Shown: positions 1 through 64,000 of the stretch, piece by piece
How positions within the stretch are numbered: position 1 is the first letter of the stretch
Layout of the letters: every line of letters starts with the position of its first letter
The notes under the pieces: model-generated
What the model saw: only the letters and a program-made list of their open reading frames with translations
Told to the model about the DNA's origin: nothing
Databases searched by the model: none
Assembly (NCBI GenBank): GCA_965178125.1
Contig: OZ237735.1
Span: forward strand, 1,674,001-1,738,000
DNA: 64,000 nt
Direction of reading: 5' to 3'
DNA from: Bilabrum cf. latius
Lineage: Eukaryota
Position numbers and translations under genes: made by a program

Positions 1-218
1 CGGTCAAGCCATTGACTTTTCACGCTGCATTTTTAGCTGGAATCTGCCTTTGCCACTGTGCGACCACGCCGGCTCTGGATTGAAATTCTCCTCATCATTC
101 GAAATATGCTTCTTCAAATTCCGTCGTCGCGCCGCCGTGTTCCAGCGAGCAAGCACAGTTAGGCGCCTGGTCTCTTCGTCAGCAAGGCTGCCAGCTTCAA
201 CCTTCGGATTAGTTAAGT

Positions 219-3200
219 ATGATTATCCTTCTACTGGCTGGATTTCTGCCTGCAGCTGTCGCTGGCCCGGTGACTGTGACCGAGGTCTCTCCGCGCTACG
301 GCAGTCTTGCTGGCGGACAGTTTGTACAGCTGAATGGCGACAACTTCCCGATCAACTCGTTTGAGGGTCAGACTCTGGTCTTTCTTGGCGAAGAATAGGC
401 TTGCGAAATCGACTGGTACCACACGACAGCAGACAGAATCGTCTGCCAGACTCATGCTGCAGCGCGCTCGGGCATGGCGGAATTCCCGCTGTCAGCGGCG
501 GTGTTCACGGACAACGCGTTCTTTTCCCGGTGCATTAATGATCGATGGCCAGAAAGATGCGAGTACCGCTACACGACGGACGAAACGACTCGAATGCTTC
601 GCAGCTTCGGTACAGGCAGCACAGAAGTGTGGATGGAGACGTCCGATCGCTATGCGAACCAATCAAGGGTACAGGTCACTAGCTCGGCTCATTGGGACAC
701 AGACGATATTGGTTCTGAAGTGTTTGGTAAGACGGCCGTGTCAGTAAGGATGAGCTCAGAGTCTCGCAGCTTCGGGTGCTCAATCGTGGACTCTGCCGGC
801 AACGACATCACCCGAGTTGATTCGAGACTCGGCAGGACGCGATTTATTTGCCAACACCGTATCGAGGATGCTGGAATGTACAACATAACCCTAAAACTGC
901 CGCGGTACGGAGACGCGATCTAGGACCCCGATGCTTTGCGAGTGTCTGCGGCTTCGCCAGTTTCGGAGGGCGCAGATACGACTCCGGTCAAGCTTTACAG
1001 TGTTGCAGCGCATCCTGTTATACATCGAATCAGTGCAAGGGCTAGCTCCCTGGCTGGGGGAGCTGAAATCTCGATCGATGGCGGTGGCTGGTCAGCAGAA
1101 GAGCAGGCAGCGGAAGTACTCGCTGCCGGGCTGCCGTGCACGATTGTTCGCCAGGCAGGCTCTCGAATCACCTGCAGAACCGCTTCATTTCCCGATCTCG
1201 ACTCGAGTTCCAACGGTGCTGCTGGTGGGGCTCCAAGTGAGGCATTCCCGACTCTAGGCGTGTGGTCGCAGGGTCAGGTCGCCGGCGTTGCGCTGGGCGG
1301 CACCTCGGCCGGTGATAATCTTGCAGGAGTGCTGCCAGGGGACGTCCGGCTGTTTGCAGGTGGCCAGGGCGTACTGCAAGAAGTATGGTGGGGCGTTTCC
1401 GGTCCTCCGGGCGGCGACGCCTTCGCTGCCGACAGTGCGTTCGATAGCATGGAAGCAGCGGGTGCACGCCGCAATGCCTCGCTGGAGCCCGTGTTCCCGC
1501 AGGAATGGACCGATGCAGTGGAGTCGGCGCGGCAATCATCGCACGGCTACCAGCTGGCAGTACAGAGGGGCCAGCTGCCTCCAGTTGGACCGCACCCGAA
1601 CGGCTCCGCACAGCTCCCGCCCCGCGAGCCCGATCACGTGGACACGCTGAGATCATTCGAGGCAACGACGAGAGCCCTGTGGGATGAGCATTTCCCTGGA
1701 GTCAGCGATGTGGAGGAAGAATAGTACGGCCTTGGGGACAGCTACTACCAGCGTCTCACCTCGCTGTTCACCCCACCCGTGACGGGCAACTATTCCTTCG
1801 TGCTTGTCTCCGACGATTGGAGCGAGCTGTACATTGCGGGGTGCGCCCAGCCGGGGGTGCTAGGCAGCGATAGGATGGATACATTCAACCTTTCAGCGCC
1901 GGGGCGCCGTGTCGCATGGCTCAGGGGCCGCCTCTCAGACCACATCAACTCCTTCCACCGTGACGGCTCCTTCGAGTCTGCCCCCATCGAGCTGAGTAGA
2001 GGACAGCCGTGCAGGATCACTGCGCTCCACTGGGAAAACAGCGGGGTGGATCACTTGAAGGTGGGCGTGAGGCTGCTGGAAGGGATCCAAGGACTAGACG
2101 AGAACCGCACAGCGGATGCCGTGCAGGACGAGGGCCAGCTGCACGTGAGGTCCGACGCAACCCTTGAGACGTACATAATGGACTACCCAGACCCGCAGCC
2201 AGAGGGGCAGCAGGAGGCGGACCTCGGCGCCGCCGTGGGTGCAGGGTACGCTGCCGTTGAAGATGCGGATGGAGAGACTGCTGCTTCGAGCAGTCCCCTA
2301 TCAGGTCAAGCCCTCTCACAGGACTAGAAAACGGTTGGTGAGTACTTCCGAGTGCACTGGGGCAATCGCACGACTGCACCCATTCGCACTGACGCCGTCA
2401 ACGTGGAGGTTGAGGAGGCGTTCCGCGCTATTCTGCAGGGGCGGTGCGAACGGAGCAGGTGGCACGCCGGCTCGGGCCAGCTCGCGCGCCTCGTCAGGAC
2501 AGAGTACCCTACCGATCCCGATGGCTAGGCCCACGGGGAAGGCGCGGAGGCGCGGCACTCGACCATATCGGATGGGAACGGCGTGCTCTAGGCGTATGAG
2601 ATTGACTCCTTCGAGGGCCTCAGTGACGACACGCGAGGCCTGTGGAGCTGGGGCGACGAGGCTGAAGCCAACGCCGTTGATCCGTTCTGCGGGCAGTTCA
2701 GCATGTTCCTGCCAACAGCGCGTGGACGGGACTTTGAAATGTGGGGTGGCAGGGTGCGTGGGAAGGCAGAGCCCTGGTTCACGGCGTCTGGGTACTCACT
2801 AGACACCTACTAGCACGTTTGTGGAGCGTTCCGAGTGCCTGCTGCCGAACTGGATCACCGCGGTCGATACGAAGAACCGGACACGACGGCGTTCCTGCGT
2901 ATTGACGTGATCGACGGCGCTGTGTCAAGGCCTTCCACTATAACTGGCCTGATTGCACTGCACGACCGCGACTTTGACGTCAGGAAGGCATTTGGCGACA
3001 GTGATCGATTTGATTTCCCAGTTTGGGGGAGGTGGACAAACGCCGTCCGGGCAGATGGAACCTGGCAACACTCATGCTTTCCCTTAGCAAGCGCTGTACG
3101 AAGTGCTCTAACTGGGCCCTCTGCAATGGTGCAAGAGCCGCGGGTAGTGCGGATCGCATTCGACTCACCGTGGTAGTCGAGCACGGAGCAGGACCAGGAG

Positions 3201-6200
3201 CGCCAGCGTGGTCTGCCCAGGTTTGTGGGCGGGCCCCTGTGGGTGGATGAGTTCTCTGTGGTGGCTGGGGGTCCAATTAACGTGACATAGGACCATTCCG
3301 TGCCAAGTGCCCTGGCAGGAGAGTGGCGAGAGTCGACGGAGCAGGGCAAGCAGTACGTTGAATTCGTGGATGTTTCAGCTCTGCAAGACTCAGGTCGCTC
3401 TCGAAGGGAATCGGACGAAGAGGTGCACTTCGAGGACGACGCATTCGTGCCTGCACTGCCCACTTCACTCGCTTAGACGACCTATCCAGCTGCGCTCGCC
3501 TTCTCTAACGTTGGATTGCGGCGTCGCCGCATCCAGGTGCACGCAGCCGGGTGCATGCACGACCTACCACGCATGCGGTTTGAGGCAGTTTCAGTGGAGT
3601 TTGCAGAAGATTTGATCGCGCGGATGGCCCACGGGCGGGCCAGAGGCAAGCCATGGGGCCTTCCGCCGGTCATTCATGCCCTCACAACGGATGCCACGTT
3701 TGGTGAGGATGGAGCACTGCAGCAGCTCAACCATACGGAGGTGGAGGCGCGGAGCATCGTCGATGCCTTGCTATTGCAGGAACAGCTTGCATCCATGAAC
3801 CCGACGTCGGCTGAGTACGGCGAGTTGCTATCGCGGTAGAGCCACGCTGGTAATCTCCTGGATGAGTCCAGCAGCAGGGACAGCAGCAGCCGCAGCCTGC
3901 TGGCACAGAACAGCATGCTCGTTGGCCGCTCGATCTCCGGCATGGAGGCAAGCGCGACTCCGTTTGGAACCACTGATGCTGTGCTTAGAGTGATGGCGGA
4001 GATTGCAGCCGGGGAGAGCCAGGGCAGCACGATCCGTCGTGCTGCCCAAGTGGCAGCGGCGCAGATCCGTGGACTGGCAGCCGGTGGATTCTCCGTGTCC
4101 TGGCGGGATACTGCAGCGCCTCCTCTTGGAGGGTAGTTCAGACTGGCTGCACTTGCCACGCAATGGGATCGCCTCTATCACACGCCGCTGCAGGCGTGGT
4201 AGTGGCGCGAGTACCTCGCGGGTAGAGATGGATCATGGGAGCAGCTAGCCTTCGGACTCACCGTGCAGACGACACGGGAGACTTACGTTTCTGACCTGCT
4301 CGAGCTTATTCGGGCAGGACTGAACGTACAAGACCAGGCTGTATGGCTTTATGAGCTTGTCATCAGGAGCAACGCAACCGTATCGTTGCGCGAGTTGCTG
4401 CAAGGCGGGCAGCTGCGGCCTCATCATCCCGTCAAGCAGTTTGTTGACGCGATGGAGGGCGCACTGGGGAGCTCTGGAATGCTCGATGCAATGGCGGCCT
4501 ACAACGTCTCAGTCCTTGCCACACAGCCGCTTCTCGTAAATGCTTCCACGAGGCTCCTTGAGCTGGCTCTAGGTGAGTCTGGGCCGATCGGACACGGTGT
4601 GCAGCTGCAAGTGGAGCAAGACACATGCTTTTCCAAGACATGGAGGGTTAAATATCTGGGTACGGCATCGGACAGACCAAATCTATACGGGATCGATTGG
4701 GACCTATTGCAGGGCAGGAATCCATCGGTGCACTACTCGGATGAAGTGGATGGCGGTGTGTTTTGGAGACCGATTGCACCCGAGTCTCTACGGGTGCTGC
4801 ATGCCACCCCGCAGGTGACGGTTCGGCATCGCGAATCTGGGCTGTGGGCCGTCTGTGACGGTGACAGGGCTACGGATGAAATTTCAGACGGTGAGGCATC
4901 TGTCCCGCTGTTTGAACTACCAGGTCCCGGCGCGCTTGCATCGCAGGCGCAGGTATCTGGGCCTGCGGCCGCTGCGATGTCGCGTCACGGAGGAGCGTGC
5001 ACGTATGTCTACGCAGCATCGGCAGGCCCCACTGTCGAATCAGTGAGCCCTTCATCGGGCCCAGTCGGCACGGAGATAACCGTATCTGGTTCGCGGTTCG
5101 AGGCCGACGCAAGCGGGGCCGGGAACGAGGTCACGATCGGTGGGGTCTTGTGCAAGCCCTCCGCCGCGTCTACTGCCACCACCATCAAGTGCACGCTGGA
5201 TGCCGTGCAGTCCGCCGGTTAGTATGCCGTTCGCGTTCGTGTTGTGCGGCGGGGTCTAGCAAAAAGCTCCAACGCGACGCACCCGCCCATGTTCAGGCTC
5301 GAAGGTCGCATTGAGAGCATCACCGGCGCCGTGGTCGGGTACGGTGGCGATTTGGACCGTGTAGATGCTGCTGCAACTGGGGATCTGGAGGGTGTCCTGT
5401 CGACAGTCGCGGGCGGACGCCTCTTGACTGTCAGCGGCACTGCATTGCCTGTCCTTGCGCCTGATGCTTCGGGCAAGGAGCTCGTGGCTGGTGCTGAAGA
5501 CGCTCCAGCTGGAAGAGACCGCATCGACGTGCAGCTGGCCATCAGCTTTGATGCGATGGCAGCTGCATTCAGTTCACCACCTGGTAGCGCTCCATCAGTG
5601 CAAGACCGTAGTGCTGCTGCAAGTGCTGCTGGAGTGAATGAAGGAGACTCATTGCGTCTGGCAGTGCCTGTGGTATGGTCGAATGGAACAACAGCATTGC
5701 TGGTGGCACCTGCCCTGCCTGACGCTCTCGCCGCCAGAATGCTTGCGATAGAGGCTTCACCTAGTTTCATGGGCCTCGCTGGAGACCTAGACTTTGTGTC
5801 AACACCTTCCGGAAACGATGCTCGCAATAGCTGGCCGCATCCTTAGGCAGTCACGGTGCGTGCTCCCCCTGCCATTCGCTATCCGGCGGGGCCTGGTGTC
5901 GTGGCAATTACGGATGCCTCAATGGACGTTGTGAGTGGTGCCGGCGGCGAAACCTTGCAACTGACCATCAAGGAGTCCCTGGAAACTGCGAGTAGCAGCT
6001 TGACAGCCGAGCCATTCGTGTACTAGTGGCTTGAAGCCGCCCACTCGACTTGCGCATGCATGGGCTCCGATTTCTGGGAGTCCCAGTATGCTGGTGATTA
6101 CGGGTCATTGCCCCCTTCCATTTGCGGGGCTGGAGTGTTCGGCGGGTCTCACGTGTCTGGGGTCGGATTCGGTGGCAGAGCCTCGTGGGTCGATTCGGCA

Positions 6201-9200
6201 GCAAGTCCGTGCCTTGGCATCATCGGAGGTGGCGGGCCTGGCACCAGGCAGTGCGAAGCGGCTGCTGACCGGTTTGGAGCCAGAGCTCTGCTCAAACGCC
6301 ATCGAGCCGCGAGAAGTAATCTCCAGGAGGCAATCGCTGCTCGGGACCAGGGCGCAAGTGCCAACTAGGACCATGTGCTCGTACGCGGCATCGATTCTGC
6401 GGCGCTGGGATGCTCTTCTTACCGTGCTGACTTTGGGATGTCTTCCATGCTGGTCACAACGATGCTTGGCCCCTTGCAACTATCTACTGCGGGAATTCAG
6501 CAAGCTTTCGGAACGGAGGAAGAAGGAATCGGGGCAGATGATGAGACTACAGCGGATGGAACCGAAGTGCCAGCACTTGGCTTGACGACACCCAGCGGGA
6601 GCGTCGTAGTCGGTGGAGCCGCATGCCGCATCATCTCATCGAACACGACAGTGGTATCGTGCATGGTACCGCCTCACCCTGAACCTGCTTCCAAAGTGCT
6701 TCCGGTATCGCTGTACCTCCCTGGCGTTGGTGTTGTGCCCCGGAGACAAGAGCGCACACCGATTGCGTCGGAATCCCGCACGCAATCAGAGGATGAGATC
6801 CCCGGTCCTTCTACCGTGCTGCCTGGCCTTATGACCAGCTTGTCCGTGTCTGCCGTCAGCCCGTCATCAGGTGCGGTAGCGGGTGGCACCGTGGTGACGA
6901 TTATTGGGACCGGCTTCATGGGGGGCTACTCGGAAACGACCGCCAACGATTCGATCTTCGATTTTTCCTCGGAAGAATGCCAGCATTTGCAGGTCACAAT
7001 TGGTCCGACTCTTCTGTGCCAGGTGCAGAGCTGCTCCGAGGACAAAATCACCTGCGTCACGGAGAACCGAGCTGGCGTACCGGCGGCTGTGGACAACTCA
7101 GGAAGGAACACCGAGTTCGGTCTGGGCTACCAGTTCTCATCTCGAGAGGTCCGGGTGGAGGCTGGTGGATTCCTGCGAATCGCATGGACAGCGACACAGT
7201 ACACCGGCACGAAGCACGGTTTCACGCTAGCCACAAGAGAGGCGCCAAGAGAGCCAGGGCTACCTGCTCCTGCAGGATTTGCTTCGCCTTTCTCCCGCGA
7301 TGGGTCTTTTTGGCAGTGGTTTCCGTCGCCTGGCACGTACAACATTACCAGTAGCTCATATGGCTGGCTAAATTTCTCAGGGACTGTCAATGTACTGCCC
7401 TTGGCGGCAAGTTCACTGCCAGTTCGCGTTGTTGTTGCAGGGGTAGAGGCGAAGCATGCTGCAGGATCGATCGAAAATGCGACCGACGTGTAGGTTGCCA
7501 GTGTATCGTCAAGGTGTGCTGCGGTCCATGGAACTGGTAATGGCAGAGATAACTCGACCCGCCTCTCATTCACGTATGACCCTGACATGTCACCAACTTT
7601 GCAGTCAGTTGGATTTGAAGGACTGTTGCGGTCCAATGCATCAGCGGCCGCAAAGCGACTGCTTAGCCGGGAATTCGATGATGAAGACCTAAACAGGTGG
7701 AGAGGATGTGGCAGAGGCCCCCATCGGCCAGCTGCCTGTCCGTTCCTACGAATCTGCGCAGCGGACCCTTGGCTCGCGCCACAGCAGTGCCGGGGCCCGC
7801 GGGGATCGATCCTGCCCACTACATGGCGAATGGACGCAACGCCTGATGGTATGGGCAGATAGTCTTCAGACGAGAGTCTCTACTCGACTGCATTCTCATC
7901 CAGCACTCCGTGTGAGGCGTTGTTCCTCAGGGGAAAGAGGCTCGTGCAGCTGAGCCCAGCAGCAGCGGCCAACGCTGAGGCCAGTGCAGTCACGATCGGA
8001 GGGTTTAAGCAGTCTTCGAGCATCAACCTGCGAGACGCGCTCGAGAGCGGTGATGCCCTGTCTGGGCCTCGAGTATAGCTCAGACGTATAAAGGCAGGCT
8101 ACGACGAGGCCATCGTTCGGGGGGGCATGTACGGCAACCACGGGTACACTCAACCGTTCCAATTTGAAGGACATCAGTTTGACCTAGGCATGCATGGCAA
8201 TGCGACTGCGGACGCCCTTGTTGCTGGTGCCTCAACCATCTGCGCTCATATCGACGTTGCTTTCCGTTGGCCCTCCGCTAGTCAGCTCGGCACCGACGCC
8301 GATGTTCTCGTGCGCTGCGCGCTGCCTTGTGAGGCGGCTGCCCAAGCAGCTGCCTCGCAGCTGTCCAGCTCAGAGAGGTAGGTTGTGCAAGCCGCCTTCC
8401 CAAGCAGCCCATTACCGGCTGGTTCGTATTAGGTGCGGCTACAGGTTGCCAGCGCCCGTGACCTGATCGGAGCTTGCCCGACCTCGCCGGAGATAGCCAC
8501 AAGCACTGGGCTTGCTTCGATTGAGAACGGTTGGGGCTCTGACGTCGTCACCGTGGTGCCCGTTGTGCGAGGCACGGCTCCTCTATCCATGGGAGGGCGC
8601 ATGAATGCTGCAAGGGGAATGCGGACATAGGATTTAAAAGAAGGATTGGACGCTGCCATGGTCCAAGCCGCATGCGCGCTGCTCGGAGAAGGGGCGCCTG
8701 CGTTCGCTTGTGCTGAATCATCAGACTGGCAGAGCGCACGCTCCAGCAATTACCGGTCACTTGTGCTTACACTTTCGCCTGAGTCGAGCTACTCTGGTGG
8801 AATCACATCTGGTTCAGCTGCAGGCGGGCAGCTATTGCTATTGAGTGGGTCTGGCTTTTCGACTCGCATCTATGACACAGACGATGATGGTGACGGACTG
8901 CCGGATTCTTCGGCTCTGGGACACGGCGGTGCATCAGGTCGCGTGCGGCTTGTACCACGCGCAGATTCGCAGCTGGCTGCGGGAGACGGCAGCATGGTCA
9001 AGGATCTGACTGTCGATGGCAATGAGGTCAGAATTGGGACTGCACCGTGTCGCTTGGTCGGTGCAACTTCAGGTGGTCTCCTTTGCATCACCCAGCCGCC
9101 TCGTGATAATGGTGCCGTGGCTGCCCTGATGGAGTCTGCCCCTGTTGGTCTGTGGAGGTTCCACGATTGCGGCGTCAGCCATGAAATCCGTGGTTTGGCC

Positions 9201-12200
9201 CAGTTCGACGATGAGCTTGCCCTGGCACACCAGCACACGGCAGCATCTATAGCAATCGGAAGAGTAGGTGGCAGCAGCACGACTGGAGTGGGTGGCTCGC
9301 TTGAGAAGAAGACCGGTGCTAAGTGCGGCTCGTGTCGGCTCGGTTGCCCGACCGCGGGGTCCTCTTTGGGCTCTGGCAGGGGTGGGACCATTCACTACTA
9401 CTATGGTGGGAGTGGCGTGCGCGATTCCAATCCGCGCGGTGGCATACTGCTGCAGGAGCGGGGCGTGTCTGCCAAACTCGGATTCGGTGCATCCGACGTA
9501 TCGGTGTCATTTGATGGAGGATCCTTTGCCCGAGTCATGCAGGCAAGCACGCTCACACAAGATTCTATCCCTACAGCGCCGCTGAGCCTATTAGGTGCGG
9601 ATCCTTTTGGTGCGCTCCTCGCTTTGGAATCAATCAACGGATCGGTGCCGCACCCCAAGACCAACTTCGAAACTGCCGAGCTTGTGAACATGGCCAAGTT
9701 GCTCAAGGGTGTCGGTTACCAGGCAAGTAATGCCACGGCAGAATCAGCTCGAGATGCAGCAGTCTCACGCTGGGTGAACACTGGGGCCGAGCCGCGATAC
9801 CCTGACGTATGCGCTTCGTGGCTGGCGCGTAATGGTTCATTCTCTGCCCAGGCCTGGGTGAAGCCTCGCCATTTCAATGCGACGATGGATGCTAGGCTTG
9901 CACACGAGCTGATCAACGCTTCCGAGCGGCTGATCTCATCTGCAGGTCAATCTCCATCTGCCTCAGGAGTTGGCACCATCGTGGATGCCGCCGAATCGGC
10001 CGCCTTGGCTGCTGGTGACGCCAATTAGGACGGCCATGCAGACATGTGGCGATTTGTCCTCGGTAACATGCCTGTGTCTCGTCACGGCCCTTCGCGCGGT
10101 TATGCCATCTGGCTGGACCCAGCTGGGTACGCAGAGGCATGGCTCGGGCTCGGAGTGGATCCTGAAGCGCTTATGAAGGATGGCAAAGCGACGAGCGACG
10201 GTGCTGACGTGCTAGTCACTTGCTCAGCTGCAGCAGCAGCCATCGGAAGTACCGTGAACCAATTGGCTCTCGGTGGAATTGGGGGCTCTGTGTAGCACAC
10301 AAACTAGCTAAAACAGCTGGCGTCCAGCTACGCTGCCCGGCTGGTCTCGAACGGCAAGGCACAGCAAGCTGCCGAGAGTGTTGCTGCCGGACTTTTTCAT
10401 CCGTGGACTGTATGCGAGGAGGGCGGAGCGGCACTGCTGCGTATCAGTGGGACTCACTATGCGCCGGCGCAGCGGAGGTGGATGTTCGCTGCGGTGCACA
10501 GCCAGACGCCTGTCTCTGTGGGAAGCGATTTCTCTCTGCTGACCCTGAGCTATCACGATGGCTCTGCAGCTACCCGAGCCGAGACCCAGTTCCCGTGGGG
10601 CCGCGAGCAAGCGCCTCAGCCGAGCCTGCCCGAGCTGACGCTACTGGTGGATGGCACGGCCGCCGGAGCTATCCAACTTGATCCGGAGTTTGACCAAGTT
10701 TACATGCCAGCTTGCGAGGGGCAACTGTTCAATTCCGTGCGACCCGCCGCGCAGGATCCGAACAATGCCCCAGACCCCTCAGGCACGGAAGGTGACCTTT
10801 ACATTGGGTAGATTGGGCCGGCTTTCGAACTTCGCGTTGATATTCTGTAGCACGTGGTCGCAGGGGCAGGCATCGCTCCAGATGCGGCGATGGGGTCCTT
10901 CTGGCAGTCAGGAGAGGCAGCCGCTCGATTCCACAGAGTTGGCAACTACTCCGGCCACATCGCAGAGGTCGCCATCTTTGACCACGCCTTGGCCGCAGGA
11001 GTATCCAGGCGCGTGGCGGCTTTGGCTAGATCTGAGCTGCAGTACATAAACGTTCGAAGTGGTCCGTTTTCGGCAGAGTGTGCCGTGCCCGTGCCCAAGG
11101 CTGGCCTAACGGTCAGCTCCATCGATGATGTGGTAGCATCTGCAGCCCACGCAGCTGACTGGGTCGGATCAGGTTGTGTGTATCAGCACAGCATCGCACG
11201 TACGCCGGTAGTAAGGTCTGTCGCACCAATCACAGGATCTGGCGCAACCTCGGCCCCTCTCTCGCAGCGGACGGTGTTTATAACTGTCGATTCGCTCCCG
11301 ATTCCGCTTGAGAACGTGAACAACGAGACTGTGCGTGTGTCCCTCGTGAACCCGGATGCTGGTCCCTCGTATGACCTTGGGTGCAATGTTATTGGTGCTG
11401 CAGAGCTTCATCGCGATGCGACACCCTCTTGGCGGGTGCTTCTTGCGGATGACCTGGATGACAGTGATTTTGCAGCCTATGTTCAAAGCAACCTGGGTCT
11501 AATGACGGGCCCAACTTCAACGCTGAACTCGGGCTAGTACCTGCGGCGGACATGGAGCGGAACGAATGGCTCCGCGTTGAGGGCTCCTAGTGGATACTTT
11601 CATTCGGCAGTTCGTCGCACTGCAGTTGCATGCATCGCCGAGCCTGGCGTGGGAGCATGGTATGACGTCCACTTGAGCGTGAACGGCGTCGGTGCAGCAG
11701 CGACAGTGTGCGCCGAAGATCAGTTCTCAGGGTCTGGCCGTGCCGATGGTGTTACTGTCGCTTTGAATCGTCTCAAAGCAGCCGAACGCACAATTTAGTA
11801 GCTCGGTGGCAGCGAGGCTGGTGCAGGCGTTGCTCTGGCCGATCAGCCAAGGGGGGGCCTCGGCTCTCACTACAGCTCGGCAGTTTTTTCCGGCTGTCGG
11901 ACACAAACTCCGCCCGTTTGGCCGAATGAGTTCTTTGGAGATACGGTTCTGCCGATTGACCTGATCCGATCAGTGAGGTACACTCTTGGCTCTCTCGATG
12001 AGGTGACTTCCCCCGCACAGTGGAGGCAGCAGATCGTGATCAGTGACGTGTCTCCCTCAGAAGTCAGTCTCATGGGTGGTTCGACATTGACCATTAAGGG
12101 ATCCGGCTTCACAGACGACTACCGGGAGGCCACAGTCCTGCTTGGAAGGCGCTTTGACTGCCCGGTCATAAGCGCAGCACCGACCGAGATAAAGTGTGTG

Positions 12201-15200
12201 GTTCCCCCGCTCATCGGGCCCGAGGGACCCGTTGATGGTGCTAGCAGCTACATGCGGGGTGCGACGAACGCACACTGGTTGCAGCCGCGCCACGCCTTCG
12301 ATAGTTCGTAGTCTGCGCCTGTGAGTGAGTCTTCGTTGATCGCTATTGTCGACACTTCGAGTCTATTGAACACAACGACTCACCACTACTGGTGGGCAGA
12401 CCCCGGCCAGTCGGGCGAGTGGAACAGCACTGGTCCTCTGTCTGTGACAGTGACAGTTTCTCCTTTTGTTGAGAGGCACCGCACCCAAGGTCTTCGCGCC
12501 ACTTTTTTCATGCACAACTCGTATCCAGCTGACCGCCCCTAGTTCCCTGAGACGATTGACCCTATCGTTGGGGCACCATGGGGTCCCGTGGACAACAGCT
12601 CCATTCAGCCGCTTGGCGACTCCCGTTGGACTAGCGACATCCAGGCAATCCTCGAGGGATACATTTTGATTGACGTGCCAGGTGACTACAAATTCTTCCT
12701 CGAGTGCGACGATGGCTGTACGATGGGTGTCGGGCCTGGTACGGCAGGCAGGAGAGAAGGCTCTCTCAGCCGGATGCACGACTAGGTTTCTGCAGTTGAG
12801 CTGACCAGCGGTGAAACTGTCTTCTACCGCGAAATCATTGACAACTCGGGCTGGCATGGCCGACAAGAGCGCAGTAGTGCTGAAGCACTGTCAATGCGAG
12901 GAGGTTCCATTCCTGTCCGCATCGAGTACTAGCAGGGGAACCATGACTCCTATCTCTCCCTGCGTTGGGAGTGTGAGTCTTGCGGTATCGAGAAGCAACC
13001 CATCCCCGCCAACAACTTGGTCCATTTTGATGGTCCGGAGCGCAGCCCACTTGTGGCTTCAACCCTTGTTGGTGCTGACGCTGAAGCAGCCGCTTCGGAA
13101 TCGACTGCAGATCTGCCATCATTTGTACCACCACACGTCGGAGGATTGTAGTTCTCGGTAAGAGCCACACCTGTGATTCACTCAGTTTCGCCTCAATCTG
13201 GTGGGTATGGCTCTGTGATCACAATCTCTGGAGAGCGGCTATCTGCCGCTAGTGGTGGCTCTCGTGTGTCCATCGGTGGCGTGTTGTGCGCAATTCAGAC
13301 TGAATCTGCGACTGAAATTACTTGCACAGTAGGTAGGCAGGCCGCTGGGTAGTACCATATTGCTGTACATCACAGCATTCTTGGGTACGCAGCTGCCCTC
13401 TCGCGGAATGTGTCGGTGTTTGCGCACATGCTGGAGGTTACATCAGCGCCAAGCCCAGGCATTGTTGGACTTGGCGGAGGATCAATGTTGACGATCCACG
13501 GTAAGGGGTTCGACTCCAGTGACCAGCCTCGTTGTGTAGTTTCGATGCTGCCACCAGAGGACTAGTCCAGGGCACAGCCGCAGCACAGAAGCGATGCTGA
13601 CGCCTCTCTGTCCGGATTGCTCGGCGGGTCAAACGAAGCTGCCCTCACATTCAATGACGATGTGATTAGCTGCTTGGAAACTGACAGTGATGCGTCCTCT
13701 AGAAGCCCAACTCTGGGCGTGAGGTCGTCTGCTATTCATACACGCTTGTCGTCACGGGTCATGTCCGACGCTGAAGCTGAAGCGGGGATTTTTGCGTCCA
13801 GCTTGGCAGAGAGCTGGTCGCAGCCCGGCCTATCTCAATTAGTCACCGTTTGCGGGTTACCATGCTCTGTAATGACGGTTTCGTACTCAGAGATTAAATG
13901 CGAGCTCCCATCCCTCGTTCCCACAGAGTACCTTGCACCCAACCAGAGCACCAGCTAGGTTGCAGCGGACTCCAATGCTGCACGGCTTGAGCGTCATCTG
14001 GTGGTATCATCAGAAGCCGGGAGTTCCGTATCTGACTCGGTGAATGGCGCCTTGGTACTCCAAGGGAACCCTGGATCCAGATGGTACGACACTCAGGATA
14101 CCGCGATTGAGTTCACGCGAAATGCGCAGGGCTCGCTGCAGGTGCAGTGCAGTGTCAAAGTGTCCATAGCTACGGCAGGACCATCTCTATCTGGGGTCTC
14201 TAGCCCTTAGGTAACACTGGAGTCTGTATTGAGGGCCTCTCGTGCTCTTGCGATCGGCGCTCGGCCTCAGGAACAGGATCGTCACGAACCACATGTCGTT
14301 GCAGCTGCCGCCATCAGCGCGCGCGAGCAAGCAGAGGCCGCTTCGGCCCGTGCTGGGACTCGCCAAGTCAGCCCATTGCTCGTGCAGACAACGACTACCG
14401 CAGCGAGCATGATCACGTTTGCCGCCGAGTTGACTCCGGTGGTCCGCGGCATCTCGCCTTCACTCGGAGGCACGGCTGGAGGAACCATGGTCACGGTCCG
14501 TGGATCCAGGCTTTTCCCGGCCAACAAGGATACCAGCGGGATTCTGGCCTCCATCGACGGGGTGCCTTGCGTGGTTCAATCTGGCTCTGCGCAGGAATCA
14601 TCGTCAGGGTAGGCCTCGCAGCAGTCCTTCGTGTGCAGGACTGGCAGACACACCTACACGCCCGAGTCCACCTTGTCGGTTGTCCTTGCTCCAAGTCAAG
14701 CTGGCACCGCAGCATCGTCCCAGCCTTCGGGCCGTGCTGTTCAATTTCGTTCCCGTTTTAGGTATGTTGACCGGTTCAGCTCGCGGTACACGTGGGGCGG
14801 CGAGTCACCGCCGACAGAAGGTCAGTCTATCGTGGTACGCGAAGGGCAGACCCTACTGCTTGACACGTCCCCTCCCCAGCTGAAGCTTGTGCTGGTGGAA
14901 GGTGGTAGCCTTGTCTTTGATCCGGACGCCACTTCTCCTATTCGCTTAGATGCAGAATACATCTTTGTCGACAAGAACGGCAGGGTGGAAGCGGGAACAG
15001 AGGACGAGCCGTATCTGGGGAGAGCCGTGATCACCATGCACGGCACCTCGCGCTCGCCCTAGATTCCTCTGTACGGAAACAAAGTACTGGCAGTCCGTAG
15101 GGGAACGCTAGATCTGCACGGACGCCCCGTCAGGCACTCCTTCACTCGACTAGCATGCACAGCCGTGCCCGGAGAAAAGGTGTTGCTGCTGCAAGACGAC

Positions 15201-18200
15201 GTCATGGAGCCGACAGACGAGGAGTCACGCAACAAGCGCACTGCCGGATGGAGCATTGGTGATGTCATTGTCATTGCACCCACGGGAAGGAAACCGCATG
15301 AGGATGAGCAGCGCAGGATCGTCGATATCCGAGCTCCAACTTTGACCGAAATCGAACGTGCGGCATCATCAGGGTTGCTAGGCGCGCCTGGTTCAAGAGT
15401 AGGTTCGGTTGTCGTCCTCAACTAGCCGCTGGAGTACCTTCATCTTGGTGTTACTCAGCGGGTGGGCGATATTCGGGAGGCATCCACCGGTGGGGAGTAC
15501 GCAGGGTCACGGACGTCCTCCGCGCTGGCTGCCGTGCTGCCGCGCGTCGATCCCCAGGACATCGAGTACCGCGCTGAGGTCGGATTGCTCTCGAGAAACG
15601 TCGTATTCCAAGGGGATTTGAACGAGGAATTTGCTAGGGCCCCGTCCATTCAAAACGAAGAAGAAGCCATCGGCGAGCTCGGCAGGGTTCGGACCGACGG
15701 CCACGGAGCTCACATCTTCATGCACGCAGGATGCCACGCTATAGTGGGAACGAAGTGGACTCGTGATCCCCAATGCACGCTCATCTCTCGCATTTCCAGC
15801 GTAGAGGTCAGAAATAGCGGACAAATGTTCCAGCTCGGTCGATACAGCGTGCATCTCCACCTGGCTGGCCAGGCGTAGGACAGCTACATCCGAGGCAGTG
15901 CCATTCATTTTACGTGGAACAGGGGCATCACGCTGCATGGCTGCCACCGCTACGCCGTTGAGAACAACGTGGTCCACGACACGCTGGGGCACTCGATTTT
16001 CGTCGAGGATGGCATAGAGTCTGACAACAGGATCGCTGGAAACCTTATCATGCGCACGCGATCCGCGTTCAGTTTGCTGAATACTGACGCACTGCCGGGC
16101 GGCATCTGGACCCAGAGTCCCTCAAATGAGTTCGTGAACAACACAGTGGTCGGGAGTGAGGCCTGGGGGTTCTGGCTCGACACTGACGCTGACGCACCTT
16201 CGGGGCCGTCTTCTTCTGCTCGCGTGTGTCTCGCAGGTCTTCCTCTCGGCAGCTTGGACAATCTGGTTGCGCACTCCAACTAGCGCGCAGGACTGTGGAT
16301 TGCCTTTGAATGGGAGCCCAATGATGCTCCCGGGGGATGCGGTGGGAAAGGCATCACGGTTAAACCTCGCCGCGCTACTATCAACCACCTGGTGTCCTGG
16401 CAGAACAACCAGGGTGCAGAGTTCATTGGCGTATCTTCCGTGACTCTTCGGGACTCCGTGTTGATTGATAATGACAACCATGCAATGAATTGGGAAGGTG
16501 GAGAGCTTGGCGTTATATAGTACTCCATTCTGGCCGGTCAATCGCCGCTCTTCCGTGGCGGCGTCGGTGTGGTCGTAAGCGATGAGGATATTGCAGCAGG
16601 TCGGTATCATCCGGACGTCGGGCTTTCAGATGGAGCCGCTAGCCCCGTGGACGCCGGCCTGGCTCCATTTCCAACCAATGAGTACACTGAGAACCCCCAC
16701 TCTAGGTACTTCAAGGATTGGTGGCCCACTGGACGGAGGTACCGCTTCAATCCCACTCTGCTTGGAGACGATGATGCCGGGACGGTCGGCGCAGTGCAGC
16801 GGTACTACACGTAGAAGTCTCTGCTGGAGCATACGCTTGCGCGTGCTGATGGAATCAAGGCGAACAGGCCGTATCGCCAGGCAAAACAAGGCATCAGGAC
16901 TCCCGATAGTCACAACTTCCGCATTGATGACGTCATTTTCCAGTTCTTCGAGCAGGGTAACACGTCCTGCATTATCGTCCAGTCTGGCGGCGCTGCAGGT
17001 GGGTACACCCAAAGGACGTCTAGGCTAGCGTTTGACCGAGCTACGACGAGAGTGGATCTATCCGGTGACCACGATGGCGTGCTTATCGACGAAGACGGAT
17101 CCATTCAAGGCGGTGGGGCGGTCAGCACTGACCCTGGCTTCGCTGGCGCCCCGATCGTGCCGTCGGCGTCTATTTTTCCGCTGGAAGCTCGATGCAGGCT
17201 GCAGACGTGGCCAGCTCGCTCTGGCAATCCACGCTTTGATCGGCCGTCGTCTGTTTGCCCTGGCATGACCTTCCGGCGAGTACACTTCCATAGTCATTCC
17301 CCCAGTTTCGACGATGACAAGCCGCCCATCAGAATCACTTCACCGTACGGATCAAGCGGTGCGCCCTTGTATAAGCACGACGACGTTCCGTTTAAGTCGT
17401 GGGTGGTCGTGCTGTATCGTGGCGGTGATTTCAGGCCCACGTGGCTGAGCTCCATTGAGATTGACTTCTTGCGCTACACTCTGCGACCAAGCTTCGACGA
17501 TATCGACGCAGTGGATCAGGACTTCTGGTGGGTGCACCACGGAGTGCAGGTTAAGCCGCATCACTATCATTTTGGTAGCACGTATGACTCGAAGGCAGAT
17601 CTGCCTCGCATCGTGGACCCGCTGCCAACGCACACGGAGCGTCCGCCTTACAGCTCCTCCATCAGGCTGTCATCCAACTATCGCACACCGTATGCCATGG
17701 GCGACTCTGACGATGCCGTGGTGCACATGCTACGGAGCGCCGACCAGCCTGATCGCAGGCAGTTGCAGATTGGTACGAAGCACACAAGCCCCAGCGGTCA
17801 TGAATACACGGAGCAGTCCGTAGCTTCAGCACCAGCGCTGGGCATCGACACCGGGGACCATCCGGTGCAGTTCACCTACCTGTACACTAGCCGAGGAGAA
17901 ACGCCGATGCGGAGACTGTGCCCTGATGCAGGTTGCTTTGTCGGTCCACCGATCGACGCAGAGCAGCAAAAACGAAGATGGTCAGACCCGCTGTTGTGGG
18001 CGGATCACCCTCTTGGCAGGGTGCCTAGGTCTGACGATGCCGTGGAGATCCCGCAGGAGTGGTGGGTGCTGCTCGACGTGAGCACTCCAGTGCTGCGCAA
18101 CCTAACTATCCGAGGGACTCTCGAGTTGCTGGATGAGTCCGACCTTACGATCACCGTCGATGGGCCACTCCTCGTGCTCGGTGGCAGGCTGATGGCTGGA

Positions 18201-21200
18201 GCCAATGAGTCCCATCCATTCACGCACTCTGCGGTGATTGAACTGCGCGGCGACCGGCAGACCCCGGAACTGGCGTTTGACAAGGACACCACGTTTGGAG
18301 CCAAATCAATTGCAGTTGCCGGGGAGCTCTCCCTCTTTGGTGTGGCTCCCGCGCGGCCGTGGGCAAGGCTTGCACGCACTGTGTCCGAGGGCGACAGTGA
18401 GCTGCTTCTGGAAGGGAGCCTGCTCGAAGCAAGATGGCCTGCCTCCCATTCTCAAGATATGTCCCCGCTTGAAATCTACGATGCAAGCGTTGCCAGGAAT
18501 GGAGGGGATCCTAGCGAGCCACTCATCCACGACGCACAGCTACAGCGGGCGGCTGGTCTGGGCTGGGGACGTGCCTGGAGTGTCGGTGACGAAGTAGTCG
18601 TGTCACCTACGGATTATGATCCCCACGAGACAGAGACACGGCACATAACTGCGATTGAGCTTCGAACGTTTGACGATGCGGATGATCTTGCTGCAGCTGG
18701 GATGGCGGCCCTTCCATGGGAACCTGTGAACGGGCCATTCCAGCGCACATCTGTTACGCTGGACCAGCCAGTCCTGTTCCGTCACTTCGGAGAACTCTCT
18801 TGGTCGAGTCATGGTCAGACTCAAGGGGTCGACTGGGTGGACACCCGAGGCGAGGTCGGTATTCTAAACCGAAACGTGAAGATTGTTGGCGCTCCTACCT
18901 CTAAGTTCCCGGCGATGGAGGGGCCAATGCGACCCTTGGAAGATGGTGAGTACTTCGGGGCCACAGTGGTAGCTCGAACTCTTCGAGTACGGCGGACCCA
19001 AGGCGTTGCTGCAGACGCCACCTACATGCCCGCAGTGGCCCTGGCTGGAGTGCAGTTCCAGCATGCTGGCCAGCGTGGTTGGTGGTCGGCAGCACGCACC
19101 GGGGCGGCAGTGTCGTTGCGAGACGTATCCGGCACTGCGGTACTCGACAGCAGGTAGCAGGCTGCACTCAATGCACTTTAGCGCGAGGGTCTTGTCTACA
19201 GGTCTAGGCAGCTCTCTCGAGTGGTGGGGTGCTCGTTCCACACCATATACAACGGGGCCGTTCACGTCGTTGGCAGCTCCGTGTCCGTTCCTGTGGAACG
19301 AAACGTGGTCTACCACTCCTATGGCCCAGCCTTCAAGTCCGTGGAGTCGTCTCGACGCACGAAGTTCGTGGGGAACTTGGCGGTCCTCGGCCTGCGGAAG
19401 CACTTGGCGTGGCTTTACTTCGAAGAGGAGCTCGGGGCGACCAGGCCGCCCAGCTCCACAAGTGCTACCGCTGTTGGCGACGATGATGACGACGGCCAAG
19501 GTGTCTCTACCATTGATGCAACTGATCCTAGGTGGGGACCCTACGTCGATAAAGACATGAAAGAGCCCTTGATTAACATTGAGTCAGGGGAGCGGGAGCT
19601 TGACGGTCAGTTCGAGGCAGAAGGACCGGGTGTCGTTCTTGTTGGCAATGCTATTGCTGGCTCCGACTCCCGCGGAGGATTCATCGTGCGCTATGCCGAC
19701 CCTTGTGAGCAGGAGAGGGCACAGCTGCTGAGTGGATCTGCACAGATTCAAGACGACTAGACCCCACCTGGCCTGGTGCACAACCGTGCAAATACTGTGC
19801 ACGGGGCGTTGCAGTGCTTGAGGATCCGACCGGTCGCAAAGGCAAGGCTTGGACAATGCGTCGCGCTGCGAGGGTTCTCAATGAGCAAATGTGCAGACTT
19901 TGGGGTGTTCTCGTACGTTGGCTCTTCGGTCGAGGTGTCTGGGCTCCGCATGGCAGACGTGCAGATCGGGGTCAGCATTAACATAATCGGACCGTTTAGC
20001 GATGCTCACAAGTTCGGGGACAGGGACGCCTCAATTACCGACTCTGTCATCGTGGTACGATCCACGAACCAGCGCACACGACAGGATGGACCAGGACCAG
20101 ATGGTGTCCCGCTGTTTGCACCCGGACAAGAGCCAAGCAGCTGGCTGTAGGCAGTGCAGCGCACAGCGAGTCAAGAAATGCTCAGCCCAAAGGCATTACA
20201 CAGAGCCTACCATCCCCTGTACACCGGAGCGTTTACTTCGTATGGTTCCTGTCTTGCTCCCAACCCGCAGTGCACGTCTTTAGATTGGAACCGGCCCAGT
20301 GCAGCGATTCAGGTGTCTGGGTTTGCGACCAAGGGCTCCCTGGGCCCGTGTTTTGGCCGCGAAGACGGCATGACGCGGGCCAACCCTGCCATTCGGGGCA
20401 GGACGCACGTGCGCAATGTGGCAATCGGCGGCCTTGGCATTGACGTGTGCGGCCGTCGCGCAGTCGGCATCGCGAGCTCGCCCTCGATGCCCGACCTTTA
20501 GCACCCAATATACACAGAGCGCATTCGTTGGGGCCTTGGTGGCGGCAGGCACGTTCAGACCATGGCACAGCTGGAGCCGTACAAGGTTCTCTTCTACCGC
20601 GCTCAGCTGAGTGATCTCAGCGGTGAGGACTGCGTGGGCGATTTCTGCAACGGGGCTAGCAACATCCACATTGCCGACCTCGACGGATCTTTCCTTGGTG
20701 ATCGCGCGGTGGGAAGAACCACGGATCTGGTTGACTTTGTGCCTGATGCTAGCAGCGCATCAGCTGCTATTGCCTCGCTTGTGCAGAGGACTGGCGTAGC
20801 AGGCACGGTGATTCCTGTCGCGGAGACTGGCTGGGACCTGTCTGGCCGCGATGATCGGATCCCTGCTCCGATGAAGACAACGCCAGCTGGCAATGCGATC
20901 GCCATTGATGTCGTGAGACCGCAGCGGGGGCTTTACAGAGGTGACGGCAACGGCACGGCGTGTTCTCTGGAGCCTGGGTGGAACGCTTACGCCTGCCGTG
21001 GTGATGCCAGGGCTGTACTCGTCTTCGAGTCTCTCGACAGCGACAGCAAGACCAGGAACATCGCACCTCTGTTCCTCAAGACAGGAGAGTATGCGTCCTC
21101 GTGGACGAGCGCGAAAGACTTCGGCTGGTGCAGCGGTGGGTTTACCTGTCGCAGGAGGCTCTCGCTGTTTGGCACATCGGTCCCTCTTCGTAGGGACACT

Positions 21201-23645
21201 GAAGCCTACTTCTCCGGGTCCAATCCCGAGAGAGTGCGCATGCACCTCCTCAACGCCGAACAGACCAAGCAGGTGCAGGTACACGGTACCGAAAGTGGAC
21301 AAGCAGTTGCGGGCATCGGCGCAGGCTCGCACGCTTCCAACCGTGGTGCTGGCCTTAAGGTGGCCTTGTGGTACGGAACGTCGCAGAGAATTGACGTTTA
21401 CAGGCAGGGTGTGTATATTGAGGCCCAGAACGCTCAATTTGAAGAGGCCTGCAACGATGCAGCCAGGCGATTAGACTGTGAGCGCTCAGTATTGACGCCA
21501 ACGGACGGAGGAGAAGGAGGGTCGAACCCCGCCGAGTTCATCCCAGACTGGAGGTCCGACCACCCCGCCGCCAATTATCGCGAGCGCACGACCGGCATGC
21601 TCCACGTGGTTGTCAAGGGAGAGGCGCCCATCACATTGGTGGTTGCGCCTGTGGTGCAGATCAGTATGCGCATGGATGTGACCCTGGAGGAATTCTTCGG
21701 CGCCAATCTGCTGCGCAACCTTGCTTTCGTCCTTATGATTCCCATGTCCTCCGTCAGGCTTGTGGATGTCATCCCTGAGGACACCCAGCTGTCCAACCGG
21801 CTCCTGCAGGAGGGCGTGAGTAGGGCACTCGAGATCACCCTGCAGATTGGTGAGGCCCCCGCACTCACTATGGATGAGTCACGGCTGGAGGAGGTCACGG
21901 ACCCCGCGATTGAGCAACTGTGGCTTGAGGGTGACCCCGACACGGTCGTGGCTCTGAGCAACAATACCGACCCGGCCACCTTTGACGGGGTGGCGCCAGC
22001 CAACGTGGATGCGTTCCGGGCGTCCCTCCGAGCGCAGGCACTTGCCAGGGCTGCCCAAGATGCCATTTCGTCCGGGCGAGTCTAGGAGCAGGTGGCACGC
22101 GAGACAGGTGTCAATCTTGGCATCCAGGTATCTTCGGTGCAGGTCCAGGCGCCCAGCCTACCGCCCATCGTGGATGGGGCCCTGCGCGAGCAGCTGAGCG
22201 ACGATGCCCCGCAAGAGCTGCAGCTTGCCGTCGACGCGATGTGGACATCAAGCCCCGGCTGCGCGGTGGAAGTCTCCGCGGATTTGCCAGTGGATGCATC
22301 CATGGCGGACGATGCAACATCGTGGGAAGAGATGACCGCAGGTATCAAGGTAGTGATTTCGACCCCTTCGCAGGCCCATCTGAACGGTACCACGACCGAG
22401 TCGATCTGCGAAGGCTCTGCTGCGGGTGTGGTTGCTACCGTGGATGCGCAAGGAAGTGCAATTAGGGCCCTTGTTGGAGCAAGACCGGTCCTCATCAGCT
22501 TGTACCGCGTTGGCAAAGCCACCGACGCGCTAGTGGGGGCGTGGTCAGCGACAAACGGTTACAACCAAGTGGCTGCAGGTGTGAATGCAAGCTCCGCCGC
22601 GGCTGCTTTCGACATCAATGCGAGCCCAGCCGATGTTTCTCGTGCATGGGCAGCCGGGCTTGTCGGACAGACGCCCCTCGCAGGCCAGACGCAACTGGAT
22701 GACCCCACAGGTCTTCTCTCTGCCCTTGTCGGCACCGGATTGACAGGCGAGGTCGCTGGCGGCTCCAGCGCAGTGGTACCCGAAATCGACTCGTCGACCG
22801 GAGAGCTGGCTTTGTCTGGCTTGCTGCCGCACGACGATCTCATCGGCGGTACCTACGTGCTTCGTGCTCGGGTCGTGCTTCCTGTGGACGAACGGTCTCA
22901 CCTTAGGGCAGCTGTTTCGGAGCAGGCCCGCCGGCTGGGAATCCAACTGACGCGTTTGAGCTCTCGCGACAATGTGCGAAGGCAGCTACAGACCGGCTCG
23001 GACAGCGCGGGTGGAGTCCAGGGTGCCCTGGCCGTGTTTGATGCTTACTCAACGCCGTTTGTGGTTCTGAACGGCACTGTTGTCGTACAGAATGGCGTGC
23101 AGGCTAGCTTCGATGCCGCTGTGGCAACACAGTACCCAGAAGGGCGCCCTGGGGCCGCGAGAGACGGTCCTGATGGAGACAGCAGCGGCGGCTTGTCGAC
23201 AGGTGCCATCGCAGGCATTGCGGTGGGTGTCGGGCTCGCAGTACTGGTGACTATCGCAGTGTACTTCCTGGTGGTCCGGCGTGGAGGCAGCTGTGGTGGA
23301 TAGGGTGGTGCTGCGGGGCCGTCGCGTCGAGTGAGCCAGTCCAAACCGACGAACTGCGGCTCCAGCAGCGCTGGTTCCAGTCGTGCCGGTGCAATACAAG
23401 GCGCTGCTGCACTGAAAGGAACCAAGAACTCCGTGAAAAACTGGGACGATTCCCGTCCAGCTAGTAGCAGGATGCACCTGTATGCTGCTGCCAACCCATC
23501 GGTGCCCGTGCACGCCGGTGCGGCTCTTGGCCTGGACCAGGGCCCGCGGACCCCGTTGGCGTCCAAGCAAGGACCTGCTGCAGGATTCGATTCGGGAGTC
23601 TCGGGGGGGGAGTTCAAGGGGTCCAACCCGATGGCGAGGGTATGA
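219..23645 (+). CDS. Giant fibrocystin-L (PKHD1L1)-like type I membrane protein, ~7,808 aa, single exon, read with TAG as sense
   Basis: ATG 219 gives a signal peptide (MIILLLAGFLPAAVAG) and then an IPT/TIG repeat (VTEVSPRYGSLAGG). The track ORFs at 474, 936, 1779 ... 22092, 23331 share one frame. I translated the gaps and found only TAG interruptions (~54), with the first TGA at 23643-23645. Recognisable parts: many IPT/TIG repeats, PA14 (~1725-2100 and ~12490-13030), a cupredoxin-like segment (~7100-7400), LamG-like (~9140-11040), G8 domains (~14790-15120, ~17975-18340), beta-helix repeats (GQMFQLGRYSVHLH, IFVEDGIE), DLDGSFLG, and a C-terminal TM helix (~23205-23275). Confidence 0.9.
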
Positions 23646-24416
23646 CGCCGATGACAATCGTTCTGTCCCGTCAGCAGCAGCCTGCGGCGGATTACGGTAG
23701 CCGAGGCCTGGCCGCGGTGCTCCACCAGACTGGCAGGAGGACGGCTGGGTAGAGGGCCCAGTGGCATTGACGATTGATTCTTTGAGACCTCCCCAGTGCG
23801 GGGGCGGTTGATCGCTTAGCTCGTGTATAATGATTTGGACGCGTGCGCGAGGTTTCGGGGCTAGGTCCCGTGCTCATTCCAAGTGGGGGTGGACACGAGA
23901 GCGTGAACCATCTTAGCTGAAACTGCCGCGACCGTCCTGCTTGCTTGTAGTGCTCCCGAGTGGTGTTGCTAGAAGGTCATGAAGCTCAATTCCATAATCA
24001 TGTTGATGCGCATCCCGGATGCGTGCAGTCAAGCATCCGTGTTTGCCATGTGAAACCAGAATTAAAGCAACCTTTACTGCGCCCAATCCTTGTTGGTGCT
24101 TCGGCCATCTAGCGCCCCCACCTCTGTGAATGTACAGCCCAGCTGGCACGCTTGCACTCGGGGCACAGTGCGCCTGGGCGAGGCAACAGAAGCGAGAGAG
24201 GTACACGCCGCTTCCGACCCAAATCGCCTTTGACACGCTTCTGGGCAATCGAAATCAATGAGGTGATCAGCTGCCCATTGTGCCTGCGACTCACGAAGCC
24301 CCCTGGGACTGGCTACGGTGGCAAAAGCGGCACAGTACCGGGTTTAGGGGGGTTGTAATCTTCTTCTTGAAAGTTCAACACGCTACAAAGGACCTCTTTA
24401 GGGTTCGGTAACTTAA

Positions 24417-24761
24417 CCCAACAATGTATTTCTGTATTTCTGTATAGGGGGGTTCAAACCTGAGTGGCTAGGGCCCCGGGGGTGGCGCTGTACCGCTGGT
24501 CCTCTACCCTCTTCAGTCAGTTCACGCACGTACCACTGGTCCTTGCCACCATCATTCTGATGTGGCTCACGTGGGGAATCTGGGGCCTGGGTCAGGTATG
24601 GGCTGGGTGGATGGACTAGCTGGTGCTTGCCAATACCACCCGAGCGGTGCCAGCAGACCGCTTTGCTTGTGCATGGAGACTGTGCGGGGTAAAATTCTAT
24701 CGCGTTCATCCGCATTAGAATCCACAGCACGCTTGCAGAAATACAGAAATACATTGTTGGG
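24417..24761. mobile_element. Putative MITE / non-autonomous DNA transposon, 345 bp
   Basis: Perfect 26-bp terminal inverted repeats: CCCAACAATGTATTTCTGTATTTCTG (24417-24442) and its reverse complement (24736-24761). TAA flanks both sides (24414-24416, 24762-24764); the left junction reads TTAA|CCC. No credible internal ORF. Confidence 0.65.
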
Positions 24762-25043
24762 TAAAGATTCCACAAGCACCCAGATGCACCGTTGCCCCCG
24801 AAGGAGTTCGAGTGATCACCTGAATCCAGAGGAGTCCTCAAACAAGGACTACAAGACCCCCGACCCTTTCAGGCCAAAGGCCCCCCAATCTCAGCCTACA
24901 CCGCCGAGTCCCCTTTATTCGCTTGCGCCACTGTTTCATGTTGGGTGCACTTCTGCTCGACTGAATCCGATTAATCAACGAGAGACAAGGAGAAACCTAT
25001 TATTTGCTCCGTCTGTGTCAAGAATCGAGAGCCCTCTGGTATC

Positions 25044-26294
25044 ATGTCAAAAAGATCGAATGTAGAGGAGCCTTGGCAATCGCCGTTGGCTCTAATGGTT
25101 CACATGTCCGAAATGGAGGCCCCCTTGATGGGATCGCAGCTGGTGCCAATCTTGGATCAGCCCTACAGGGCGTTACTTTACGTAGAATGCGGACCAAAAG
25201 ACAAGAGAACACCGTGTGATGTAGTAGTTTCTTGGGGAGCTGGCTTACGCCCCGAAAATAGCCTCACAGTGTATGCATCAGCTCAAGACTTGACCAGCGA
25301 CCAACCGCCGGTGTGGGATGACATTACCAGTCGCGGCAGGGTCGGGGTTCATGACGCTCGGCCCGTCCTGCACTTTACAACTGTTCCGTATTGGCCGCAT
25401 CACCATCGCTTTCGTGTCATGGTCATGCTCGAGCTGCCGAACAGGGGGGCGCACGGTGTCCCGACATGGTGGCCTGTCGCCAGACCCGGCGAGAGGATTT
25501 GGAAGGGAAGTACTCCGCCAGAGGCCCCAGCACCTGCTCTAAGGCATGCTCCTCCCCCATCTGCCGGTTCTTCACGGCACCCAGCGGCGTCTCCCATGGC
25601 AACTCGTGGCGGCGCAGCTCCGGGTGGATTTGCGGGGAGCGGTGCCCCTCGCGCTGGGCAGGCGAGCGGCGGAGCCTCACGAGTGAGCAACGGTGGTACC
25701 GCAGGTAGATCTGATGTCGGAGGTCCCTCTCCTGCTGGTCGCGCTGCCCGCCCAGGCGCAGACGCGGGCGCGGGTGCGGGCGCGGGCGCAGGGGCAGGGG
25801 CAGGGGCCGGCGGAAGCCGAGGATCCGCCGGGGAAGAGGCGCTTCTCCGGGCGCTCCGGGCGCTAGCCCGCAACCCCGGTGGGGCCTCTGTGGAATCGGT
25901 CACGCAATGGGTGCGGGGCGAGCTGGCTGCGATCCGGAGAGAGTATCCGCTGCCCAGTCCCGCCGACAGGCAGGGTCCTCAAGAGCTCAAGGACAAGCGC
26001 AAGTGGCTGGACCGAGTGGCCTCTGGGATCGTACCTAGGCTGACGCAGCTGCAGCTAGCCGCGGAAAGGGGCCTCCCCGAGCTGCTGCGAGGGGGTGCGT
26101 TGGCCGAGGCAGCCACTGGTGTGTGGAAGGGCATCGACGGTTTTGTGGGGCAGGAGCAGCTCAACGTGACCGACATGTGCAACGCCAGCGACCCTGAGAT
26201 AGTGATGACCAGGCGAAGCCTCAACCACAGGCTGAACAAGATCGTGATGCTGATGAAGAAGCAGGCGAATGGTTGGGGGGCGTCGATCGGGTGA
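25044..26294 (+). CDS. Hypothetical protein, 416 aa
   Basis: Uninterrupted ATG..TGA ORF with no TAG. It has a globular-looking N-terminus, a Gly/Ala/Pro linker with a (GA)n repeat, and a helical C-terminus that weakly resembles a BAG domain (unverified). Confidence 0.65.
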   Translation: MSKRSNVEEPWQSPLALMVHMSEMEAPLMGSQLVPILDQPYRALLYVECGPKDKRTPCDVVVSWGAGLRPENSLTVYASAQDLTSDQPPVWDDITSRGRVGVHDARPVLHFTTVPYWPHHHRFRVMVMLELPNRGAHGVPTWWPVARPGERIWKGSTPPEAPAPALRHAPPPSAGSSRHPAASPMATRGGAAPGGFAGSGAPRAGQASGGASRVSNGGTAGRSDVGGPSPAGRAARPGADAGAGAGAGAGAGAGAGGSRGSAGEEALLRALRALARNPGGASVESVTQWVRGELAAIRREYPLPSPADRQGPQELKDKRKWLDRVASGIVPRLTQLQLAAERGLPELLRGGALAEAATGVWKGIDGFVGQEQLNVTDMCNASDPEIVMTRRSLNHRLNKIVMLMKKQANGWGASIG

Positions 26295-26408
26295 GGTCCG
26301 GTGCCTCGGGTAGAGTGCGAGCGAGGGCCGGCGTAAGTGTTGAATTGTGTCAATGTTTTTCCTCCTTGGTGTCCTCTGTCTGTCATTGATGCCTCTAATT
26401 TAATCGGA

Positions 26409-28370
26409 TCAGCTCATTCTTGCTGCCCCTGCTCCGGCACCGGCACCGCTTGCCTTGGCGCCGGCCGCGAGCAGCTGTCCGTCAGGCCGAGTCCTAACCT
26501 TGAGACTAGGGATGCCGCTCGAGTCGGCCATCCTGCCCTTGGCGCCCTTCTTGGGCGTGCCTGGGCCTACGGGAGCCGTGGCCTTGGTGAACAGCACGCT
26601 GTCGTCCTCTTCGATGTCCCACAGGGCCAGCTCGCCCTTGCTCCCGCCGCACGCGAGAATCATGGGCGCGTGTGGCAGGAAGGAGCAGGTGAACAGCTGG
26701 CCCGCCCCCATCTCCTTCTCTCCAATCTGCAGCGGCCGCCCCGGCGCACCGCTCGAGGCAGACCCCCCTGGTGCCTCTATCCTCGTCGTGTCCCAAACCT
26801 TGACCTTCTTGTCAGCGCCCGCAGTGGCGAGCACCCCGGGGAGCAGGGGAGCAAAGGACACGGCGTGGCAGGCGTCCTTGTGGGCAACCGCGGCCCATGC
26901 CGGGCGGTCGGGCTTGCGCATGTCGAAGCCGGCCACGGTGCCGCCCTCGGCGCACGCGACAAGGCTCCAGGTGTTGTGCGGGTCCCACTGCACGTCTTCG
27001 GCGTCGGCGGGCAGCCGGCTTCGCATGACCTTTGGCTTGGGCTTGCGCGCGTCAATCACACAAACGGTGCGATCGTACGATGCAGTTGCAACGATGGATG
27101 CAGCCGAGCCAGTGCCGGGGTGGAACCTGCATGCGACCACCTTGCCCGTGTGATGCCTCCACGTGTTGATGCAGGCCCCCCTTGTCACGTCCCACAGCTT
27201 GACTGTCTTGTCCGCCGAGGACGAGCAAAGCAGCCTCCTGTGTTCCCTGGACCACGACAGGCCCATCACGGCGTCCTGGTGTGACCCAGGAGCCAGCTTA
27301 CCGGCGGGACCGGGCACGGTGCCCGACGCGCACACCTGTCCCGCCAAGCCTCCCAGGATGGCGGAGGGCTCCAGCGGGTCCAGCACGTCCAAGTTCCAGA
27401 TCTCGATCCCGGGATGGAAGGTGCCAACAGCGACGTATGAGCCCACCAAGGAGGGCAGATCGTCGTCCTGCACCGCGGATGCGAGCTGCAGCGCTTTCCT
27501 AGCCAGCTCACCCTGCTCGCCCGACATGCCGTCCATGCCGCCGGCACCTGCACCGGCACCGCTGCCTGCCGCAGACGCGCGCCCGGAGGATCCGAAAGAC
27601 GAGGAAGAAGCCGCGCCGGAGCCAGGCGCCGAGGCGGTGCTCGGGCCAACGCCCGCACGTCGCATCATCGCGTCCGTGGCGGCGATGGCACCGGTTGCAA
27701 CCGCAGCAGCGGCGGCGCCCTTGCCGGGGGGCAGGTCCATCCACTCGACGGCCAGGGGAAAGGCGGGCAGGTTGAAGTCGTGGTGCACGTACAGGGAGCC
27801 CTCGGTCCGGTCGTACGTGTACACTTCCATGGCGCTCTGCTCATCTTCTGTTCTCGCCACGCACATGAACATGTCTCCTGCTTTGGCTTCGACGTCTCCA
27901 TCGTCATCGGCGGCATCGGCATCCTCGGGGTCCTCGCCATCCTCGATCACCTCCGCGATACCGGCATCCGACATCATGGCACTCCCATCTCCAGCTTCAT
28001 CGTCATCGTCGTCGTCATCAGCGGCGCTAGTGCCCTTTCCAGCGCGGCCTTTGCCCTCGGCTTTCTCCACATCCCTGGCCCGTTTCGCTGCAATCTCCAG
28101 CGGGCTCATTGCCTTCTCACCGGCCGCCCTACGGCGAAGCTGCTCTACTTCTTCAGAGCTAAGCTCATGGCTGACTGGAAACCGCTTCGGTGCACCCGGA
28201 GGAATCTGTAAGTGTGAAGATTTGGCAAATAAAGACGTATGCGCTGCTGAGGGCAAGCACCGCAGTTGCGGCAGGATCGGGTAGAAAATCGATTCATGTA
28301 ACTACGAAACAGTACAACTGCACAAACTTACCCAAGCCATTGCAGAAATCATGGCACCGTTGTCATCCAT
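26409..28370 (-). CDS. PWP1: Periodic tryptophan protein 1 (WD40) homolog; exons 28370-28332 and 28205-26409
   Basis: PWP1 motifs LYVHHDFNLPAFPLAVEW and VAVGTFHPGIEIWNLDVLD, plus WD40 repeats. Splicing a GTAAGT..TACAG intron restores the family-type N-terminus MISAMAWIPPG. Ends in TGA; no TAG. Confidence 0.9.
28206..28331 (-). other. GT-AG intron (126 nt) in PWP1
   Basis: TGG|GTAAGT donor and TTACAG|ATT acceptor, phase 0; restores the conserved N-terminus. Confidence 0.85.
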
Positions 28371-28508
28371 GGTAGCAAACTCGTGCAAATGTATGGAGAC
28401 CAAGTGCAACTTCCCTGGGCTGTTTCACGAAGCTCAACGAACGTTCGAATAGGCATGAGGCACGCAGCATGACTCTTGCTGCTAAAGTACATCACACGAT
28501 TACTAAAA

Positions 28509-31148
28509 TTACTTTGCAGCAACCTCACCGCTGGACGTGGCCATCGCGCTTCGAAGGACCTCGTCCAGCTTGCCTCTCTGCTTCAGATACTCGAAGACAG
28601 CTGCCTTGGCCTTGGCGTCTGCCTGCTCCTCCGCAGCCGCACGAGTCCTGGCTGCCTCCACCTCGGCCTGGCTGGCCGCAGTGGCCTGCGCATCCCTCGC
28701 GGCGGCGGAGCGCCGCGCGAGCACCTGCGCGCGGAGGAGCAGCTTCCGTTCCTCCTCGGCCTCCTGGCACAAGCACTTGCTCAGGGCAGGCGCCCCCTCC
28801 TGGCTCTGCACGGCGGGCCCACGCAGAGCGGCGCACACCTGAAGCATGCGCCTCAGGCGCGGCCCAGCCACTGCCGAGTCCAGCACCGCAGCACCAACAC
28901 CCTGCTCCGCCCCATCCTCGGCTGTTCCCTCGTCCACGGGCTCTTGCTCCAGCGACTTCGCGACCACCGCCGAGACCGGGAGCTCCCTGCGCTCCCAGAG
29001 GCACCGCAGCGCCTCCCGCTCGGCCCACTCCTCCCTCCACGACCTCGCGGCTGACATCCATGCTGTCAAACGGCCGAGCCGCATGGACAGGGCCGCGCGC
29101 TGCTCGGGCCCGCACCTCTGCTGTTCCCTGGAAGCTGGAGGACCCCCGCCCGCGCCCTGCTGCGCCTTCTTCGTCTGCTGCTCGCCGCTGGGCAGGCCCC
29201 CCGCACGGCGATCGCACTCGTCACGCGCCTCCCGCACCTCTCTGGCCACCTGCGCCGCAGCCGCCGCCTGCCCCGCCACGGCCGCCCTCCGCCTCGCCGC
29301 CTCGTCCTTGAGCCTGTCTGCTTCCCACTGCATGCGGCCGGCGCAGCCCTCCCTGTAGTCCCTCGGTTTCGCCAGGCACCGCTTGCGCTCCTCCAGGACC
29401 CTCCTCGACTCTTCGGAAAGGGACTCGGCCTCCCGCCACAGCTGGTCCGGCCTGTGGGCCACGAGGGCAGCGGCGGCGGGGACGCCAATGGCCTGCGAGG
29501 AGCGGGCCAGCGCGGTGCCCTCCAGCTGGCCGGCCACCTCGCGGGCCGCGCGCGCCGCCGCAGAGTCGCCGTCCACGGCCAGCGTGCCGCCGCCCGGGGT
29601 GGAGCTGGATCGCGCGGGGCCGGTTCCGCTGCGCAGAGGCGTCGTCGCCGCGACCACCTCGCTGATGGGGTCGGCGGAGGAGGCCGCCGAGGACCCCGAC
29701 CCGCCCCTCCCGCTGTTCCCCGGGACCAACAGCCCCAGGCCGGTGTGCCACCGCTCCTTGCGAAGCGCCAGCTCGCGCTCTAGCACCTCCCGGGCAGCCC
29801 GCAGCCTGGCCGCCTGCGCATCCACGGCCTCCGCCTCCGCCTCGAGGGCGTCGGCTGGCCGGTGCATGGCTGCGTCCAGGCCAAGGCCGTTGCCCGCACG
29901 AGTGGCCAGGGCGCCCCTCATGGCTCGCAGGATCGAATCCAGGGCGGCCTGCGCCGCGTCCTAGCCGTTGAGTCCGTCCGCGGGCTCGGTCCCGTTGTTC
30001 CCCGCCGCGGTGTTTTGCCACCTGGAGGCGGCCCCAGCCTACGCGCTCAGCGCGGCGGCGGCAGCTGCTCGAGCCTCGGCCTCTGCCGTGGAAGCCGCCT
30101 CTGCCGACTCCGTGAGCGTGCGCATGGCAGTAGCGAGATCGGGATAGTCGTCACGCAGGCGCTCCCAGTCTTCCTGGCAGAGCCGCACCGCGCGCTCCCG
30201 GAGGCGTTCGAGCGCGAGTCGGCCTGGCAGAGTGTGCTGGGGCCACTGGCCAGCCGCGGACTTCGCGGCCTGGGCCTCCTCCTCCTGATCCTCTAATTCC
30301 TGATCCGCGGGCACAATCTCGCATTGCTGCAGCGCGCCGAGCATGCCCAGCGGCAAAGAGATGCCCTTGGAGCGAGCAGATGCCTGGGCGTGCTCGATCC
30401 GTTCTAGCAGACGAGCAGCGGCTCCTGCCATCTGATAGGTGGCTTGCACGTCCGATCGCGTGGAGTTCACCTTGCCTAAGGCGGAAACCAGCCGGGAACG
30501 CTCCCCCTCCGCGGCTTCGCCCGCTTGCTCCTCCATGCGGCGCCTCCAAGCGAGCGCGGCGCGCTGCAAGGGCGCCAGCTCTGACAGCAGCGCGCTCACA
30601 GCCCCCTCTGCTTGCTGCGATGCTGCCACATTTCGCATAAGATACGCTACGGCCGCGCTCTCAGCAGCCCGTGCTAGCGTCCTCCTGGTAGCTTCGACCG
30701 ATGCTTGCCCAGAGGCCGTTTGCACAGCCTTGCTCCGCAGACTCTACGCGCGGTCCCACCGCGATTCTAAGAAATCAATTGTACGCTGCACTTGGCCCAA
30801 ACCGTCTCGATCCCTCGGAAGCTGCTCTACTAGCAGAGAGGCAACCGTCTCCGATGCTCCCGATGGAACGTCGGTCTTGGCGCGATGCTGCTGCTGCCAA
30901 TCAGACACGTCCCTGGTGATCGACGCAACGGATACCTAAATTGCATCTACAGTTGATTGGGATGCATCCAAAGCAGACCTTGCCCTGTCCCGAGGCGACG
31001 GTGGCTGCACAGGCTCGTACGTCGCAGCTGCCGGCTCTATGCGCACGGCCGGCTGGAGCGACCCTGCTCTGCCTCCCCTCATGCCAACAGCAGCAGCTAT
31101 CGGAACAAGAAGTATGCTTATACACGCGAGACCACACACTTGCCGCAT
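28509..31148 (-). CDS. Hypothetical secreted Ala/Glu/Arg-rich coiled-coil protein, ~879 aa (4 in-frame TAG)
   Basis: Track ORFs 30936-31178, 30039-30725 and 28509-29921 are in one frame and separated only by TAG. Signal-peptide-like start MRQVCGLACISILLVPIAAAVG. Ends in TAA at 28509-28511. Confidence 0.7.
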
Positions 31149-31306
31149 GGCCGCCGGACCTAGCGGCGTATAGCACAAAGTTTGCTTGCGAGTTCGTGCG
31201 GCCCTCTCGTGTAGGTTCCGTTACTTCACGGCGCCGCGCATTGCTTTGTACGGTGTGACGAGCGAAGAGCACGAAATCTTTTTTTGAGTATTTGTAGGGC
31301 GATTGT
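31149..31306. promoter_or_regulatory. Probable bidirectional promoter region (158 bp)
   Basis: Short spacer between divergent predicted start codons; positional inference only. Confidence 0.4.
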
Positions 31307-34120
31307 ATGAGCGAAAACAATAGTTCCTCGAGGAGATCGTAGTATTTGTAGCCTGCAACAGCTAGTATCGCCTAGAGTGCTCCAGAACCCGAAGTTAGTG
31401 ATGAAAATGGCCTGGACTTTGTTGCGGAGAGAGGGTAGCGCATGGAATTGGCTAGAAGAAGGCTGGATGAGCTGCGGGAGCGAAAGCGATAGACAAGGGC
31501 TGGCGAAAATACTGACGATATTGACGCCCTGATGAAGGAGTTCGGAGAAATGGGCCAAAAAGGGGCACAAGGTGACCAGCCGAAGGGCTCAGAGGAGCTG
31601 CAGCGAGAGGTTCAAGATTTTGTGGAAGCGTCTGTCATGAGTGACCCTCATACTGCAGATCTGGTGAAGCGAGGCTTGTCCTCCAAGGATGCAGAGCAGC
31701 AGCTGGTGCCTTTCTGGCGGCAGGGTAGCAGGTCCTCGCAGCCGCTACTCGGAGACGATGGTGTGGACAAGCTGCCGACTGTTGGGCAACGCATCAGCGA
31801 AGCCATTGGAACTGCACCATCCCCTGCTTCTGTAGCCGAGCGATAGCACCCTACCCCTCGGTCTTCGTCCGATTCGCACGCCGGCCTTCCGACTCCAGCA
31901 CCTGCAGCCGACGACGAGACGGCAGATCTTGCCGGGGACGGAATCTTGAGAACGACCGAGGATGCGGCGGGTGCATGCTCCAGTGCCCTAGGATCGAGCT
32001 TCGGGCGGCGGCTGCTGGTGCGCTCAGCCGTTCGCTCTATGCAGCACGCTGCACCCACCTCGCGCAAGGTGGCTCCGGGTATGGCACAGTTCCCGTACCG
32101 CTCCAGCTCGCGTGCATCCAAGCCGTGGGGTGTGACAAGTGAAGGGATGCCGGTGCACGTGCCCATGGCCGCGCTGCTCGCTCACGAGCGGGAGGGAACC
32201 CTGGCTGTCGCCGCGGCTGGTTCACACGCAGCCGGGGGGTCGCAGCCGAGTGCTGCCCAGCGTCTCGAGCAGCAGTCAGAGTGCCTCGCGCTGGCAGAAT
32301 CCTGGGAGGCGCACGCCTCCGCCGCAGATCGGATCACGGGCAGGCTGCGGCGGGTCACCATGGGCCTGACTGGGGGCCAGCGTGAGGGCGTTCTCACACC
32401 CTGGGACTCCATGCTGCGGCTGCAGCAGAAAGCAGGTAGTCAGGACCGTGCGACTTCTTAGCAGCGGCTTCCATTGTCTTCCCTTCAAAAAGGACTGCTG
32501 GACCGATTGGGCGGCCTGGATACTCTGCAAGGTGCGGCCGCTGGGCAGGCATCCTTGGGGTTGCCCCCTTCTGTGCGGAGAGAGGTGGATGCGATGCGGC
32601 GCGAGAGTGAAGCCGCTCTCGTTGGTGTGCTGGGCCCGCCCTGCATCTTTCACAAGAATGCAGCAGAAGATGAAAGGAAGGGGGCTGCGAGCAGCCCAAG
32701 CCGAAGCAGTGAAGGTGCGACCGACGGCAGTCGCATAGCACAAGAACGGGAGCTGCGCCGGGCTGTTCAAGGCGTGACGAGTGCGCCCGGCTGGGCTTTG
32801 TAGCGCGCGCGCCGCTTCGGAGTGCCGCTGTCGATCGACGGCCCGGGCACCGCCGCCCTCGGCCTGTCGGGGACTGACCTCGGGCTGCTGTCGGATCGCT
32901 CTGACGTTCGGGCCATGGGCTCCTCCCTGCTGGCGAGGTTCGCGGCAGGGATGGTGTTGGCGGCCCCTTTCGGACCCATGGCCATGCTGGCTGGGGCGAC
33001 CGACGTGGCGATGCAGAATGCGGCAGCCTCTGCCGCGGCAGCCTCCGGCACGGCGGGAGGGGGCGCAGTGGTTGCCAGCAGCAGCGGTGGCAGTGCCGCT
33101 GCCGCCGCCGCTGCGAGTGCGGGCGGCTTGACCATGCGGGCTGCCATGGTGGGCAGCATGGCGGCAGTGGTCCCAGCAGCCATGCTCTTCTTTGGGAGCT
33201 ACTGGACGTTCGAGTACGCCGCGCGGTGGGCCCTCGGCACTGCGAGGAGGCTCGTGGACGGGGAGGCGTTCGAGGGAACAGAGCGAGCGCGGGCAGCGGC
33301 CCGCGCCCTTGTTCTCGCGAACCTAGGCATGCTTGGTGCAGCGAATGATGACTCTGGGGGCTCCTCGTACAGGCTTAGGGGCTTCTTGCCGGGAGCAGGG
33401 GACGAGCGCAGGCTGCCGCCGTCGCGGCCTCTGGCCGGCGGTGCCCTGCCACAGTCGGTGGAGGGCGTGCTGGAAGAGCCTCTCTGGGACTCGGAATCGT
33501 ATGCAAGTGCCGTGACGAGTGCTGGGCTGGGTCGCGTGCTCGCCCTGCGGAGCTTTGCGGGCATGGACGGCGTGGAGCTGGCACCGGAACAGGTGAGGGG
33601 CGAGACCAGGGGCGAGACCGGGTCTCGATCGGGGGAGCAGACGGTGGGCAGGGGGCAGCACCCCGAGGAAGATTCTCCCGACTGGCTGCTTGGGAAGCAG
33701 CGACCTGGGGAGTCGGAGGGTTACTACGCTGCGAGGGTGCTGGAGGGGGCGGCCAGGGCGCGGGCGGTGCTGGCCGCACCCCAGCACCTGCACCTGCAGC
33801 AGCTCGAGTCGGAGCGGCTGACGGCTGACTGGCTGCGGCTGAGCAGCGCCAGCGGCGTGCCGCCCTCGTGCGAGAACTCGAGGCAGATCGCCGCGTGGAT
33901 GAGCGCCGGGCTCGCCGCCGGCTTCGTGCTGAGGCAGCACAGGGGTGCCATCTTGGGAGGCGCGCCGGGGGTCGCGCCTAAGGTGGCCTTCGCAGCTGCC
34001 ATGGTCTTGGGCCCTGCGCTCGCCCCTTCGGTTCTGGGCGACTTCGAGAGCAGGGTGCTAGTGGTCGCCAGGCGAACGCTCGCGGCTCCACGCTGGGCTG
34101 CCATGGAAGATGCCAGTTGA
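31307..34120 (+). CDS. Hypothetical protein with hydrophobic C-terminal segments, ~937 aa (8 in-frame TAG)
   Basis: ATG 31307 is in frame with ORFs 31532, 31946, 32474 and 32822, with only TAG interruptions and TGA at 34118-34120. Gly/Ala-rich hydrophobic helices weakly resemble Tim17-like membrane proteins (unverified). Confidence 0.65.
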
Positions 34121-34275
34121 TGAGCCGGCGTTGTTCCGGTTCCGGCCGAAGAGACAGGCTCGGTTCATTTTGCCGTGTGGAGGACCACAAACACAGTAAT
34201 CTTCGCGCCATACTGCGACAGTCAAAGCGACTCATCATCCCGTTGCTGCTAGGTAGACTTCAGAGGGTCTCTACG

Positions 34276-36885
34276 ATGTCAAGCAGCCCGATCGATCTTA
34301 CAAAGGTTGCAGGTGATGCGGTGCAGTTTAGGGTTGTGCCCGAAGCTTTCTCATCCAAGCTGGTCGCACACGGACTAGTTTGCTTCGGAAAAGATGTCAG
34401 CAAGGTCAAAGGGGCAGCGGGAAAATGCATTTTGCGTCCTCGCGAGGTAGAAGGCTTCCGCTCGATGAGAAATGTTGTGTCTTGGGGTATCGTCAGCAAT
34501 CTGCCTACAGATACTGTATCGCATGAGGTTTCAAGCATCGGGACAGCACCAAGTGAACATGGGTAGAGGGTTGTAGTAATCCTTCATCCACCGGAAGCTT
34601 TGCCGTCTGGGTAGGCCATCGAGAGCGATTTTTTGTGTGCTCCGCGGCTTGCTCAAAGCCCGCTCCTGGAAGGCCTAAAAGCCGGGAGCGAGGCAGGATC
34701 TGGGGAAGAGTATGTGCTATTGGAGCCTCGCGCAGTAGAGAGGGAGTCGGCAAAACCGCGGCCGAAGGGTTGGGCAACCGAAGTAATTCGCAAGGTGTCG
34801 GGGCCTCTGGACGTTGCTGCCCTGGAAGCCCTCGGGTACAGCAGCAAAGCCACCGATCTGTGCAAACAAGATAAAGCAAGCTCCCTCGGTCTGCTGGCGC
34901 CCGCCATCCCCATCCGTCTGGAGCTGCAGGGCTCCTACTTAGGTATGAGCGCCCAGGCGGCCATTGCAGCGTTCCTGCCAGTGGCAGATCCCCAAGAGGG
35001 ACTCACGAAGGAAGGGGGAGCAGAACCTAATAGCGAGGATAGTACCGAAAAGTTAGAAGGAACAGCAGCAGGCACGGCGAAAGCATCGTTGTACGCCCGC
35101 TCTGGGGCAGCGAAGGAGAACAAGGGGGCGGCCGCTGGCGGTGCAGGCAAGCAGGCTCTCGAGGCAGAGATGCACCGGCTCCCGCCCAGCACAGCGAGCG
35201 GGCCCGCGCTATCTTCTGCTTCTTCTTCGCCGGCTTCGGCTGCAGCTACCGCCGTTGCGACGGGTGCAGCTGCACCCGGTGGTGTGGGACAGGCACCAAG
35301 CAACAGTGAAGGGGGCGGTGCCATAAGCAGCTTCGAGCAAGCCGGCGACGTGGCACACGTAAACTTGGTGCAAACTCATTTTCCTTGGCGGTTTGCTATC
35401 GGTAGGGTGCTCCTTGATCTGCAGCCGACCCTCCGCACGGTCCTGGTCAAGTGCGGGACCATTGAGTCTGTGTACCGCACCTTCCCCATGCAGGTTGTGG
35501 CTGGCAATGGGGCGAGAGAAGAGGCCGTCGCACGCACTGCTGGTGCGCCCCTTCCGCCCATCCCAGTGACCCTCCGTGAGACGGAATGCAGCCTGAGTTT
35601 CGACTTTCGCAGGGTGTACTGGAACAGCAGGCTGCAGCACGAGCACAGGCACATGGTCGAGGCAATTGTGGATGCAGGCGTGCCAGGCGCGAGCTTGCCT
35701 GCCGGGCAAGCTGATTCGAGCTCGGGTGCAGCAGGCTCTGGGGAGGCCAAGGACGCCCCTCCGACCGCTGGGAAGAAGAGGAAGAGGGACAAGTAGGAGC
35801 GAGCCGTAGCCGGTCGGGGCATCATCATCGCAGATGCATGCGCGGGTGTGGGCCCTTTTGCCGTCCCATTGGCGAAGCGAGGCGCCACGGTGCTAGCAAA
35901 CGACCTGAATCCAGAGTCGCACAAGTGGCTTGTCCGCAACGCCAAGAGCAACAAGTGCGGCGCGACGCTGGTGCCGTCCAGGGATGACGGTGCAAATTTC
36001 TTGCTGAGGCACGTCGCTGCAGCTCAGGGCGAAGCGGTGCCACCGCTGAAGCTGCCGGAGGGCTAGAGTGAAGGCAGTGGCAGCGATGTCGCCGGTTCTG
36101 GTTCGTCCGGGTCAAGCATTGCGAGAGATCGCATCCCGAGCTCGGGCTTTGACCATATTCTCGTGAACCTGCCGGCCTCCTCAGTTTCCTTTGTGCCAGC
36201 GCTGTAGGGCGCCTTTGATCGCGCCGTGTGGCCCCGCGCAGCCCTGCCTGTTCTTCACTGCTACACATTTGCCGCGGCTCCCTACTCGCGAGACGGAACG
36301 CTGCAGCAGCTGGCGCTGCTCGAGGGTGGCGCTGCAGACACGCAGGCGCCAGACAGGGAAGCTGATGGTGTCCTGGCGTCGAATCGGGGTGGAGGTGGGA
36401 GCGATGGGGCCGTCGCTTCTGGTGTGGCACCGAGCAGCGCTGCAAGCTCTGCAACAGGTGGGGCCTCGTCCTCGTCCTCGTCGTCGCAGCTGGCAGGCAA
36501 AGAGACCCGAGGTCCTCACCATACCGTCGCAGAGAGGAGGAGAATGGCTTTGGAAGACGCGACGCAGCGGATCTTGCATGCACTGGGATTGCGCCGGCTA
36601 CACGAGCAGCGCGGCCGGGTGAGATGGTTGGATAGCATCCGTCAGGTCGTGCAGGCTGAGCAGAGTCCCGCGGATGAAGGCGGGCCCATCCCCGTATGTG
36701 GGAGGGTGATCCGGGACGTCTCGCCCAACAAGTACATGGTCTGTATTTCGGTGCGGGTTCCATGGGACTGCGGGAGCAATGGGAAGCCGGCGGCTGCGGC
36801 GCCGGGTGAGGAGGCTAGTGCCGGTGGTGTGGCGGCAGGTGGCACTGGCACCGAGAGTGCTTCCAAGCGTGCAAGGGTGGAATGA
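34276..36885 (+). CDS. TRM5: tRNA (guanine-37-N1)-methyltransferase Trm5, ~869 aa with low-complexity insertions (5 in-frame TAG)
   Basis: Met-10+/Trm5 motifs occur in order in one frame across TAGs: SSFEQAGDVAHVNL, FDFRRVYWNSRLQHEH, ADACAGVGPFAVPLAK, VLANDLNPES, HILVNLPAS, LHCYTF, IRDVSPNKYMVCIS. Ends in TGA. Confidence 0.9.
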
Positions 36886-37043
36886 TGACACCAGCATTGA
36901 GACGATAATACCAATTTGCAGCCGTAGATTTCAAGCCGTTTACAGACACTCCATCAGTACCTGTACTACAACTCATGCATTGTGAACAGCTTGCCCCTCT
37001 TTGCCTCGGAAGAGCCGTAGCCACGAGCAGCAACAGGACCCAC

Positions 37044-38297
37044 TCAATCATCCTTTTTGCTTTCTCCCTCGTGGGCATTGCCAGTTACCATGGGAATGGC
37101 TCGTTCCTTCCCGCCCTTGCCTTGCCATTTGTTGCCCTTGACGCTGCACGGTTCTTGCACGGTGCTGCTCTCATGCCCCAGCGAAGTTGTAGCACCGATG
37201 GCCTCGCCTCCTCTGGGCTCGTTGTTGTCCTCATCCTCGTACCCGCCTTCAAAGGTCGTGCCCATGAAAGCGTCCATGATTCCGAAGAACGGGCTGTAGT
37301 TCATGGTGTGCATCAGGTGGTGAGCCACGTGCCGCCTCTGGTTGCTCGGCAGGCCCAGCACCTCATTGGGCCACACAGGGGGCTGGTACGGGAAGTGGGA
37401 TTCGGTGAGGAGCCACAGATAGATGGGCACGTACGCATTGCGCGTGAGGGGGTGCGCATGGATGGCTTTAAGGATCCCGTTTGCCACGAGGATGGAGCCG
37501 ATTCGCTCCGCGAGGGTCAGCTCGTTGGTCGTGCCCTAGTGCACCCTGCCCCCCTGGGGGTGGCTGTGGTGCTGGAAATGCAGGGCCTTGTAGCCCCAGC
37601 CCTAGTGGTGAAGCACAAACCTATGCACGAAATAGAACAGAACGTCGTACAGCACCACTGCGAGGACAGCCATCACGACCGGCTCCCACCACTGCGGCGC
37701 TGCTTCCGGCAGCACCCGCTCGCTTTGCAGCGAAAAGTATGGTTCTTCTGACCATTTCTCGTACGATACCCCTGCATAATGCTTTCTTGTAAACGTGTCC
37801 AGAAACGCAAGCGGTCCGACGTACGTAATAAACTGATAGAAGAGGCCATACATGCTGCCACCTCGCCAGGAGGGCCCGGACGGCTGCGACACCTCTGACG
37901 GAATCCGGTACTGCTGTATCCACTCCGTTCTGTCAAGTGCAATGAATAACCAATATATTGGTGGGTAGAACACGCCTGCCTCCGCAGTCTCAAGGTACAC
38001 GGATCTGCGATGCAGCTGGTTTCGAAACGAATCCATTGTGGAGCATGCTAGCGCATACAGATGTTAAGTAAGCACGTCCAGATTCAAGGAGACTTACTTG
38101 TACCACCACTGAATACGCAACCAGCTCCAGAAGCTTGCCATCCCGGCGTTCAACTCCGTTCCGTACAAGAAGCCAATGACAACGCCAGCAGCAAGTATTG
38201 CTCGAAGGAGCCAAATTACGTGTCGATGGGACTGTTCTTGCCGAACCGGGCGACGAAACCAGCCTTCAACTCCCAAAGAGCGCGATTTAAGCGTCAT
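37044..38297 (-). CDS. Fatty acid hydroxylase / sterol desaturase superfamily protein; exons 38297-38098 and 38004-37044 (2 in-frame TAG)
   Basis: His boxes HRFVLHH, HFQHH and HVAHH, plus NYSPFFGIMDAFMGT, lie in one frame separated by two TAGs. A GTAAGT..CGCAG intron gives WWYKSVYLET. Ends in TGA. The start codon is the best guess. Confidence 0.85.
38005..38097 (-). other. GT-AG intron (93 nt)
   Basis: AA|GTAAGT donor and CGCAG|A acceptor; phase-compatible. Confidence 0.7.
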
Positions 38298-38401
38298 TAC
38301 ACCGAATAGTACGCTATGCAGATGGGACAGTTGCACTTCATATCGAGCCCGTCATCATTTGACCCAACTTTTCAATTCCGGACTCAAGTCGGCAGCACGC
38401 G

Positions 38402-41400
38402 TTAGCCCAGGTGCCCCCTTCTGCGCATTTCTGCGCCCATAAAGCCGCCATTCTACCTTGCAGCATATCGTCCTTGCATCCCCTACCGCACCATACCCCT
38501 TGCACCCGATTGGGAGCCGCCTTCCGCTCTCCTCGAGCGGCCACCTGCCGACGAGTCGCTCAACGATGACCCCTGCCGCCCCCGCCGCCCCCCCGTACCT
38601 CTACCCCTTGCAGACCTCCCGCCAACCCTAGCGCACGTTGCAAAACCGCAGCACTGCATCAGAGCTGGGACCCCGAACGCGCACGAGACGGGCACGAGCA
38701 GCAGCAGCACCACTGCCGTTGCGCCCACAACCACGGGCTCGCTGTAGGCTAGCCGCATCCACACCGCGGCATCGGCCCAAATAGTAACAAACTGAGACCT
38801 GTGTGAATCAATGGATGCAGCAGCATTCTTAGAACCTGCTGTTCCATCCACACCGCTGCACGCACTGCAATGCACTACAATTACACCCAGCGCCTGCTAG
38901 TCCCCGCCGGCAGCCCCCGACCCCCATTCCCACCACGCCGCGATCTCCCACCCAGCCAGCTGCATAGTGGCATCGCGCATACTCTCTGATTCAGCTGCAG
39001 TGTGCATCTTTCCGATGTCCAGCCTCGCCGCATTGGACGGGCTGCTGTCCTTGTCCCCCTTCAGCTGCTGCACGTCCATGTCAGCAGGCTACTGGGCGGC
39101 TGGCTCGAGAGTGTCTGAGCCCCCAGCCGCTGACTGCAGCTGGAGCTGCTCAAGCTCGCACGCAGTGGCCTCTGTTATAGCTCGAAAGCATCTAACAGAC
39201 GCGTCGTTGGAGGCGGCGCTACGGGCAGTAGAGCAGGAGGCTGCGTGCGCAGCAGCATAGCTTGCGCATGCGTCGAAGCGAGAGGCAGCCAACCGATCAA
39301 TGAGCGCGGATGAAGCCGCCGTCTGCTTGCTGTTCGAAAGCGCGGCATCTGTCAGTCCCAATGGCACACCCTCTCCTCCGGCCACCCCGGCCAGCACGCA
39401 GTCCCACCACGATCTTGAGTCGTGAGGCGCGCTCGGGCTGCCACACGCCTCGACTGGGTCAGTATGCCGAGCTTGGTAAGCTGCTCCCTAGGCGTAGGAC
39501 GCTGATTTCCACCTAGGAGCAAGCTATGAGTGACCAGGTTGCTTGAACCAGCCCCACGCCCACCAGCTGCCCGAACTCGAGGCGTCATGGAGGGCAAAGG
39601 CGCCGTGGTGAAGACCATGCACAGGTCCGGTGGATCCAGCCGAGGCAGCCGCGTACCGTACGAGCGCTGGAGTTGGATTCTTATCGTACGTCATCCCTTG
39701 GCCCGGCAGCTGCGATACCCTGGGCAGCAGAGGGGCGATCAAGAACCCACCCCTGGATTGAAGCCCGTGCTCTGCGACGTGGTCGTAGCACGCCGGCTCG
39801 CAGTGGAGGCACCTGTCGATGGGGGCTGTGGAACCCTGCGAGCTCCGACGGGTCCTACTATCGCGCTTGATGCGGTCGCTCCAGTGAGACCCCGGTCCAC
39901 CCCGTTTGCGAGATGTCCGCGAGTTCGTCTGCCCTGGACTGCCCTCAGGCACTCCGTGGTCGGCGAAGGCCGCCCGTTCCATGGCGCCAAGCAGAGCGTA
40001 ATACCCCCCTGCTTCGTACCCAACCGCGATGCTGCGTGGCTTGAAGGTAGCGTAGGATGAGACCAAGCCCTCTCTGTCTCTCCCTCGCCCCTGCTGCAAC
40101 TTACTCTAGACACCAGCCCGCAGGGAGCTCGCCAGCAGCCGTGCACCCACCGCGGCGAGCACAGACCTCTCGAGGTCAGCCCTCAGCCACTGCTACCATG
40201 CCTGCCTGCTTACCTGCCATGCCCACGTCTTGACCACCAGCCGGGGCTATGCCTGCAGCGCTACTAGGTTCAAGACAGAGCTCACCCCATGGATCGATGA
40301 TGGCGAAGACAGTGATGCACTAGAAGCAACGACCCCGAGCTCTGGTTCCATGCACGCAGCCGGCTCGATCCCGCTGTGGCCACCCCCGAGCCGCTTGCTT
40401 CCAGATGGTTCCGTTTCGCGGTCGATCTGTGCCTGCGACAGCGGCTCTGGCACGTCGGCGAGGCCCGCCAAGACGCTGGGCCTGGCCAGGTGCTTCCCGC
40501 TTGCGATGCCGAGGAGGGACAGGACGGCCTCTCGGTGGGTCGGGGCCTCCTGTCTGTCCACCGCAGCGCGCGCTGCATGGGCGATCTGTGTCAGCGAGGT
40601 CTCTGATAATCGCAGCCATGGGGTGCCGGCGACGTTCAGGGCCACAGCACCCGGTCGATTGCTCGATCCAGCGTGCAGCGATCCAGCAGGGTTCTTGCCG
40701 GCCGGATGCTCGAGCCGGGATGCGAGCCGCCGCCGTGCTATTTCAGCGGTATCCTGGCGATTTAGACCTGGGTGTTGGTCTAGCGCATCCCCTAGTCGCG
40801 TTCCGAGCGCCGTGACAGCCGTGCGAGCCGCTGCCATGGCGCTACCCAGGTCTGGGGACAGAGCCGCGTCATCCTCGACGATCAGCGCGAAGTCTGGTGG
40901 ACTAGTGAGCCCATCACCCCGGATTGAAAGAAGCGAGCTGCATTGAATCGTGATTTTCCCGTGTTCGTGCTCGGCTGAGTACTCGGCACCCAGTGTAGCA
41001 CCCCCCTCGCCAAACACGGCATCGACGCCGGCCAGAAGGTTGCGAGTGCTCTCCACCTTTCCAGTCGCCCGCCCAAGGTCTAGATGAAGCGGATTCGTGC
41101 AAACATAGGACAACTTTCCAAGAGCTTCCCAATTTCCCTGCGCATTTGAGCACTGGCAGTCTGCACAACCTGCCCTTGGCGCTTGAGATGGGCTTCCAAG
41201 GAATCGAACAGCATCTGACGGCTTGAAGGCCGCCGTGCCACCCCGGGGGACGCTATGACTAACGACAACATGGTCGTTCCCAAAACCTATGTCTGCCAAC
41301 CGGCTGAGGATCCGAGCCAGTTGCTCTGGCCGATTGTGCGTCATCACTACGACGCCGACGGTAGGGTCTGTGGTATCCTTACTTGCATCAATTGGAGCTG

Positions 41401-41461
41401 CAAATCGAGTAGCAAGTAAAAACAATATGAGTGGACATATATGGTGTACCAGGCTGGTCAT
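38402..41461 (-). CDS. GT-A fold glycosyltransferase, GT13/GnT-I-like, ~1,019 aa (9 in-frame TAG)
   Basis: N-terminal hydrophobic leader, VVVMTHNRPEQLARIL, ALIVEDDAALSPD, TWAWQVSRQAW and IAPLLPRVSQL, plus a C-terminal TM-like segment. ORFs 40247, 39524, 39089, 38897 and 38483 are in frame and joined by TAG. Ends in TAA at 38402-38404. Confidence 0.65.
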
Positions 41462-41565
41462 AAAAAGCTGATAATGGGCAACTTCGAAGCAGTGATTCCT
41501 TCATCATCACATCATTGCCACGGGTAGCAACGGCTCGAAGGGTGAAATGTCTGCACCATTTTAAG
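41462..41565. promoter_or_regulatory. Probable bidirectional promoter region (104 bp)
   Basis: AT-richer spacer between divergent predicted start codons; positional inference only. Confidence 0.4.
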
Positions 41566-44089
41566 ATGGCAACAGTAATGTCGTACAGAGCTCCATTCGA
41601 TAGCCTTCTTGCCAAACTAAGAGGTGAGTTCAATGCATTATGCACATTCCTTCGACCTAGATTTGCACCGGCTGTATATCAAGCCCAAAATTGTAGCAGT
41701 ACGGCATCATCGTGTCGCAGAAACTAGATCTGATCTACAAAAATTGCAAGACACTATGCCAGACGATATCCGCGACTGGAAGCCGCCGACGGCAGAGGAA
41801 CTGGCCCAGCCCATGGCAGGGGCTACCAGCAAGCTGCCAAGCAACGGTAGGGCGTCGAATCCAGCAGACCTGTAGGAAGGATTTACTCCAGCCCAGCCAG
41901 CTGGATAGAAACAAGGGGGTGAGAGCATAGCAGACTCGCTGCTGCGGAGAGAGCAGGAAGCCCAAGCACGGATCGAATCGAAACGGAGAGAGCTGGAGGC
42001 TGAGCAGCTTGGCGAGCTTCGCGAGCATCCGGAGATCAATGCTCTTTCCAAAAAGCTAGCCGAGAGGAGGCGCCAATTCAAGGAGGGATAGACTATTCAC
42101 AAACGCGAAGAGGAGGCGCGAGCGCAACGAGAGGCAAAGCTTGCGAAAATGCGGCAGGAGATGGAGGCACGCAAGGACGCGGAGGTTACCGGAGGGCCCC
42201 GCATCAACGAGGCATCGAAGCGCATGACTAGGGACGGGAAGCGTGGCCCAACCTCCATGCTAGACTGGGAAAAGAAGCGTCAAGAGCGGCTCGAGAAGCG
42301 CAAGCGAGAGCTTCAAGCGAAGGAAGCGCAGCAGGTCACGGCCAAGCCAGCTATGTCGAAAGGCTCGCAGCGACTCGTCGAAAAGCGAAAAGAAGAGCAG
42401 AAGAAGAGGCAAGCACGAGAAAAAATATTCCAGGAAGCGGCGCGCATCGCGGCAGTAGCGGGAATCGACCCCGAGCAGCTTGCCGCGCTAGGGATCGGGC
42501 CTCACGGCAGGGCAGCAGCGCTCCCGGCCGCCCCTCAGACGCCGGGAAGAGGGCTCGCAGGCAGGGGTACCCGTCGGCAGCGACGGGCAGTAGGCGGTGC
42601 GGGCAGCCGCATAGGGCGCTCCTCGTCGCTGCCAAGGCCTGCGAGGCGGGGGGGTTCGAACCCCGGAGATGACGGAAGGAACCGCTCTGCCTCCGCCCTC
42701 GACAACGTCGCCCTTGACCAGCCGGCCGGGGACCGTCTCTACCGCCTGGCCCAGGACCAGCAGCGACGGGCAGCGGCGCGACGGCGGCGGGAGGAAGAGT
42801 CTGCCCGTGCCAGAGCAGTGCCAAGAACCACTGCTCGGAGGCCTAGAGGCGGCGCGGGCGGCAGCAGCAGCGGCGCTCTCCTGCCCGCCGGCGCCGGGCT
42901 AACAGGAGGAGGAGGCAGGTCTAGGCCGGCCTGGGCCAAGCAATCGAACGGAAGTGGTGCCGATCCAGCGGCGGCCTCGGGCGGCAGGCTGCATCGCATT
43001 GCGGCCGAGCGGGCCGAGCGAGACGCTGCCAGGCGTGCCCAGGCGGAAGCGAGGGCGGGCGTTGACGATGAGGGAAGGCCGCTGTTCCAGCCCAAAATCA
43101 ACGCGAGGAGCAAGCGGATGGGGTCTGCCAAGGTCGATGACGGGCAGGCGGGGGCCGGGCAGGTCGGGCAGAGATCGAGGGCAGGATCTGAGTCGGAGCA
43201 ATCCATGCACGGCAGGTCCCGCGATGGACGCGGGTCATCGGCTGGGAGCTTTGGCGCGCGTGCCGAGCAAGGCACCTCGTCTGCAGGCAGCTTTGATCCG
43301 TAGCCAACGGATGACGCAGCCCGCGTCATGGGTGCTGCTCAGCTCTTGGCACAGGCACGGGAGGCTGCACTGCGGCGGAAAGCGGCAGGGGAAGGCCAAG
43401 CCGGCGACGGTGCAGAACGAGATCGACGGAACGTTGGGGACGGGCGGTCAGGACATGAATTCAGAGACGACTCATAGGAGGAGGGATACAGCCGGATGGG
43501 CGGCCTGCGCGCCGCGCTGGCGGATGCGGAGGGTTTCCTGCAGTCGCCGCTAGAAGACGCCTCACGGGGCCATGCCGGTCGGCTGCAGTCTGCCACGGCA
43601 GTGCACTCCCAGCCCGACAACGATCTAGCGAGGAAGGGGCGGGAGCTCGCGCACAAGATGCGATTTGGGTTTGGCGGTGCAAGGGGCAGTGATGGCAGCC
43701 AACATACTGGCGAGCCGCCTGCTGCGAGGCCTCCCCCGTCCGAAGCGGCCGCCGCCCCGCTACCGCCCAGAAGCAGTAGGGCTGAGTCGGGCCGGCGTTA
43801 GCCCGAACGGTCCGCTGCGCCATCTCAAGCCGCGACTCGCAGGTCGGCAGAGCTGCTAGAGGCGCGCAGGAGGGCGCTGGCACAGCAGCGAAGGCTCGGG
43901 CTAGAGGCGCAGACTAGCGCTGCTAGGTCAGATTCAGACGCTGGAGGTGCTGGGTACAGCAGCCGAAGCGGCAGGGCTGCCCGGGCCCCGGTGGACCAAG
44001 GCGAAGAGGATGAAGACGCTTGGATGAAGGAGCAGGGGGCGGCATTCCTCCAGCGGTACAAGTCATTCAAGGGTTAGGATGCGCAGTGA
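41566..44089 (+). CDS. Coiled-coil protein with repeated P-x-I-N-x-x-S-K/R motifs (TPX2-like protist repeats, possibly microtubule-associated); exons 41566-41623 and 41721-44089 (7 in-frame TAG)
   Basis: Motifs PEINALSKKL, PRINEASKRM, PAMSKGSQRL and FQPKINARSKRM in one frame across TAGs. G|GTGAGT..CGCAG|AA intron is phase-compatible. TGA at 44087-44089. Confidence 0.65.
41624..41720 (+). other. GT-AG intron (97 nt)
   Basis: GTGAGT donor and TCGCAG acceptor; joins MATVMSYRAPFDSLLAKLR-E-TRSDLQKL. Confidence 0.65.
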
Positions 44090-44114
44090 GGGGCTGACAT
44101 GGATGGTGGATCAC

Positions 44115-44133
44115 GGGGGGGGGGGGGGGGGGG
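44115..44133 (+). repeat. Poly-G tract (19 G) followed by further G runs
   Basis: Read directly; lies between two convergent stop codons. Confidence 0.9.
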
Positions 44134-44393
44134 TTGGGGTGTTGGTGGGGTGGCAGCAAGCAGACTCGAATGACGGGCCTTTGAACCGAGCAGAAACACC
44201 GTATCAATCCCCACGCAAGCAATTTAACACGGCGGCCTCTTTCTGAACCTTAATCCAGTTGTGAGACAGCCCAGCCACACGTACCCTTGCCCACAGCCAA
44301 TACCACGCGTGTGCCGATTGCATAGCCAAGGGAACCACATCAAATAACGCGACTCAATTCACCCGTGTTCCGGAATGTAGATCCGGCTTGGAT

Positions 44394-46532
44394 TCAAACC
44401 TGGCCCATAGCACCCTCGACACCTCGTGCCATCCCGGCGCCCAGTTCCATCTGGTTGTTGCTCTCAATCTTGGCCACCCCCCGGCTCGTCCTCGCCGCGC
44501 CCTGGCTGTTGCCCTCCTCGGCGTCCTGCTTGCGGTCCGCCTCCTCTTGCTGCTCGAGCGTGTCAGAAAGCTGCTTGCCCGAGGTTTCGTGGGGCAGGAA
44601 AAGCCCGGCGATGGCACCCACCATGAGCATACCAGCCGCGAGCACCAGCAGCAGAGGGATCGACACGTGGATGAGGGCACCGAACACGAACTGGCCCGCC
44701 ATGGAGCCCAGCCTGCCGCTCCCAGCCAGGATCCCCATCGCACTTGTGCGCAAGGACGTAGGGAACGATTCCGTGGACACGCAGTCGAGGGAGTTCCAAC
44801 CGCCAACGCTTACCATGTTGAGCAAGCAGGCTGCAATGACTGTGAGAGCCGCTGTCCTGCTGAACGCAAACAGCACCGCGAGTCCAGAGGCGATCATCAT
44901 GCTGAAGGACAACAGCCGCTTCCTGCCCAGCCTGTCCATGAGCAGACTGCTGATGATGTTTCCCGGCAGGTTGGCAGCCGCCACGAGGAAAGCGTCCTGG
45001 TAGATGTCGAGGTCGAAGTCCTGCGCCTCGAAGAGGCTGGGGATCCACAGGATGAGGCCGTACCACCCGAACGACAGAGTGAACCAGATGATGGTCAGCA
45101 TCACCGAGGTCTAGCGGATGGACGGGTGGAAGAAATCCTGGAACGACTTGCCGAACGAGCCCATGAAGCCGCAGTACCCGCCGCAGCAGGTAGGGCCAGT
45201 GCTCACGACCGGCACGTCGGAACCTGCAGAGAACATGGCTGGGTCGTCTCCCGCGGGACCGCCCGCCGGCTTGTCTGCCAGCCCATTCCCCGGACTGCTT
45301 GCCCTTCGCACCGGCGGCTCCTCCCCATCGGAGAGAGTCAGCGGCGACCCCTCGGCGCCTCCCGTGCCGTACCGCGTGCGCACGCCGCCGGCCAGATCCC
45401 CTTGGCTGTCCCCTGCCGAGGCCAGCCCCCTCGAGCTGTTACCCATAATGGCCGCCGCGCCTTCTCCACCGCCTACGCCGTGTCTCGCCGCGCCGCTGTG
45501 CGCGTTCTCTTTCGCGACGAGTAGGTAGCCCGGGTCGTCGATCCGGCTGGGCTGCCCGTTCCACTTGGCCATGTATCTGAGGACGTCCCTGCACTTGTTG
45601 AGGAGGCCCTTGGTGTAAAAGTACCGAGGAGACTCCGGGAGCAGAAAGATGCCCAGGATGAGGGCGAGGGTCGCTGGCCCCGCGCACACGAGAGCGAAGA
45701 TCCTCCAGCTGAGCCCGAGGATCCCAATGAGGATCCAGGCGATGCCCGCAGTGAAGATAGAGCCGATCATCCAGAACCACGCAACGATGGTAAGGTAGAA
45801 CCCACGGCCCTCCATGGGGAGAAACTCGACGTAGATCGTAAACACGGAAGGGATCGATCCCCCGACGCCAAGGCCGGAGATGATCCTCAGCGCGGCGAGC
45901 ACCGGCCAGTTCGGGGAGAGCGCAGAGGCCGCGCCAGCGACCGCATTGATGCCCAGGGACGCCAGCAGCGTGAGCTTGCGCCCAAATACATCCGAAGCAC
46001 CCCCGGCAATGAGGCCTCCGACCAGCATGCCGGCAAACACAGCGGCCGACAGGACGCCTGCAGTGAAGTATAATCGAATACAAGCATAGTATAGACTCGT
46101 TTCTCTCTGCGAGCCGAGACCAGGGCTTGTGCCAATAGAACAATAATATTCTTACTTTTTGCATGGTCTGTGATGGTCTCGTCCTCTTTATCTAGCTCTG
46201 GGATTATGTAGCTAATGCAGAGTAATTCGACTGCATCTGCAGCATTGCCTAAGCCACATATCATGACGGCCATAATATGGAACCATCCTGGTCCCATGTG
46301 CTCAATTTCATCATCACAAGTTATACTCTACACTTCACCATCGTGCCTGCGGTTAGCGCGGGGGGTAGTGGTGTACGAATGAGGAATGCGCGAAAACGAT
46401 GTGTGACGCAGGCGCCCAATTTCCAAACGTCGAGGCAAAACTGAGCCTATCGCACCTTGATGGAGTGCTAAATGAAATACCATCCCGTGCTTCAGCTGTA
46501 GCATCCGAATCGGACCGTTTACGTCCATCCAT
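44394..46532 (-). CDS. MFS transporter, SV2/SVOP-like; exons 46532-46456, 46346-46156 and 46057-44394 (2 in-frame TAG)
   Basis: Motifs GLGNAADAVE, SDVFGRK, GLGVGGSIP, LPESPRY, MDRLGRK and ESFPTSLRTSAMG. The two MFS halves are joined across a TAG at 45111-45113. Introns 46058-46155 (GTAAG..CTGCAG) and 46347-46455 (GTGCGA..CTAACCGCAG) are phase-compatible. Ends in TGA; exon 1 is less certain. Confidence 0.88.
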
Positions 46533-46826
46533 GCCTGTTTTTGTTCCGGAACCGAGACCTAAATGCGTGTGCCCCTTGGGATGTACGTCTCGGCTGTTGT
46601 CCTCCTTCCCTCCGTATATAGAACTTTGAATCTTGAGGTGGAGAAATTCTACGATAGCAGTGCCCAAAGGTTTGTCTTCAGGACAGGAAAGCGAGTGCAA
46701 CATAACACGTCGGCTTCGTGCAACTGGCGACGAACCACATTTTCGAACGTTCGGCACGTTCGGCGCAGCAGGCGATTGCAATGCCTGATTACAGAGCAGT
46801 TTCCACATTCCTTCATTTGAAAACAA

Positions 46827-49800
46827 TCACTTCCTACCCTTCTTACCCCTTTTCTTCCGTTTGGCCGCCCTAAGATGGCTGGCAGCCTCGTCCCGCATCG
46901 CTTGCTCTTCTGTGTAAGAGGACCCAGGGGCGACGTACCCCGCCGCTCCCGTGCTATCAGATGCCCACGTGTCGGTGCGGCCGTGCAGTCCGTGGTCCTC
47001 TGCAATATGAGCGATCAGCCTGTCAGCAACACCACCCACATTCCCGTCGATCTCAGCGGCATCCAGGGCTCTTCCCAGCTGGGCTTGCAATCTCAGGCTC
47101 TCGTCGAATGTCACGTCGTGGGAATCCATTGTCGTGTAGGGGCGGCCCAAGTCCGAATCAGAGTACTGCCCGCTACTCCTAGTCATATGCCTGGGCCTGC
47201 TGTCCGTCCCTGATGAGCGCCGCTCCAGCTCGCGCCGCAAGGGCCTGCCCTGGCTGCCACGACCCGAGTCCATCATGCTGCTGTCGTTCCCCGTCCCGGT
47301 TTCAAACTCGCTATCCAGCCTGCTTCCGCTGTCGGTGGCAATGGGCAGGCTGTGGGCACTACCCCGGGCACCTCTTCTCCCAGGACCACCCCCTAGCCCC
47401 CGCAGCTGCAGCTAGGGCACCAGAGGGGTTCGGTCCAGCCCACGGCTGGCCACATGCTCCTCCTCCTCCTCACGAGCGATTTGCATGGGCACGTCCTACT
47501 GCCTGCAAGCAATGCCTGGTCCGTGTGTTTGTCCTGCTCCCATTGGTGCGTTGTGCTGCTCCGCGTGCCGAGGGTGCACTGCCTCCCCTGTTTCACGACC
47601 GACGGCGGCACCGCTCGGATCACTCGGTGGTGCATCTCGTATGCGGTATCTGCTGGAGGTTGGACCGTTTACCGGAGACAGGATGCCTAAGCTTGCAGAA
47701 TCCATCCTGGAAGCAGACCCGCCTTCCGTCGAGAATGCAGTCGTGTTGGACCCGTATCTCGAAGACAGGCTCGCTGCCAGATTCGGCACGACAACCAGGC
47801 CTGTACCGCCCGGCTCGGTGCGGTCAAGCTCATCGAGGCGTACTTGCTGATCTGCATCATCGTCAGGATCCCCCTGACCTCTCTGGCGACGCCTGCGCAC
47901 CGGCCTTGCCAGGTCACCTCCAGACTCGTTGGTCGATCCGCTCAAGCGAGATCTGATGCTTCGAGGCCTTGCAGCTGTGTCATCTGCATCGAGACCATCG
48001 CCCGGGAGCATAACACCAAGCCCGCCTCCACGGTGAGCTCGCACCGCATTGCGGCCTCTAGCCGCAGTACTGAAGCTGTACCGCCCACCGCTGTCGTTCG
48101 GGGCTGACAGCGTGCTCTGCCTGCGCATTGTGTACCGGCCCTCCGGGCCACCACCAGACCCCTCTCTACCTTGGGTCTCGGTGCGAAAAGCCCTGCTACT
48201 GTCGGCCCCACTGCTTCCGCCGCTGCCACTGCCGCTACTGCTTGCCCTGCCCATGGCCATGGCAACGCTCGAGACACCTGAACCAATCCCTGACTGCCCA
48301 CTTCGATGCAACGAACCGGCACCAGACTTCTCATGGCCGCTTGATTCTCTCGGACTGCCGCTTGCACTTGGCGACTGGGGCGCAAATGCATCCTGACCAC
48401 TGCAATGAAGTGCTTGACGCCCTTTCGGAGACACGTCGCCCATGGCTTTGCGGATCAAGATGCTGTCGGAGTTGCTACGACCAGACGAGCCTGCGGCTCG
48501 TCCGCCCTGACTCTGGCTGCCTGTCCTGTTACTGCTGCTTGTGCTGCTCAGGCTAACCACTGCTTGATTGTGCTGGTTTCGACCCCACCGCCTCATGCCA
48601 CGCTTGGGACTGCCCATGTCCACTAGGCCTTGCTCCGCCTATGGTCCACTTGAACTGTCTGACGGCCGAGCTGGCCCCGGTATGCCCCTATGTCCGCCCA
48701 CAATGACCCCATCTTCGGCAAGACACTCTCGGACGGACCCAGCTGGGGAGCTGTAGATCCGGTCTCGAGGAAGATGGACATGTGACCTGACCGCAGCAGA
48801 GGCTGCGGTTGCTCCATCACCTGCATGATCAATTAGGTTCCACTGTGGTCTTGGGTCTGATGGCACACCGCTAGTGCCCCGCGGCTCATCACTGGTCAGT
48901 GGCCCGCGGCCGAGTCTCCCTCCCTCCCTCACGGCGCCAGGGCTGCCCCCGCGGCTCATCCCCGGCACGTCTTCCTGCTCTTTGGCCCAGTGTCGCAGTC
49001 CGGGCATCCCGGCAGACTGCGTTGATGAAGCTTGGGCCTGCGTTGAAGACGTTGTCTCTCTGATCGGTTGCATTTGCTGCACTCCCACTGGCAAGCGGGT
49101 GCTCGTTGCCCACTGTCTCCCGGTCACTACACCTTCCTCATTGTCCCACTCATGCTCTTGCTTGGACACACGAGTTGGTATTGTGACCCATTGCTCCTTC
49201 TTGCCCCCTATCGACTCCCCTGCTGTCAGAGTGGTTGTACCTGGATGCGCTACGGTGACTTGGGTCCTCATCGCCGACTCAAAGACGTCGTCAGGTGGAG
49301 TATTCGTTTCAAGGGAGGAGGGAGGCATCGCCATCTCTCTCCCACTGATCGCTCCAGAACCGTGGGTCTATGTACGGATGCGCATAAGCTGCGGCGATTC
49401 GCCACCCTACTCGGTTCGATCACCGTCTGGCTCCCCATGGGCCGGGCCCGCGAGATCGGATCGCTCCCGCGCTGCCGCAATACTGCACCCTGATCCCGCC
49501 TCCAGCAGCTTCCTTGCTGCTGCCGTGGGAACCCCCGCTTGTCGGCCGTGCTTTTGGCCCGAGGAGCCGCTGGACGAGTCGCTGCCGCCCCGAGGAGAAT
49601 CGCCATGGGACGAACCTAGCAGGTTGGGAGGCTCCATGGAACGCTGCAACATGCTAGACCCGCTTTGAAATGCTTTTGCTCGCTGCTTGGTATCGCGCTG
49701 CAACTTCTCTCGCGACTTCTATTGGCGGTCCGACAGCCTGGACGGGTCAGGCCGGTCCCCCGAGCTCCCTTTGGCATCCTGGGGGCTGCCTTGCACAGTA

Positions 49801-51395
49801 TCTTCCAGCGCAACCTCGACTGCATCATCGATCTCTGATGCTGCTTGGACTGGCGCGTTCGCTGACGCCGGGAACCCGCCGGCTCCGGAGGTTCGCCCGC
49901 TCGTTGTGGAGGCAAGCCCGATGGCGGAGGCCCCTCGCGCGCTGGTGCTCGACGCAGAGCGCAACCCACCCGTGTACAGGGGCGAGTCGTGCGCGTGTTG
50001 CCCTTGCCCCCTTCCACCTTGCGCGCTGTCGTGGCTACTCCCGGCTACTAGACTGAGAGCGCTGGACTGGTTCAGCCTGGCGCTCGCGTCACTGGCCTGC
50101 CTCGACCCTGCCGCACCACCCTGCAGTGCACCTCCGCTACCGACCTTGAGCAGCCCGACCGAGCGCTCCGCGTCCAGTGTGACCGTTGTGCCTCCCGGCG
50201 TGGCCTCGTAATGCGCAGCGCCGCTATTAGTCCCGCTATCGTCCCTGGTCACGACCCCGATGGCTGGCCGCTGGACCGACCCTCCTTGCTGGCCCGGGGC
50301 GGGCTGCTGCTGCGGTGTCCTCCCGCCGGCGGCCGGTGCCTCTGCGTCATGAGAGGAACTGTGCTCTCTGGAGGCCTTTTGGGGTGCATCAGGGCCTTGG
50401 CCGAAGCGCTTCTACCGGAGCCGGCTCCTGGAGGTCCCCTGCGACGAGTTCGATGACCGCTTGGAGCCTGCGCTGTGCTCTGAATGCTCGCTCGCCGAGC
50501 CCTGGCTCCTAGGCGTTGCCTTTGCCCCCATGATCTGAACTTGGGCGTATGACTTTGGATTGGGTTCGGACGTACCACCTTTACGGAGGCGAGCAGCGTC
50601 AGAGGCCGTCATTGGCCCGTGCCGCGCAAGCTGCCCCACACCAGGCGTGGAGTCGGTTTTCGTCTTCGCCCCAGTGCTCTACTTGGGTGGTTTGCTTCGG
50701 GTATCAGCAGCCGAGGATGAATCCCGCTCCATAATTATGCTGTTTAGCTGTTGTGATCGAGCTCCATGGGTGTTTTCTGCCATCTGGGGACTCGTCTGCA
50801 TGGGTTCGGACAGGTCCGGCTTGGCACGGCGGGGTTGAGACTGGTTTGGTGAGCCCTATCGTCGGAAAGCGCCGGTTTCCCCCTAGCCAATATCGTGAGT
50901 ATTGAGGATGGCATCTTTTGGAGCCTGCAAAGACAAAAATATAGCCAGGGCAACCCGAATCGGAGAGAGTTGTGTGCCTGCGGTGTTGGCAGATTACGCT
51001 AGCATGCCATCTCAACCGAGCAGAGCTAAAGCAACAACACCATTGGCATGGGACGTAAATGCCTTCCAATTTGCTAGCATCTAGATAGCCCAACCTGTGA
51101 TTATTCACGTACCAGGTCGTGCTGCGCACACCCATATCCCGCAACCGGGGCTTTGCGCACCAGCGACCGAACGCATCCGGTGTTTTTGAGGAGCAATACT
51201 TCATCATTGTTCTACTCCAATAACGCATATTCACATGAAGTTCATGATTCTTCTCACCTAGCTGGTTTGAGCTGAACTAGCCTGCAGTTGCACTACATCG
51301 TGAGCCGGGGATGAATCGCGGTCCAATCCACCGCTTTCATTGCTGATACTAGGAATTTCAGCCGCGCTGTGCACCGTGCTGGCACACAAACCCAT
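46827..51395 (-). CDS. Large Ser/Gly/Arg-rich disordered protein with N-terminal dual-acylation motif MGLCAS, ~1,411 aa; exons 51395-51258 and 50924-46827 (11 in-frame TAG)
   Basis: ORFs 50412, 49719, 49407, 48639, 47496 and 46827 share a frame and are joined by TAG, ending in TGA. The upstream exon MGLCAS... ends TAG|GTGAGA and matches a phase-0 TTGCAG acceptor at 50925. An extra small exon inside this intron cannot be excluded. Confidence 0.6.
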
Positions 51396-51804
51396 TTTCG
51401 TTTGATTGATCAGCGCAAAGGTACCAAGAACTGCAAATCAACGCCACTGTAGATGCTAAAAGCCTGACAAATGGTGATGGCGTGTTCTGGGCGAACGAAT
51501 CCTCTCAAAAATGCGCGGTGTGCAGAGAAGGACTCTGCGAATCAACGCAACGAGAATGATCTACAGGTTAAACTCGTGATTTGTGAAGGAGGCGTGGCCG
51601 TCGCAAGCTTAGACAGTGTGCCGAGTTTGCGCCGAAATGCCAAGACGATTTCGATGGTCGCACGGGCAGACCCGACAGGGCCGAATTTTCGAAGGGGGGA
51701 TTCGCTACGAACCTGGATAGGTTGAGACCCGAGATCAAAAGAATTAGCCAACTGCACGATCGAGATGACATGCAAAAAGCCAACACCTTCCCCTTCTCCG
51801 ATGT

Positions 51805-53764
51805 TCAATCCGCCCAAGGCGCCAGGAAGCCACCCGTCGCCTCGATCGCGCCACAGTACCCGGTCACGTTCTCGTAGGCCGGGGGCGGCGGGTGGTACTG
51901 CCCGTCTAGGTCCTTGAGCATCTACAGCATCTGCGCGAGCACTTCTGGTTCCGAATCCGCGAGGTTCTCGTGCTCGGTTTCGTCCTTGCTAAGGTCGAAG
52001 AGGCAGGGCTCCTGGGGCGAGCAGGCAGACCCGCTGAAGCAGTCCGGGTTGCCCGCGGGGTCACCGGGCGACTCCACGAGGCCGCCCCAGGGGGCGTCCG
52101 TCCGGTTCCAGCCCGGGTCCGTGGCGTCTGGCACCTGCTGCAGCTCTGCCTTGCTACAGCTGGCGTTTGGCGTGTACCAGCTCTGCTCTCCGGAATACCA
52201 CGACGGGAAGCCCTGGGGGGCCGTGATGAGCTTCCAGTTCTTGTGGATTATGACTCCGGATCCAAGTGGGAAGTGGGTTGTGCTGTTGCCCCAGTGGTCG
52301 ACGATGAAGGTGTCCCGCGGGGAGCTGGGCTGCTGCCCCGACCAGTAGGGCCACTGGTTGTATCCGTCCATGGGGGCGGGGCCCTGCCCATCGTTCGGGT
52401 CCAGCCCAGCCATGGCTGTGAACGTGGCGTAGATGTCAGAGAATTGGAACATGCCGCTCTTGCGGGTGCCCCGCTCGGAGGCAGGCACGAGCCCTCCGCC
52501 TACGACAGCAGGCACCCGGATGCCACCCTCCCAAGCACTGCCCTTGCCTCCTCTGCGAGGGTGTTGCGGTGATTGGGAAGTGGGGATGGGAGTGGAGCAC
52601 GATGGGAAATGGACGCTTGGTATCAGACGCTGAAGGAGGCACTGAATCGCTTGCGTTGGGAAAACCTGGAAGCGAGGGGGGAGGCGTGGCTGGGTGGCTG
52701 GGTGGCTGGGTGGCTGGATTGGCTCGGCCGGGCCGATCCGGGCTCACCTGAGGCGCGCGTTGCTGCCGCCCACCTGAACGGGGGAGCCGTTATCCTGCGA
52801 GACAAAGAATGCATGGGACGCCATAAGGTGGCTTGCATGGGGGGGGGGGGCGCACCGGCGAATGCAACGCAGGGGATGAGTGCTCTGGGACAGCAAAGGG
52901 CGGAGGTCTCACTCCTGCAAGCAGCAGCAGGGTGTTGTCCCACATGCCAGTCTCCTTGAGCGCGCTCGTCACATTGGCGAGGGCTTGGTCAGCCATGCTG
53001 ACCATGCCTGTGAACTTGCGCTGGGGGAGGAACGGGATGCTGTCGTTGAAGGGGTCCACGGCGGAGGCAGGCGCCTCGATGGGTGCGTGCGTCACGTGCA
53101 GAGCAAAGTACATGGCCATGGGCTCATCAGGCTGGGTGGCAGCGTGCTCCCGGATCTGATCCACGGCGTACCGCGTGAAGCGGTACGTGTTGTACTCGCC
53201 CTCCGGCTCCTCCGAGGGCCTGGTGCTATTGTAGAGGTCCCTGCACTTGCACTTGTTCGTAGGGTTGAAGCAGTCCTGATTCACGTGGTCCTCGCCGCCG
53301 GACAGGAAGCCGTAGGAGCTGGTGAAGCCGCGCTGCACCGGCGTGTACTCGGGCGAATACAGCCCTTGGTGGTGCTTGCCGACCTGCGGCACTCGAGGGT
53401 ACTTTGCTTCCTCGACCAGTCTCTGGGGCCACATCTTATAGCGCAAGTCGACGCCTTCCTGTCGCGTCCAAGGGATGAGGTTGTCGATGGCGGCGGTATG
53501 CCTCCACCCCGCGCGGCCTGTCAACAGAGACGCTCGCGAGGGAGAGCAAAACCTGTACGCGTACGCAGAGTCCAAAATGATACCGTCCTCCGCCAATGAA
53601 TCCATTGCGGGAGTGTTCATTGGGTCAGGTGAGCTGTACATAAACTTTGGGTAACCCACGCCCCAATCGTCCACGAGGACCATGATCAGGTTCGGCCGCT
53701 TTGAAGCTGCGAGTACCGCAGAGGCAATACAACCACTTATCACTGCAGCAATAGAGGACTTCAT
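51805..53764 (-). CDS. Arylsulfatase (ARSB-like, formylglycine-dependent); exons 53764-52913, 52794-52748 and 52552-51805 (1 in-frame TAG)
   Basis: Signal peptide, PNLIMVLVDD, CSPSRASLLTGR and GKHH. Splicing two GT-AG introns restores DNG...SNARLRGGKGSAWEGGIRVPA. LFDLSKDETEHENLA is present, and reading through TAG 51922 gives a GGFLAPW end before TGA. Confidence 0.92.
52553..52747 (-). other. GT-AG intron (195 nt) containing a (CCAGCCAC)n repeat
   Basis: AG|GTGAGC donor and TCGCAG|A acceptor. About four copies of TGGCTGGG on the + strand at 52687-52717. Confidence 0.85.
52795..52912 (-). other. GT-AG intron (118 nt) containing a C12 tract
   Basis: GGA|GTGAGA donor and TCGCAG|GAT acceptor; restores LLLLAG-DNG. 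Confidence 0.85.
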
Positions 53765-54145
53765 GATTGGTCCTATCTGCTCTGGCTGATGACGCAGCGA
53801 CGTTCTGCCGAGAAAGCCTGTTTGTGCACGCTACAAAGATCCAGCCTGGACTCAAGCACGTGAGACCGCAATGGAGTGGTTAAGAAGATCAGATGCTAAA
53901 AATACGCGCGTGCTGACTGCACCGGACCGAGAGCTGAGCTAAGATGCCACAACGACAGTACCAGGAGTGCACCGCAGTCACACGAGTGTCAACACATGGT
54001 CCAGCTGCCAGCTTGCCAGCCAGCCGGCTCCCGGCACCAAGGTCCACTTTCCAAACTGACTAGAAGCAACCTCAGATCTGCTACCTGACGGATCCCCGCC
54101 CTCGCGCACAACTTCCTCTCTCACCTTGACTATTGAGGAGCACGA

Positions 54146-55594
54146 TCAGAACACCCCGGGGATGACCCTGTACGGTACCTTCTTGCAGTACATGTCCCAG
54201 TACTTTCCGTACTTCTCCTTGCAGCGCTGCTCGTCCCTCACCGCTCGGTCCAGCAGCAGCAGCACCAGGAAGCCCACGTAGAAGAAGGGGACGGCCTTGT
54301 CGGTCTGCATGGGCACGGACCACGCCAGCGCCGCGGCCACCTCGAACACGTAGTGCAGGTGCCTCGCGTGTGCCCATAGGTGTGAGTGAAGGAGGGTGCT
54401 CTTGCGAGTGCCCTTCGCCGTCTTGTACTCGGCCCGGATGACCTTCATGGGAGACCCGAAGATGAGACCCTTCCCGTCCTGGCGCCTGCACTGCTGCCTC
54501 TGCCGGTCGGCCTCGTAGTTGAGGTAGATCATGAGGAAGCCGAAGAGAGCCAGGGCGTACATCTGCATGTCCGTGAGGTCGCCCCTGTAGGAGCACCCTC
54601 CCTCGGGGCTGAAACCCTCCCTGTCGGCGTCGTTGCACTGGAAGGCAATGAACCCGCTGGCCACCTGGTAGAAGGAGGGCACCCACACGAGGCAGCCCCA
54701 GCAGATGTAGAAGCCGGCCCGGTCGTGCTGGATGTCCATCGAGTTAAAGTAGCCGGTCTCCCACTGGAAAAACTTGCCCACGTAGATGAGGTTGAGCACC
54801 ACGTTCACCACGGCGGCGTTGGACACCGACCCGTTCCTCTCGTAGTTGAAGGCGAGGGCAGCAATGGGGATCATGGCCCACAGCATCATCCCGAAGCGGC
54901 AGTTCGTCATCTGCTTCACGTCCCATCCGAAGATCCGCGGGTACAGCTCGGTACCCCAGTAGAAGTCCACCACCCAGTTGCCGCTGCTGCTGGCGTCTGG
55001 CCCGCTCGGCATGTTGAGGCCCTTCCACGTCAAGAAGGCGCAAAACACGAGCGCGAAGAGGCACAGCACCACGATCCAGATGCGCCAAACCTTAATGATG
55101 TCGCTCATTTGCCACGGGGAGTTCTCGCCCAGCAGCAAGGGGACGCCCACGAACGTGAAGATCGTGATCCAGTACGACAAAACGCCGTTGTCAGTGTAGA
55201 CGGGGCGATGGCCGTTGATGGTGGGGTTGGCTACAAACTTGGGGCCCGGCACCAGCCGAACCAGGGCTGCTTGAAACGCAACGAAGCCGATCAGGAGGGT
55301 CAATGCTTTCCACACCAGCTACTCGTTGCTAAAGTCCGCTACAGAGGCTTCGTACAGCCACGACATGCCACCCATCACACCATTCACCAGCTCCATTGAG
55401 AAAATATACGACAGATCAAATGAGATGATCTTGTTCCACATGTCGTCCGGCATGATGTTCGCCTGGTTGGACGTCATGCATGTCACGAGCGCAATCGCGA
55501 CTGGTGGGGGTGCAAGAGTTAGAAAAAGGGGCCCAATTGACTCCCTCGCCCCGAACAGGCCGCTACCTGATTTGTCAGACCCTTCAGACCACAT
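54146..55594 (-). CDS. DHCR7: 7-dehydrocholesterol reductase (ERG4/ERG24 family, DWF5-like), ~482 aa (1 in-frame TAG)
   Basis: Motifs DFYWGTELYPRI, DVKQMTNCRFGMM, YFNSMDIQHDRAGFYICWGCLVWVP and RDEQRCKEKYGKYW. The N-terminal ORF 55319-55597 joins via TAG 55319-55321. Ends in TGA. Confidence 0.9.
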
Positions 55595-55788
55595 CAAATA
55601 TCAATTTGTGGGTAACAAGACAGCAGGATCGTGGGCTTCTCAAAACAGCAAACAAACGGGAATAAAATGCCTCAGTCGTCAAAACGATGCTCCGATCGGT
55701 AATCGTTGCTAAAATTATTGTTCTGACAATTCCGCAGCTGGTAAATCAGTGGGCTACAGCAATTGCCCTCCCTAAGTTATTTTTGAAT
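55595..55788. promoter_or_regulatory. Probable bidirectional promoter region (194 bp)
   Basis: AT-rich spacer between DHCR7 and the divergent Ser/Arg-rich gene; positional inference only. Confidence 0.4.
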
Positions 55789-58700
55789 ATGGAAAATGGA
55801 CTCATGGATTCTGCAGGCCCAGGTGGAGCTTATGCACAACCGCTGGAACCGCTTCGGTCTGGCCAACTCAACTTTCTCAGAAGTGCAAGTCGCCCGATAG
55901 ACGTAGAAATGGAGCCTGCTTCTCTCGATAACGATAACTGCTTGGTGAATTCTAGAGATAGCGATGACTTCCAGGGGCACGGTCCGATGTCCTATGACGG
56001 TCCTGCAGCTTCCCATTCGCTTGAGGGGGACCAGTAGACAAGCATCTCTCAGAGATCTCGCCGTAGAATTCACATCTACAATGCGAGTGGATTTGGAACA
56101 CAGGCAGGAAGTAGGCGACGGGTTCCTCGGCTTGGGCCTGCCGATTCTCCCACCCAACGCCACCTTCGTGGGCGAACAGACCCCGACAGCGATCATTCTC
56201 CAAGAGAGGAGCGGGGTGGTCGGCCGCAGGCCCATACGCCTGATAGTGTGGCAGCAGGGCTGGGGTTGGAAGGCGCCCACGCAAGCCCAGGGCCCCACCC
56301 GTTCCAGCCAAGCCGGCCTCAAGTCGGCCAGACCTCCGCAGGCAGCAGCCCCGGAGACCCCGGCCAGCCCGTGCCGTCTGTCGTTATGAGCAGAGCTGGC
56401 TATGGAAATGCGCCGTCAACCTCCGGCTCTGTGCTCACGAAAGGCAAGCCCCCGATTTCGTCCAGCCGCACTCGACCCGGGATTGGCGCAGGTGCAGGAA
56501 CAGACAGGGCCAGGAGACACCGCAGAGAGGGCCGTCAGCGCAGGGCTGGGCCCAGAGCAGGGGGCACGTTCGACGCCCAAGCTGCATCATTGGCAGGTCT
56601 GTCGTCTTCTTCCTCAGACGAAGACGAAGAGCCCTTTTCACGGGCAGGCACTCGCGATCAATCGTCCTCGGCCTCGAGGGGGGCACCAGGAGTGTCCTCC
56701 AGCCGACGCCCGTAGACAGGCACAATGCATGGGCCTCACCGTCAGAGCCACGCACGCAAGGCAAACCCAGCAAGAAGATCCAGAAAATCCTCCCGTAGTA
56801 GCACGCAGAGTTGGAGCCGACACTCATCGGGATACACTTCGTCTAGTGACAGCGACATCAATGCATCGACCAGCCTGCCAGTCGGGCACCGCTCTAGCCG
56901 AGCCGGTGGCTAGCAAGCTGGGAGTAAGCCAAGTCGAGCCAGACAAGAAAACAACGATACCTTCACCCCCCCTCACATAAGAAGTAGAGCCGGCCTAGCC
57001 CTCGCTCGCTCTGCTGTTCGTGAGGCTGCCAGCGCACTCAGAAGCAGCCAGTCCAAGTTGCAGGCGGCCATCGCTGGTGGATTTGGTGCCGTGCCTGCAC
57101 ATCTCGATTCGCGCATGAATGGAGGCAGTAGCAGCGACAGTGATACAAAAGAGTTTCCTCCCAGTAGGCGAGTCGATGCCTCGGGAAGGAAGCGCGGGAC
57201 TGCCTCCAGGAGCCTGCTGTACCCTGCGCCTGGCCACCTGCAGCACCCCGAGAAGCAGGCCAGCGCTCTGAATGACGCGTCCAGCTAGTACAGTGCCTCA
57301 TCATCAGACGATGACTTGCTCTCCACCAGGCGTATTCCACCAGGAATGATGGCTATATGCAGGGCTCTGCGAGCCACGGTGAAGGAGGCCCGGCTCGCTA
57401 CCTCCCCGAACGGTCGAGCTACAGACCCGAGGAAGATTGCAACGGGCGGTACCGGTTCCAAGGGTCGTGGTAGTGGTGCACCAGCGTGGCCAAGTGGAAG
57501 GATCACCCATCTGGCCTCTCAAGCAAGTCGCAGAGCGCAGACGCAAGGGCGGAGACTGAGCTTCAGTCGGCGAGGGTCCAGGTCGTCAGCGCTGGACGCC
57601 GCTTCTGCAGCTGCCGTTCCGGGGGGCAATCAGACCAATAAAGACGTTCGAGGTGCCCACAGCGTTTCTAACCGTAGACAAGCATTGCTGCAGAGCCACA
57701 AGAGCGCCGCCCTTTCATTCAGCGAGAGCTCAAGCGAGGAGGATGAGGCAGGACTCGGGCTGCCGCCGCGCAGGGGAGCACGGCAGAAATCCGCTCCGGC
57801 TCCAGAGCAACCTCTTGTGATCTCAGACCCTCCAACTAGGGCCGCAAGCCCCGTTGCAGACGATCCTATCGCGCATTTAGCCATGTCATCATCCGCAAAG
57901 CAGCACGCGATGTCGTACCGCCGGCGTCTCCGGCAGCGCAGGCCAAGTGCGAGCATAGCGGACAAGAGACCCACCCGCAAATCACCATTGTCAAGGGTTG
58001 TATCCATAGTATCGTGCAGCTCCTCAGAAAGCGACGGTGGCAAGCAACCTTCACCTGGATAGATGCGAGCTCGGCGGGAGGGGCTGTCGGTACCGGTCCG
58101 AGGCGCACCGGAGTCCAACCAAGCGTTGAGGCAAGCCAAACGATTAGGCTTGGGTAGGGAGCAGCACAGGACCCCGGGCCCTCCGCTAGCTCTTCTGCGA
58201 CCACAGCTTGGCAGTCGCGCCTCACGTATTCAATCTGTCGGCTATAGGGTAGCTTGCTCCGTGGTGGACACCGACTCGGACGACAGCAGCGGTTCGGACG
58301 AACAGGTGGTCATTTCACAAGCGGCAGGACACAGAAATGAGACAAAACGCGCGAAGGATCAAAGCCAGCACCGCCTTGCAAGTCGAACTTCGAAGAGATC
58401 GCCACCCCCCAAGATTGAGAGAGCAGCTTCCGCGGTCGCGTCCAGCGTGCTGGATCTTTCCTCGTCTGAAGATGAATCCAATAGCCCGAAGAACTCGGCG
58501 GCCCCTCGCGAGGCCCAAAGCAGCCGTACCAGGTATAACTCGAAGCCGCACGTTGCCAAGACCCGAGCCGTCCCCCCGTTGCGACTGGGCACTACCATAC
58601 GACCGAGGGAGTCGCCGCCCCCAAAGCACAGTGCAAGAAAACGTTCCGCGGCATCTTCATCCTCCAACAAGTCGTCATCATCATCTTCGGGCGCTAGTTT

Positions 58701-59358
58701 TGGGCATCAAAAGAAATCGCGGTCAGAGGTTAGACGAAGCTCGGCTGCAGGGAGTACAATAAGCTCGATACTAGAAGAAGGAGAAGACGTTGCAGTTGTA
58801 TACATCTCGCCAGACTACTCGGATGCGGGCGGCTCTCAGAAGGAGGCCGAGCGCACTATCGACACTGGCCGGATGCTCCGCGCAGGGAGCGCTTTTGATC
58901 GGGCACTGCACGGGAAGGCCTACGAAGAACGAGAAGCGGCTGCCCTCCAAAGAATTCTTGCTCAGTAGCGAGCAAAAGTCAACATTGAGCGCAAGCCAGG
59001 CGGGAGGCCCCCACCTCGCAGATTTGCAGTGCCTCCACGGAGTGAACCACGCCGAACAGGCCAGCCACCACCGCGTGTTCCCTTGTTTGGCGGTGTGCAG
59101 AGGCGAGGATCGCGGGCTAACGGAGCAAAGCGCATCGGCGCCCCTCGAATGACGCTGGCAGAGCGCTCCAGGATCGACGTTGCAGGGTCAGACAGCGAAT
59201 CATCGTCATCAGAGAGCGATACCGAGAGAGATTATGTCGCTGCAAGAAGAGATCCAGTGCGGCAGGCACAAGTCAAACGAGCACCGGTGGTACGGCGCAG
59301 TGCGCTCGGACGGAAGGTGGCCAGTCTAGACAGCTCATCCTCGGATGAATCAGACTGA
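55789..59358 (+). CDS. Hypothetical Ser/Arg-rich low-complexity protein, ~1,189 aa (6 in-frame TAG)
   Basis: ORFs 55687, 56248, 56725, 57058, 57316, 58063 and 59029 share a frame and are joined only by TAG. Recurrent SSS(D/E)(D/E) tracts; TGA at 59356-59358. The start could alternatively be ATG 55687. Confidence 0.7.
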
Positions 59359-59554
59359 GGCTTCGTACTGGAACTGGGTCTGGGCTGGGGCTGGAAGAGA
59401 CGAGCGGTAGGGAGTCCTACTTTAAACTAGGGACTGACGTCTAGGTTGCCTGGGCTGCTTCTTGAATTCCAATTATTGTATACATGATAAACATGTCTAC
59501 CTTCTCGCGTACGATTACTCGCCGCGGCGTACACATGTCACTGAGGCTGGCACC

Positions 59555-61894
59555 TCAAGCCGATGACTTCCTTCGCATCAGAGACCGCGCTTGGCGCTCC
59601 ACGAAAGGCAGCACTCGTCTCCACATCGCCCACTGCCTGACTCGCTCCGCAACGTCTCTTGGACCCGACAGTGCAGAAGCAGCGTCCCGGTCCATCGCAT
59701 CGGCAGCTTTATCGCTGTCCGACCTGGGCCATATGGAGTGGAGTACGTCGAATGGACCGTCGTGAAGCAGGCGAACTAGTGGCAACGATGTTGCAGATCC
59801 AGATGCCCAGCTCTAGTGCGCCTGCAGAGCCTCCGCATGACGCCTACCTAACACGCTGGTGGGAATAGCCCCAGATGATGTTGCAGTTTCTGATACAGCG
59901 CGCCCTTTGGTTGCCGGCGTAGACTCGGTCCGAGCTACCTCTGGAGCCCATTCACCCAGCAGCGACCGCCGCACGTTTAGCCCCGACCAAAACACCCACA
60001 TTGCGCGGCTATACTGCTCCTTATCAAGGACTGCGCCAGAAGCGCTCGCACTCTATCCATGGCTGCCAGCAGCAGCTTCCTGACGCCCCAGCTCAACCAG
60101 GGCGCCATCAAGTACTCTTGAGCAGTGGCAGTCCAGCCCGTAGTATGCGACAACCGCGTCGAATCTGGGGGTACGTACGGGTGCAGAGTGTGGCCCACTG
60201 GCAGCCATTGAAGCTGCCTGAGCTGACGGTGCTTTTGCAGACGCAGAACTGCGACTTCCTTGCTGGCTGACTGCGTCGCCTGCGCCAGTCCAGTCGTAAC
60301 CTGCCTCTACACTAATCCTGACTCCGCCACCTAGATCGACCACACGTGGAAGCTGCACAACACCAAGCCTATCGGTCGTCCACGACTCGATAGAATCGGA
60401 CCATGAGGTCGAGCAACCAGCATTGGTGGCAGCGCCCCAGCCGGACAGTCGCTACAGCGCTGTGCACCACAAATCTCGAGAGTCTCTGCCACCTGCAGCA
60501 CTCTCATGGCGAACCCACGGAGGCGGCTCGAGAGACAGCCGTAATCCGTCTAACGTAGTTTCTGAGCTCTTGCTTGCACGTGCAGGCTCTGGCAGTCTGC
60601 ATGCTAAACGCAGCTGCCAAGTCCTTTGCGCCCCTGCCAGCATGGCCATATCTCCCCGCATGCCACCAAGCGCTCTGCGGAGCAAAAGAGCGAAACACAG
60701 AGCTGCCCCTGTAGTATCTCTGCCAGACCTGACAGTGCCACTTCGAGGCAAAGACTTTGCGTCAGCATCCTCCGCTTGAGCAGGAGCTTGCTATGTGGTA
60801 CTCGATGCGCTTATGCTTGAAGATGAGCTAGCGCTTGCCACCGCTGGCTGTTGAAGGCGTGGAATCACTGATGGCAACGACTTCAGGGCATGACCTGACG
60901 ATGCTATCGATGCCGACCTTGTCAGGTCACCGCTGGCGGCAGTACTCGGTTTAAGCAACCCAAAGCGGTGCTGCAGAGCCACCAAGCTCACATTGCAAAG
61001 TGACCTGGACCGCCCCTCCGCAACTTGCATCGGTTCGTCTGCTGTAGATTTCTGTGGCAGCTCCGCAGAGCAAGGATTAGATTCTTCGTTATACAGCGTG
61101 TTGATGCGAGTAGCATCTTCGGCTGCTGGATACCGATTGATGGGGTCATGCACCGGGCAACTCGCAGCGCTGTGAGCCAGCCCAGCCAGCAAAGGTAAAA
61201 AGCATTCTGCTACAGGCTTGTAGCCTTTCGAAATGGCAGCAGCGAGCCACACTGCAGCCGTCATGCCGGGCTGTGCGAGCACGTCTTCGATGCAAACGAT
61301 TGGCAGCCGCCGAGATAGCTCTAGAATCATCGGGTCACCGTGCTGCCACATTTCGTAGACGCATCTAGATGCTGCAGAGGACTAGCCTCTACGTATACAT
61401 TTCTGTAGAAGGCTTTTCAGTTGTCCGGAGCTGAACGTAGTTGAAGCTGATCCAGCGTGTGGCTCGGACACGCTGCGCGCTGGGCAGTCAGTCCACAGAT
61501 TCACGACTGCACCTTTTCTTGTTCCTGCAATTTTAGCGCCTAGCTTCATTTTCGATGACCACTTGGCCTGACCGGCAGAAGCCGGCAGAAGCACTGTCGT
61601 TGCTTTCCCATGTAAAAACTAGAGACCGAAATAGAATTCTGTAGGCTTCTCTCTCGCTGCTTCCATCATAATAGCGAACGCCCCTGGGCTTGAACTAGAT
61701 GATGATGAAACACGGGCATTCTTCGTCCTCCTCGGGACGTGTGCATCGGAATGAGAAGCCTCGCTGTCGCTCTCCAAAACATCCACCACCTCTGTTGATC
61801 TGCCAGGCAGAGCACCACCTGACCTATGGCGCTTTCGCCCAGGCCTTGGCAACTTAGCAAATGTATTTGTTTTACGCACGACGAATGCATCCAT
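59555..61894 (-). CDS. Conserved hypothetical protein with an MgsA/RarA C-terminal-like motif set, ~779 aa (6 in-frame TAG)
   Basis: Seven in-frame ORFs joined by TAG. Motifs LKSLLQKCIRRG, ELSRRLPIVCIED, LLRRALGGMRGDMAML, GLDCHCS and MWVFWSGLNVR. Ends in TGA. The family resemblance is from recall and was not searched. Confidence 0.65.
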
Positions 61895-62004
61895 TATTTA
61901 GGCCGAGCTGTGGACGAAACGGCACAGTTGCACCTAGGTTCCGGAACCGGAACCAGGAACACTCGGGCATTTCAAACACAATTTTTTGAACTTGAAACCA
62001 ATAT

Positions 62005-64000
62005 TCAAGATACCGATAGTAGCCTCGGCGAATCTCGATCAATCCACTCATCGTGAGACTTCGGCCAGCCTGGGAAATGGAGACGAACTAACCCATTTTC
62101 CAGCACCGCCACAACCACGACGACGAACACCTCGCCAAGTTTCCCAAGCAGTCCGATTCGTTGCCTTTTTCTGATGGTCTACCTGGCAGATGAACTAAGA
62201 GCGCCCCCGGCACTTGCTACTACGTTTGAGTCAATCCCACTGCTGGCGTTGTGGCCGCTGCTGCCCGATGCGACAGCACCCTGCACAGCCCCAGAGTGTC
62301 CCCGGGCCAGCTGTGAGGACGAGGCACCAGAGCTGAAAGCACGTTTCCCCGCCTGACTCGGCACAGACGTAGGCGTAGCACTCTTGCTGTTCGGTTTCGA
62401 CACAGGCAGGTCCGGGTCAAGGAGGCAAGGTACGATCATCCCCTCGGCACTCAGCCGGCACTGCCCGTCCTCCAGACCGCTGCGAGCCATGTAATTTTCC
62501 TTCTCCTCGAGGTAGCCGCAAAGAGCATACTCTGGATGCCCAGGCACGGGTGGAGGCAATTCCACAGCGGGCTGCGATGCCATCAGCGCAGCTAGTGACA
62601 CTGGTTGAGAGATGGAAGCACCAGACGATGCAGCCGCTGAGCCGTAAGAAGCTGACGAGGCAGCTGAAGAGCTCGAGCTGGACGACGTCGGCTTTGAATC
62701 AGACCCAGCTCTGTTCCGCAAGGGTTTTGATAGGGACTCAGTCGCATCTGCTTTGCTCCCAACGGCGCTCAAACGTGCAGAGCTCCCCTGTGAGCCAGCC
62801 GACACGTGATCCAGCGTGCCAGGCCGTTGCCCTGCACCCACCCGAGAACGCTTGGAAGCACGGCCAGAGCCATAGTCCCCCGATCCTATCTGCTCAGTCG
62901 ATGGCGCACCGACAGTTGAATAGCTGGAATGCACCGCCTCGCTCGCCGTCGCTGCAATTCCAGCTAAACGCAAGCGCATCAGTTGTTTCTACTCAGAGTG
63001 GGTCGCCACCGATGATGTACCCACGCTACCAGGTGGTGTATTCGTTTCACGGACTTGCACGCAGTGACCTGCATTTGACAAAAGTACTGCCTTGGGCATG
63101 CCATGCGAGGGCCCTACATCAATGCTGCGTGCACTGCCTAGAGACTGTTCTGTGGCCTCAACAGCTGGATGGTGCCTGGCGAGCTAGACTTGGCTCAGCA
63201 TCATATCTCTGCTTCGCTTTGATCCTGTAAGTCTTTCACCTGCTTGCACACGAAAGAGATGCCCGCTCACTGAGCGAGACGCCTAAGAAGACGTGGGATG
63301 TCCCGTCGAAGTGCGCAGGCTCCGAAGCAGGTGTGCTGCCCTGCTGGCCACAGCAGCCAGCCCTGAAGATGGGCTGTAGATCTGCATTCGAGACTAACGC
63401 TGCGGCTGTTTGGGGCCCAGCATGTTTCTGTAAGTCGGGATGGTCCCATTGAGTGAGCCAGCCGATACCGAAGGGTCCTACTAGCTTGCCCGTCCGAGGT
63501 TGTGTCGGGCCCTCCAGTCGTTCCCTCCATGCATTTGTAGCCTCTGGTCAAAGCATAATACGCGTGCCCCTTGAGCAGAGGGCTACATCCCATTCTGGGC
63601 GCGTGTGTGAGTATCACGGGTCGTTGATGATGCGAGGCGAGTGCAAGAAGATATCGCTGCGGCGGATTCGGCTAGATCCCAAGACATGGCACTCTTGGGC
63701 GGCGTCTCTTGGAAACTGTCAGTCGAATGGCCCGATGCCTTGCTGCTCGCTTGGCTTCTGTCGTCGCCAGCCGATCCGTGTGCAGCCAGCCGCAGCCGCC
63801 TTTTCCGTTCGAACAGCACCATGGCCCGCTCCAGGGCAGGCACGTCAATGCGCACATTGTCGGGGCGGCAGTTGCAAGCAGTCTTCAGTGCTGCTCGACC
63901 CCACGGGAGCCAGTCCCACGTGGCAAAATTCACCGCTTCTGCCACGTTCACTCCGGTATTGAACCCGGAATGGAACGCAGCTGGGTGCGTTATGACATAC
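62005..64000 (-). CDS. KDM4/JMJD2-like JmjC histone demethylase, 3' part (5' end outside window), with C-terminal Tudor-knot/chromo-barrel-like domain (8 in-frame TAG)
   Basis: [30 protein letters not shown]...[11 protein letters not shown] matches the end of a KDM4-type JmjC domain. The frame continues across TAGs to [23 protein letters not shown] and TGA at 62005-62007. Confidence 0.8.

Follow-up and report, generated by a model that had tools for sequence, protein, structure and literature searches.

The 64 kb of DNA analysed here, which we refer to as the window, raise the question of whether UAG is translated in the organism they come from and, if so, as which amino acid. An earlier note on the window had proposed that UAG is a sense codon on both strands and had left the amino acid unnamed; our counts bear this out: in-frame TAGs number 124 and are spread over 14 of 16 genes, and TAA and TGA are missing from the interior of every one of the 16 frames. 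The sense reading is supported by Pfam domains that continue across TAGs, by spliced transcripts that keep the TAGs, and by in-frame TAGs shared with relatives. We consider it likely that UAG is an ordinary sense codon of the nuclear genes, most likely for glutamine, and that UGA (the main stop) and UAA terminate translation, a code of the NCBI table 15 type.

Reading frames and stop codons in the window

When only TAA and TGA were treated as stops, 16 gene-sized frames were obtained across the two strands (Table 1). The in-frame TAGs comprise 123 counted in ORFs and spliced models and one in exon 3 of the sulfatase gene, and 120 of the 124 lie downstream of the first ATG. The two genes without any are ORF 24975-26294 and the PWP1-like gene, in which the single TAG (28304) falls inside a GTAAGT..TTACAG intron. 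In the giant fibrocystin-L-like gene, the frame 84..23645 (+), read with TAG as sense, runs for 7,853 codons with 55 in-frame TAGs and no TAA or TGA before the TGA at its end. The two alternative frames of the same stretch contain 59 TAA and 337 TGA per 15,706 codons (2.5%), so that about 198 TAA or TGA codons would be expected in this frame were it non-coding.

UAG accounts for approximately 0.63% of codons, and for approximately 14% of glutamine-type codons if it encodes glutamine. Had TAA followed TAG in the ratio of CAA to CAG, about 48 in-frame TAAs would be expected (119 x 211/522), whereas none was observed. With 124 in-frame TAGs against no in-frame TAA, a code in which both UAA and UAG encode glutamine (NCBI table 6 type) was rejected.

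Table 1. Genes and reading frames of the window, with TAG read as a sense codon.
Feature	Position	Strand	In-frame TAG	End	Further details
Fibrocystin-L (PKHD1L1)-like, single exon	219..23645	+	55 (54 after first ATG)	TGA	Frame open from 84; first ATG 219
ORF	24975..26294	+	0	TGA	No Pfam family
PWP1-like WD40 gene	26409..28350	-	0 in CDS	TGA	Pfam WD40
Ala/Glu-rich coiled-coil-like ORF	28509..31220	-	4	TAA	No Pfam family
ORF without assigned function	31259..34120	+	9 (8 after first ATG)	TGA	
Trm5/TYW2-type tRNA methyltransferase	33982..36885	+	34564, 34612, 35794, 36064, 36205	TGA	Pfam TYW2_N_2 and TRM5-TYW2_MTfase
Fatty-acid hydroxylase / sterol desaturase superfamily	37044..38063	-	2 (37604, 37538)	TGA	Pfam FA_hydroxylase, E 5.5e-11, residues 133-269
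ORF without assigned function	38402..41500	-	9	TAA	
Lys/Arg/Glu-rich ORF	41621..44089	+	7	TGA	Final TAG 44075, four codons 5' of the stop
MFS sugar-transporter-like, transcript extent	44180..46684	-	45111	TGA 44394	Pfam Sugar_tr and MFS_1
Ser/Gly-rich gene without assigned function	46800..51300	-	10		ORF 46827-50993; intron 50924-51256
Sulfatase	51773..53769	-	51924	TGA 51807	Pfam Sulfatase; exons 53769-52912, 52793-52748, 52552-51773; ATG 53764
7-dehydrocholesterol reductase (ERG4/ERG24 family)	54146..55600	-	55319, within Pfam match	TGA	Pfam E 7.2e-51, profile 47-432 of 432
Ser/Arg-rich ORF	55666..59358	+	6	TGA	Weak L001 homologue has 18 TAG
ORF without assigned function	59555..61897	-	6	TGA	
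JmjC + MBT gene, 3' part, runs past window edge	62005..63999	-	8	TGA	Pfam MBT; JmjC below cut-off

TGA ends 14 of the 16 genes, TAA two and TAG none, a count in which a TAG stop could not show because the ORFs were delimited by TAA and TGA. UAG might also be read according to context, as sense internally but as a stop close to the 3' end of some genes, a situation known from Condylostoma and Blastocrithidia; this would supplement the sense reading, and we regard it as unlikely. Frame ends defined by TAA or TGA would hide an upstream TAG stop, for which the TAG at 44075 is an example, and TAGs are somewhat fewer late in the coding sequences (15, 19, 9, 11, 17, 13, 12, 6, 11 and 6 per decile of CDS length), but each decile contains TAGs, the last included, and the base that follows them shows no preference (G 38, C 32, A 28, T 21). 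The sole end that is independent of TAA/TGA delimiting, that of the 7-dehydrocholesterol reductase, needs no earlier stop either, since the Pfam profile finishes at its TGA, the family's normal C-terminus. In Iotanema, none of 730 transcripts has UAG as an obvious terminator (PMC5304391).

TAG codons within conserved domains

Pfam domains span TAGs in the reductase, MFS, Trm5, fatty-acid hydroxylase and fibrocystin-like genes. Three of these had been singled out in the earlier note as cases where TAGs separate motifs of one polypeptide, and the domain matches agree with it in each. In the Trm5 gene, TAG 35794 separates the TYW2 N-terminal domain (residues 449-509) from the TRM5/TYW2 methyltransferase domain (609-673); the MFS_1 match of the transporter (residues 30-449) includes TAG 45111; and TAGs 37604 and 37538 of the desaturase are found between the His boxes, inside the FA_hydroxylase match. 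The fibrocystin-L-like gene, whose closest named homologues are animal fibrocystin-L proteins, has TIG matches in eight stretches, two G8 domains, a CEMIP beta-helix and a weak PA14 match. The Atlas matches of the PWP1-like gene are clusters of periodic tryptophan protein 1.

Environmental relatives with in-frame TAGs

A syntenic metagenome contig, L001, which has a DNA identity of approximately 76% to the window, also requires TAG to be sense, both in its reductase, whose CDS holds five TAGs, and in an ORF of 1,315 codons with 18 TAGs; each of the two ends at TGA. A standard-code protein prediction from this contig (P0003) halts at a TAG, while the conserved C-terminus goes on in frame. Standard-code ORF fragments from relatives that are 88-94% identical to the window behave similarly, six of ten ending exactly at a window TAG. 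The code change would have arisen before this organism and its environmental relatives separated.

The amino acid encoded by UAG

We compared TAGs with the codons opposite them in these close relatives. Over 23 such pairs, glutamine is the partner in 14, serine in four, glutamate in one and leucine in none, and the summed BLOSUM62 scores are 72 for glutamine, 32 for glutamate, 18 for lysine and 16 for serine. The reductase and sulfatase genes of L001 contribute seven TAGs, opposite which the window has CAG (four), CAA (one) and AAC (two); the window reductase TAG is opposite AAG in L001; and gene A contributes one well-aligned site, a window TAG opposite an L001 glutamine, 20 of its 21 rows having been discarded as poorly aligned (glutamine is found in two of the discarded rows). 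A further 14 window TAGs fall within fragments of the close relatives and face Q 8, S 4, Y 1 and E 1 times, a biased set, as such fragments show only sites at which the relatives lack TAG. As controls from the same alignments, glutamine lies opposite 69 of 75 CAG codons and serine opposite 45 of 50 TCG codons.

Deep homologue columns, for which at least 30 aligned homologues at the TAG site were required, were usable for only six of the 55 TAGs of the giant ORF, and summed to 1.4 bits for glutamate, 0.6 for serine, 0.0 for arginine and -1.1 for glutamine. Random draws of six true columns give a score no higher than that of the TAG columns in 2.6% of cases for glutamine, 8.2% for serine and 0.7% for glutamate, and in 0 of 5,000 for each of leucine, tyrosine, tryptophan, asparagine, glycine and aspartate. 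The window reductase TAG column, in a poorly aligned stretch, has proline in 88 of 120 homologues. In Iotanema, glutamine is dominant in only about 41% of conserved UAG columns, near the figure for ordinary glutamine codons (PMC5304391), and the weak deep-column signal for glutamine thus has a precedent.

From these comparisons of sequence, glutamine is the most likely meaning of UAG, with an uncertainty that reflects the serine partners (four of 23) and the uninformative deep columns. It would be delivered by a tRNA-Gln with the anticodon CUA, one base from CUG, and eRF1 would have lost recognition of UAG while retaining that of UAA and UGA. In Iotanema, such a weakening goes with changes in the N-domain of eRF1, for example in its GTS motif. 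No tRNA genes were found in the 64-kb window or in contigs L001 and L002, and eRF1 is absent from the window.

Serine, inserted by a tRNA-Ser(CUA) as in the green alga Scotinosphaera, is in our assessment quite an unlikely alternative, even though SerRS ignores the anticodon. The four serines opposite the 14 window TAGs exceed what a simple rate argument predicts under glutamine, the deep-column score and resampling place serine slightly above glutamine, and one L001 reductase TAG column has serine in 83 of 118 homologues. There is also a precedent for UAG as serine (PMC8271138). However, serine occurs in none of the nine well-aligned L001 pairs, of the seven TAGs of L001 in the reductase and sulfatase genes five are opposite glutamine codons and none is opposite a serine codon, and a serine meaning would turn eight of the 14 close-relative pairs into serine-to-glutamine replacements. 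The BLOSUM62 sum likewise favours glutamine, the column of another L001 TAG (reductase column 429) contains glutamate 83 times, glutamine 31 times and serine not at all, and the window stands apart from the plant clade in a reductase tree. A placement with the Scotinosphaera type was rejected on the pair counts.

That UAG encodes some other residue (glutamate, lysine, leucine, tyrosine or another), or is ambiguous and read by more than one tRNA, appears very unlikely. Glutamate scores highest in the deep columns, yet at just 1.4 bits, and two conserved TAG columns are rich in it, reductase column 429 and giant-gene residue 4993 (E 98, Q 10), but at both the closest relative has glutamine. Partners as varied as Q, S, N, K, Y and E match no single residue perfectly, and codes with UAG as glutamate or as leucine are known (PMC11687900); against this stand the single glutamate among the 23 close pairs, the BLOSUM62 sum of glutamate at less than half that of glutamine, and the resampling. 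Leucine was excluded, since it is the partner in none of the 23 close pairs and 0 of 5,000 resampled sets of leucine columns fall to the score of the TAG columns. Decoding as pyrrolysine would be unlikely for a codon that makes up this share of codons, is spread over unrelated eukaryotic genes and lies opposite glutamine codons of relatives.

TAG codons in spliced transcripts

We compared positions 44001-64000 with contigs assembled from three sequencing runs of two studies (X5, X6 and X7). These contigs omit four GT..AG introns of 98, 109, 118 and 333 nt that are present in DNA run X1, and therefore represent spliced RNA; a fifth intron, of 195 nt, is suggested by contig pieces. The assignment to RNA is drawn from the splice joints, as the automatic run labels are guesses, X5 being labelled 'probably DNA'. 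The listed transcript pieces include 26 of the 33 ORF-listed TAGs of this region, and at these sites the TAGs are unchanged, with no other letters in any listed piece and no gaps or joints at TAGs. The earlier note had named transcripts lacking UAG as an observation that would speak against a sense codon, and at the covered sites the spliced contigs retain it.

In the MFS gene, contigs from X5 and X7 join the exons across introns 46057-46154 and 46346-46454 without a differing letter, and in the Ser/Gly-rich gene an X5 contig covers 46800-50923, again with no other letters, and is joined to 51257. Spliced contigs from X6 and X7 were found for the sulfatase gene, and contigs from X5 and X6, with no other letters, for the reductase. 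All eight TAGs of the JmjC + MBT gene lie inside contigs from X5, X6 and X7, with no other letters. RNA editing, micro-introns and assembly error are thus ruled out at the covered sites. That the TAGs are untranslated, through editing, tiny introns, pseudogenes or mis-assembly, is extremely improbable overall: seven of the 33 sites lie outside the listed pieces and the giant gene outside the region compared, but relatives' frames stay open across their own TAGs and have TAG positions in common with the window, TAGs lie within Pfam matches, and the excess of in-frame TAG over TAA and TGA is complete.

Host lineage and significance

Ciliate genomes typically differ from the window in GC content, contig size, exon length and introns. 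The view that the window does not look ciliate-like holds on each of these features, namely a GC content of 57-65% in 4-kb windows, a 130-kb DNA contig that spans the window, an exon 23 kb long, and GT..AG introns of 98-333 nt. In the single-gene reductase tree the window groups with a Cafeteria clade. Oxygen-dependent sterol and lipid enzymes are encoded, namely the 7-dehydrocholesterol reductase and the fatty-acid hydroxylase.

Taken together, the data may reflect an independent, unpublished origin of a UAG-only code with UAG as glutamine in a non-ciliate protist lineage that is aerobic and GC-rich and may belong to the bigyran stramenopiles, close to the bicosoecids, a joint reading that we hold to be evenly poised between right and wrong. 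It includes at least two further environmental species that share the code, a preference for UGA over UAA as terminator, and a code that is young or costly, with TAGs at unusually unconstrained sites and a fast turnover between close relatives. Stop-codon reassignment is usually linked with AT-rich genomes, and if the joint reading is true, a GC-rich host with UGA as main stop runs counter to that link. UAG-only reassignment is in any case a rare kind of code change, and its origin here may be independent.

Comparison with known codes

Apart from ciliates, Iotanema, a rhizarian and Scotinosphaera, our literature search brought up no organism with UAG-only reassignment. The list of such cases in the earlier note is incomplete, omitting Scotinosphaera (UAG as serine) and several ciliates (PMC11687900).

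Codes in which UAA and UAG both encode glutamine (NCBI table 6) are found in many ciliates, hexamitid diplomonads, Dasycladales and other ulvophytes, Streblomastix and Amoeboaphelidium (PMC11687900). They resemble the window in the change from stop to glutamine, presumably via tRNA-Gln anticodon mutants, but reassign UAA too, whereas here TAA is never in frame and ends two genes. Among UAG-only ciliates, Protocruzia tuzeti, Hartmannula sinica and Trochilia petrani use glutamine and phyllopharyngean MAGs leucine, and suppressor tRNA(CUA) genes are reported in two genomes with UAG as leucine (McGowan et al. 2024, PMC11687900). The window shares with these ciliates the reassignment of UAG alone, and with three of them that to glutamine, but their preferred stop is UAA rather than UGA.

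Rhizarian exLh, like the window a non-ciliate protist in which UAG is decoupled from UAA, uses leucine (PMC5304391). In Scotinosphaera (Ulvophyceae), with UAA and UGA as stops, TAG occurs at conserved serine positions (TCC/TCG) (Li et al. 2021, PMC8271138). This alga and the window are alike in being non-ciliate with only UAG reassigned, and serine is the second commonest TAG partner here, but the L001 pairs, with glutamine codons at five of seven TAGs and no serine, set the two apart.

A parallel in meaning is Iotanema spirale (Fornicata), in which UAG encodes glutamine and UAA and UGA are stops (Panek et al. 2017, PMC5304391). The two are alike in reassigning only UAG, probably to glutamine, and in having no in-frame UAA or UGA; no gene was seen to end in UAG in either, for the window in a count whose ORFs were delimited by TAA and TGA. 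Iotanema is, however, an anaerobic metamonad known from its transcriptome with UAA as main stop, in contrast to the GC-rich window with its predominant UGA, its oxygen-dependent enzymes and a reductase that groups with a Cafeteria clade, and the code of the window would have an origin independent of that in Iotanema.

TAG as a sense codon in long open frames

Using standard stops, the window, which has a GC content of 57–65% across 4-kb windows, is split into 135 open reading frames (ORFs) of at least 150 codons; when TAG is read as sense, long frames emerge on both strands. The fibrocystin-L-like giant ORF at 84..23645 (+) contains 7,853 codons with 55 in-frame TAG and neither TAA nor TGA ahead of its TGA stop, while its two alternative frames contain 59 TAA and 337 TGA in 15,706 codons, with about 198 expected per non-coding frame. 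TAG accounts for 0.70% of codons in frame versus 0.63% off frame in this stretch, and being as frequent in frame as off frame, it is not avoided.

Altogether, 124 in-frame TAG codons are spread over 14 of 16 genes (123 from ORFs and spliced models, and one in the sulfatase), reproducing the totals counted manually in the earlier note, and no decile of coding-sequence length lacks TAG. All 16 genes are free of in-frame TAA and TGA and stop at TGA (14/16) or TAA (2/16), a tally to which TAG terminators are invisible because frames were delimited by TAA and TGA. If TAA were read like TAG, about 48 TAA would be predicted beside 119 TAG (CAA:CAG 211:522), and none was observed; a code in which both UAA and UAG encode Gln was therefore rejected, and UAG alone is reassigned. 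Neighbouring frames, in both convergent and divergent pairs, are separated by spacers of 39–121 bp (26294/26409, 31220/31259, 41500/41621, 55600/55666), and the genome appears compact, very large genes notwithstanding.

Genes of the window

The window genes, PWP1 and Trm5 included, are eukaryotic nuclear genes with spliceosomal introns; those with an assigned family are listed in the table, and eight more ORFs lack any Pfam family.

Genes with assigned families, their coordinates in the window and their in-frame TAG codons
Gene	Position	Strand	In-frame TAG	Remarks
PWP1	26409-28350	-	0	sole TAG intronic
Trm5/TYW2 methyltransferase	33982-36885	+	5	35794 separates its two domains
Fatty-acid hydroxylase family	37044-38063	-	2	between His boxes
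MFS transporter	44394-46151	-	1	45111, within MFS_1
Sulfatase (spliced)	51773-53769	-	1	
7-dehydrocholesterol reductase	54146-55600	-	1	within Pfam match
JmjC/MBT	62005-63999	-	8	

These assignments bear out the earlier note in that TAG 35794 splits the motifs of one Trm5 polypeptide and TAG 45111 is internal to an MFS protein. Its 'desaturase' with TAGs between the His boxes was right as to TAG position and wrong in name, as Pfam places the protein in the fatty-acid hydroxylase superfamily; the gene at 51.8–53.8 kb was also considered for this 'desaturase' and rejected, being the sulfatase.

Pfam matches extend along the whole giant ORF (TIG, G8 twice, CEMIP beta-helix and a weak PA14), of which only ~1,160 of 7,853 positions align to at least 30 homologues. 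Its best named homologues are fibrocystin-L proteins, and since the names of the top matches are animals, the gene offers no placement of the organism. Counted from its first ATG, the giant gene (219-23645, +) is a single exon of ~23.4 kb encoding ~7,800 residues, almost double the size of the animal homologues found (~4,000–4,600 aa). An Atlas search confirmed the identity of PWP1, the taxonomy from Atlas being uninformative. Low-complexity Ala/Ser/Gly-rich tracts are common in most window genes, and Gly-Ala dipeptide repeat runs (GAGAGAGA...) occur in the ORF at 24975-26294 (+) and at the PWP1 C-terminus (26409-26480, -).

TAG codons are retained in spliced transcripts

Four runs were compared with window positions 44001–64000. 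In a DNA run (X1), a single 130-kb contig spans this range and has no joints. Contigs of three further runs from two studies (X5, X6 and X7) are gene-sized and skip 46057–46154, 46346–46454, 50924–51256 and 52794–52911, segments whose ends are CT..AC on the + strand, that is, GT..AG for the minus-strand genes, indicating that these contigs are spliced transcripts; none of the runs listed is on record as RNA, and the RNA nature of the three is deduced from the splice joints. Among the contig pieces listed for 44001–64000, no differing letters, gaps or joints were found at TAG sites, and at least 26 of the 33 TAG sites from the ORF list in this range lie within transcript pieces among those listed. 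At the sites covered, TAG is unchanged in the spliced contigs, which excludes RNA editing, micro-splicing and assembly error there. A reading of the window genes as pseudogenes was also rejected. X5, X6 and X7, in whose contigs no deviation from the window is listed, are recorded under two other organism names, and their two studies are distinct from that of the DNA runs; the window organism may have been present in co-culture, may be a contaminant or may simply go by another name in these runs.

TAG in relatives

A search with the reductase returned one 98% and one 85% identical protein, the rest being at most 50% identical. The 85% identical reductase is encoded on a syntenic environmental metagenome contig (L001; 7,916 bp, 55% GC, ~76% DNA identity to the window), positions 1–7916 of which correspond to window 52912–59358 with order and orientation conserved: gene A, a Ser/Arg-rich ORF at 55666..59358 (+), is divergent from the reductase, and the sulfatase lies downstream. 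The L001 reductase frame (4607–6250) contains seven TAG, five of them in the CDS, and ends at TGA, as does a 1,315-codon frame with 18 TAG, a denser use than in the window. A protein predicted from L001 under the standard code (P0003) begins after one TAG and stops at another, with its conserved C-terminus running on in frame; judged by its frames, L001 requires TAG as sense. None of the eight TAG positions compared in reductase and sulfatase is common to window and L001.

For the giant gene, we found ten ORF fragments from relatives 88–94% identical, six of which end exactly at a window TAG, the others ending opposite CAG, GAG and ATC (one each) or in an unaligned tail (one). Such in-frame TAGs common to separate organisms are unlike stop codons or errors. 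In searches for DNA of the relatives, part of the giant protein matched nothing in metagenomes, and the reductase alignment matched nothing among genome contigs or viral contigs.

Amino acid assignment

Pairs with L001 are unbiased, as they are taken straight from DNA. Seven L001 TAGs (reductase and sulfatase) lie opposite CAG (four), CAA (one) and AAC (two) in the window, the window reductase TAG lies opposite AAG, and a gene-A TAG in a locally well-aligned block lies opposite Gln, giving Q 6, N 2 and K 1 (n=9). This gene-A site is the one kept of 21 TAG rows; the other 20, two of them with a Q partner, were dropped because the alignment is 28.8% identical and low-complexity. At 14 window TAGs, the 88–94% identical relatives carry Q 8, S 4, Y 1 and E 1, a set that is biased because standard-code fragments span only sites at which the relative lacks TAG; in the same alignments, control CAG codons are opposite Q in 69/75 cases and TCG opposite S in 45/50. 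BLOSUM62 sums over the 23 pairs were Q 72, E 32, K 18 and S 16. Two TAGs fall in E/Q columns (giant residue 4993, E 98, Q 10; reductase column 429, E 83, Q 31), and the nearest relative carries Gln at both. Judged by these alignments, UAG probably encodes Gln.

The main rival is Ser, which stands opposite four of the 14 window TAGs in the 88–94% identical relatives (giant residues 1031, 1981, 4843 and 5479; window 3174, 6024, 14610 and 16518) and has a precedent in Scotinosphaera (PMC8271138); no Ser codon, however, lies opposite an L001 TAG. Among the 55 giant-ORF TAGs, only six fall where 30 or more deep homologues align, and in Codetta-like scoring the summed log-odds there were near zero for all residues (E 1.4, S 0.6, R 0.0, Q -1.1 bits). 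Resampled six-column sets scored as low as the TAG columns in 2.6% of cases for Q, 8.2% for S, 7.2% for K and 0.7% for E, and in 0/5,000 each for L, Y, W, N, G and D; Leu, Tyr and Trp were rejected on this basis. These low scores relative to true columns indicate that TAG is at unusually unconserved positions, and the deep columns speak neither for nor against Gln. In Iotanema, the share of conserved UAG columns dominated by Gln is only ~41%, about what ordinary Gln codons show (PMC5304391). In the window coding sequences, no preference was found for the base after TAG, and residue make-up beside TAG did not discriminate between candidate amino acids.

With UAG as Gln, partners in the 88–94% identical relatives are non-synonymous at 6/14 TAG sites versus ~8% of CAG sites. 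From this excess, we infer that TAG codons are young and at relaxed sites. Turnover at TAG sites appears to be rapid and may reflect relaxed constraint, the youth of the codons or mixed decoding.

Proposed decoding of UAG

As UAA is still a stop, UAG is expected to be decoded by a tRNA carrying the anticodon CUA, for which a mutated tRNA-Gln(CUG) would be the simplest source, together with an eRF1 that would have lost UAG binding. A tRNA(CUA) and an altered eRF1 were argued for Iotanema by Panek et al. (PMC5304391). tRNA and Rfam scans found nothing in the window, L001 or a second locus scanned (L002).

Affinity of the organism

In keeping with the earlier view, the genome does not look ciliate-like: its high GC, 130-kb contig, 23-kb exon and introns of 98–333 nt would set it apart from typical ciliate genomes. 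A quick maximum-likelihood analysis of 120 reductases places the window and L001 together (SH-aLRT 100) within an eight-row group (SH-aLRT 96) that also holds a four-row clade with the representative of a Cafeteria-bearing cluster, plus unnamed sequences, and that stands apart from plants, ochrophytes and chlorarachniophytes. The branch is long (1.54), and as this is a single gene, an affinity near Cafeteria is a lead only; the reductase tree (window 54146-55600, L001 4607-6250) is the only hint of affinity.

Significance and comparison with known codes

Standard-code gene callers fragment the genes of this lineage, and the relatives' database proteins are fragments, many of them TAG-bounded; since such prediction cuts genes at TAG, assemblies of the lineage need re-annotation with TAG as sense. 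A further UAG-only case that is GC-rich, with genomic DNA, transcripts and relatives, would provide an independent replicate in which to test how eRF1 gives up UAG but retains the other two stops, UAA and UGA. Such a case would let tRNA(CUA) be located in a real genome, which could not be found for Iotanema and the rhizarian when PMC5304391 was written, and would show the spread of a newly captured codon, visible because TAG positions differ between relatives 76–94% identical.

In the literature covered, which takes in few subscription journals and no supplementary files, we found no UAG reassignment reported in stramenopiles or in any other non-ciliate protist of high GC content. Given this coverage and DNA runs dated 2025, a description of the code may already be published or in press. 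UAG and UAA nearly always change meaning jointly, and few nuclear lineages are reported to separate them (PMC11687900, PMC5304391). McGowan et al. 2024 (PMC11687900) name as UAG-only nuclear cases a rhizarian (Leu), Iotanema (Gln) and Scotinosphaera (Ser), and among ciliates Protocruzia, Hartmannula and Trochilia (Gln) and phyllopharyngean MAGs (Leu); its list also contains the ciliate PL0344, in which UAA is Lys and UAG is Glu. Functionally, the code described here would correspond to that of Iotanema, NCBI table 15 (UAG as Gln, UAA and UGA as stops), but differs from it in that the genome is GC-rich and UGA is the main stop.

Follow-up and report, generated by a model that had tools for sequence, protein, structure and literature searches.

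In-frame UAG codons, probably read as glutamine, in the nuclear genome of a presumed bicosoecid stramenopile

Genes of the window and their in-frame TAG codons

The window analysed here is a stretch of 64,000 nucleotides (G000:C1:1674001-1738000) from an assembly of 48.6 Mb in 111 contigs. It holds a fibrocystin-L-like gene and fourteen further frames, which together are counted below as the 15 window genes, and no tRNA gene was found along its 64,000 nucleotides. The features to which the text refers are the following (positions in the window, + forward strand, - reverse strand; residues in one-letter code where counts are given).

84..23645, +: fibrocystin-L-like gene, 7,854 codons with 55 TAG, first ATG at 219, stop TGA
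11796..11801, +: tandem TAG TAG, in frame, within the fibrocystin-L-like gene
12930..12932, +: TAG in a PA14-like stretch, one homolog aligned (F), uninformative
15060..15062, +: TAG within the first G8 domain, with Glu in 31/35 homologs and thereby the strongest individual site against Gln
15423..15425, +: TAG, column variable among 34 homologs (E 10, P 10, Q 3)
20499..20501, +: TAG in PDL-x-HPIY, Gln in 13/24 homologs
33982..36885, +: frame of a TRM5-type tRNA methyltransferase, 5 TAG, stop TGA
37044..38063, -: frame of the fatty acid hydroxylase family, 2 TAG within the Pfam domain, stop TGA
44394..46151, -: MFS transporter with a single TAG (45111), retained by a spliced contig from run X5
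46827..50993, -: long frame of low complexity, its 10 TAG all covered by a single X5 contig and all TAG there
51805..53851, -: intron-containing sulfatase gene, TAG 51922-51924 retained by a spliced contig from run X6
54146..55600, -: ERG4/ERG24 sterol reductase, 1 TAG within the Pfam match, which extends up to the residue directly ahead of TGA
62005..63999, -: JmjC gene (3' part) with 8 TAG, two of which form the tandem pair 63478-63483, present in X5 and X6 contigs

The product of the fibrocystin-L-like gene matches IPT/TIG, PA14 (weakly), two G8 domains and the CEMIP beta-helix in Pfam and has a C-terminal hydrophobic segment; its homologs are fibrocystin-L proteins. When TAG was read through, the 7,854 codons of this frame contained 55 TAG and neither TAA nor TGA. 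The five other frames over 84-23645 carried 12-46 TAA and 84-218 TGA apiece, indicating that a frame left open by TAG alone is far beyond chance. Reading TAA as well as TAG left the long frame unchanged among the matches listed. The reading through of TAA or of TGA instead of TAG was also tried, and it gave no comparable window frame. Together, the 15 window genes contained 120 TAG, 510 CAG and 202 CAA in 18,399 codons. The fibrocystin-L-like protein, at about 7,800 residues, is nearly twice as long as animal fibrocystin-L (about 4,200), and its gene is apparently intronless. The sterol reductase at 54146-55600 and the frame at 37044-38063, of the fatty acid hydroxylase/sterol desaturase family, hint at sterol modification in a bacterivore-type flagellate.

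A sequence-only reading of the window had proposed that UAG most likely encodes Gln, with Glu as the main alternative, and had cited TAGs at 20499, 15423, 12930, 15060 and 11796-11801 on the forward strand and at 51922 and 63478-63483 on the reverse strand. All of them stand at these places, the forward ones inside frame 84-23645. The motif EDLQHPI, which that reading had named for this place in fibrocystin-L, is real and is read by 4 of the 24 homologs aligned at 20499, where Gln is the commonest residue (the next being M 4, N 2 and S 2). The context SP-x-IPLYG at 15060 had been singled out as Glu-like, and it proved to be so. The other contexts described as polar and Gln-like were weaker than claimed, since column 15423 is mixed and 12930 has its single homolog with F. 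The five cited contexts, of which one favours Gln and one strongly favours Glu, are insufficient to decide on their own, and with Gln at 20499 and Glu at 15060 the evidence from the window is split. At a further TAG of the same gene, 16281, 25 of 30 homologs have G. This window tally used 35 fetched homologs, and with any aligned homolog at 26 of the 55 TAG and few conserved columns it is not decisive. The proposal is borne out, though not by those sites alone.

UAG in spliced transcripts

Four sequencing runs were aligned to positions 44001-64000 of the window. In two of them, X5 and X6, which come from two different studies, contigs skip GT-AG introns; none of the runs is registered as RNA, and the RNA status of these two rests on the splice joints. 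The listed pieces of X5 cover 25 and those of X6 cover 11 of the 33 in-frame TAG codons, and no other letter was found at any of them. Of those covered by X5 or X6, 12 lie on spliced contigs. The comparison was made with contigs and not with raw reads, and rare variants drop out of contigs. This indicates that UAG is part of the mRNA and escapes wholesale editing, with the proviso that partial editing could go unseen in contigs.

These data bear on whether the TAGs stem from faulty assembly, from damage to pseudogenes or from sites that undergo U-to-C editing to CAG. The loss of rare variants from contigs would hide partial editing, and the RNA nature of X5 and X6 is only guessed. Damage, however, predicts TAA, TGA and frameshifts as well, and the 7,854 codons of the long frame have none; TAG is retained in the spliced contigs of both studies; and there is a dedicated tRNA with a CUA anticodon, conserved in a relative (see below). 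We regard error, damage and editing as largely refuted and give them next to no credence. Two other runs, X10 and X11, come from relatives of the organism that are mostly under 95% alike, and among the 40 differences listed of about 1,857, none touches a TAG.

The amino acid at UAG columns

The sequence-only reading had suggested a tally of the residues that homologs hold at TAG columns. For this, we took 19 dynein heavy chain stretches of 10 kb each from the same genome; the column tallies therefore rest on a single protein family. Eighteen of the 19 are open over about 3,330 codons only when TAG is read, with 3-49 TAG each, and the 19th has one break when TAG is read through. In a profile tally with 120 homologs, which kept 167 of the 280 dynein TAG (confident columns, at least 60 homologs), the summed log-odds were +15.9 for Q, -189.6 for K and -208.6 for E. 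As a control, the same tally gave back the standard residue for all 61 sense codons. At conserved columns (at least 70%) the residues were Q 36 and E 10 of 72 under TAG, Q 400 and E 62 of 770 under CAG, Q 47 and E 15 of 99 under CAA, and Q 42 and E 718 of 1,050 under GAG. By Fisher's test, the Q:E ratio under TAG was set apart from that under GAG (1e-31) and not from that under CAA (0.82). When each gene was compared instead with its nearest homologs, up to 25 of them (246 of 270 homologs, those of at least 1,500 aa; 72 of 280 TAG kept), the log-odds were +78.3 for Q and -77.7 for E over the 72 TAG, and the counts were Q 30 and E 6 of 49, and a tally on the genome's own dynein paralogs gave Q 16 and E 0 of 19.

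At dynein columns where one residue reaches at least 90%, TAG was found at 24 of 595 Q and 8 of 826 E columns, never at K or S columns, and at 0 of 581 W, 1 of 2,393 L and 1 of 625 Y columns. This bears out the earlier view that Trp, Leu and Tyr fit poorly, and the choice of Gln with Glu as runner-up was sound, as dynein TAG columns behave like CAG and CAA columns. TAG makes up about 9% of Gln-family codons in the dyneins and 14% in the window genes. Per dynein, its share ranges from 2% at GC3 near 0.9 up to 25% at GC3 0.54 and follows that of CAA, meaning that TAG behaves as a minor synonymous Gln codon. The claim that TAG often neighbours CAG or CAA held up poorly in the 15 window genes (12 cases vs 9.3 expected, p=0.22), and with the dyneins added it was borderline (44 vs 34.0 expected, a ratio of 1.29, p=0.05).

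Could UAG encode Glu, as it does in the ciliate PL0344? The site at 15060 speaks for this, as do the 10 of 72 conserved dynein TAG columns with E; moreover, a single base separates the anticodon CUA from CUC of Glu, and the CUA tRNA has A37-C38 in common with the genome's own tRNA-Glu. Against it, Q:E is 36:10 under TAG and 42:718 under GAG, other dyneins of the genome have CAG or CAA at 8 of the 10 E sites, and TAG adjoins Glu at 0.73 of expectation, compared with 1.22 for Glu codons. We consider a Glu meaning effectively refuted.

UAG might also be mostly Gln and partly misread, as Glu or Tyr, if a chimeric CUA tRNA were charged by more than one synthetase. At the strictest columns (at least 90%) Glu was in excess under TAG (Q 24:E 8) relative to CAG (321:26; p=0.004), and the nearest-homolog tally leaned towards Glu in a similar way (19:5 under TAG vs 246:18). 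The CUA tRNA retains two of the determinants of eukaryotic tRNA-Tyr, C1:G72 and U35, and TAG stands at aromatic columns in the GluRS gene, where one TAG lies opposite W and Y in two solved orthologs, and in one dynein, at an invariant Y column. Compared with CAA, however, the Glu excess at the 90% columns was not significant (p=0.12), and the 10 Glu-column sites fall on 7 distinct columns and are not independent. With CAG or CAA at 8 of these 10 sites (5 of the 7 columns) in the genome's own paralogs, ordinary Glu-Gln exchange explains most of them. In addition, a single mutation turns GAG into TAG, which should make TAG the favoured codon at recent E-to-Q changes; as for Tyr, TAG occupies a single one of the 625 Tyr columns, and the determinants A73 and G34 are missing from the tRNA. 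Partial misreading is improbable in our judgement.

Stop codons and the release factor eRF1

Gene ends anchored by homology were 18 TGA, 4 TAA and 0 TAG, in a small sample of 22. The 18 dynein ends comprise 15 TGA and 3 TAA; 16 of them lie at most six residues from the profile end and 2 lie beyond it, with no TAG in between. The other anchored ends are those of eRF1 (TAA), GlnRS (TGA), GluRS (TGA) and ERG24 (TGA). The absence of TAA from the 7,854 codons of the long frame and the use of TAA to end eRF1 and three dyneins do not agree with translation table 6, in which both UAA and UAG are Gln.

The eRF1 gene (G000:C35:454483-457782) has introns and two in-frame TAG codons, one of which is the last codon before an intron. 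It was compared with 86 of 120 homologs (those of at least 420 aa), with numbering after the motifs in PMC5304391. The first TAG falls on a column with Gln in 82 of the 86 homologs and the second on position 69 (L in 82, Q in 4), a site at odds with a Gln meaning. While GTS, E55, NIKS and S70 are retained, the protein shows rare changes: S60V in TASNIKS (1/86 homologs), N30D beside GTS (0/86), and S-H in place of N-K in YxCxxxF (2 and 0 of 86). The eRF1 of Cafeteria roenbergensis has S60, N30 and L69. According to the available text of PMC5304391, L69A in eRF1 raises UAG read-through. S60V, N30D, Gln at position 69 and the YxCxxxF changes are candidates for a lost recognition of UAG. Synthesis of eRF1 itself requires both of its UAG codons to be read through, and it is possible that they act as a feedback loop on termination.

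UAG could be both sense and stop according to its place in the message, as in the Condylostoma or Blastocrithidia type. Such a dual meaning would suit the retention of GTS, E55, NIKS and S70 in eRF1, and the gene ends number only 22. None of these anchored ends is TAG, however, and two window frames carry an in-frame TAG 4 and 17 codons upstream of their TGA or TAA stops, ends that are not fixed by homology. We therefore hold a dual meaning to be very improbable.

A tRNA with a CUA anticodon

A tRNA gene with the CUA anticodon, in single copy in the genome, was found at G000:C23:907607-907679, and the frames that flank it have 18 TAG each. The tRNA family search scored 63 of 780 candidates. 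No tRNA with a UUA anticodon was among seven hits of a pattern that misses tRNAs with introns. The CUA tRNA folds into an ordinary cloverleaf with a 5-pair anticodon stem. Pyrrolysine decoding was considered and rejected, given this ordinary cloverleaf and the lack of any PylRS (TIGR02367) match in the genome; the 'Pyl' label that ARAGORN attaches to the tRNA derives from its anticodon.

The closest own relative of the CUA tRNA is tRNA-Tyr(GUA) (G000:C1:272024-272096), with 50 of 73 positions alike, vs 42 for both Gln tRNAs. The two share 12/14 positions of the acceptor stem and 8/10 of the anticodon stem, C1:G72 and a 5-base variable loop; in the acceptor stem, no other own tRNA matches the CUA tRNA at more than 6 of 14. 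With the genome's own tRNA-Gln(UUG), the CUA tRNA shares the whole D stem (8/8) and G73, and only 2/14 of the acceptor stem. A search of metagenomes was made with a pattern of D and anticodon arms that left the anticodon free, the free positions being picked with tRNA-Gln in mind, and it gave 79 UUG and 1 CUA among 80 loci listed of at least 120. Owing to the way in which the pattern was built, this ratio shows that the arms are Gln-like and not that the tRNA descends from tRNA-Gln. The CUA locus, on metagenome contig Ga0136560_1009680 (L137), is an ortholog alike at 71/73 positions, whose two changes form a compensated acceptor pair. In viral contigs, the tRNA pattern had 0 matches.

In a review of tRNA identity, the available text of which lists A73, C1:G72, G34 and U35 as eukaryotic Tyr determinants and G73, G10 and U35 among the bacterial Gln determinants, the entry for eukaryotic Gln is blank (PMC9976931), so an argument on charging borrows from bacteria. 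The CUA tRNA has U35, G73 and G10:C25 and is without A73 and G34. By this analogy, the loss of A73 and G34 together with the presence of G73, G10 and U35 fits charging of the CUA tRNA with Gln. The genome encodes a GlnRS (E 1.5e-149 to human GlnRS), whose 751 codons read contain no TAG, as well as a GluRS.

A Tyr origin of the CUA tRNA can be proposed, in which the acceptor and anticodon stems were kept and the switch to Gln came about through the changes G34C and A73G together with a D arm of Gln type. In E. coli, the A73G tyrosine suppressor is a Gln-mischarged amber suppressor. A Tyr origin, if true, would supply a natural eukaryotic counterpart of such Gln-mischarged E. coli suppressors, which combine G73 with U35 (PMC9976931, in part). 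It contrasts with the published expectation, in the available text of PMC5304391, of a one-letter change in tRNA-Gln(CUG). That this is the first nuclear code change in a stramenopile, and one brought about by a tRNA derived from tRNA-Tyr(GUA) rather than from tRNA-Gln, is a tentative proposal that we think somewhat doubtful.

Other tRNA genes of the genome also deserve mention. Eukaryotic tRNA-Ile usually has the AAU anticodon; here, two nuclear tRNA-Ile genes have GAU (G000:C32:91173 and G000:C4:952092), and tRNA-Ala and tRNA-Thr have AGC and AGU, respectively. Six dispersed tRNA genes have a CAU anticodon (G000:C3:1096994, C5:282086, C7:1154419, C3:1133102, C9:698618 and C25:323122). Their acceptor stem and variable loop are like those of tRNA-Pro(UGG), which lies 316 bases from one of them, and they are perhaps carried by a mobile element.

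A probable nuclear code with UAG as Gln

Altogether, these results suggest, with a probability of roughly 0.92, that the nucleus of this bicosoecid uses translation table 15, in which UAG is Gln and UAA and UGA are stops. Conserved genes have in-frame TAG, TAG columns hold Gln, TAG is never an anchored end, spliced contigs contain UAG, and a CUA tRNA is present with no UUA tRNA found. In the mechanism that we propose, the CUA tRNA would be expressed and charged with Gln by GlnRS, would read UAG but not UAA, and would out-compete an eRF1 whose N domain may have lost its grip on UAG.

A nuclear code in which UAG alone is Gln (NCBI table 15) is described for Iotanema spirale (PMC5304391, in part) and for the ciliates Hartmannula sinica, Trochilia petrani and Protocruzia tuzeti (PMC11687900, in part). 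Iotanema and the three ciliates are alike to the present organism in having UAG as Gln and UAA and UGA as stops with no sign of a dual meaning. They differ in lineage, since Iotanema is a fornicate and the present organism a stramenopile. The stops differ too: the available text reports UAA in 86.9-98.3% of genes in phyllopharyngeans, while UGA is the main stop here (18 of 22 ends) and the G+C content of coding DNA is about 60%. The decoding tRNA, found here, was only predicted for Iotanema (PMC5304391, in part) and was not found in H. sinica or T. petrani (PMC11687900, in part); the available main text of PMC11687900, PMC5304391 and PMC10089648 reports none for a table 15 Gln case. Finally, GTS of eRF1 is intact here, whereas Iotanema has T32G (in the portion available).

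In other nuclei UAG has taken on different amino acids. According to the accessible part of PMC11687900, it is Leu in the rhizarian exLh and the TARA phyllopharyngeans, Ser in Scotinosphaera, and Glu in the ciliate PL0344, in which UAA is Lys. As here, a CUA tRNA uncoupled UAG from UAA in these cases, but the amino acid is a different one. The eRF1 of exLh has L69A (in the text available), whereas position 69 is itself TAG-encoded in the present organism, and Gln is found there in 4/86 other eRF1s. Tetrahymena, hexamitins and ulvophytes read UAR as Gln (table 6; PMC11687900, in part). They likewise have Gln at UAG by way of a tRNA-Gln(CUA), but here UAA is a stop (4/22 ends), the long frames have no in-frame TAA, and no UUA tRNA was found among the pattern hits.

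The 2024 list of UAG-alone reassignments in nuclei, as given in the available part of PMC11687900, comprises a rhizarian, Iotanema, Scotinosphaera and a few ciliates, and no stramenopile. No nuclear code change in bicosoecids is named in the accessible text of PMC6972860, PMC6723347, PMC11412368 and PMC10120064, and in the incomplete literature at hand we found no report of one in any stramenopile, although the depositors may already know of it. We regard the present organism as a further, independent instance of a code already known, in a major eukaryotic lineage that is new to it. A change in the meaning of UAG without one in that of UAA is rare in nuclei, and the case departs from the usual picture by its G+C-rich coding DNA and by UGA as its main stop. 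It also brings all parts together: the tRNA, GlnRS, eRF1, a near-chromosome assembly, transcript data, and Cafeteria with the common eRF1 residues. Two questions thereby become testable, namely what lets eRF1 give up UAG while still recognising UAA and UGA, and what makes a CUA tRNA acceptable to GlnRS; both are useful to amber-codon engineering in eukaryotes. Standard gene callers will truncate many proteins of the lineage, and viruses that infect it have to deal with this code.

The organism and its relatives

The best named match for a dynein and for eRF1 was Cafeteria roenbergensis. In a dynein tree, the organism was sister to a Cafeteria pair with an SH-aLRT of 99; the tree has 34 rows (33 of 120 homologs and the own gene), was made in quick mode with a midpoint root, and represents one gene. 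From these sequence comparisons, we take the organism, a marine flagellate, to be a bicosoecid stramenopile. The dynein branches are long (0.39; 0.37 plus 0.095), which makes a genus distinct from Cafeteria likely. Contig C111 is the mitochondrion (38.4 kb, 24% G+C), with in-frame TGA and a UCA tRNA. Mitochondrial UGA is thus Trp, as in C. roenbergensis, for which, unlike for the present organism, the available text of PMC6972860 names a non-standard code for the mitochondrion only.

A protein 88% alike to the organism's own eRF1 (P0157) is another sign of close relatives. The ortholog of the CUA tRNA, the relatives seen in X10 and X11, and this protein together suggest that the code probably marks a small clade. 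An 18S gene array was found on C12. A second 18S gene (G000:C95:6099-7900), 83% alike to the C12 array, lies on a contig of 17.9 kb that bears telomere-like repeats, and it probably comes from another eukaryote in the culture.

Follow-up and report, generated by a model that had tools for sequence, protein, structure and literature searches.

The window, the whole 64-kb stretch of DNA analyzed here, is contiguous with 60% GC and most probably represents nuclear DNA of a GC-rich, intron-poor microbial eukaryote in which cytoplasmic UAG is read as glutamine, while UAA and UGA act as terminators. We place the probability of this reading at roughly 0.85. The resulting codon table is that of NCBI code 15. 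Codes in which UAG specifies Gln and TAA and TGA are stops are rare and have already been described. A sequence-only reading of the same DNA had proposed the core of this assignment, with UAG as a sense codon and UAA and UGA as stops, which is supported by the pairing of TAG with Gln codons in L001, a syntenic relative from a metagenome, the lack of in-frame TAA, and the anchoring of a TAA stop at 28509.

For the gene models, ORFs were read through TAG and combined with Pfam matches, three introns with GT-AG ends, and L001 synteny (Table 1). The 16 modelled genes comprise 19,372 sense codons, including 123 TAG, 213 CAA, and 537 CAG, with no in-frame TAA or TGA. TAG was present in 14 of 16 genes and accounted for 14.1% of Gln codons. 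Fourteen genes end in TGA and two, both on the minus strand, in TAA (28509-28511 and 38402-38404). These models reproduced the tallies of the sequence-only reading (no TAA within genes; 14 TGA and two TAA ends). Several 5' ends are provisional and ORFs were allowed to start at TTG or GTG, such that a few N-terminal TAGs may sit in 5' UTRs.

The window is cellular DNA, carrying fibrocystin-like, PWP1, Trm5, and DHCR7 genes and spliceosomal introns. The fibrocystin-like protein carries TIG, PA14, G8, and CEMIP beta-helix domains along its length and had 4,965 homologues at E≤0.001. The PWP1 intron (28331-28206; 126 nt, in-frame, GTAAGT..CAG) contains the only TAG of that gene. The sulfatase model was based on Sulfatase and Sulfatase_C domains in two separate ORFs and a match to solved sulfatases; its introns (52912-52795 and 52747-52553) are both GT-AG and leave the joined frame open. 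An apparent third TAA end at 52790-52792 is out of frame in exon 2 of this gene and is not a stop. The ORF at 36975-37751, on the strand opposite the fatty-acid hydroxylase, was judged spurious.

Table 1. Features of the window, with the number of TAG codons and the terminal codon of each gene model.
Feature	Description	Positions	Strand	TAG	End and remarks
g01	Fibrocystin/PKHD1-like, single exon, 7,808 codons	219..23645	+	54	TGA
g02	No assigned identity	25044..26294	+	0	TGA
g03	PWP1-like WD40 protein	26409..28370	-		TGA; C-terminus same as in 97% relative P0273
Spacer g04/PWP1	Non-coding	28371..28508	-		Second in-frame TAA 28500-28502; TAG 28503-28505
g04	Coiled-coil protein, no Pfam family	28509..31178	-	4 in frame	TAA; relatives' fragments P0393, P0394
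g05	No assigned identity	31292..34120	+	9	TGA TGA
g06	TRM5/TYW2-type methyltransferase	34117..36885	+	5	TGA TGA; start provisional
g07	Fatty-acid-hydroxylase family	37044..38036	-		TGA; C-terminus same as in L001 orthologue
g08	Membrane protein, no Pfam family	38402..41461	-	9 in frame	TAA; orthologue L001 3945-7250 (12 TAG)
g09	No assigned identity	41624..44089	+	7	TGA; orthologue L001 1343-3544
g10	MFS transporter	44394..46040	-	1 (aa 310)	TGA; TAG in L001 too
g11	Low-complexity, no assigned identity	46827..50936	-	10	TGA
g12	Sulfatase, three exons (53764-52913, 52794-52748, 52552-51805)	51805..53764	-	1	TGA
g13	7-dehydrocholesterol-reductase-type ERG4/ERG24	54146..55597	-	1	TGA
g14	Ser-rich, no assigned identity	55687..59358	+	6	TGA
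g15	No assigned identity	59555..61894	-	6	TGA
g16	JmjC/MBT protein, 5' end cut by window end	62005..63999	-	8	TGA

Nearly all of the genes use TAG as an ordinary sense codon, which, judged against relatives, behaves as a Gln codon. At well-aligned sites in four orthologous gene pairs, window TAG codons were partnered in L001 by CAG (7), CAA (3), or other codons (8; two Leu, two Glu, and one each of Arg, Ala, Asp, and Tyr), and two sites were TAG in both. Gln codons thus occupied 10 of 18 changed sites (P = 3e-10 for at least 10 of 18 at a rate of 0.04). The log-likelihood for the meaning of TAG across these pairs was -32.6 for Gln and -59.2 for the next best residue, Glu. In the same test, each of the control codons CAG, CAA, GAG, TCG, TTG, and AAG recovered its own residue. 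As the clearly diverged L001 shares both the code and two individual TAG sites, the code change evidently predates the split between the two.

Protein fragments from close relatives contained Gln at three of five window TAG sites and Ser at the other two. The ends of ten relatives' fragments were compared with the window: three stop at its CAG codons (P0179, P0393, and P0002), two at a shared TAG (aa 5355), two at the window's own TGA stops, and one at ATC, while two have unaligned tails. Against distant fibrocystin homologues, only seven of the 54 TAG sites could be aligned. The residues most common there were S/T, S/T, E, E/T/K/S, S/N/T, G, and Q; the log-odds were ambiguous and did not point to Gln. 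One of the seven, aa 5355, is occupied by Gly in 93 of 123 homologues.

Context-dependent codes have precedents for UAR and UGA in Condylostoma and for UAA in Blastocrithidia. By analogy, TAG could be mostly Gln yet also serve as terminator in some genes close to the 3' end of the mRNA, alongside TAA and TGA as plain stops. Every TAG was read through by construction of our models, and one in g09 sits three codons before its TGA. A second in-frame TGA or TAA was present within three codons at 6 of 20 gene ends, compared with 1 of 40 out-of-frame controls, and this enrichment of back-up stops could reflect imperfect termination. However, none of the 20 gene ends needed a TAG stop, and the late g09 TAG is opposite CAG in L001. 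The base following TAG showed no marked bias relative to CAG, and all alignable C-termini (DHCR7, PWP1, fatty-acid hydroxylase, MFS, and g04) finish at TGA or TAA. We consider such an ambiguous code unlikely. TGA itself lies at conserved C-termini in PWP1 (compared with P0273), the fatty-acid hydroxylase (compared with L001), and DHCR7. For the latter, 20 of 21 aligned homologues reach the C-terminus and all 20 finish at the position of the TGA; P0002 stops earlier.

The TAA that ends g04 (28509..28511, minus strand) is retained in a relative with about 8% divergence, with no change listed in run X10. The rows on either side of it, at 28503 and 28518, list all three of the runs X10, X12, and X15. 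Among the rows listed, X10-only differences appear complete as far as 28596, while any confined to X12 or X15 might be missing; as the three mostly share their differences, they count as roughly one relative. On the 5' side of the TAA, eight of nine listed substitutions fall at third-codon positions (P=0.001). On the 3' side, the differences listed include at least 23 substitutions and at least six frame-breaking indels, the sizes listed for X10 being 1, 3, 1, 2, 2, and 1 nt. P0394, from a relative 65-72% identical, stops at most three residues from the g04 C-terminus. By these comparisons, TAA 28509 is anchored as a real terminator at a conserved C-terminus.

The TAA that ends g08 (38402..38404, minus strand) is, by the same kind of comparison, not anchored by homology. 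Its L001 orthologue has a longer, non-alignable tail ending in TGA. Within the window, the next in-frame TGA is six codons on, so g08 taken alone is compatible both with TAA as a stop and with TAA as a rare sense codon. An earlier caveat, that neither TAA end was anchored, is therefore resolved for 28509 and stands for 38402. The 64 kb contain only two TAA ends, of which one is anchored.

If TGA were instead the sole working stop and TAA (nearly) unassigned, both TAA ends would be due to chance, with translation ending at the next TGA. This would fit the occurrence of TAA at just 2 of 20 gene ends and the TGA shortly past 38402. It is at odds with 28509, where 25 codons separate the TAA from the following in-frame TGA and at least six frame-breaking indels lie between them in the relative. 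TAA 28509 itself persists, whereas the in-frame TAA and TAG that come next, both in the spacer, are mutated in relatives (T>A at 28501 and C>G at 28503), and P0394 stops close to this position. In addition, the share of TAA among gene ends (2 of 16) matches the compositional prediction: TAA makes up 0.30 of TAA and TGA trinucleotides outside genes (P=0.095). We regard TGA as the only stop as very unlikely. The TGA excess over TAA (14:2) is largely compositional; the strong TGA preference asserted earlier mostly reflects the base composition of a 60% GC genome.

Absence of in-frame TAA is partly built in, as TAA and TGA set the ORF boundaries. Three tests are free of this bias. First, g01 remains a single ORF throughout its length with neither TAA nor TGA. 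Second, across 15 genes there is no in-frame TAA, compared with 56 and 64 in the two alternative frames; TAG counts are about equal across the three frames (123, 148, and 151). Third, the A/G-ending ratios of CAA/CAG, GAA/GAG, AAA/AAG, or TTA/TTG predict 22-57 in-frame TAA codons if TAA were sense (P(0) ≤2e-10). The earlier claim that genes lack internal TAA was borne out, with 0 in 19,372 codons. The L001 orthologues of four genes are likewise each one single, TAA-free ORF.

These counts bear on a code 6 type assignment, in which UAA and UAG are both Gln and TAA is just very rare in a GC-rich genome. Among eukaryotic stop-codon reassignments this one is the most frequent (PMC5304391, PMC11687900), and A-ending codons are a minority in the window. 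However, A-ending synonyms are far from absent (CAA 213 vs CAG 537), and scaling by TTA/TTG, the pair with the strongest skew, still gives an expectation of 22 in-frame TAA codons against none observed. Given also the abundance of TAA in the other two frames and the end of codon-like conservation at TAA 28509, code 6 is close to refuted. The proposal that TAG is not reassigned, and that in-frame TAGs mark pseudogenes, assembly errors, or unrecognized introns, is refuted for practical purposes: introns exist and that of PWP1 does contain a TAG, but only three were found, all GT-AG, while the 123 TAGs are spread over 14 of 16 genes, two sites are common to the window and L001, two lie within the fatty-acid-hydroxylase Pfam domain with CAG at both in L001, and the same locus is present in runs of nine studies.

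Reading UAG as Gln with UAA and UGA as stops would involve a tRNA-Gln with anticodon CUA, able to read UAG and unable to pair with UAA. Its source, most simply, would be a mutated copy of tRNA-Gln(CUG). The eRF1 would no longer recognize, or would recognize only weakly, a G in the third position after UA, but would continue to read UAA and UGA. A tRNA with anticodon CUA together with altered eRF1 is the standard inference in print (PMC5304391, PMC11687900). No tRNA gene and no eRF1 gene was found in the 64-kb window.

It can no longer be assumed that UAA and UAG change meaning only as a pair, as codes that separate the two have been in print since 2017, for example in Iotanema (PMC5304391) and several ciliates (PMC11687900). 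In Iotanema spirale (Metamonada, Fornicata), the nuclear code has the same codon table as the window, with UAG as Gln and UAA and UGA as stops, and the same predicted mechanism of tRNA-Gln(CUA) and altered eRF1; the eRF1 of Iotanema has a T32G change in the GTS motif (PMC5304391). In contrast to the window, where PWP1 points to stramenopiles and stops are 14 TGA and two TAA, Iotanema belongs to an unrelated lineage and its primary stop is UAA (PMC5304391). Evidence was also drawn from a transcriptome there (PMC5304391) and from genomic DNA and a syntenic relative here.

Among ciliates, Hartmannula sinica, Trochilia petrani, and Protocruzia tuzeti likewise use UAG but not UAA as Gln, widely across genes (PMC11687900). 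Internal UAG is reported in 78-84% of their genes, compared with 14 of 16 here, and makes up 18.5-31.8% of Gln codons, compared with 14.1% here (PMC11687900). Unlike these organisms, the source of the window is not a ciliate: the DNA is contiguous over 64 kb, has 60% GC, and shows nothing that suggests nanochromosomes, and the best matches to PWP1 are stramenopile sequences. Other decoupled codes assign UAG to Leu (rhizarian exLh and TARA phyllopharyngean MAGs) or Ser (Scotinosphaera), and the PL0344 ciliate reads UAA as Lys and UAG as Glu (PMC5304391, PMC11687900, PMC10553269). As described there, UAG again shifts independently of UAA and a CUA-anticodon tRNA is taken as needed; in the window, however, Leu, Ser, and Glu are rejected by the log-likelihoods above. 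Code 6 lineages, which include many ciliates, ulvophytes, hexamitid diplomonads, Streblomastix, and Amoeboaphelidium (PMC11687900), share UAG as Gln and differ in that TAA is not a sense codon in the window.

The lineage bearing this UAG-only Gln code may be new. A literature search found no report of a UAG/UAA-decoupled code in stramenopiles. The best matches of PWP1 are stramenopiles, and the protein was placed among them, adjoining Cafeteria.

At 60% GC, the 64-kb window was split into short ORFs by the standard set of stop codons, while reading through TAG restored long ORFs encoding eukaryotic proteins. Recounting codons in the 16 gene models (19,372 sense codons) returned the numbers of the sequence-only reading, which had found TAG to be common within genes and TAA to be absent. 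In frame, TAG occurred 123 times, CAA 213 times, and CAG 537 times, while TAA and TGA did not occur. TAG was present in 14 of the 16 genes, making up 14.1% of Gln codons, and sites fell within conserved domains (the G8 and beta-helix regions of the giant fibrocystin-like protein at residues 4948, 5220, and 5355, and the FA_hydroxylase domain). Gene ends likewise agreed with those given previously, with 14 in TGA and two in TAA (28509-28511 and 38402-38404). A third apparent TAA end (52790) was not a stop. The triplet belongs to an exon of the spliced sulfatase gene, where it is out of frame, and it looks like an end only when exon 1 is read into the intron.

Because TAA and TGA served as the bounds of ORFs, the lack of in-frame TAA is partly built into these models. 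However, three observations are independent of ORF delimitation. The first is the single ORF of 7,808 codons, which contains no TAA. For the second, the ratios of A- to G-ending codons in four other pairs were used to derive the number of in-frame TAA codons expected if TAA were sense (22-57), giving a probability of at most 2e-10 of observing none. For the third, 15 genes contained 56 and 64 TAA in their two other frames versus 0 in frame, and TAG was near-equal across all three (123, 148, and 151). The presence of in-frame TAG without in-frame TAA is confirmed. As the 5' ends of several models are provisional, a few TAGs near the N-terminus may fall outside the translated sequence.

Distant homologues were ambiguous as to the meaning of TAG. 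In an alignment with 150 fibrocystin-like representatives, 7 of the 54 TAG sites of the giant gene fell in alignable columns, with top residues of S/T, S/T, E, E/T/K/S, S/N/T, G, and Q. Each control codon pointed to the residue it encodes, but TAG produced no clear winner (S, E, T, K, R, and Q were close). At residue 5355 (TAG at 16281-16283), 93 of the 123 distant homologues have Gly in the column, at odds with a reading as Gln. This TAG is common to close relatives, as their database fragments P0271 and P0272 end there. The single TAG of the DHCR7 alignment lay in an unconserved N-terminal stretch and was uninformative.

Protein fragments from close relatives (92-94% identical) carried S, Q, Q, S, and Q at five window TAG sites. 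These fragments were called under the standard code, such that only changed TAG sites are visible. The ends of ten protein fragments from relatives were also located on the window. Three fell at CAG (P0179, P0393, and P0002), two at the shared TAG of residue 5355, two at TGA codons that are stops in the window itself, and one at ATC, while two had unaligned tails.

The decisive data came from a syntenic relative. A metagenome scan with g08, a membrane protein gene, recovered one locus only, contig L001 (9,192 bp), whose gene order and orientation match window positions 37044-46040 (MFS transporter, g09, g08, and FA hydroxylase). Its 28 TAG codons are read through, all four genes end in TGA, and the orthologues are 44-73% identical to those of the window. 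At well-aligned sites, the L001 partners of window TAG were CAG (7), CAA (3), Leu (2), Glu (2), Arg, Ala, Asp, and Tyr. Changed partner codons were therefore CAG or CAA at 10 of 18 sites (P = 3e-10 at a 4% background). Using substitution frequencies from the same window-L001 alignments, the log-likelihood for TAG was -32.6 for Gln versus -59.2 for the next candidate, Glu. Since two mutations separate CAA from TAG, the equivalence exists at the amino-acid level and does not reflect mutational neighbourhood. This comparison supersedes the ambiguous fibrocystin homologues and identifies Gln as the amino acid at TAG. Two sites are TAG in both window and L001 (residue 310 of the MFS transporter and residue 646 of g08), so the change in code is older than their split.

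We then considered whether TAA terminates translation. The sequence-only reading had cautioned that neither TAA end was anchored by homology. The caution no longer applies to g04, a coiled-coil protein gene on the reverse strand (28509), but still holds for g08 (38402). Contigs of a relative about 8% diverged (run shares of 0.05-0.08 of sampled words) were compared over 28300-38700. Among the differences listed, none altered 28509-28511, and sequencing runs X10, X12, and X15 are all represented on either side, at 28503 and 28518. From the pattern of the differences listed, those of X10 were judged complete up to 28596, while changes private to X12 or X15 may be missing. Upstream (28512-28700), the differences listed comprised nine substitutions and no indel, with eight of the nine in the third position of g04 codons (P = 0.001). 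Downstream (28371-28508), they comprised at least 23 substitutions and at least six indels (1, 3, 1, 2, 2, and 1 nt). The next in-frame TAG and TAA, two and three codons past the 28509 TAA, were both mutated in the relative. Together, the third-position pattern upstream and the substitutions and indels downstream indicate that constraint of the codon type stops precisely at this TAA. As the three runs mostly share their changes, they count as about one relative, not three.

A metagenome protein, P0394, was in agreement with this end. Encoded on a 1,272-bp contig, it shares 65-72% identity with g04 over the C-terminal half and ends within three residues of the window C-terminus. For g08, the tail of the L001 orthologue is longer than that of the window, could not be aligned, and ends in TGA, and an in-frame TGA lies six codons after the g08 TAA. 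TAA ends a gene at a homology-anchored C-terminus in one of the two cases, that of 28509.

No RNA run was listed among the runs containing this locus, and run X6 is RNA only by guess. An X6 contig identical to the window (28492-31170) spans no gene other than g04 and extends 17 nt beyond its TAA. X6 had no cover listed at 28384-28491, differed in depth about tenfold between neighbouring genes, and dropped to zero in a spacer bin (38016-38362). This pattern would fit very short 3' UTRs, although contigs cannot show RNA ends.

TGA was found at the homology-anchored C-termini of DHCR7, PWP1, and the FA hydroxylase, which indicates that UGA has not been reassigned. In ambiguous codes of the Condylostoma, Parduczia, and Blastocrithidia type, the reassigned codon also terminates at gene ends. 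A TAG stop was required at none of the 20 gene ends of the window and L001, in models which read TAG through and cannot reveal one. A strong preference for TGA had also been claimed. The count of 14 versus two stands, but the preference is mostly compositional. TAA makes up 0.30 of TAA and TGA trinucleotides outside genes, a background at which two TAA in 16 ends gives P = 0.095, and two in 20 ends including L001 gives P = 0.033.

Back-up stops were enriched. A second in-frame TGA or TAA occurred within three codons at 6 of the 20 gene ends, whereas 1 of 40 controls taken out of frame had one (against a background of 6.6%, P = 0.0014), and three of the six were TGA TGA. These sites are at 23645, 26409, 28509, 34120, and 36885 of the window and at 8791 of L001. 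Selection for tandem stops is reported in ciliates whose stops are reassigned (PMC6879139).

Taken together, the pairing of TAG with Gln in L001, the absence of in-frame TAA, and the anchored TAA at 28509 bear out the core of the sequence-only reading. Judged by these comparisons, the interpretation that UAG is sense while UAA and UGA serve as stops is supported. Among anticodons, CUA alone can read UAG without also reading UAA, an argument made in PMC5304391 and repeated in PMC11687900. We infer that this code would involve a tRNA-Gln(CUA), with no tRNA carrying a UUA anticodon, along with changes in the N-domain of eRF1 (GTS, NIKS, YxCxxxF, and residues near them) that would weaken its recognition of UAG. 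The simplest origin of a CUA reader would be a one-base change in a copy of tRNA-Gln(CUG), and eRF1 would have to cease competing at UAG. ARAGORN predicted no tRNA gene in the 64-kb window, and Rfam returned no tRNA, nor a match of any other kind, in the window or L001. An eRF1 gene is likewise not encoded in either.

The lineage was approached using PWP1. Among the named, placeable matches listed, all were stramenopiles except for one fungus. In a quick tree of 36 picked rows, one of them non-stramenopile, the window was sister to Cafeteria plus one other row (SH-aLRT 94), and this group fell inside an 18-row clade with support of 99. The stramenopile placement is provisional, as it is based on one gene and both partners are skewed in composition.

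The best-known decoupled codes belong to Iotanema and to ciliates with AT-rich genomes, in which UAA is the dominant stop. Decoupling of UAG from UAA was first described in 2017, in a rhizarian (Leu) and Iotanema spirale (Gln) (PMC5304391). Later cases include Scotinosphaera (Ser), Protocruzia, Hartmannula, and Trochilia (Gln), and TARA ciliate MAGs (Leu) (PMC11687900). I. spirale and the three Gln-encoding ciliates have the same codon table as the window but differ in lineage and genomic setting. The code of the window is of a known kind, and the lineage is probably new. We found no report of nuclear UAG reassignment in stramenopiles in an incomplete coverage of literature on stramenopiles, bicosoecids, Bigyra, and recent UAG codes; the source data are from 2025, and a description may exist. 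We assign a probability of roughly 40% to the reading that this is the first stramenopile clade, of heterotrophic flagellates near bicosoecids, in which UAG encodes Gln and UAA and UGA are stops. The change would be old enough for lineages with orthologue identities of only 44-73% to share it, in a GC-rich genome where, unlike in known cases, UGA and not UAA is the main stop.

Cases in which one rare code arose independently make it possible to ask how a stop codon gets captured. This case would add a GC-rich genome with UAA as the minor and UGA as the major stop, and would test capture of UAG via prior rarity of the UAG stop versus AT pressure. On the practical side, standard-code gene callers cut the proteins of this organism at every TAG, and the database proteins of relatives encountered in this analysis are such fragments.

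Genes and introns of the window
Feature	Positions	Strand	Details
Fibrocystin/PKHD1-like giant gene	219-23645	+	Single ORF, 7,808 codons, 54 TAG; TIG, PA14, G8, CEMIP beta-helix domains
PWP1-type WD40 protein			
TRM5/TYW2 methyltransferase			
MFS transporter			
ERG4/ERG24 sterol reductase			
JmjC/MBT protein			
Sulfatase			
Fatty-acid hydroxylase			
Sulfatase intron	52912-52795	-	GT-AG
Sulfatase intron	52747-52553	-	GT-AG
PWP1 intron	28331-28206	-	126 nt, in frame, GTAAGT..CAG

The uninterrupted ORF of the giant protein encodes TIG repeats, PA14, two G8 domains, the CEMIP beta-helix, and a C-terminal membrane anchor. It is unusually long for its family, as the homologues listed are mostly 2,000-5,000 residues. 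Scans of genome contigs and viral contigs with a 1,121-residue part of this protein found no relative. Introns of the window were few and canonical. Those of the sulfatase gene came to light because one ORF matches Sulfatase and a different one Sulfatase_C, and joining the two leaves the frame open. The PWP1 intron contains neither TAA nor TGA and, if unspliced, would add 42 residues including one TAG. It was revealed only by its terminal motifs and the typical PWP1 N-terminus that results. An ORF at 36975-37751 (+) was rejected as a gene, being antisense to the FA hydroxylase gene, which is itself conserved in L001. With 258 codons, an ATG start, and no TAG, it shows that GC-rich DNA here yields long spurious ORFs.
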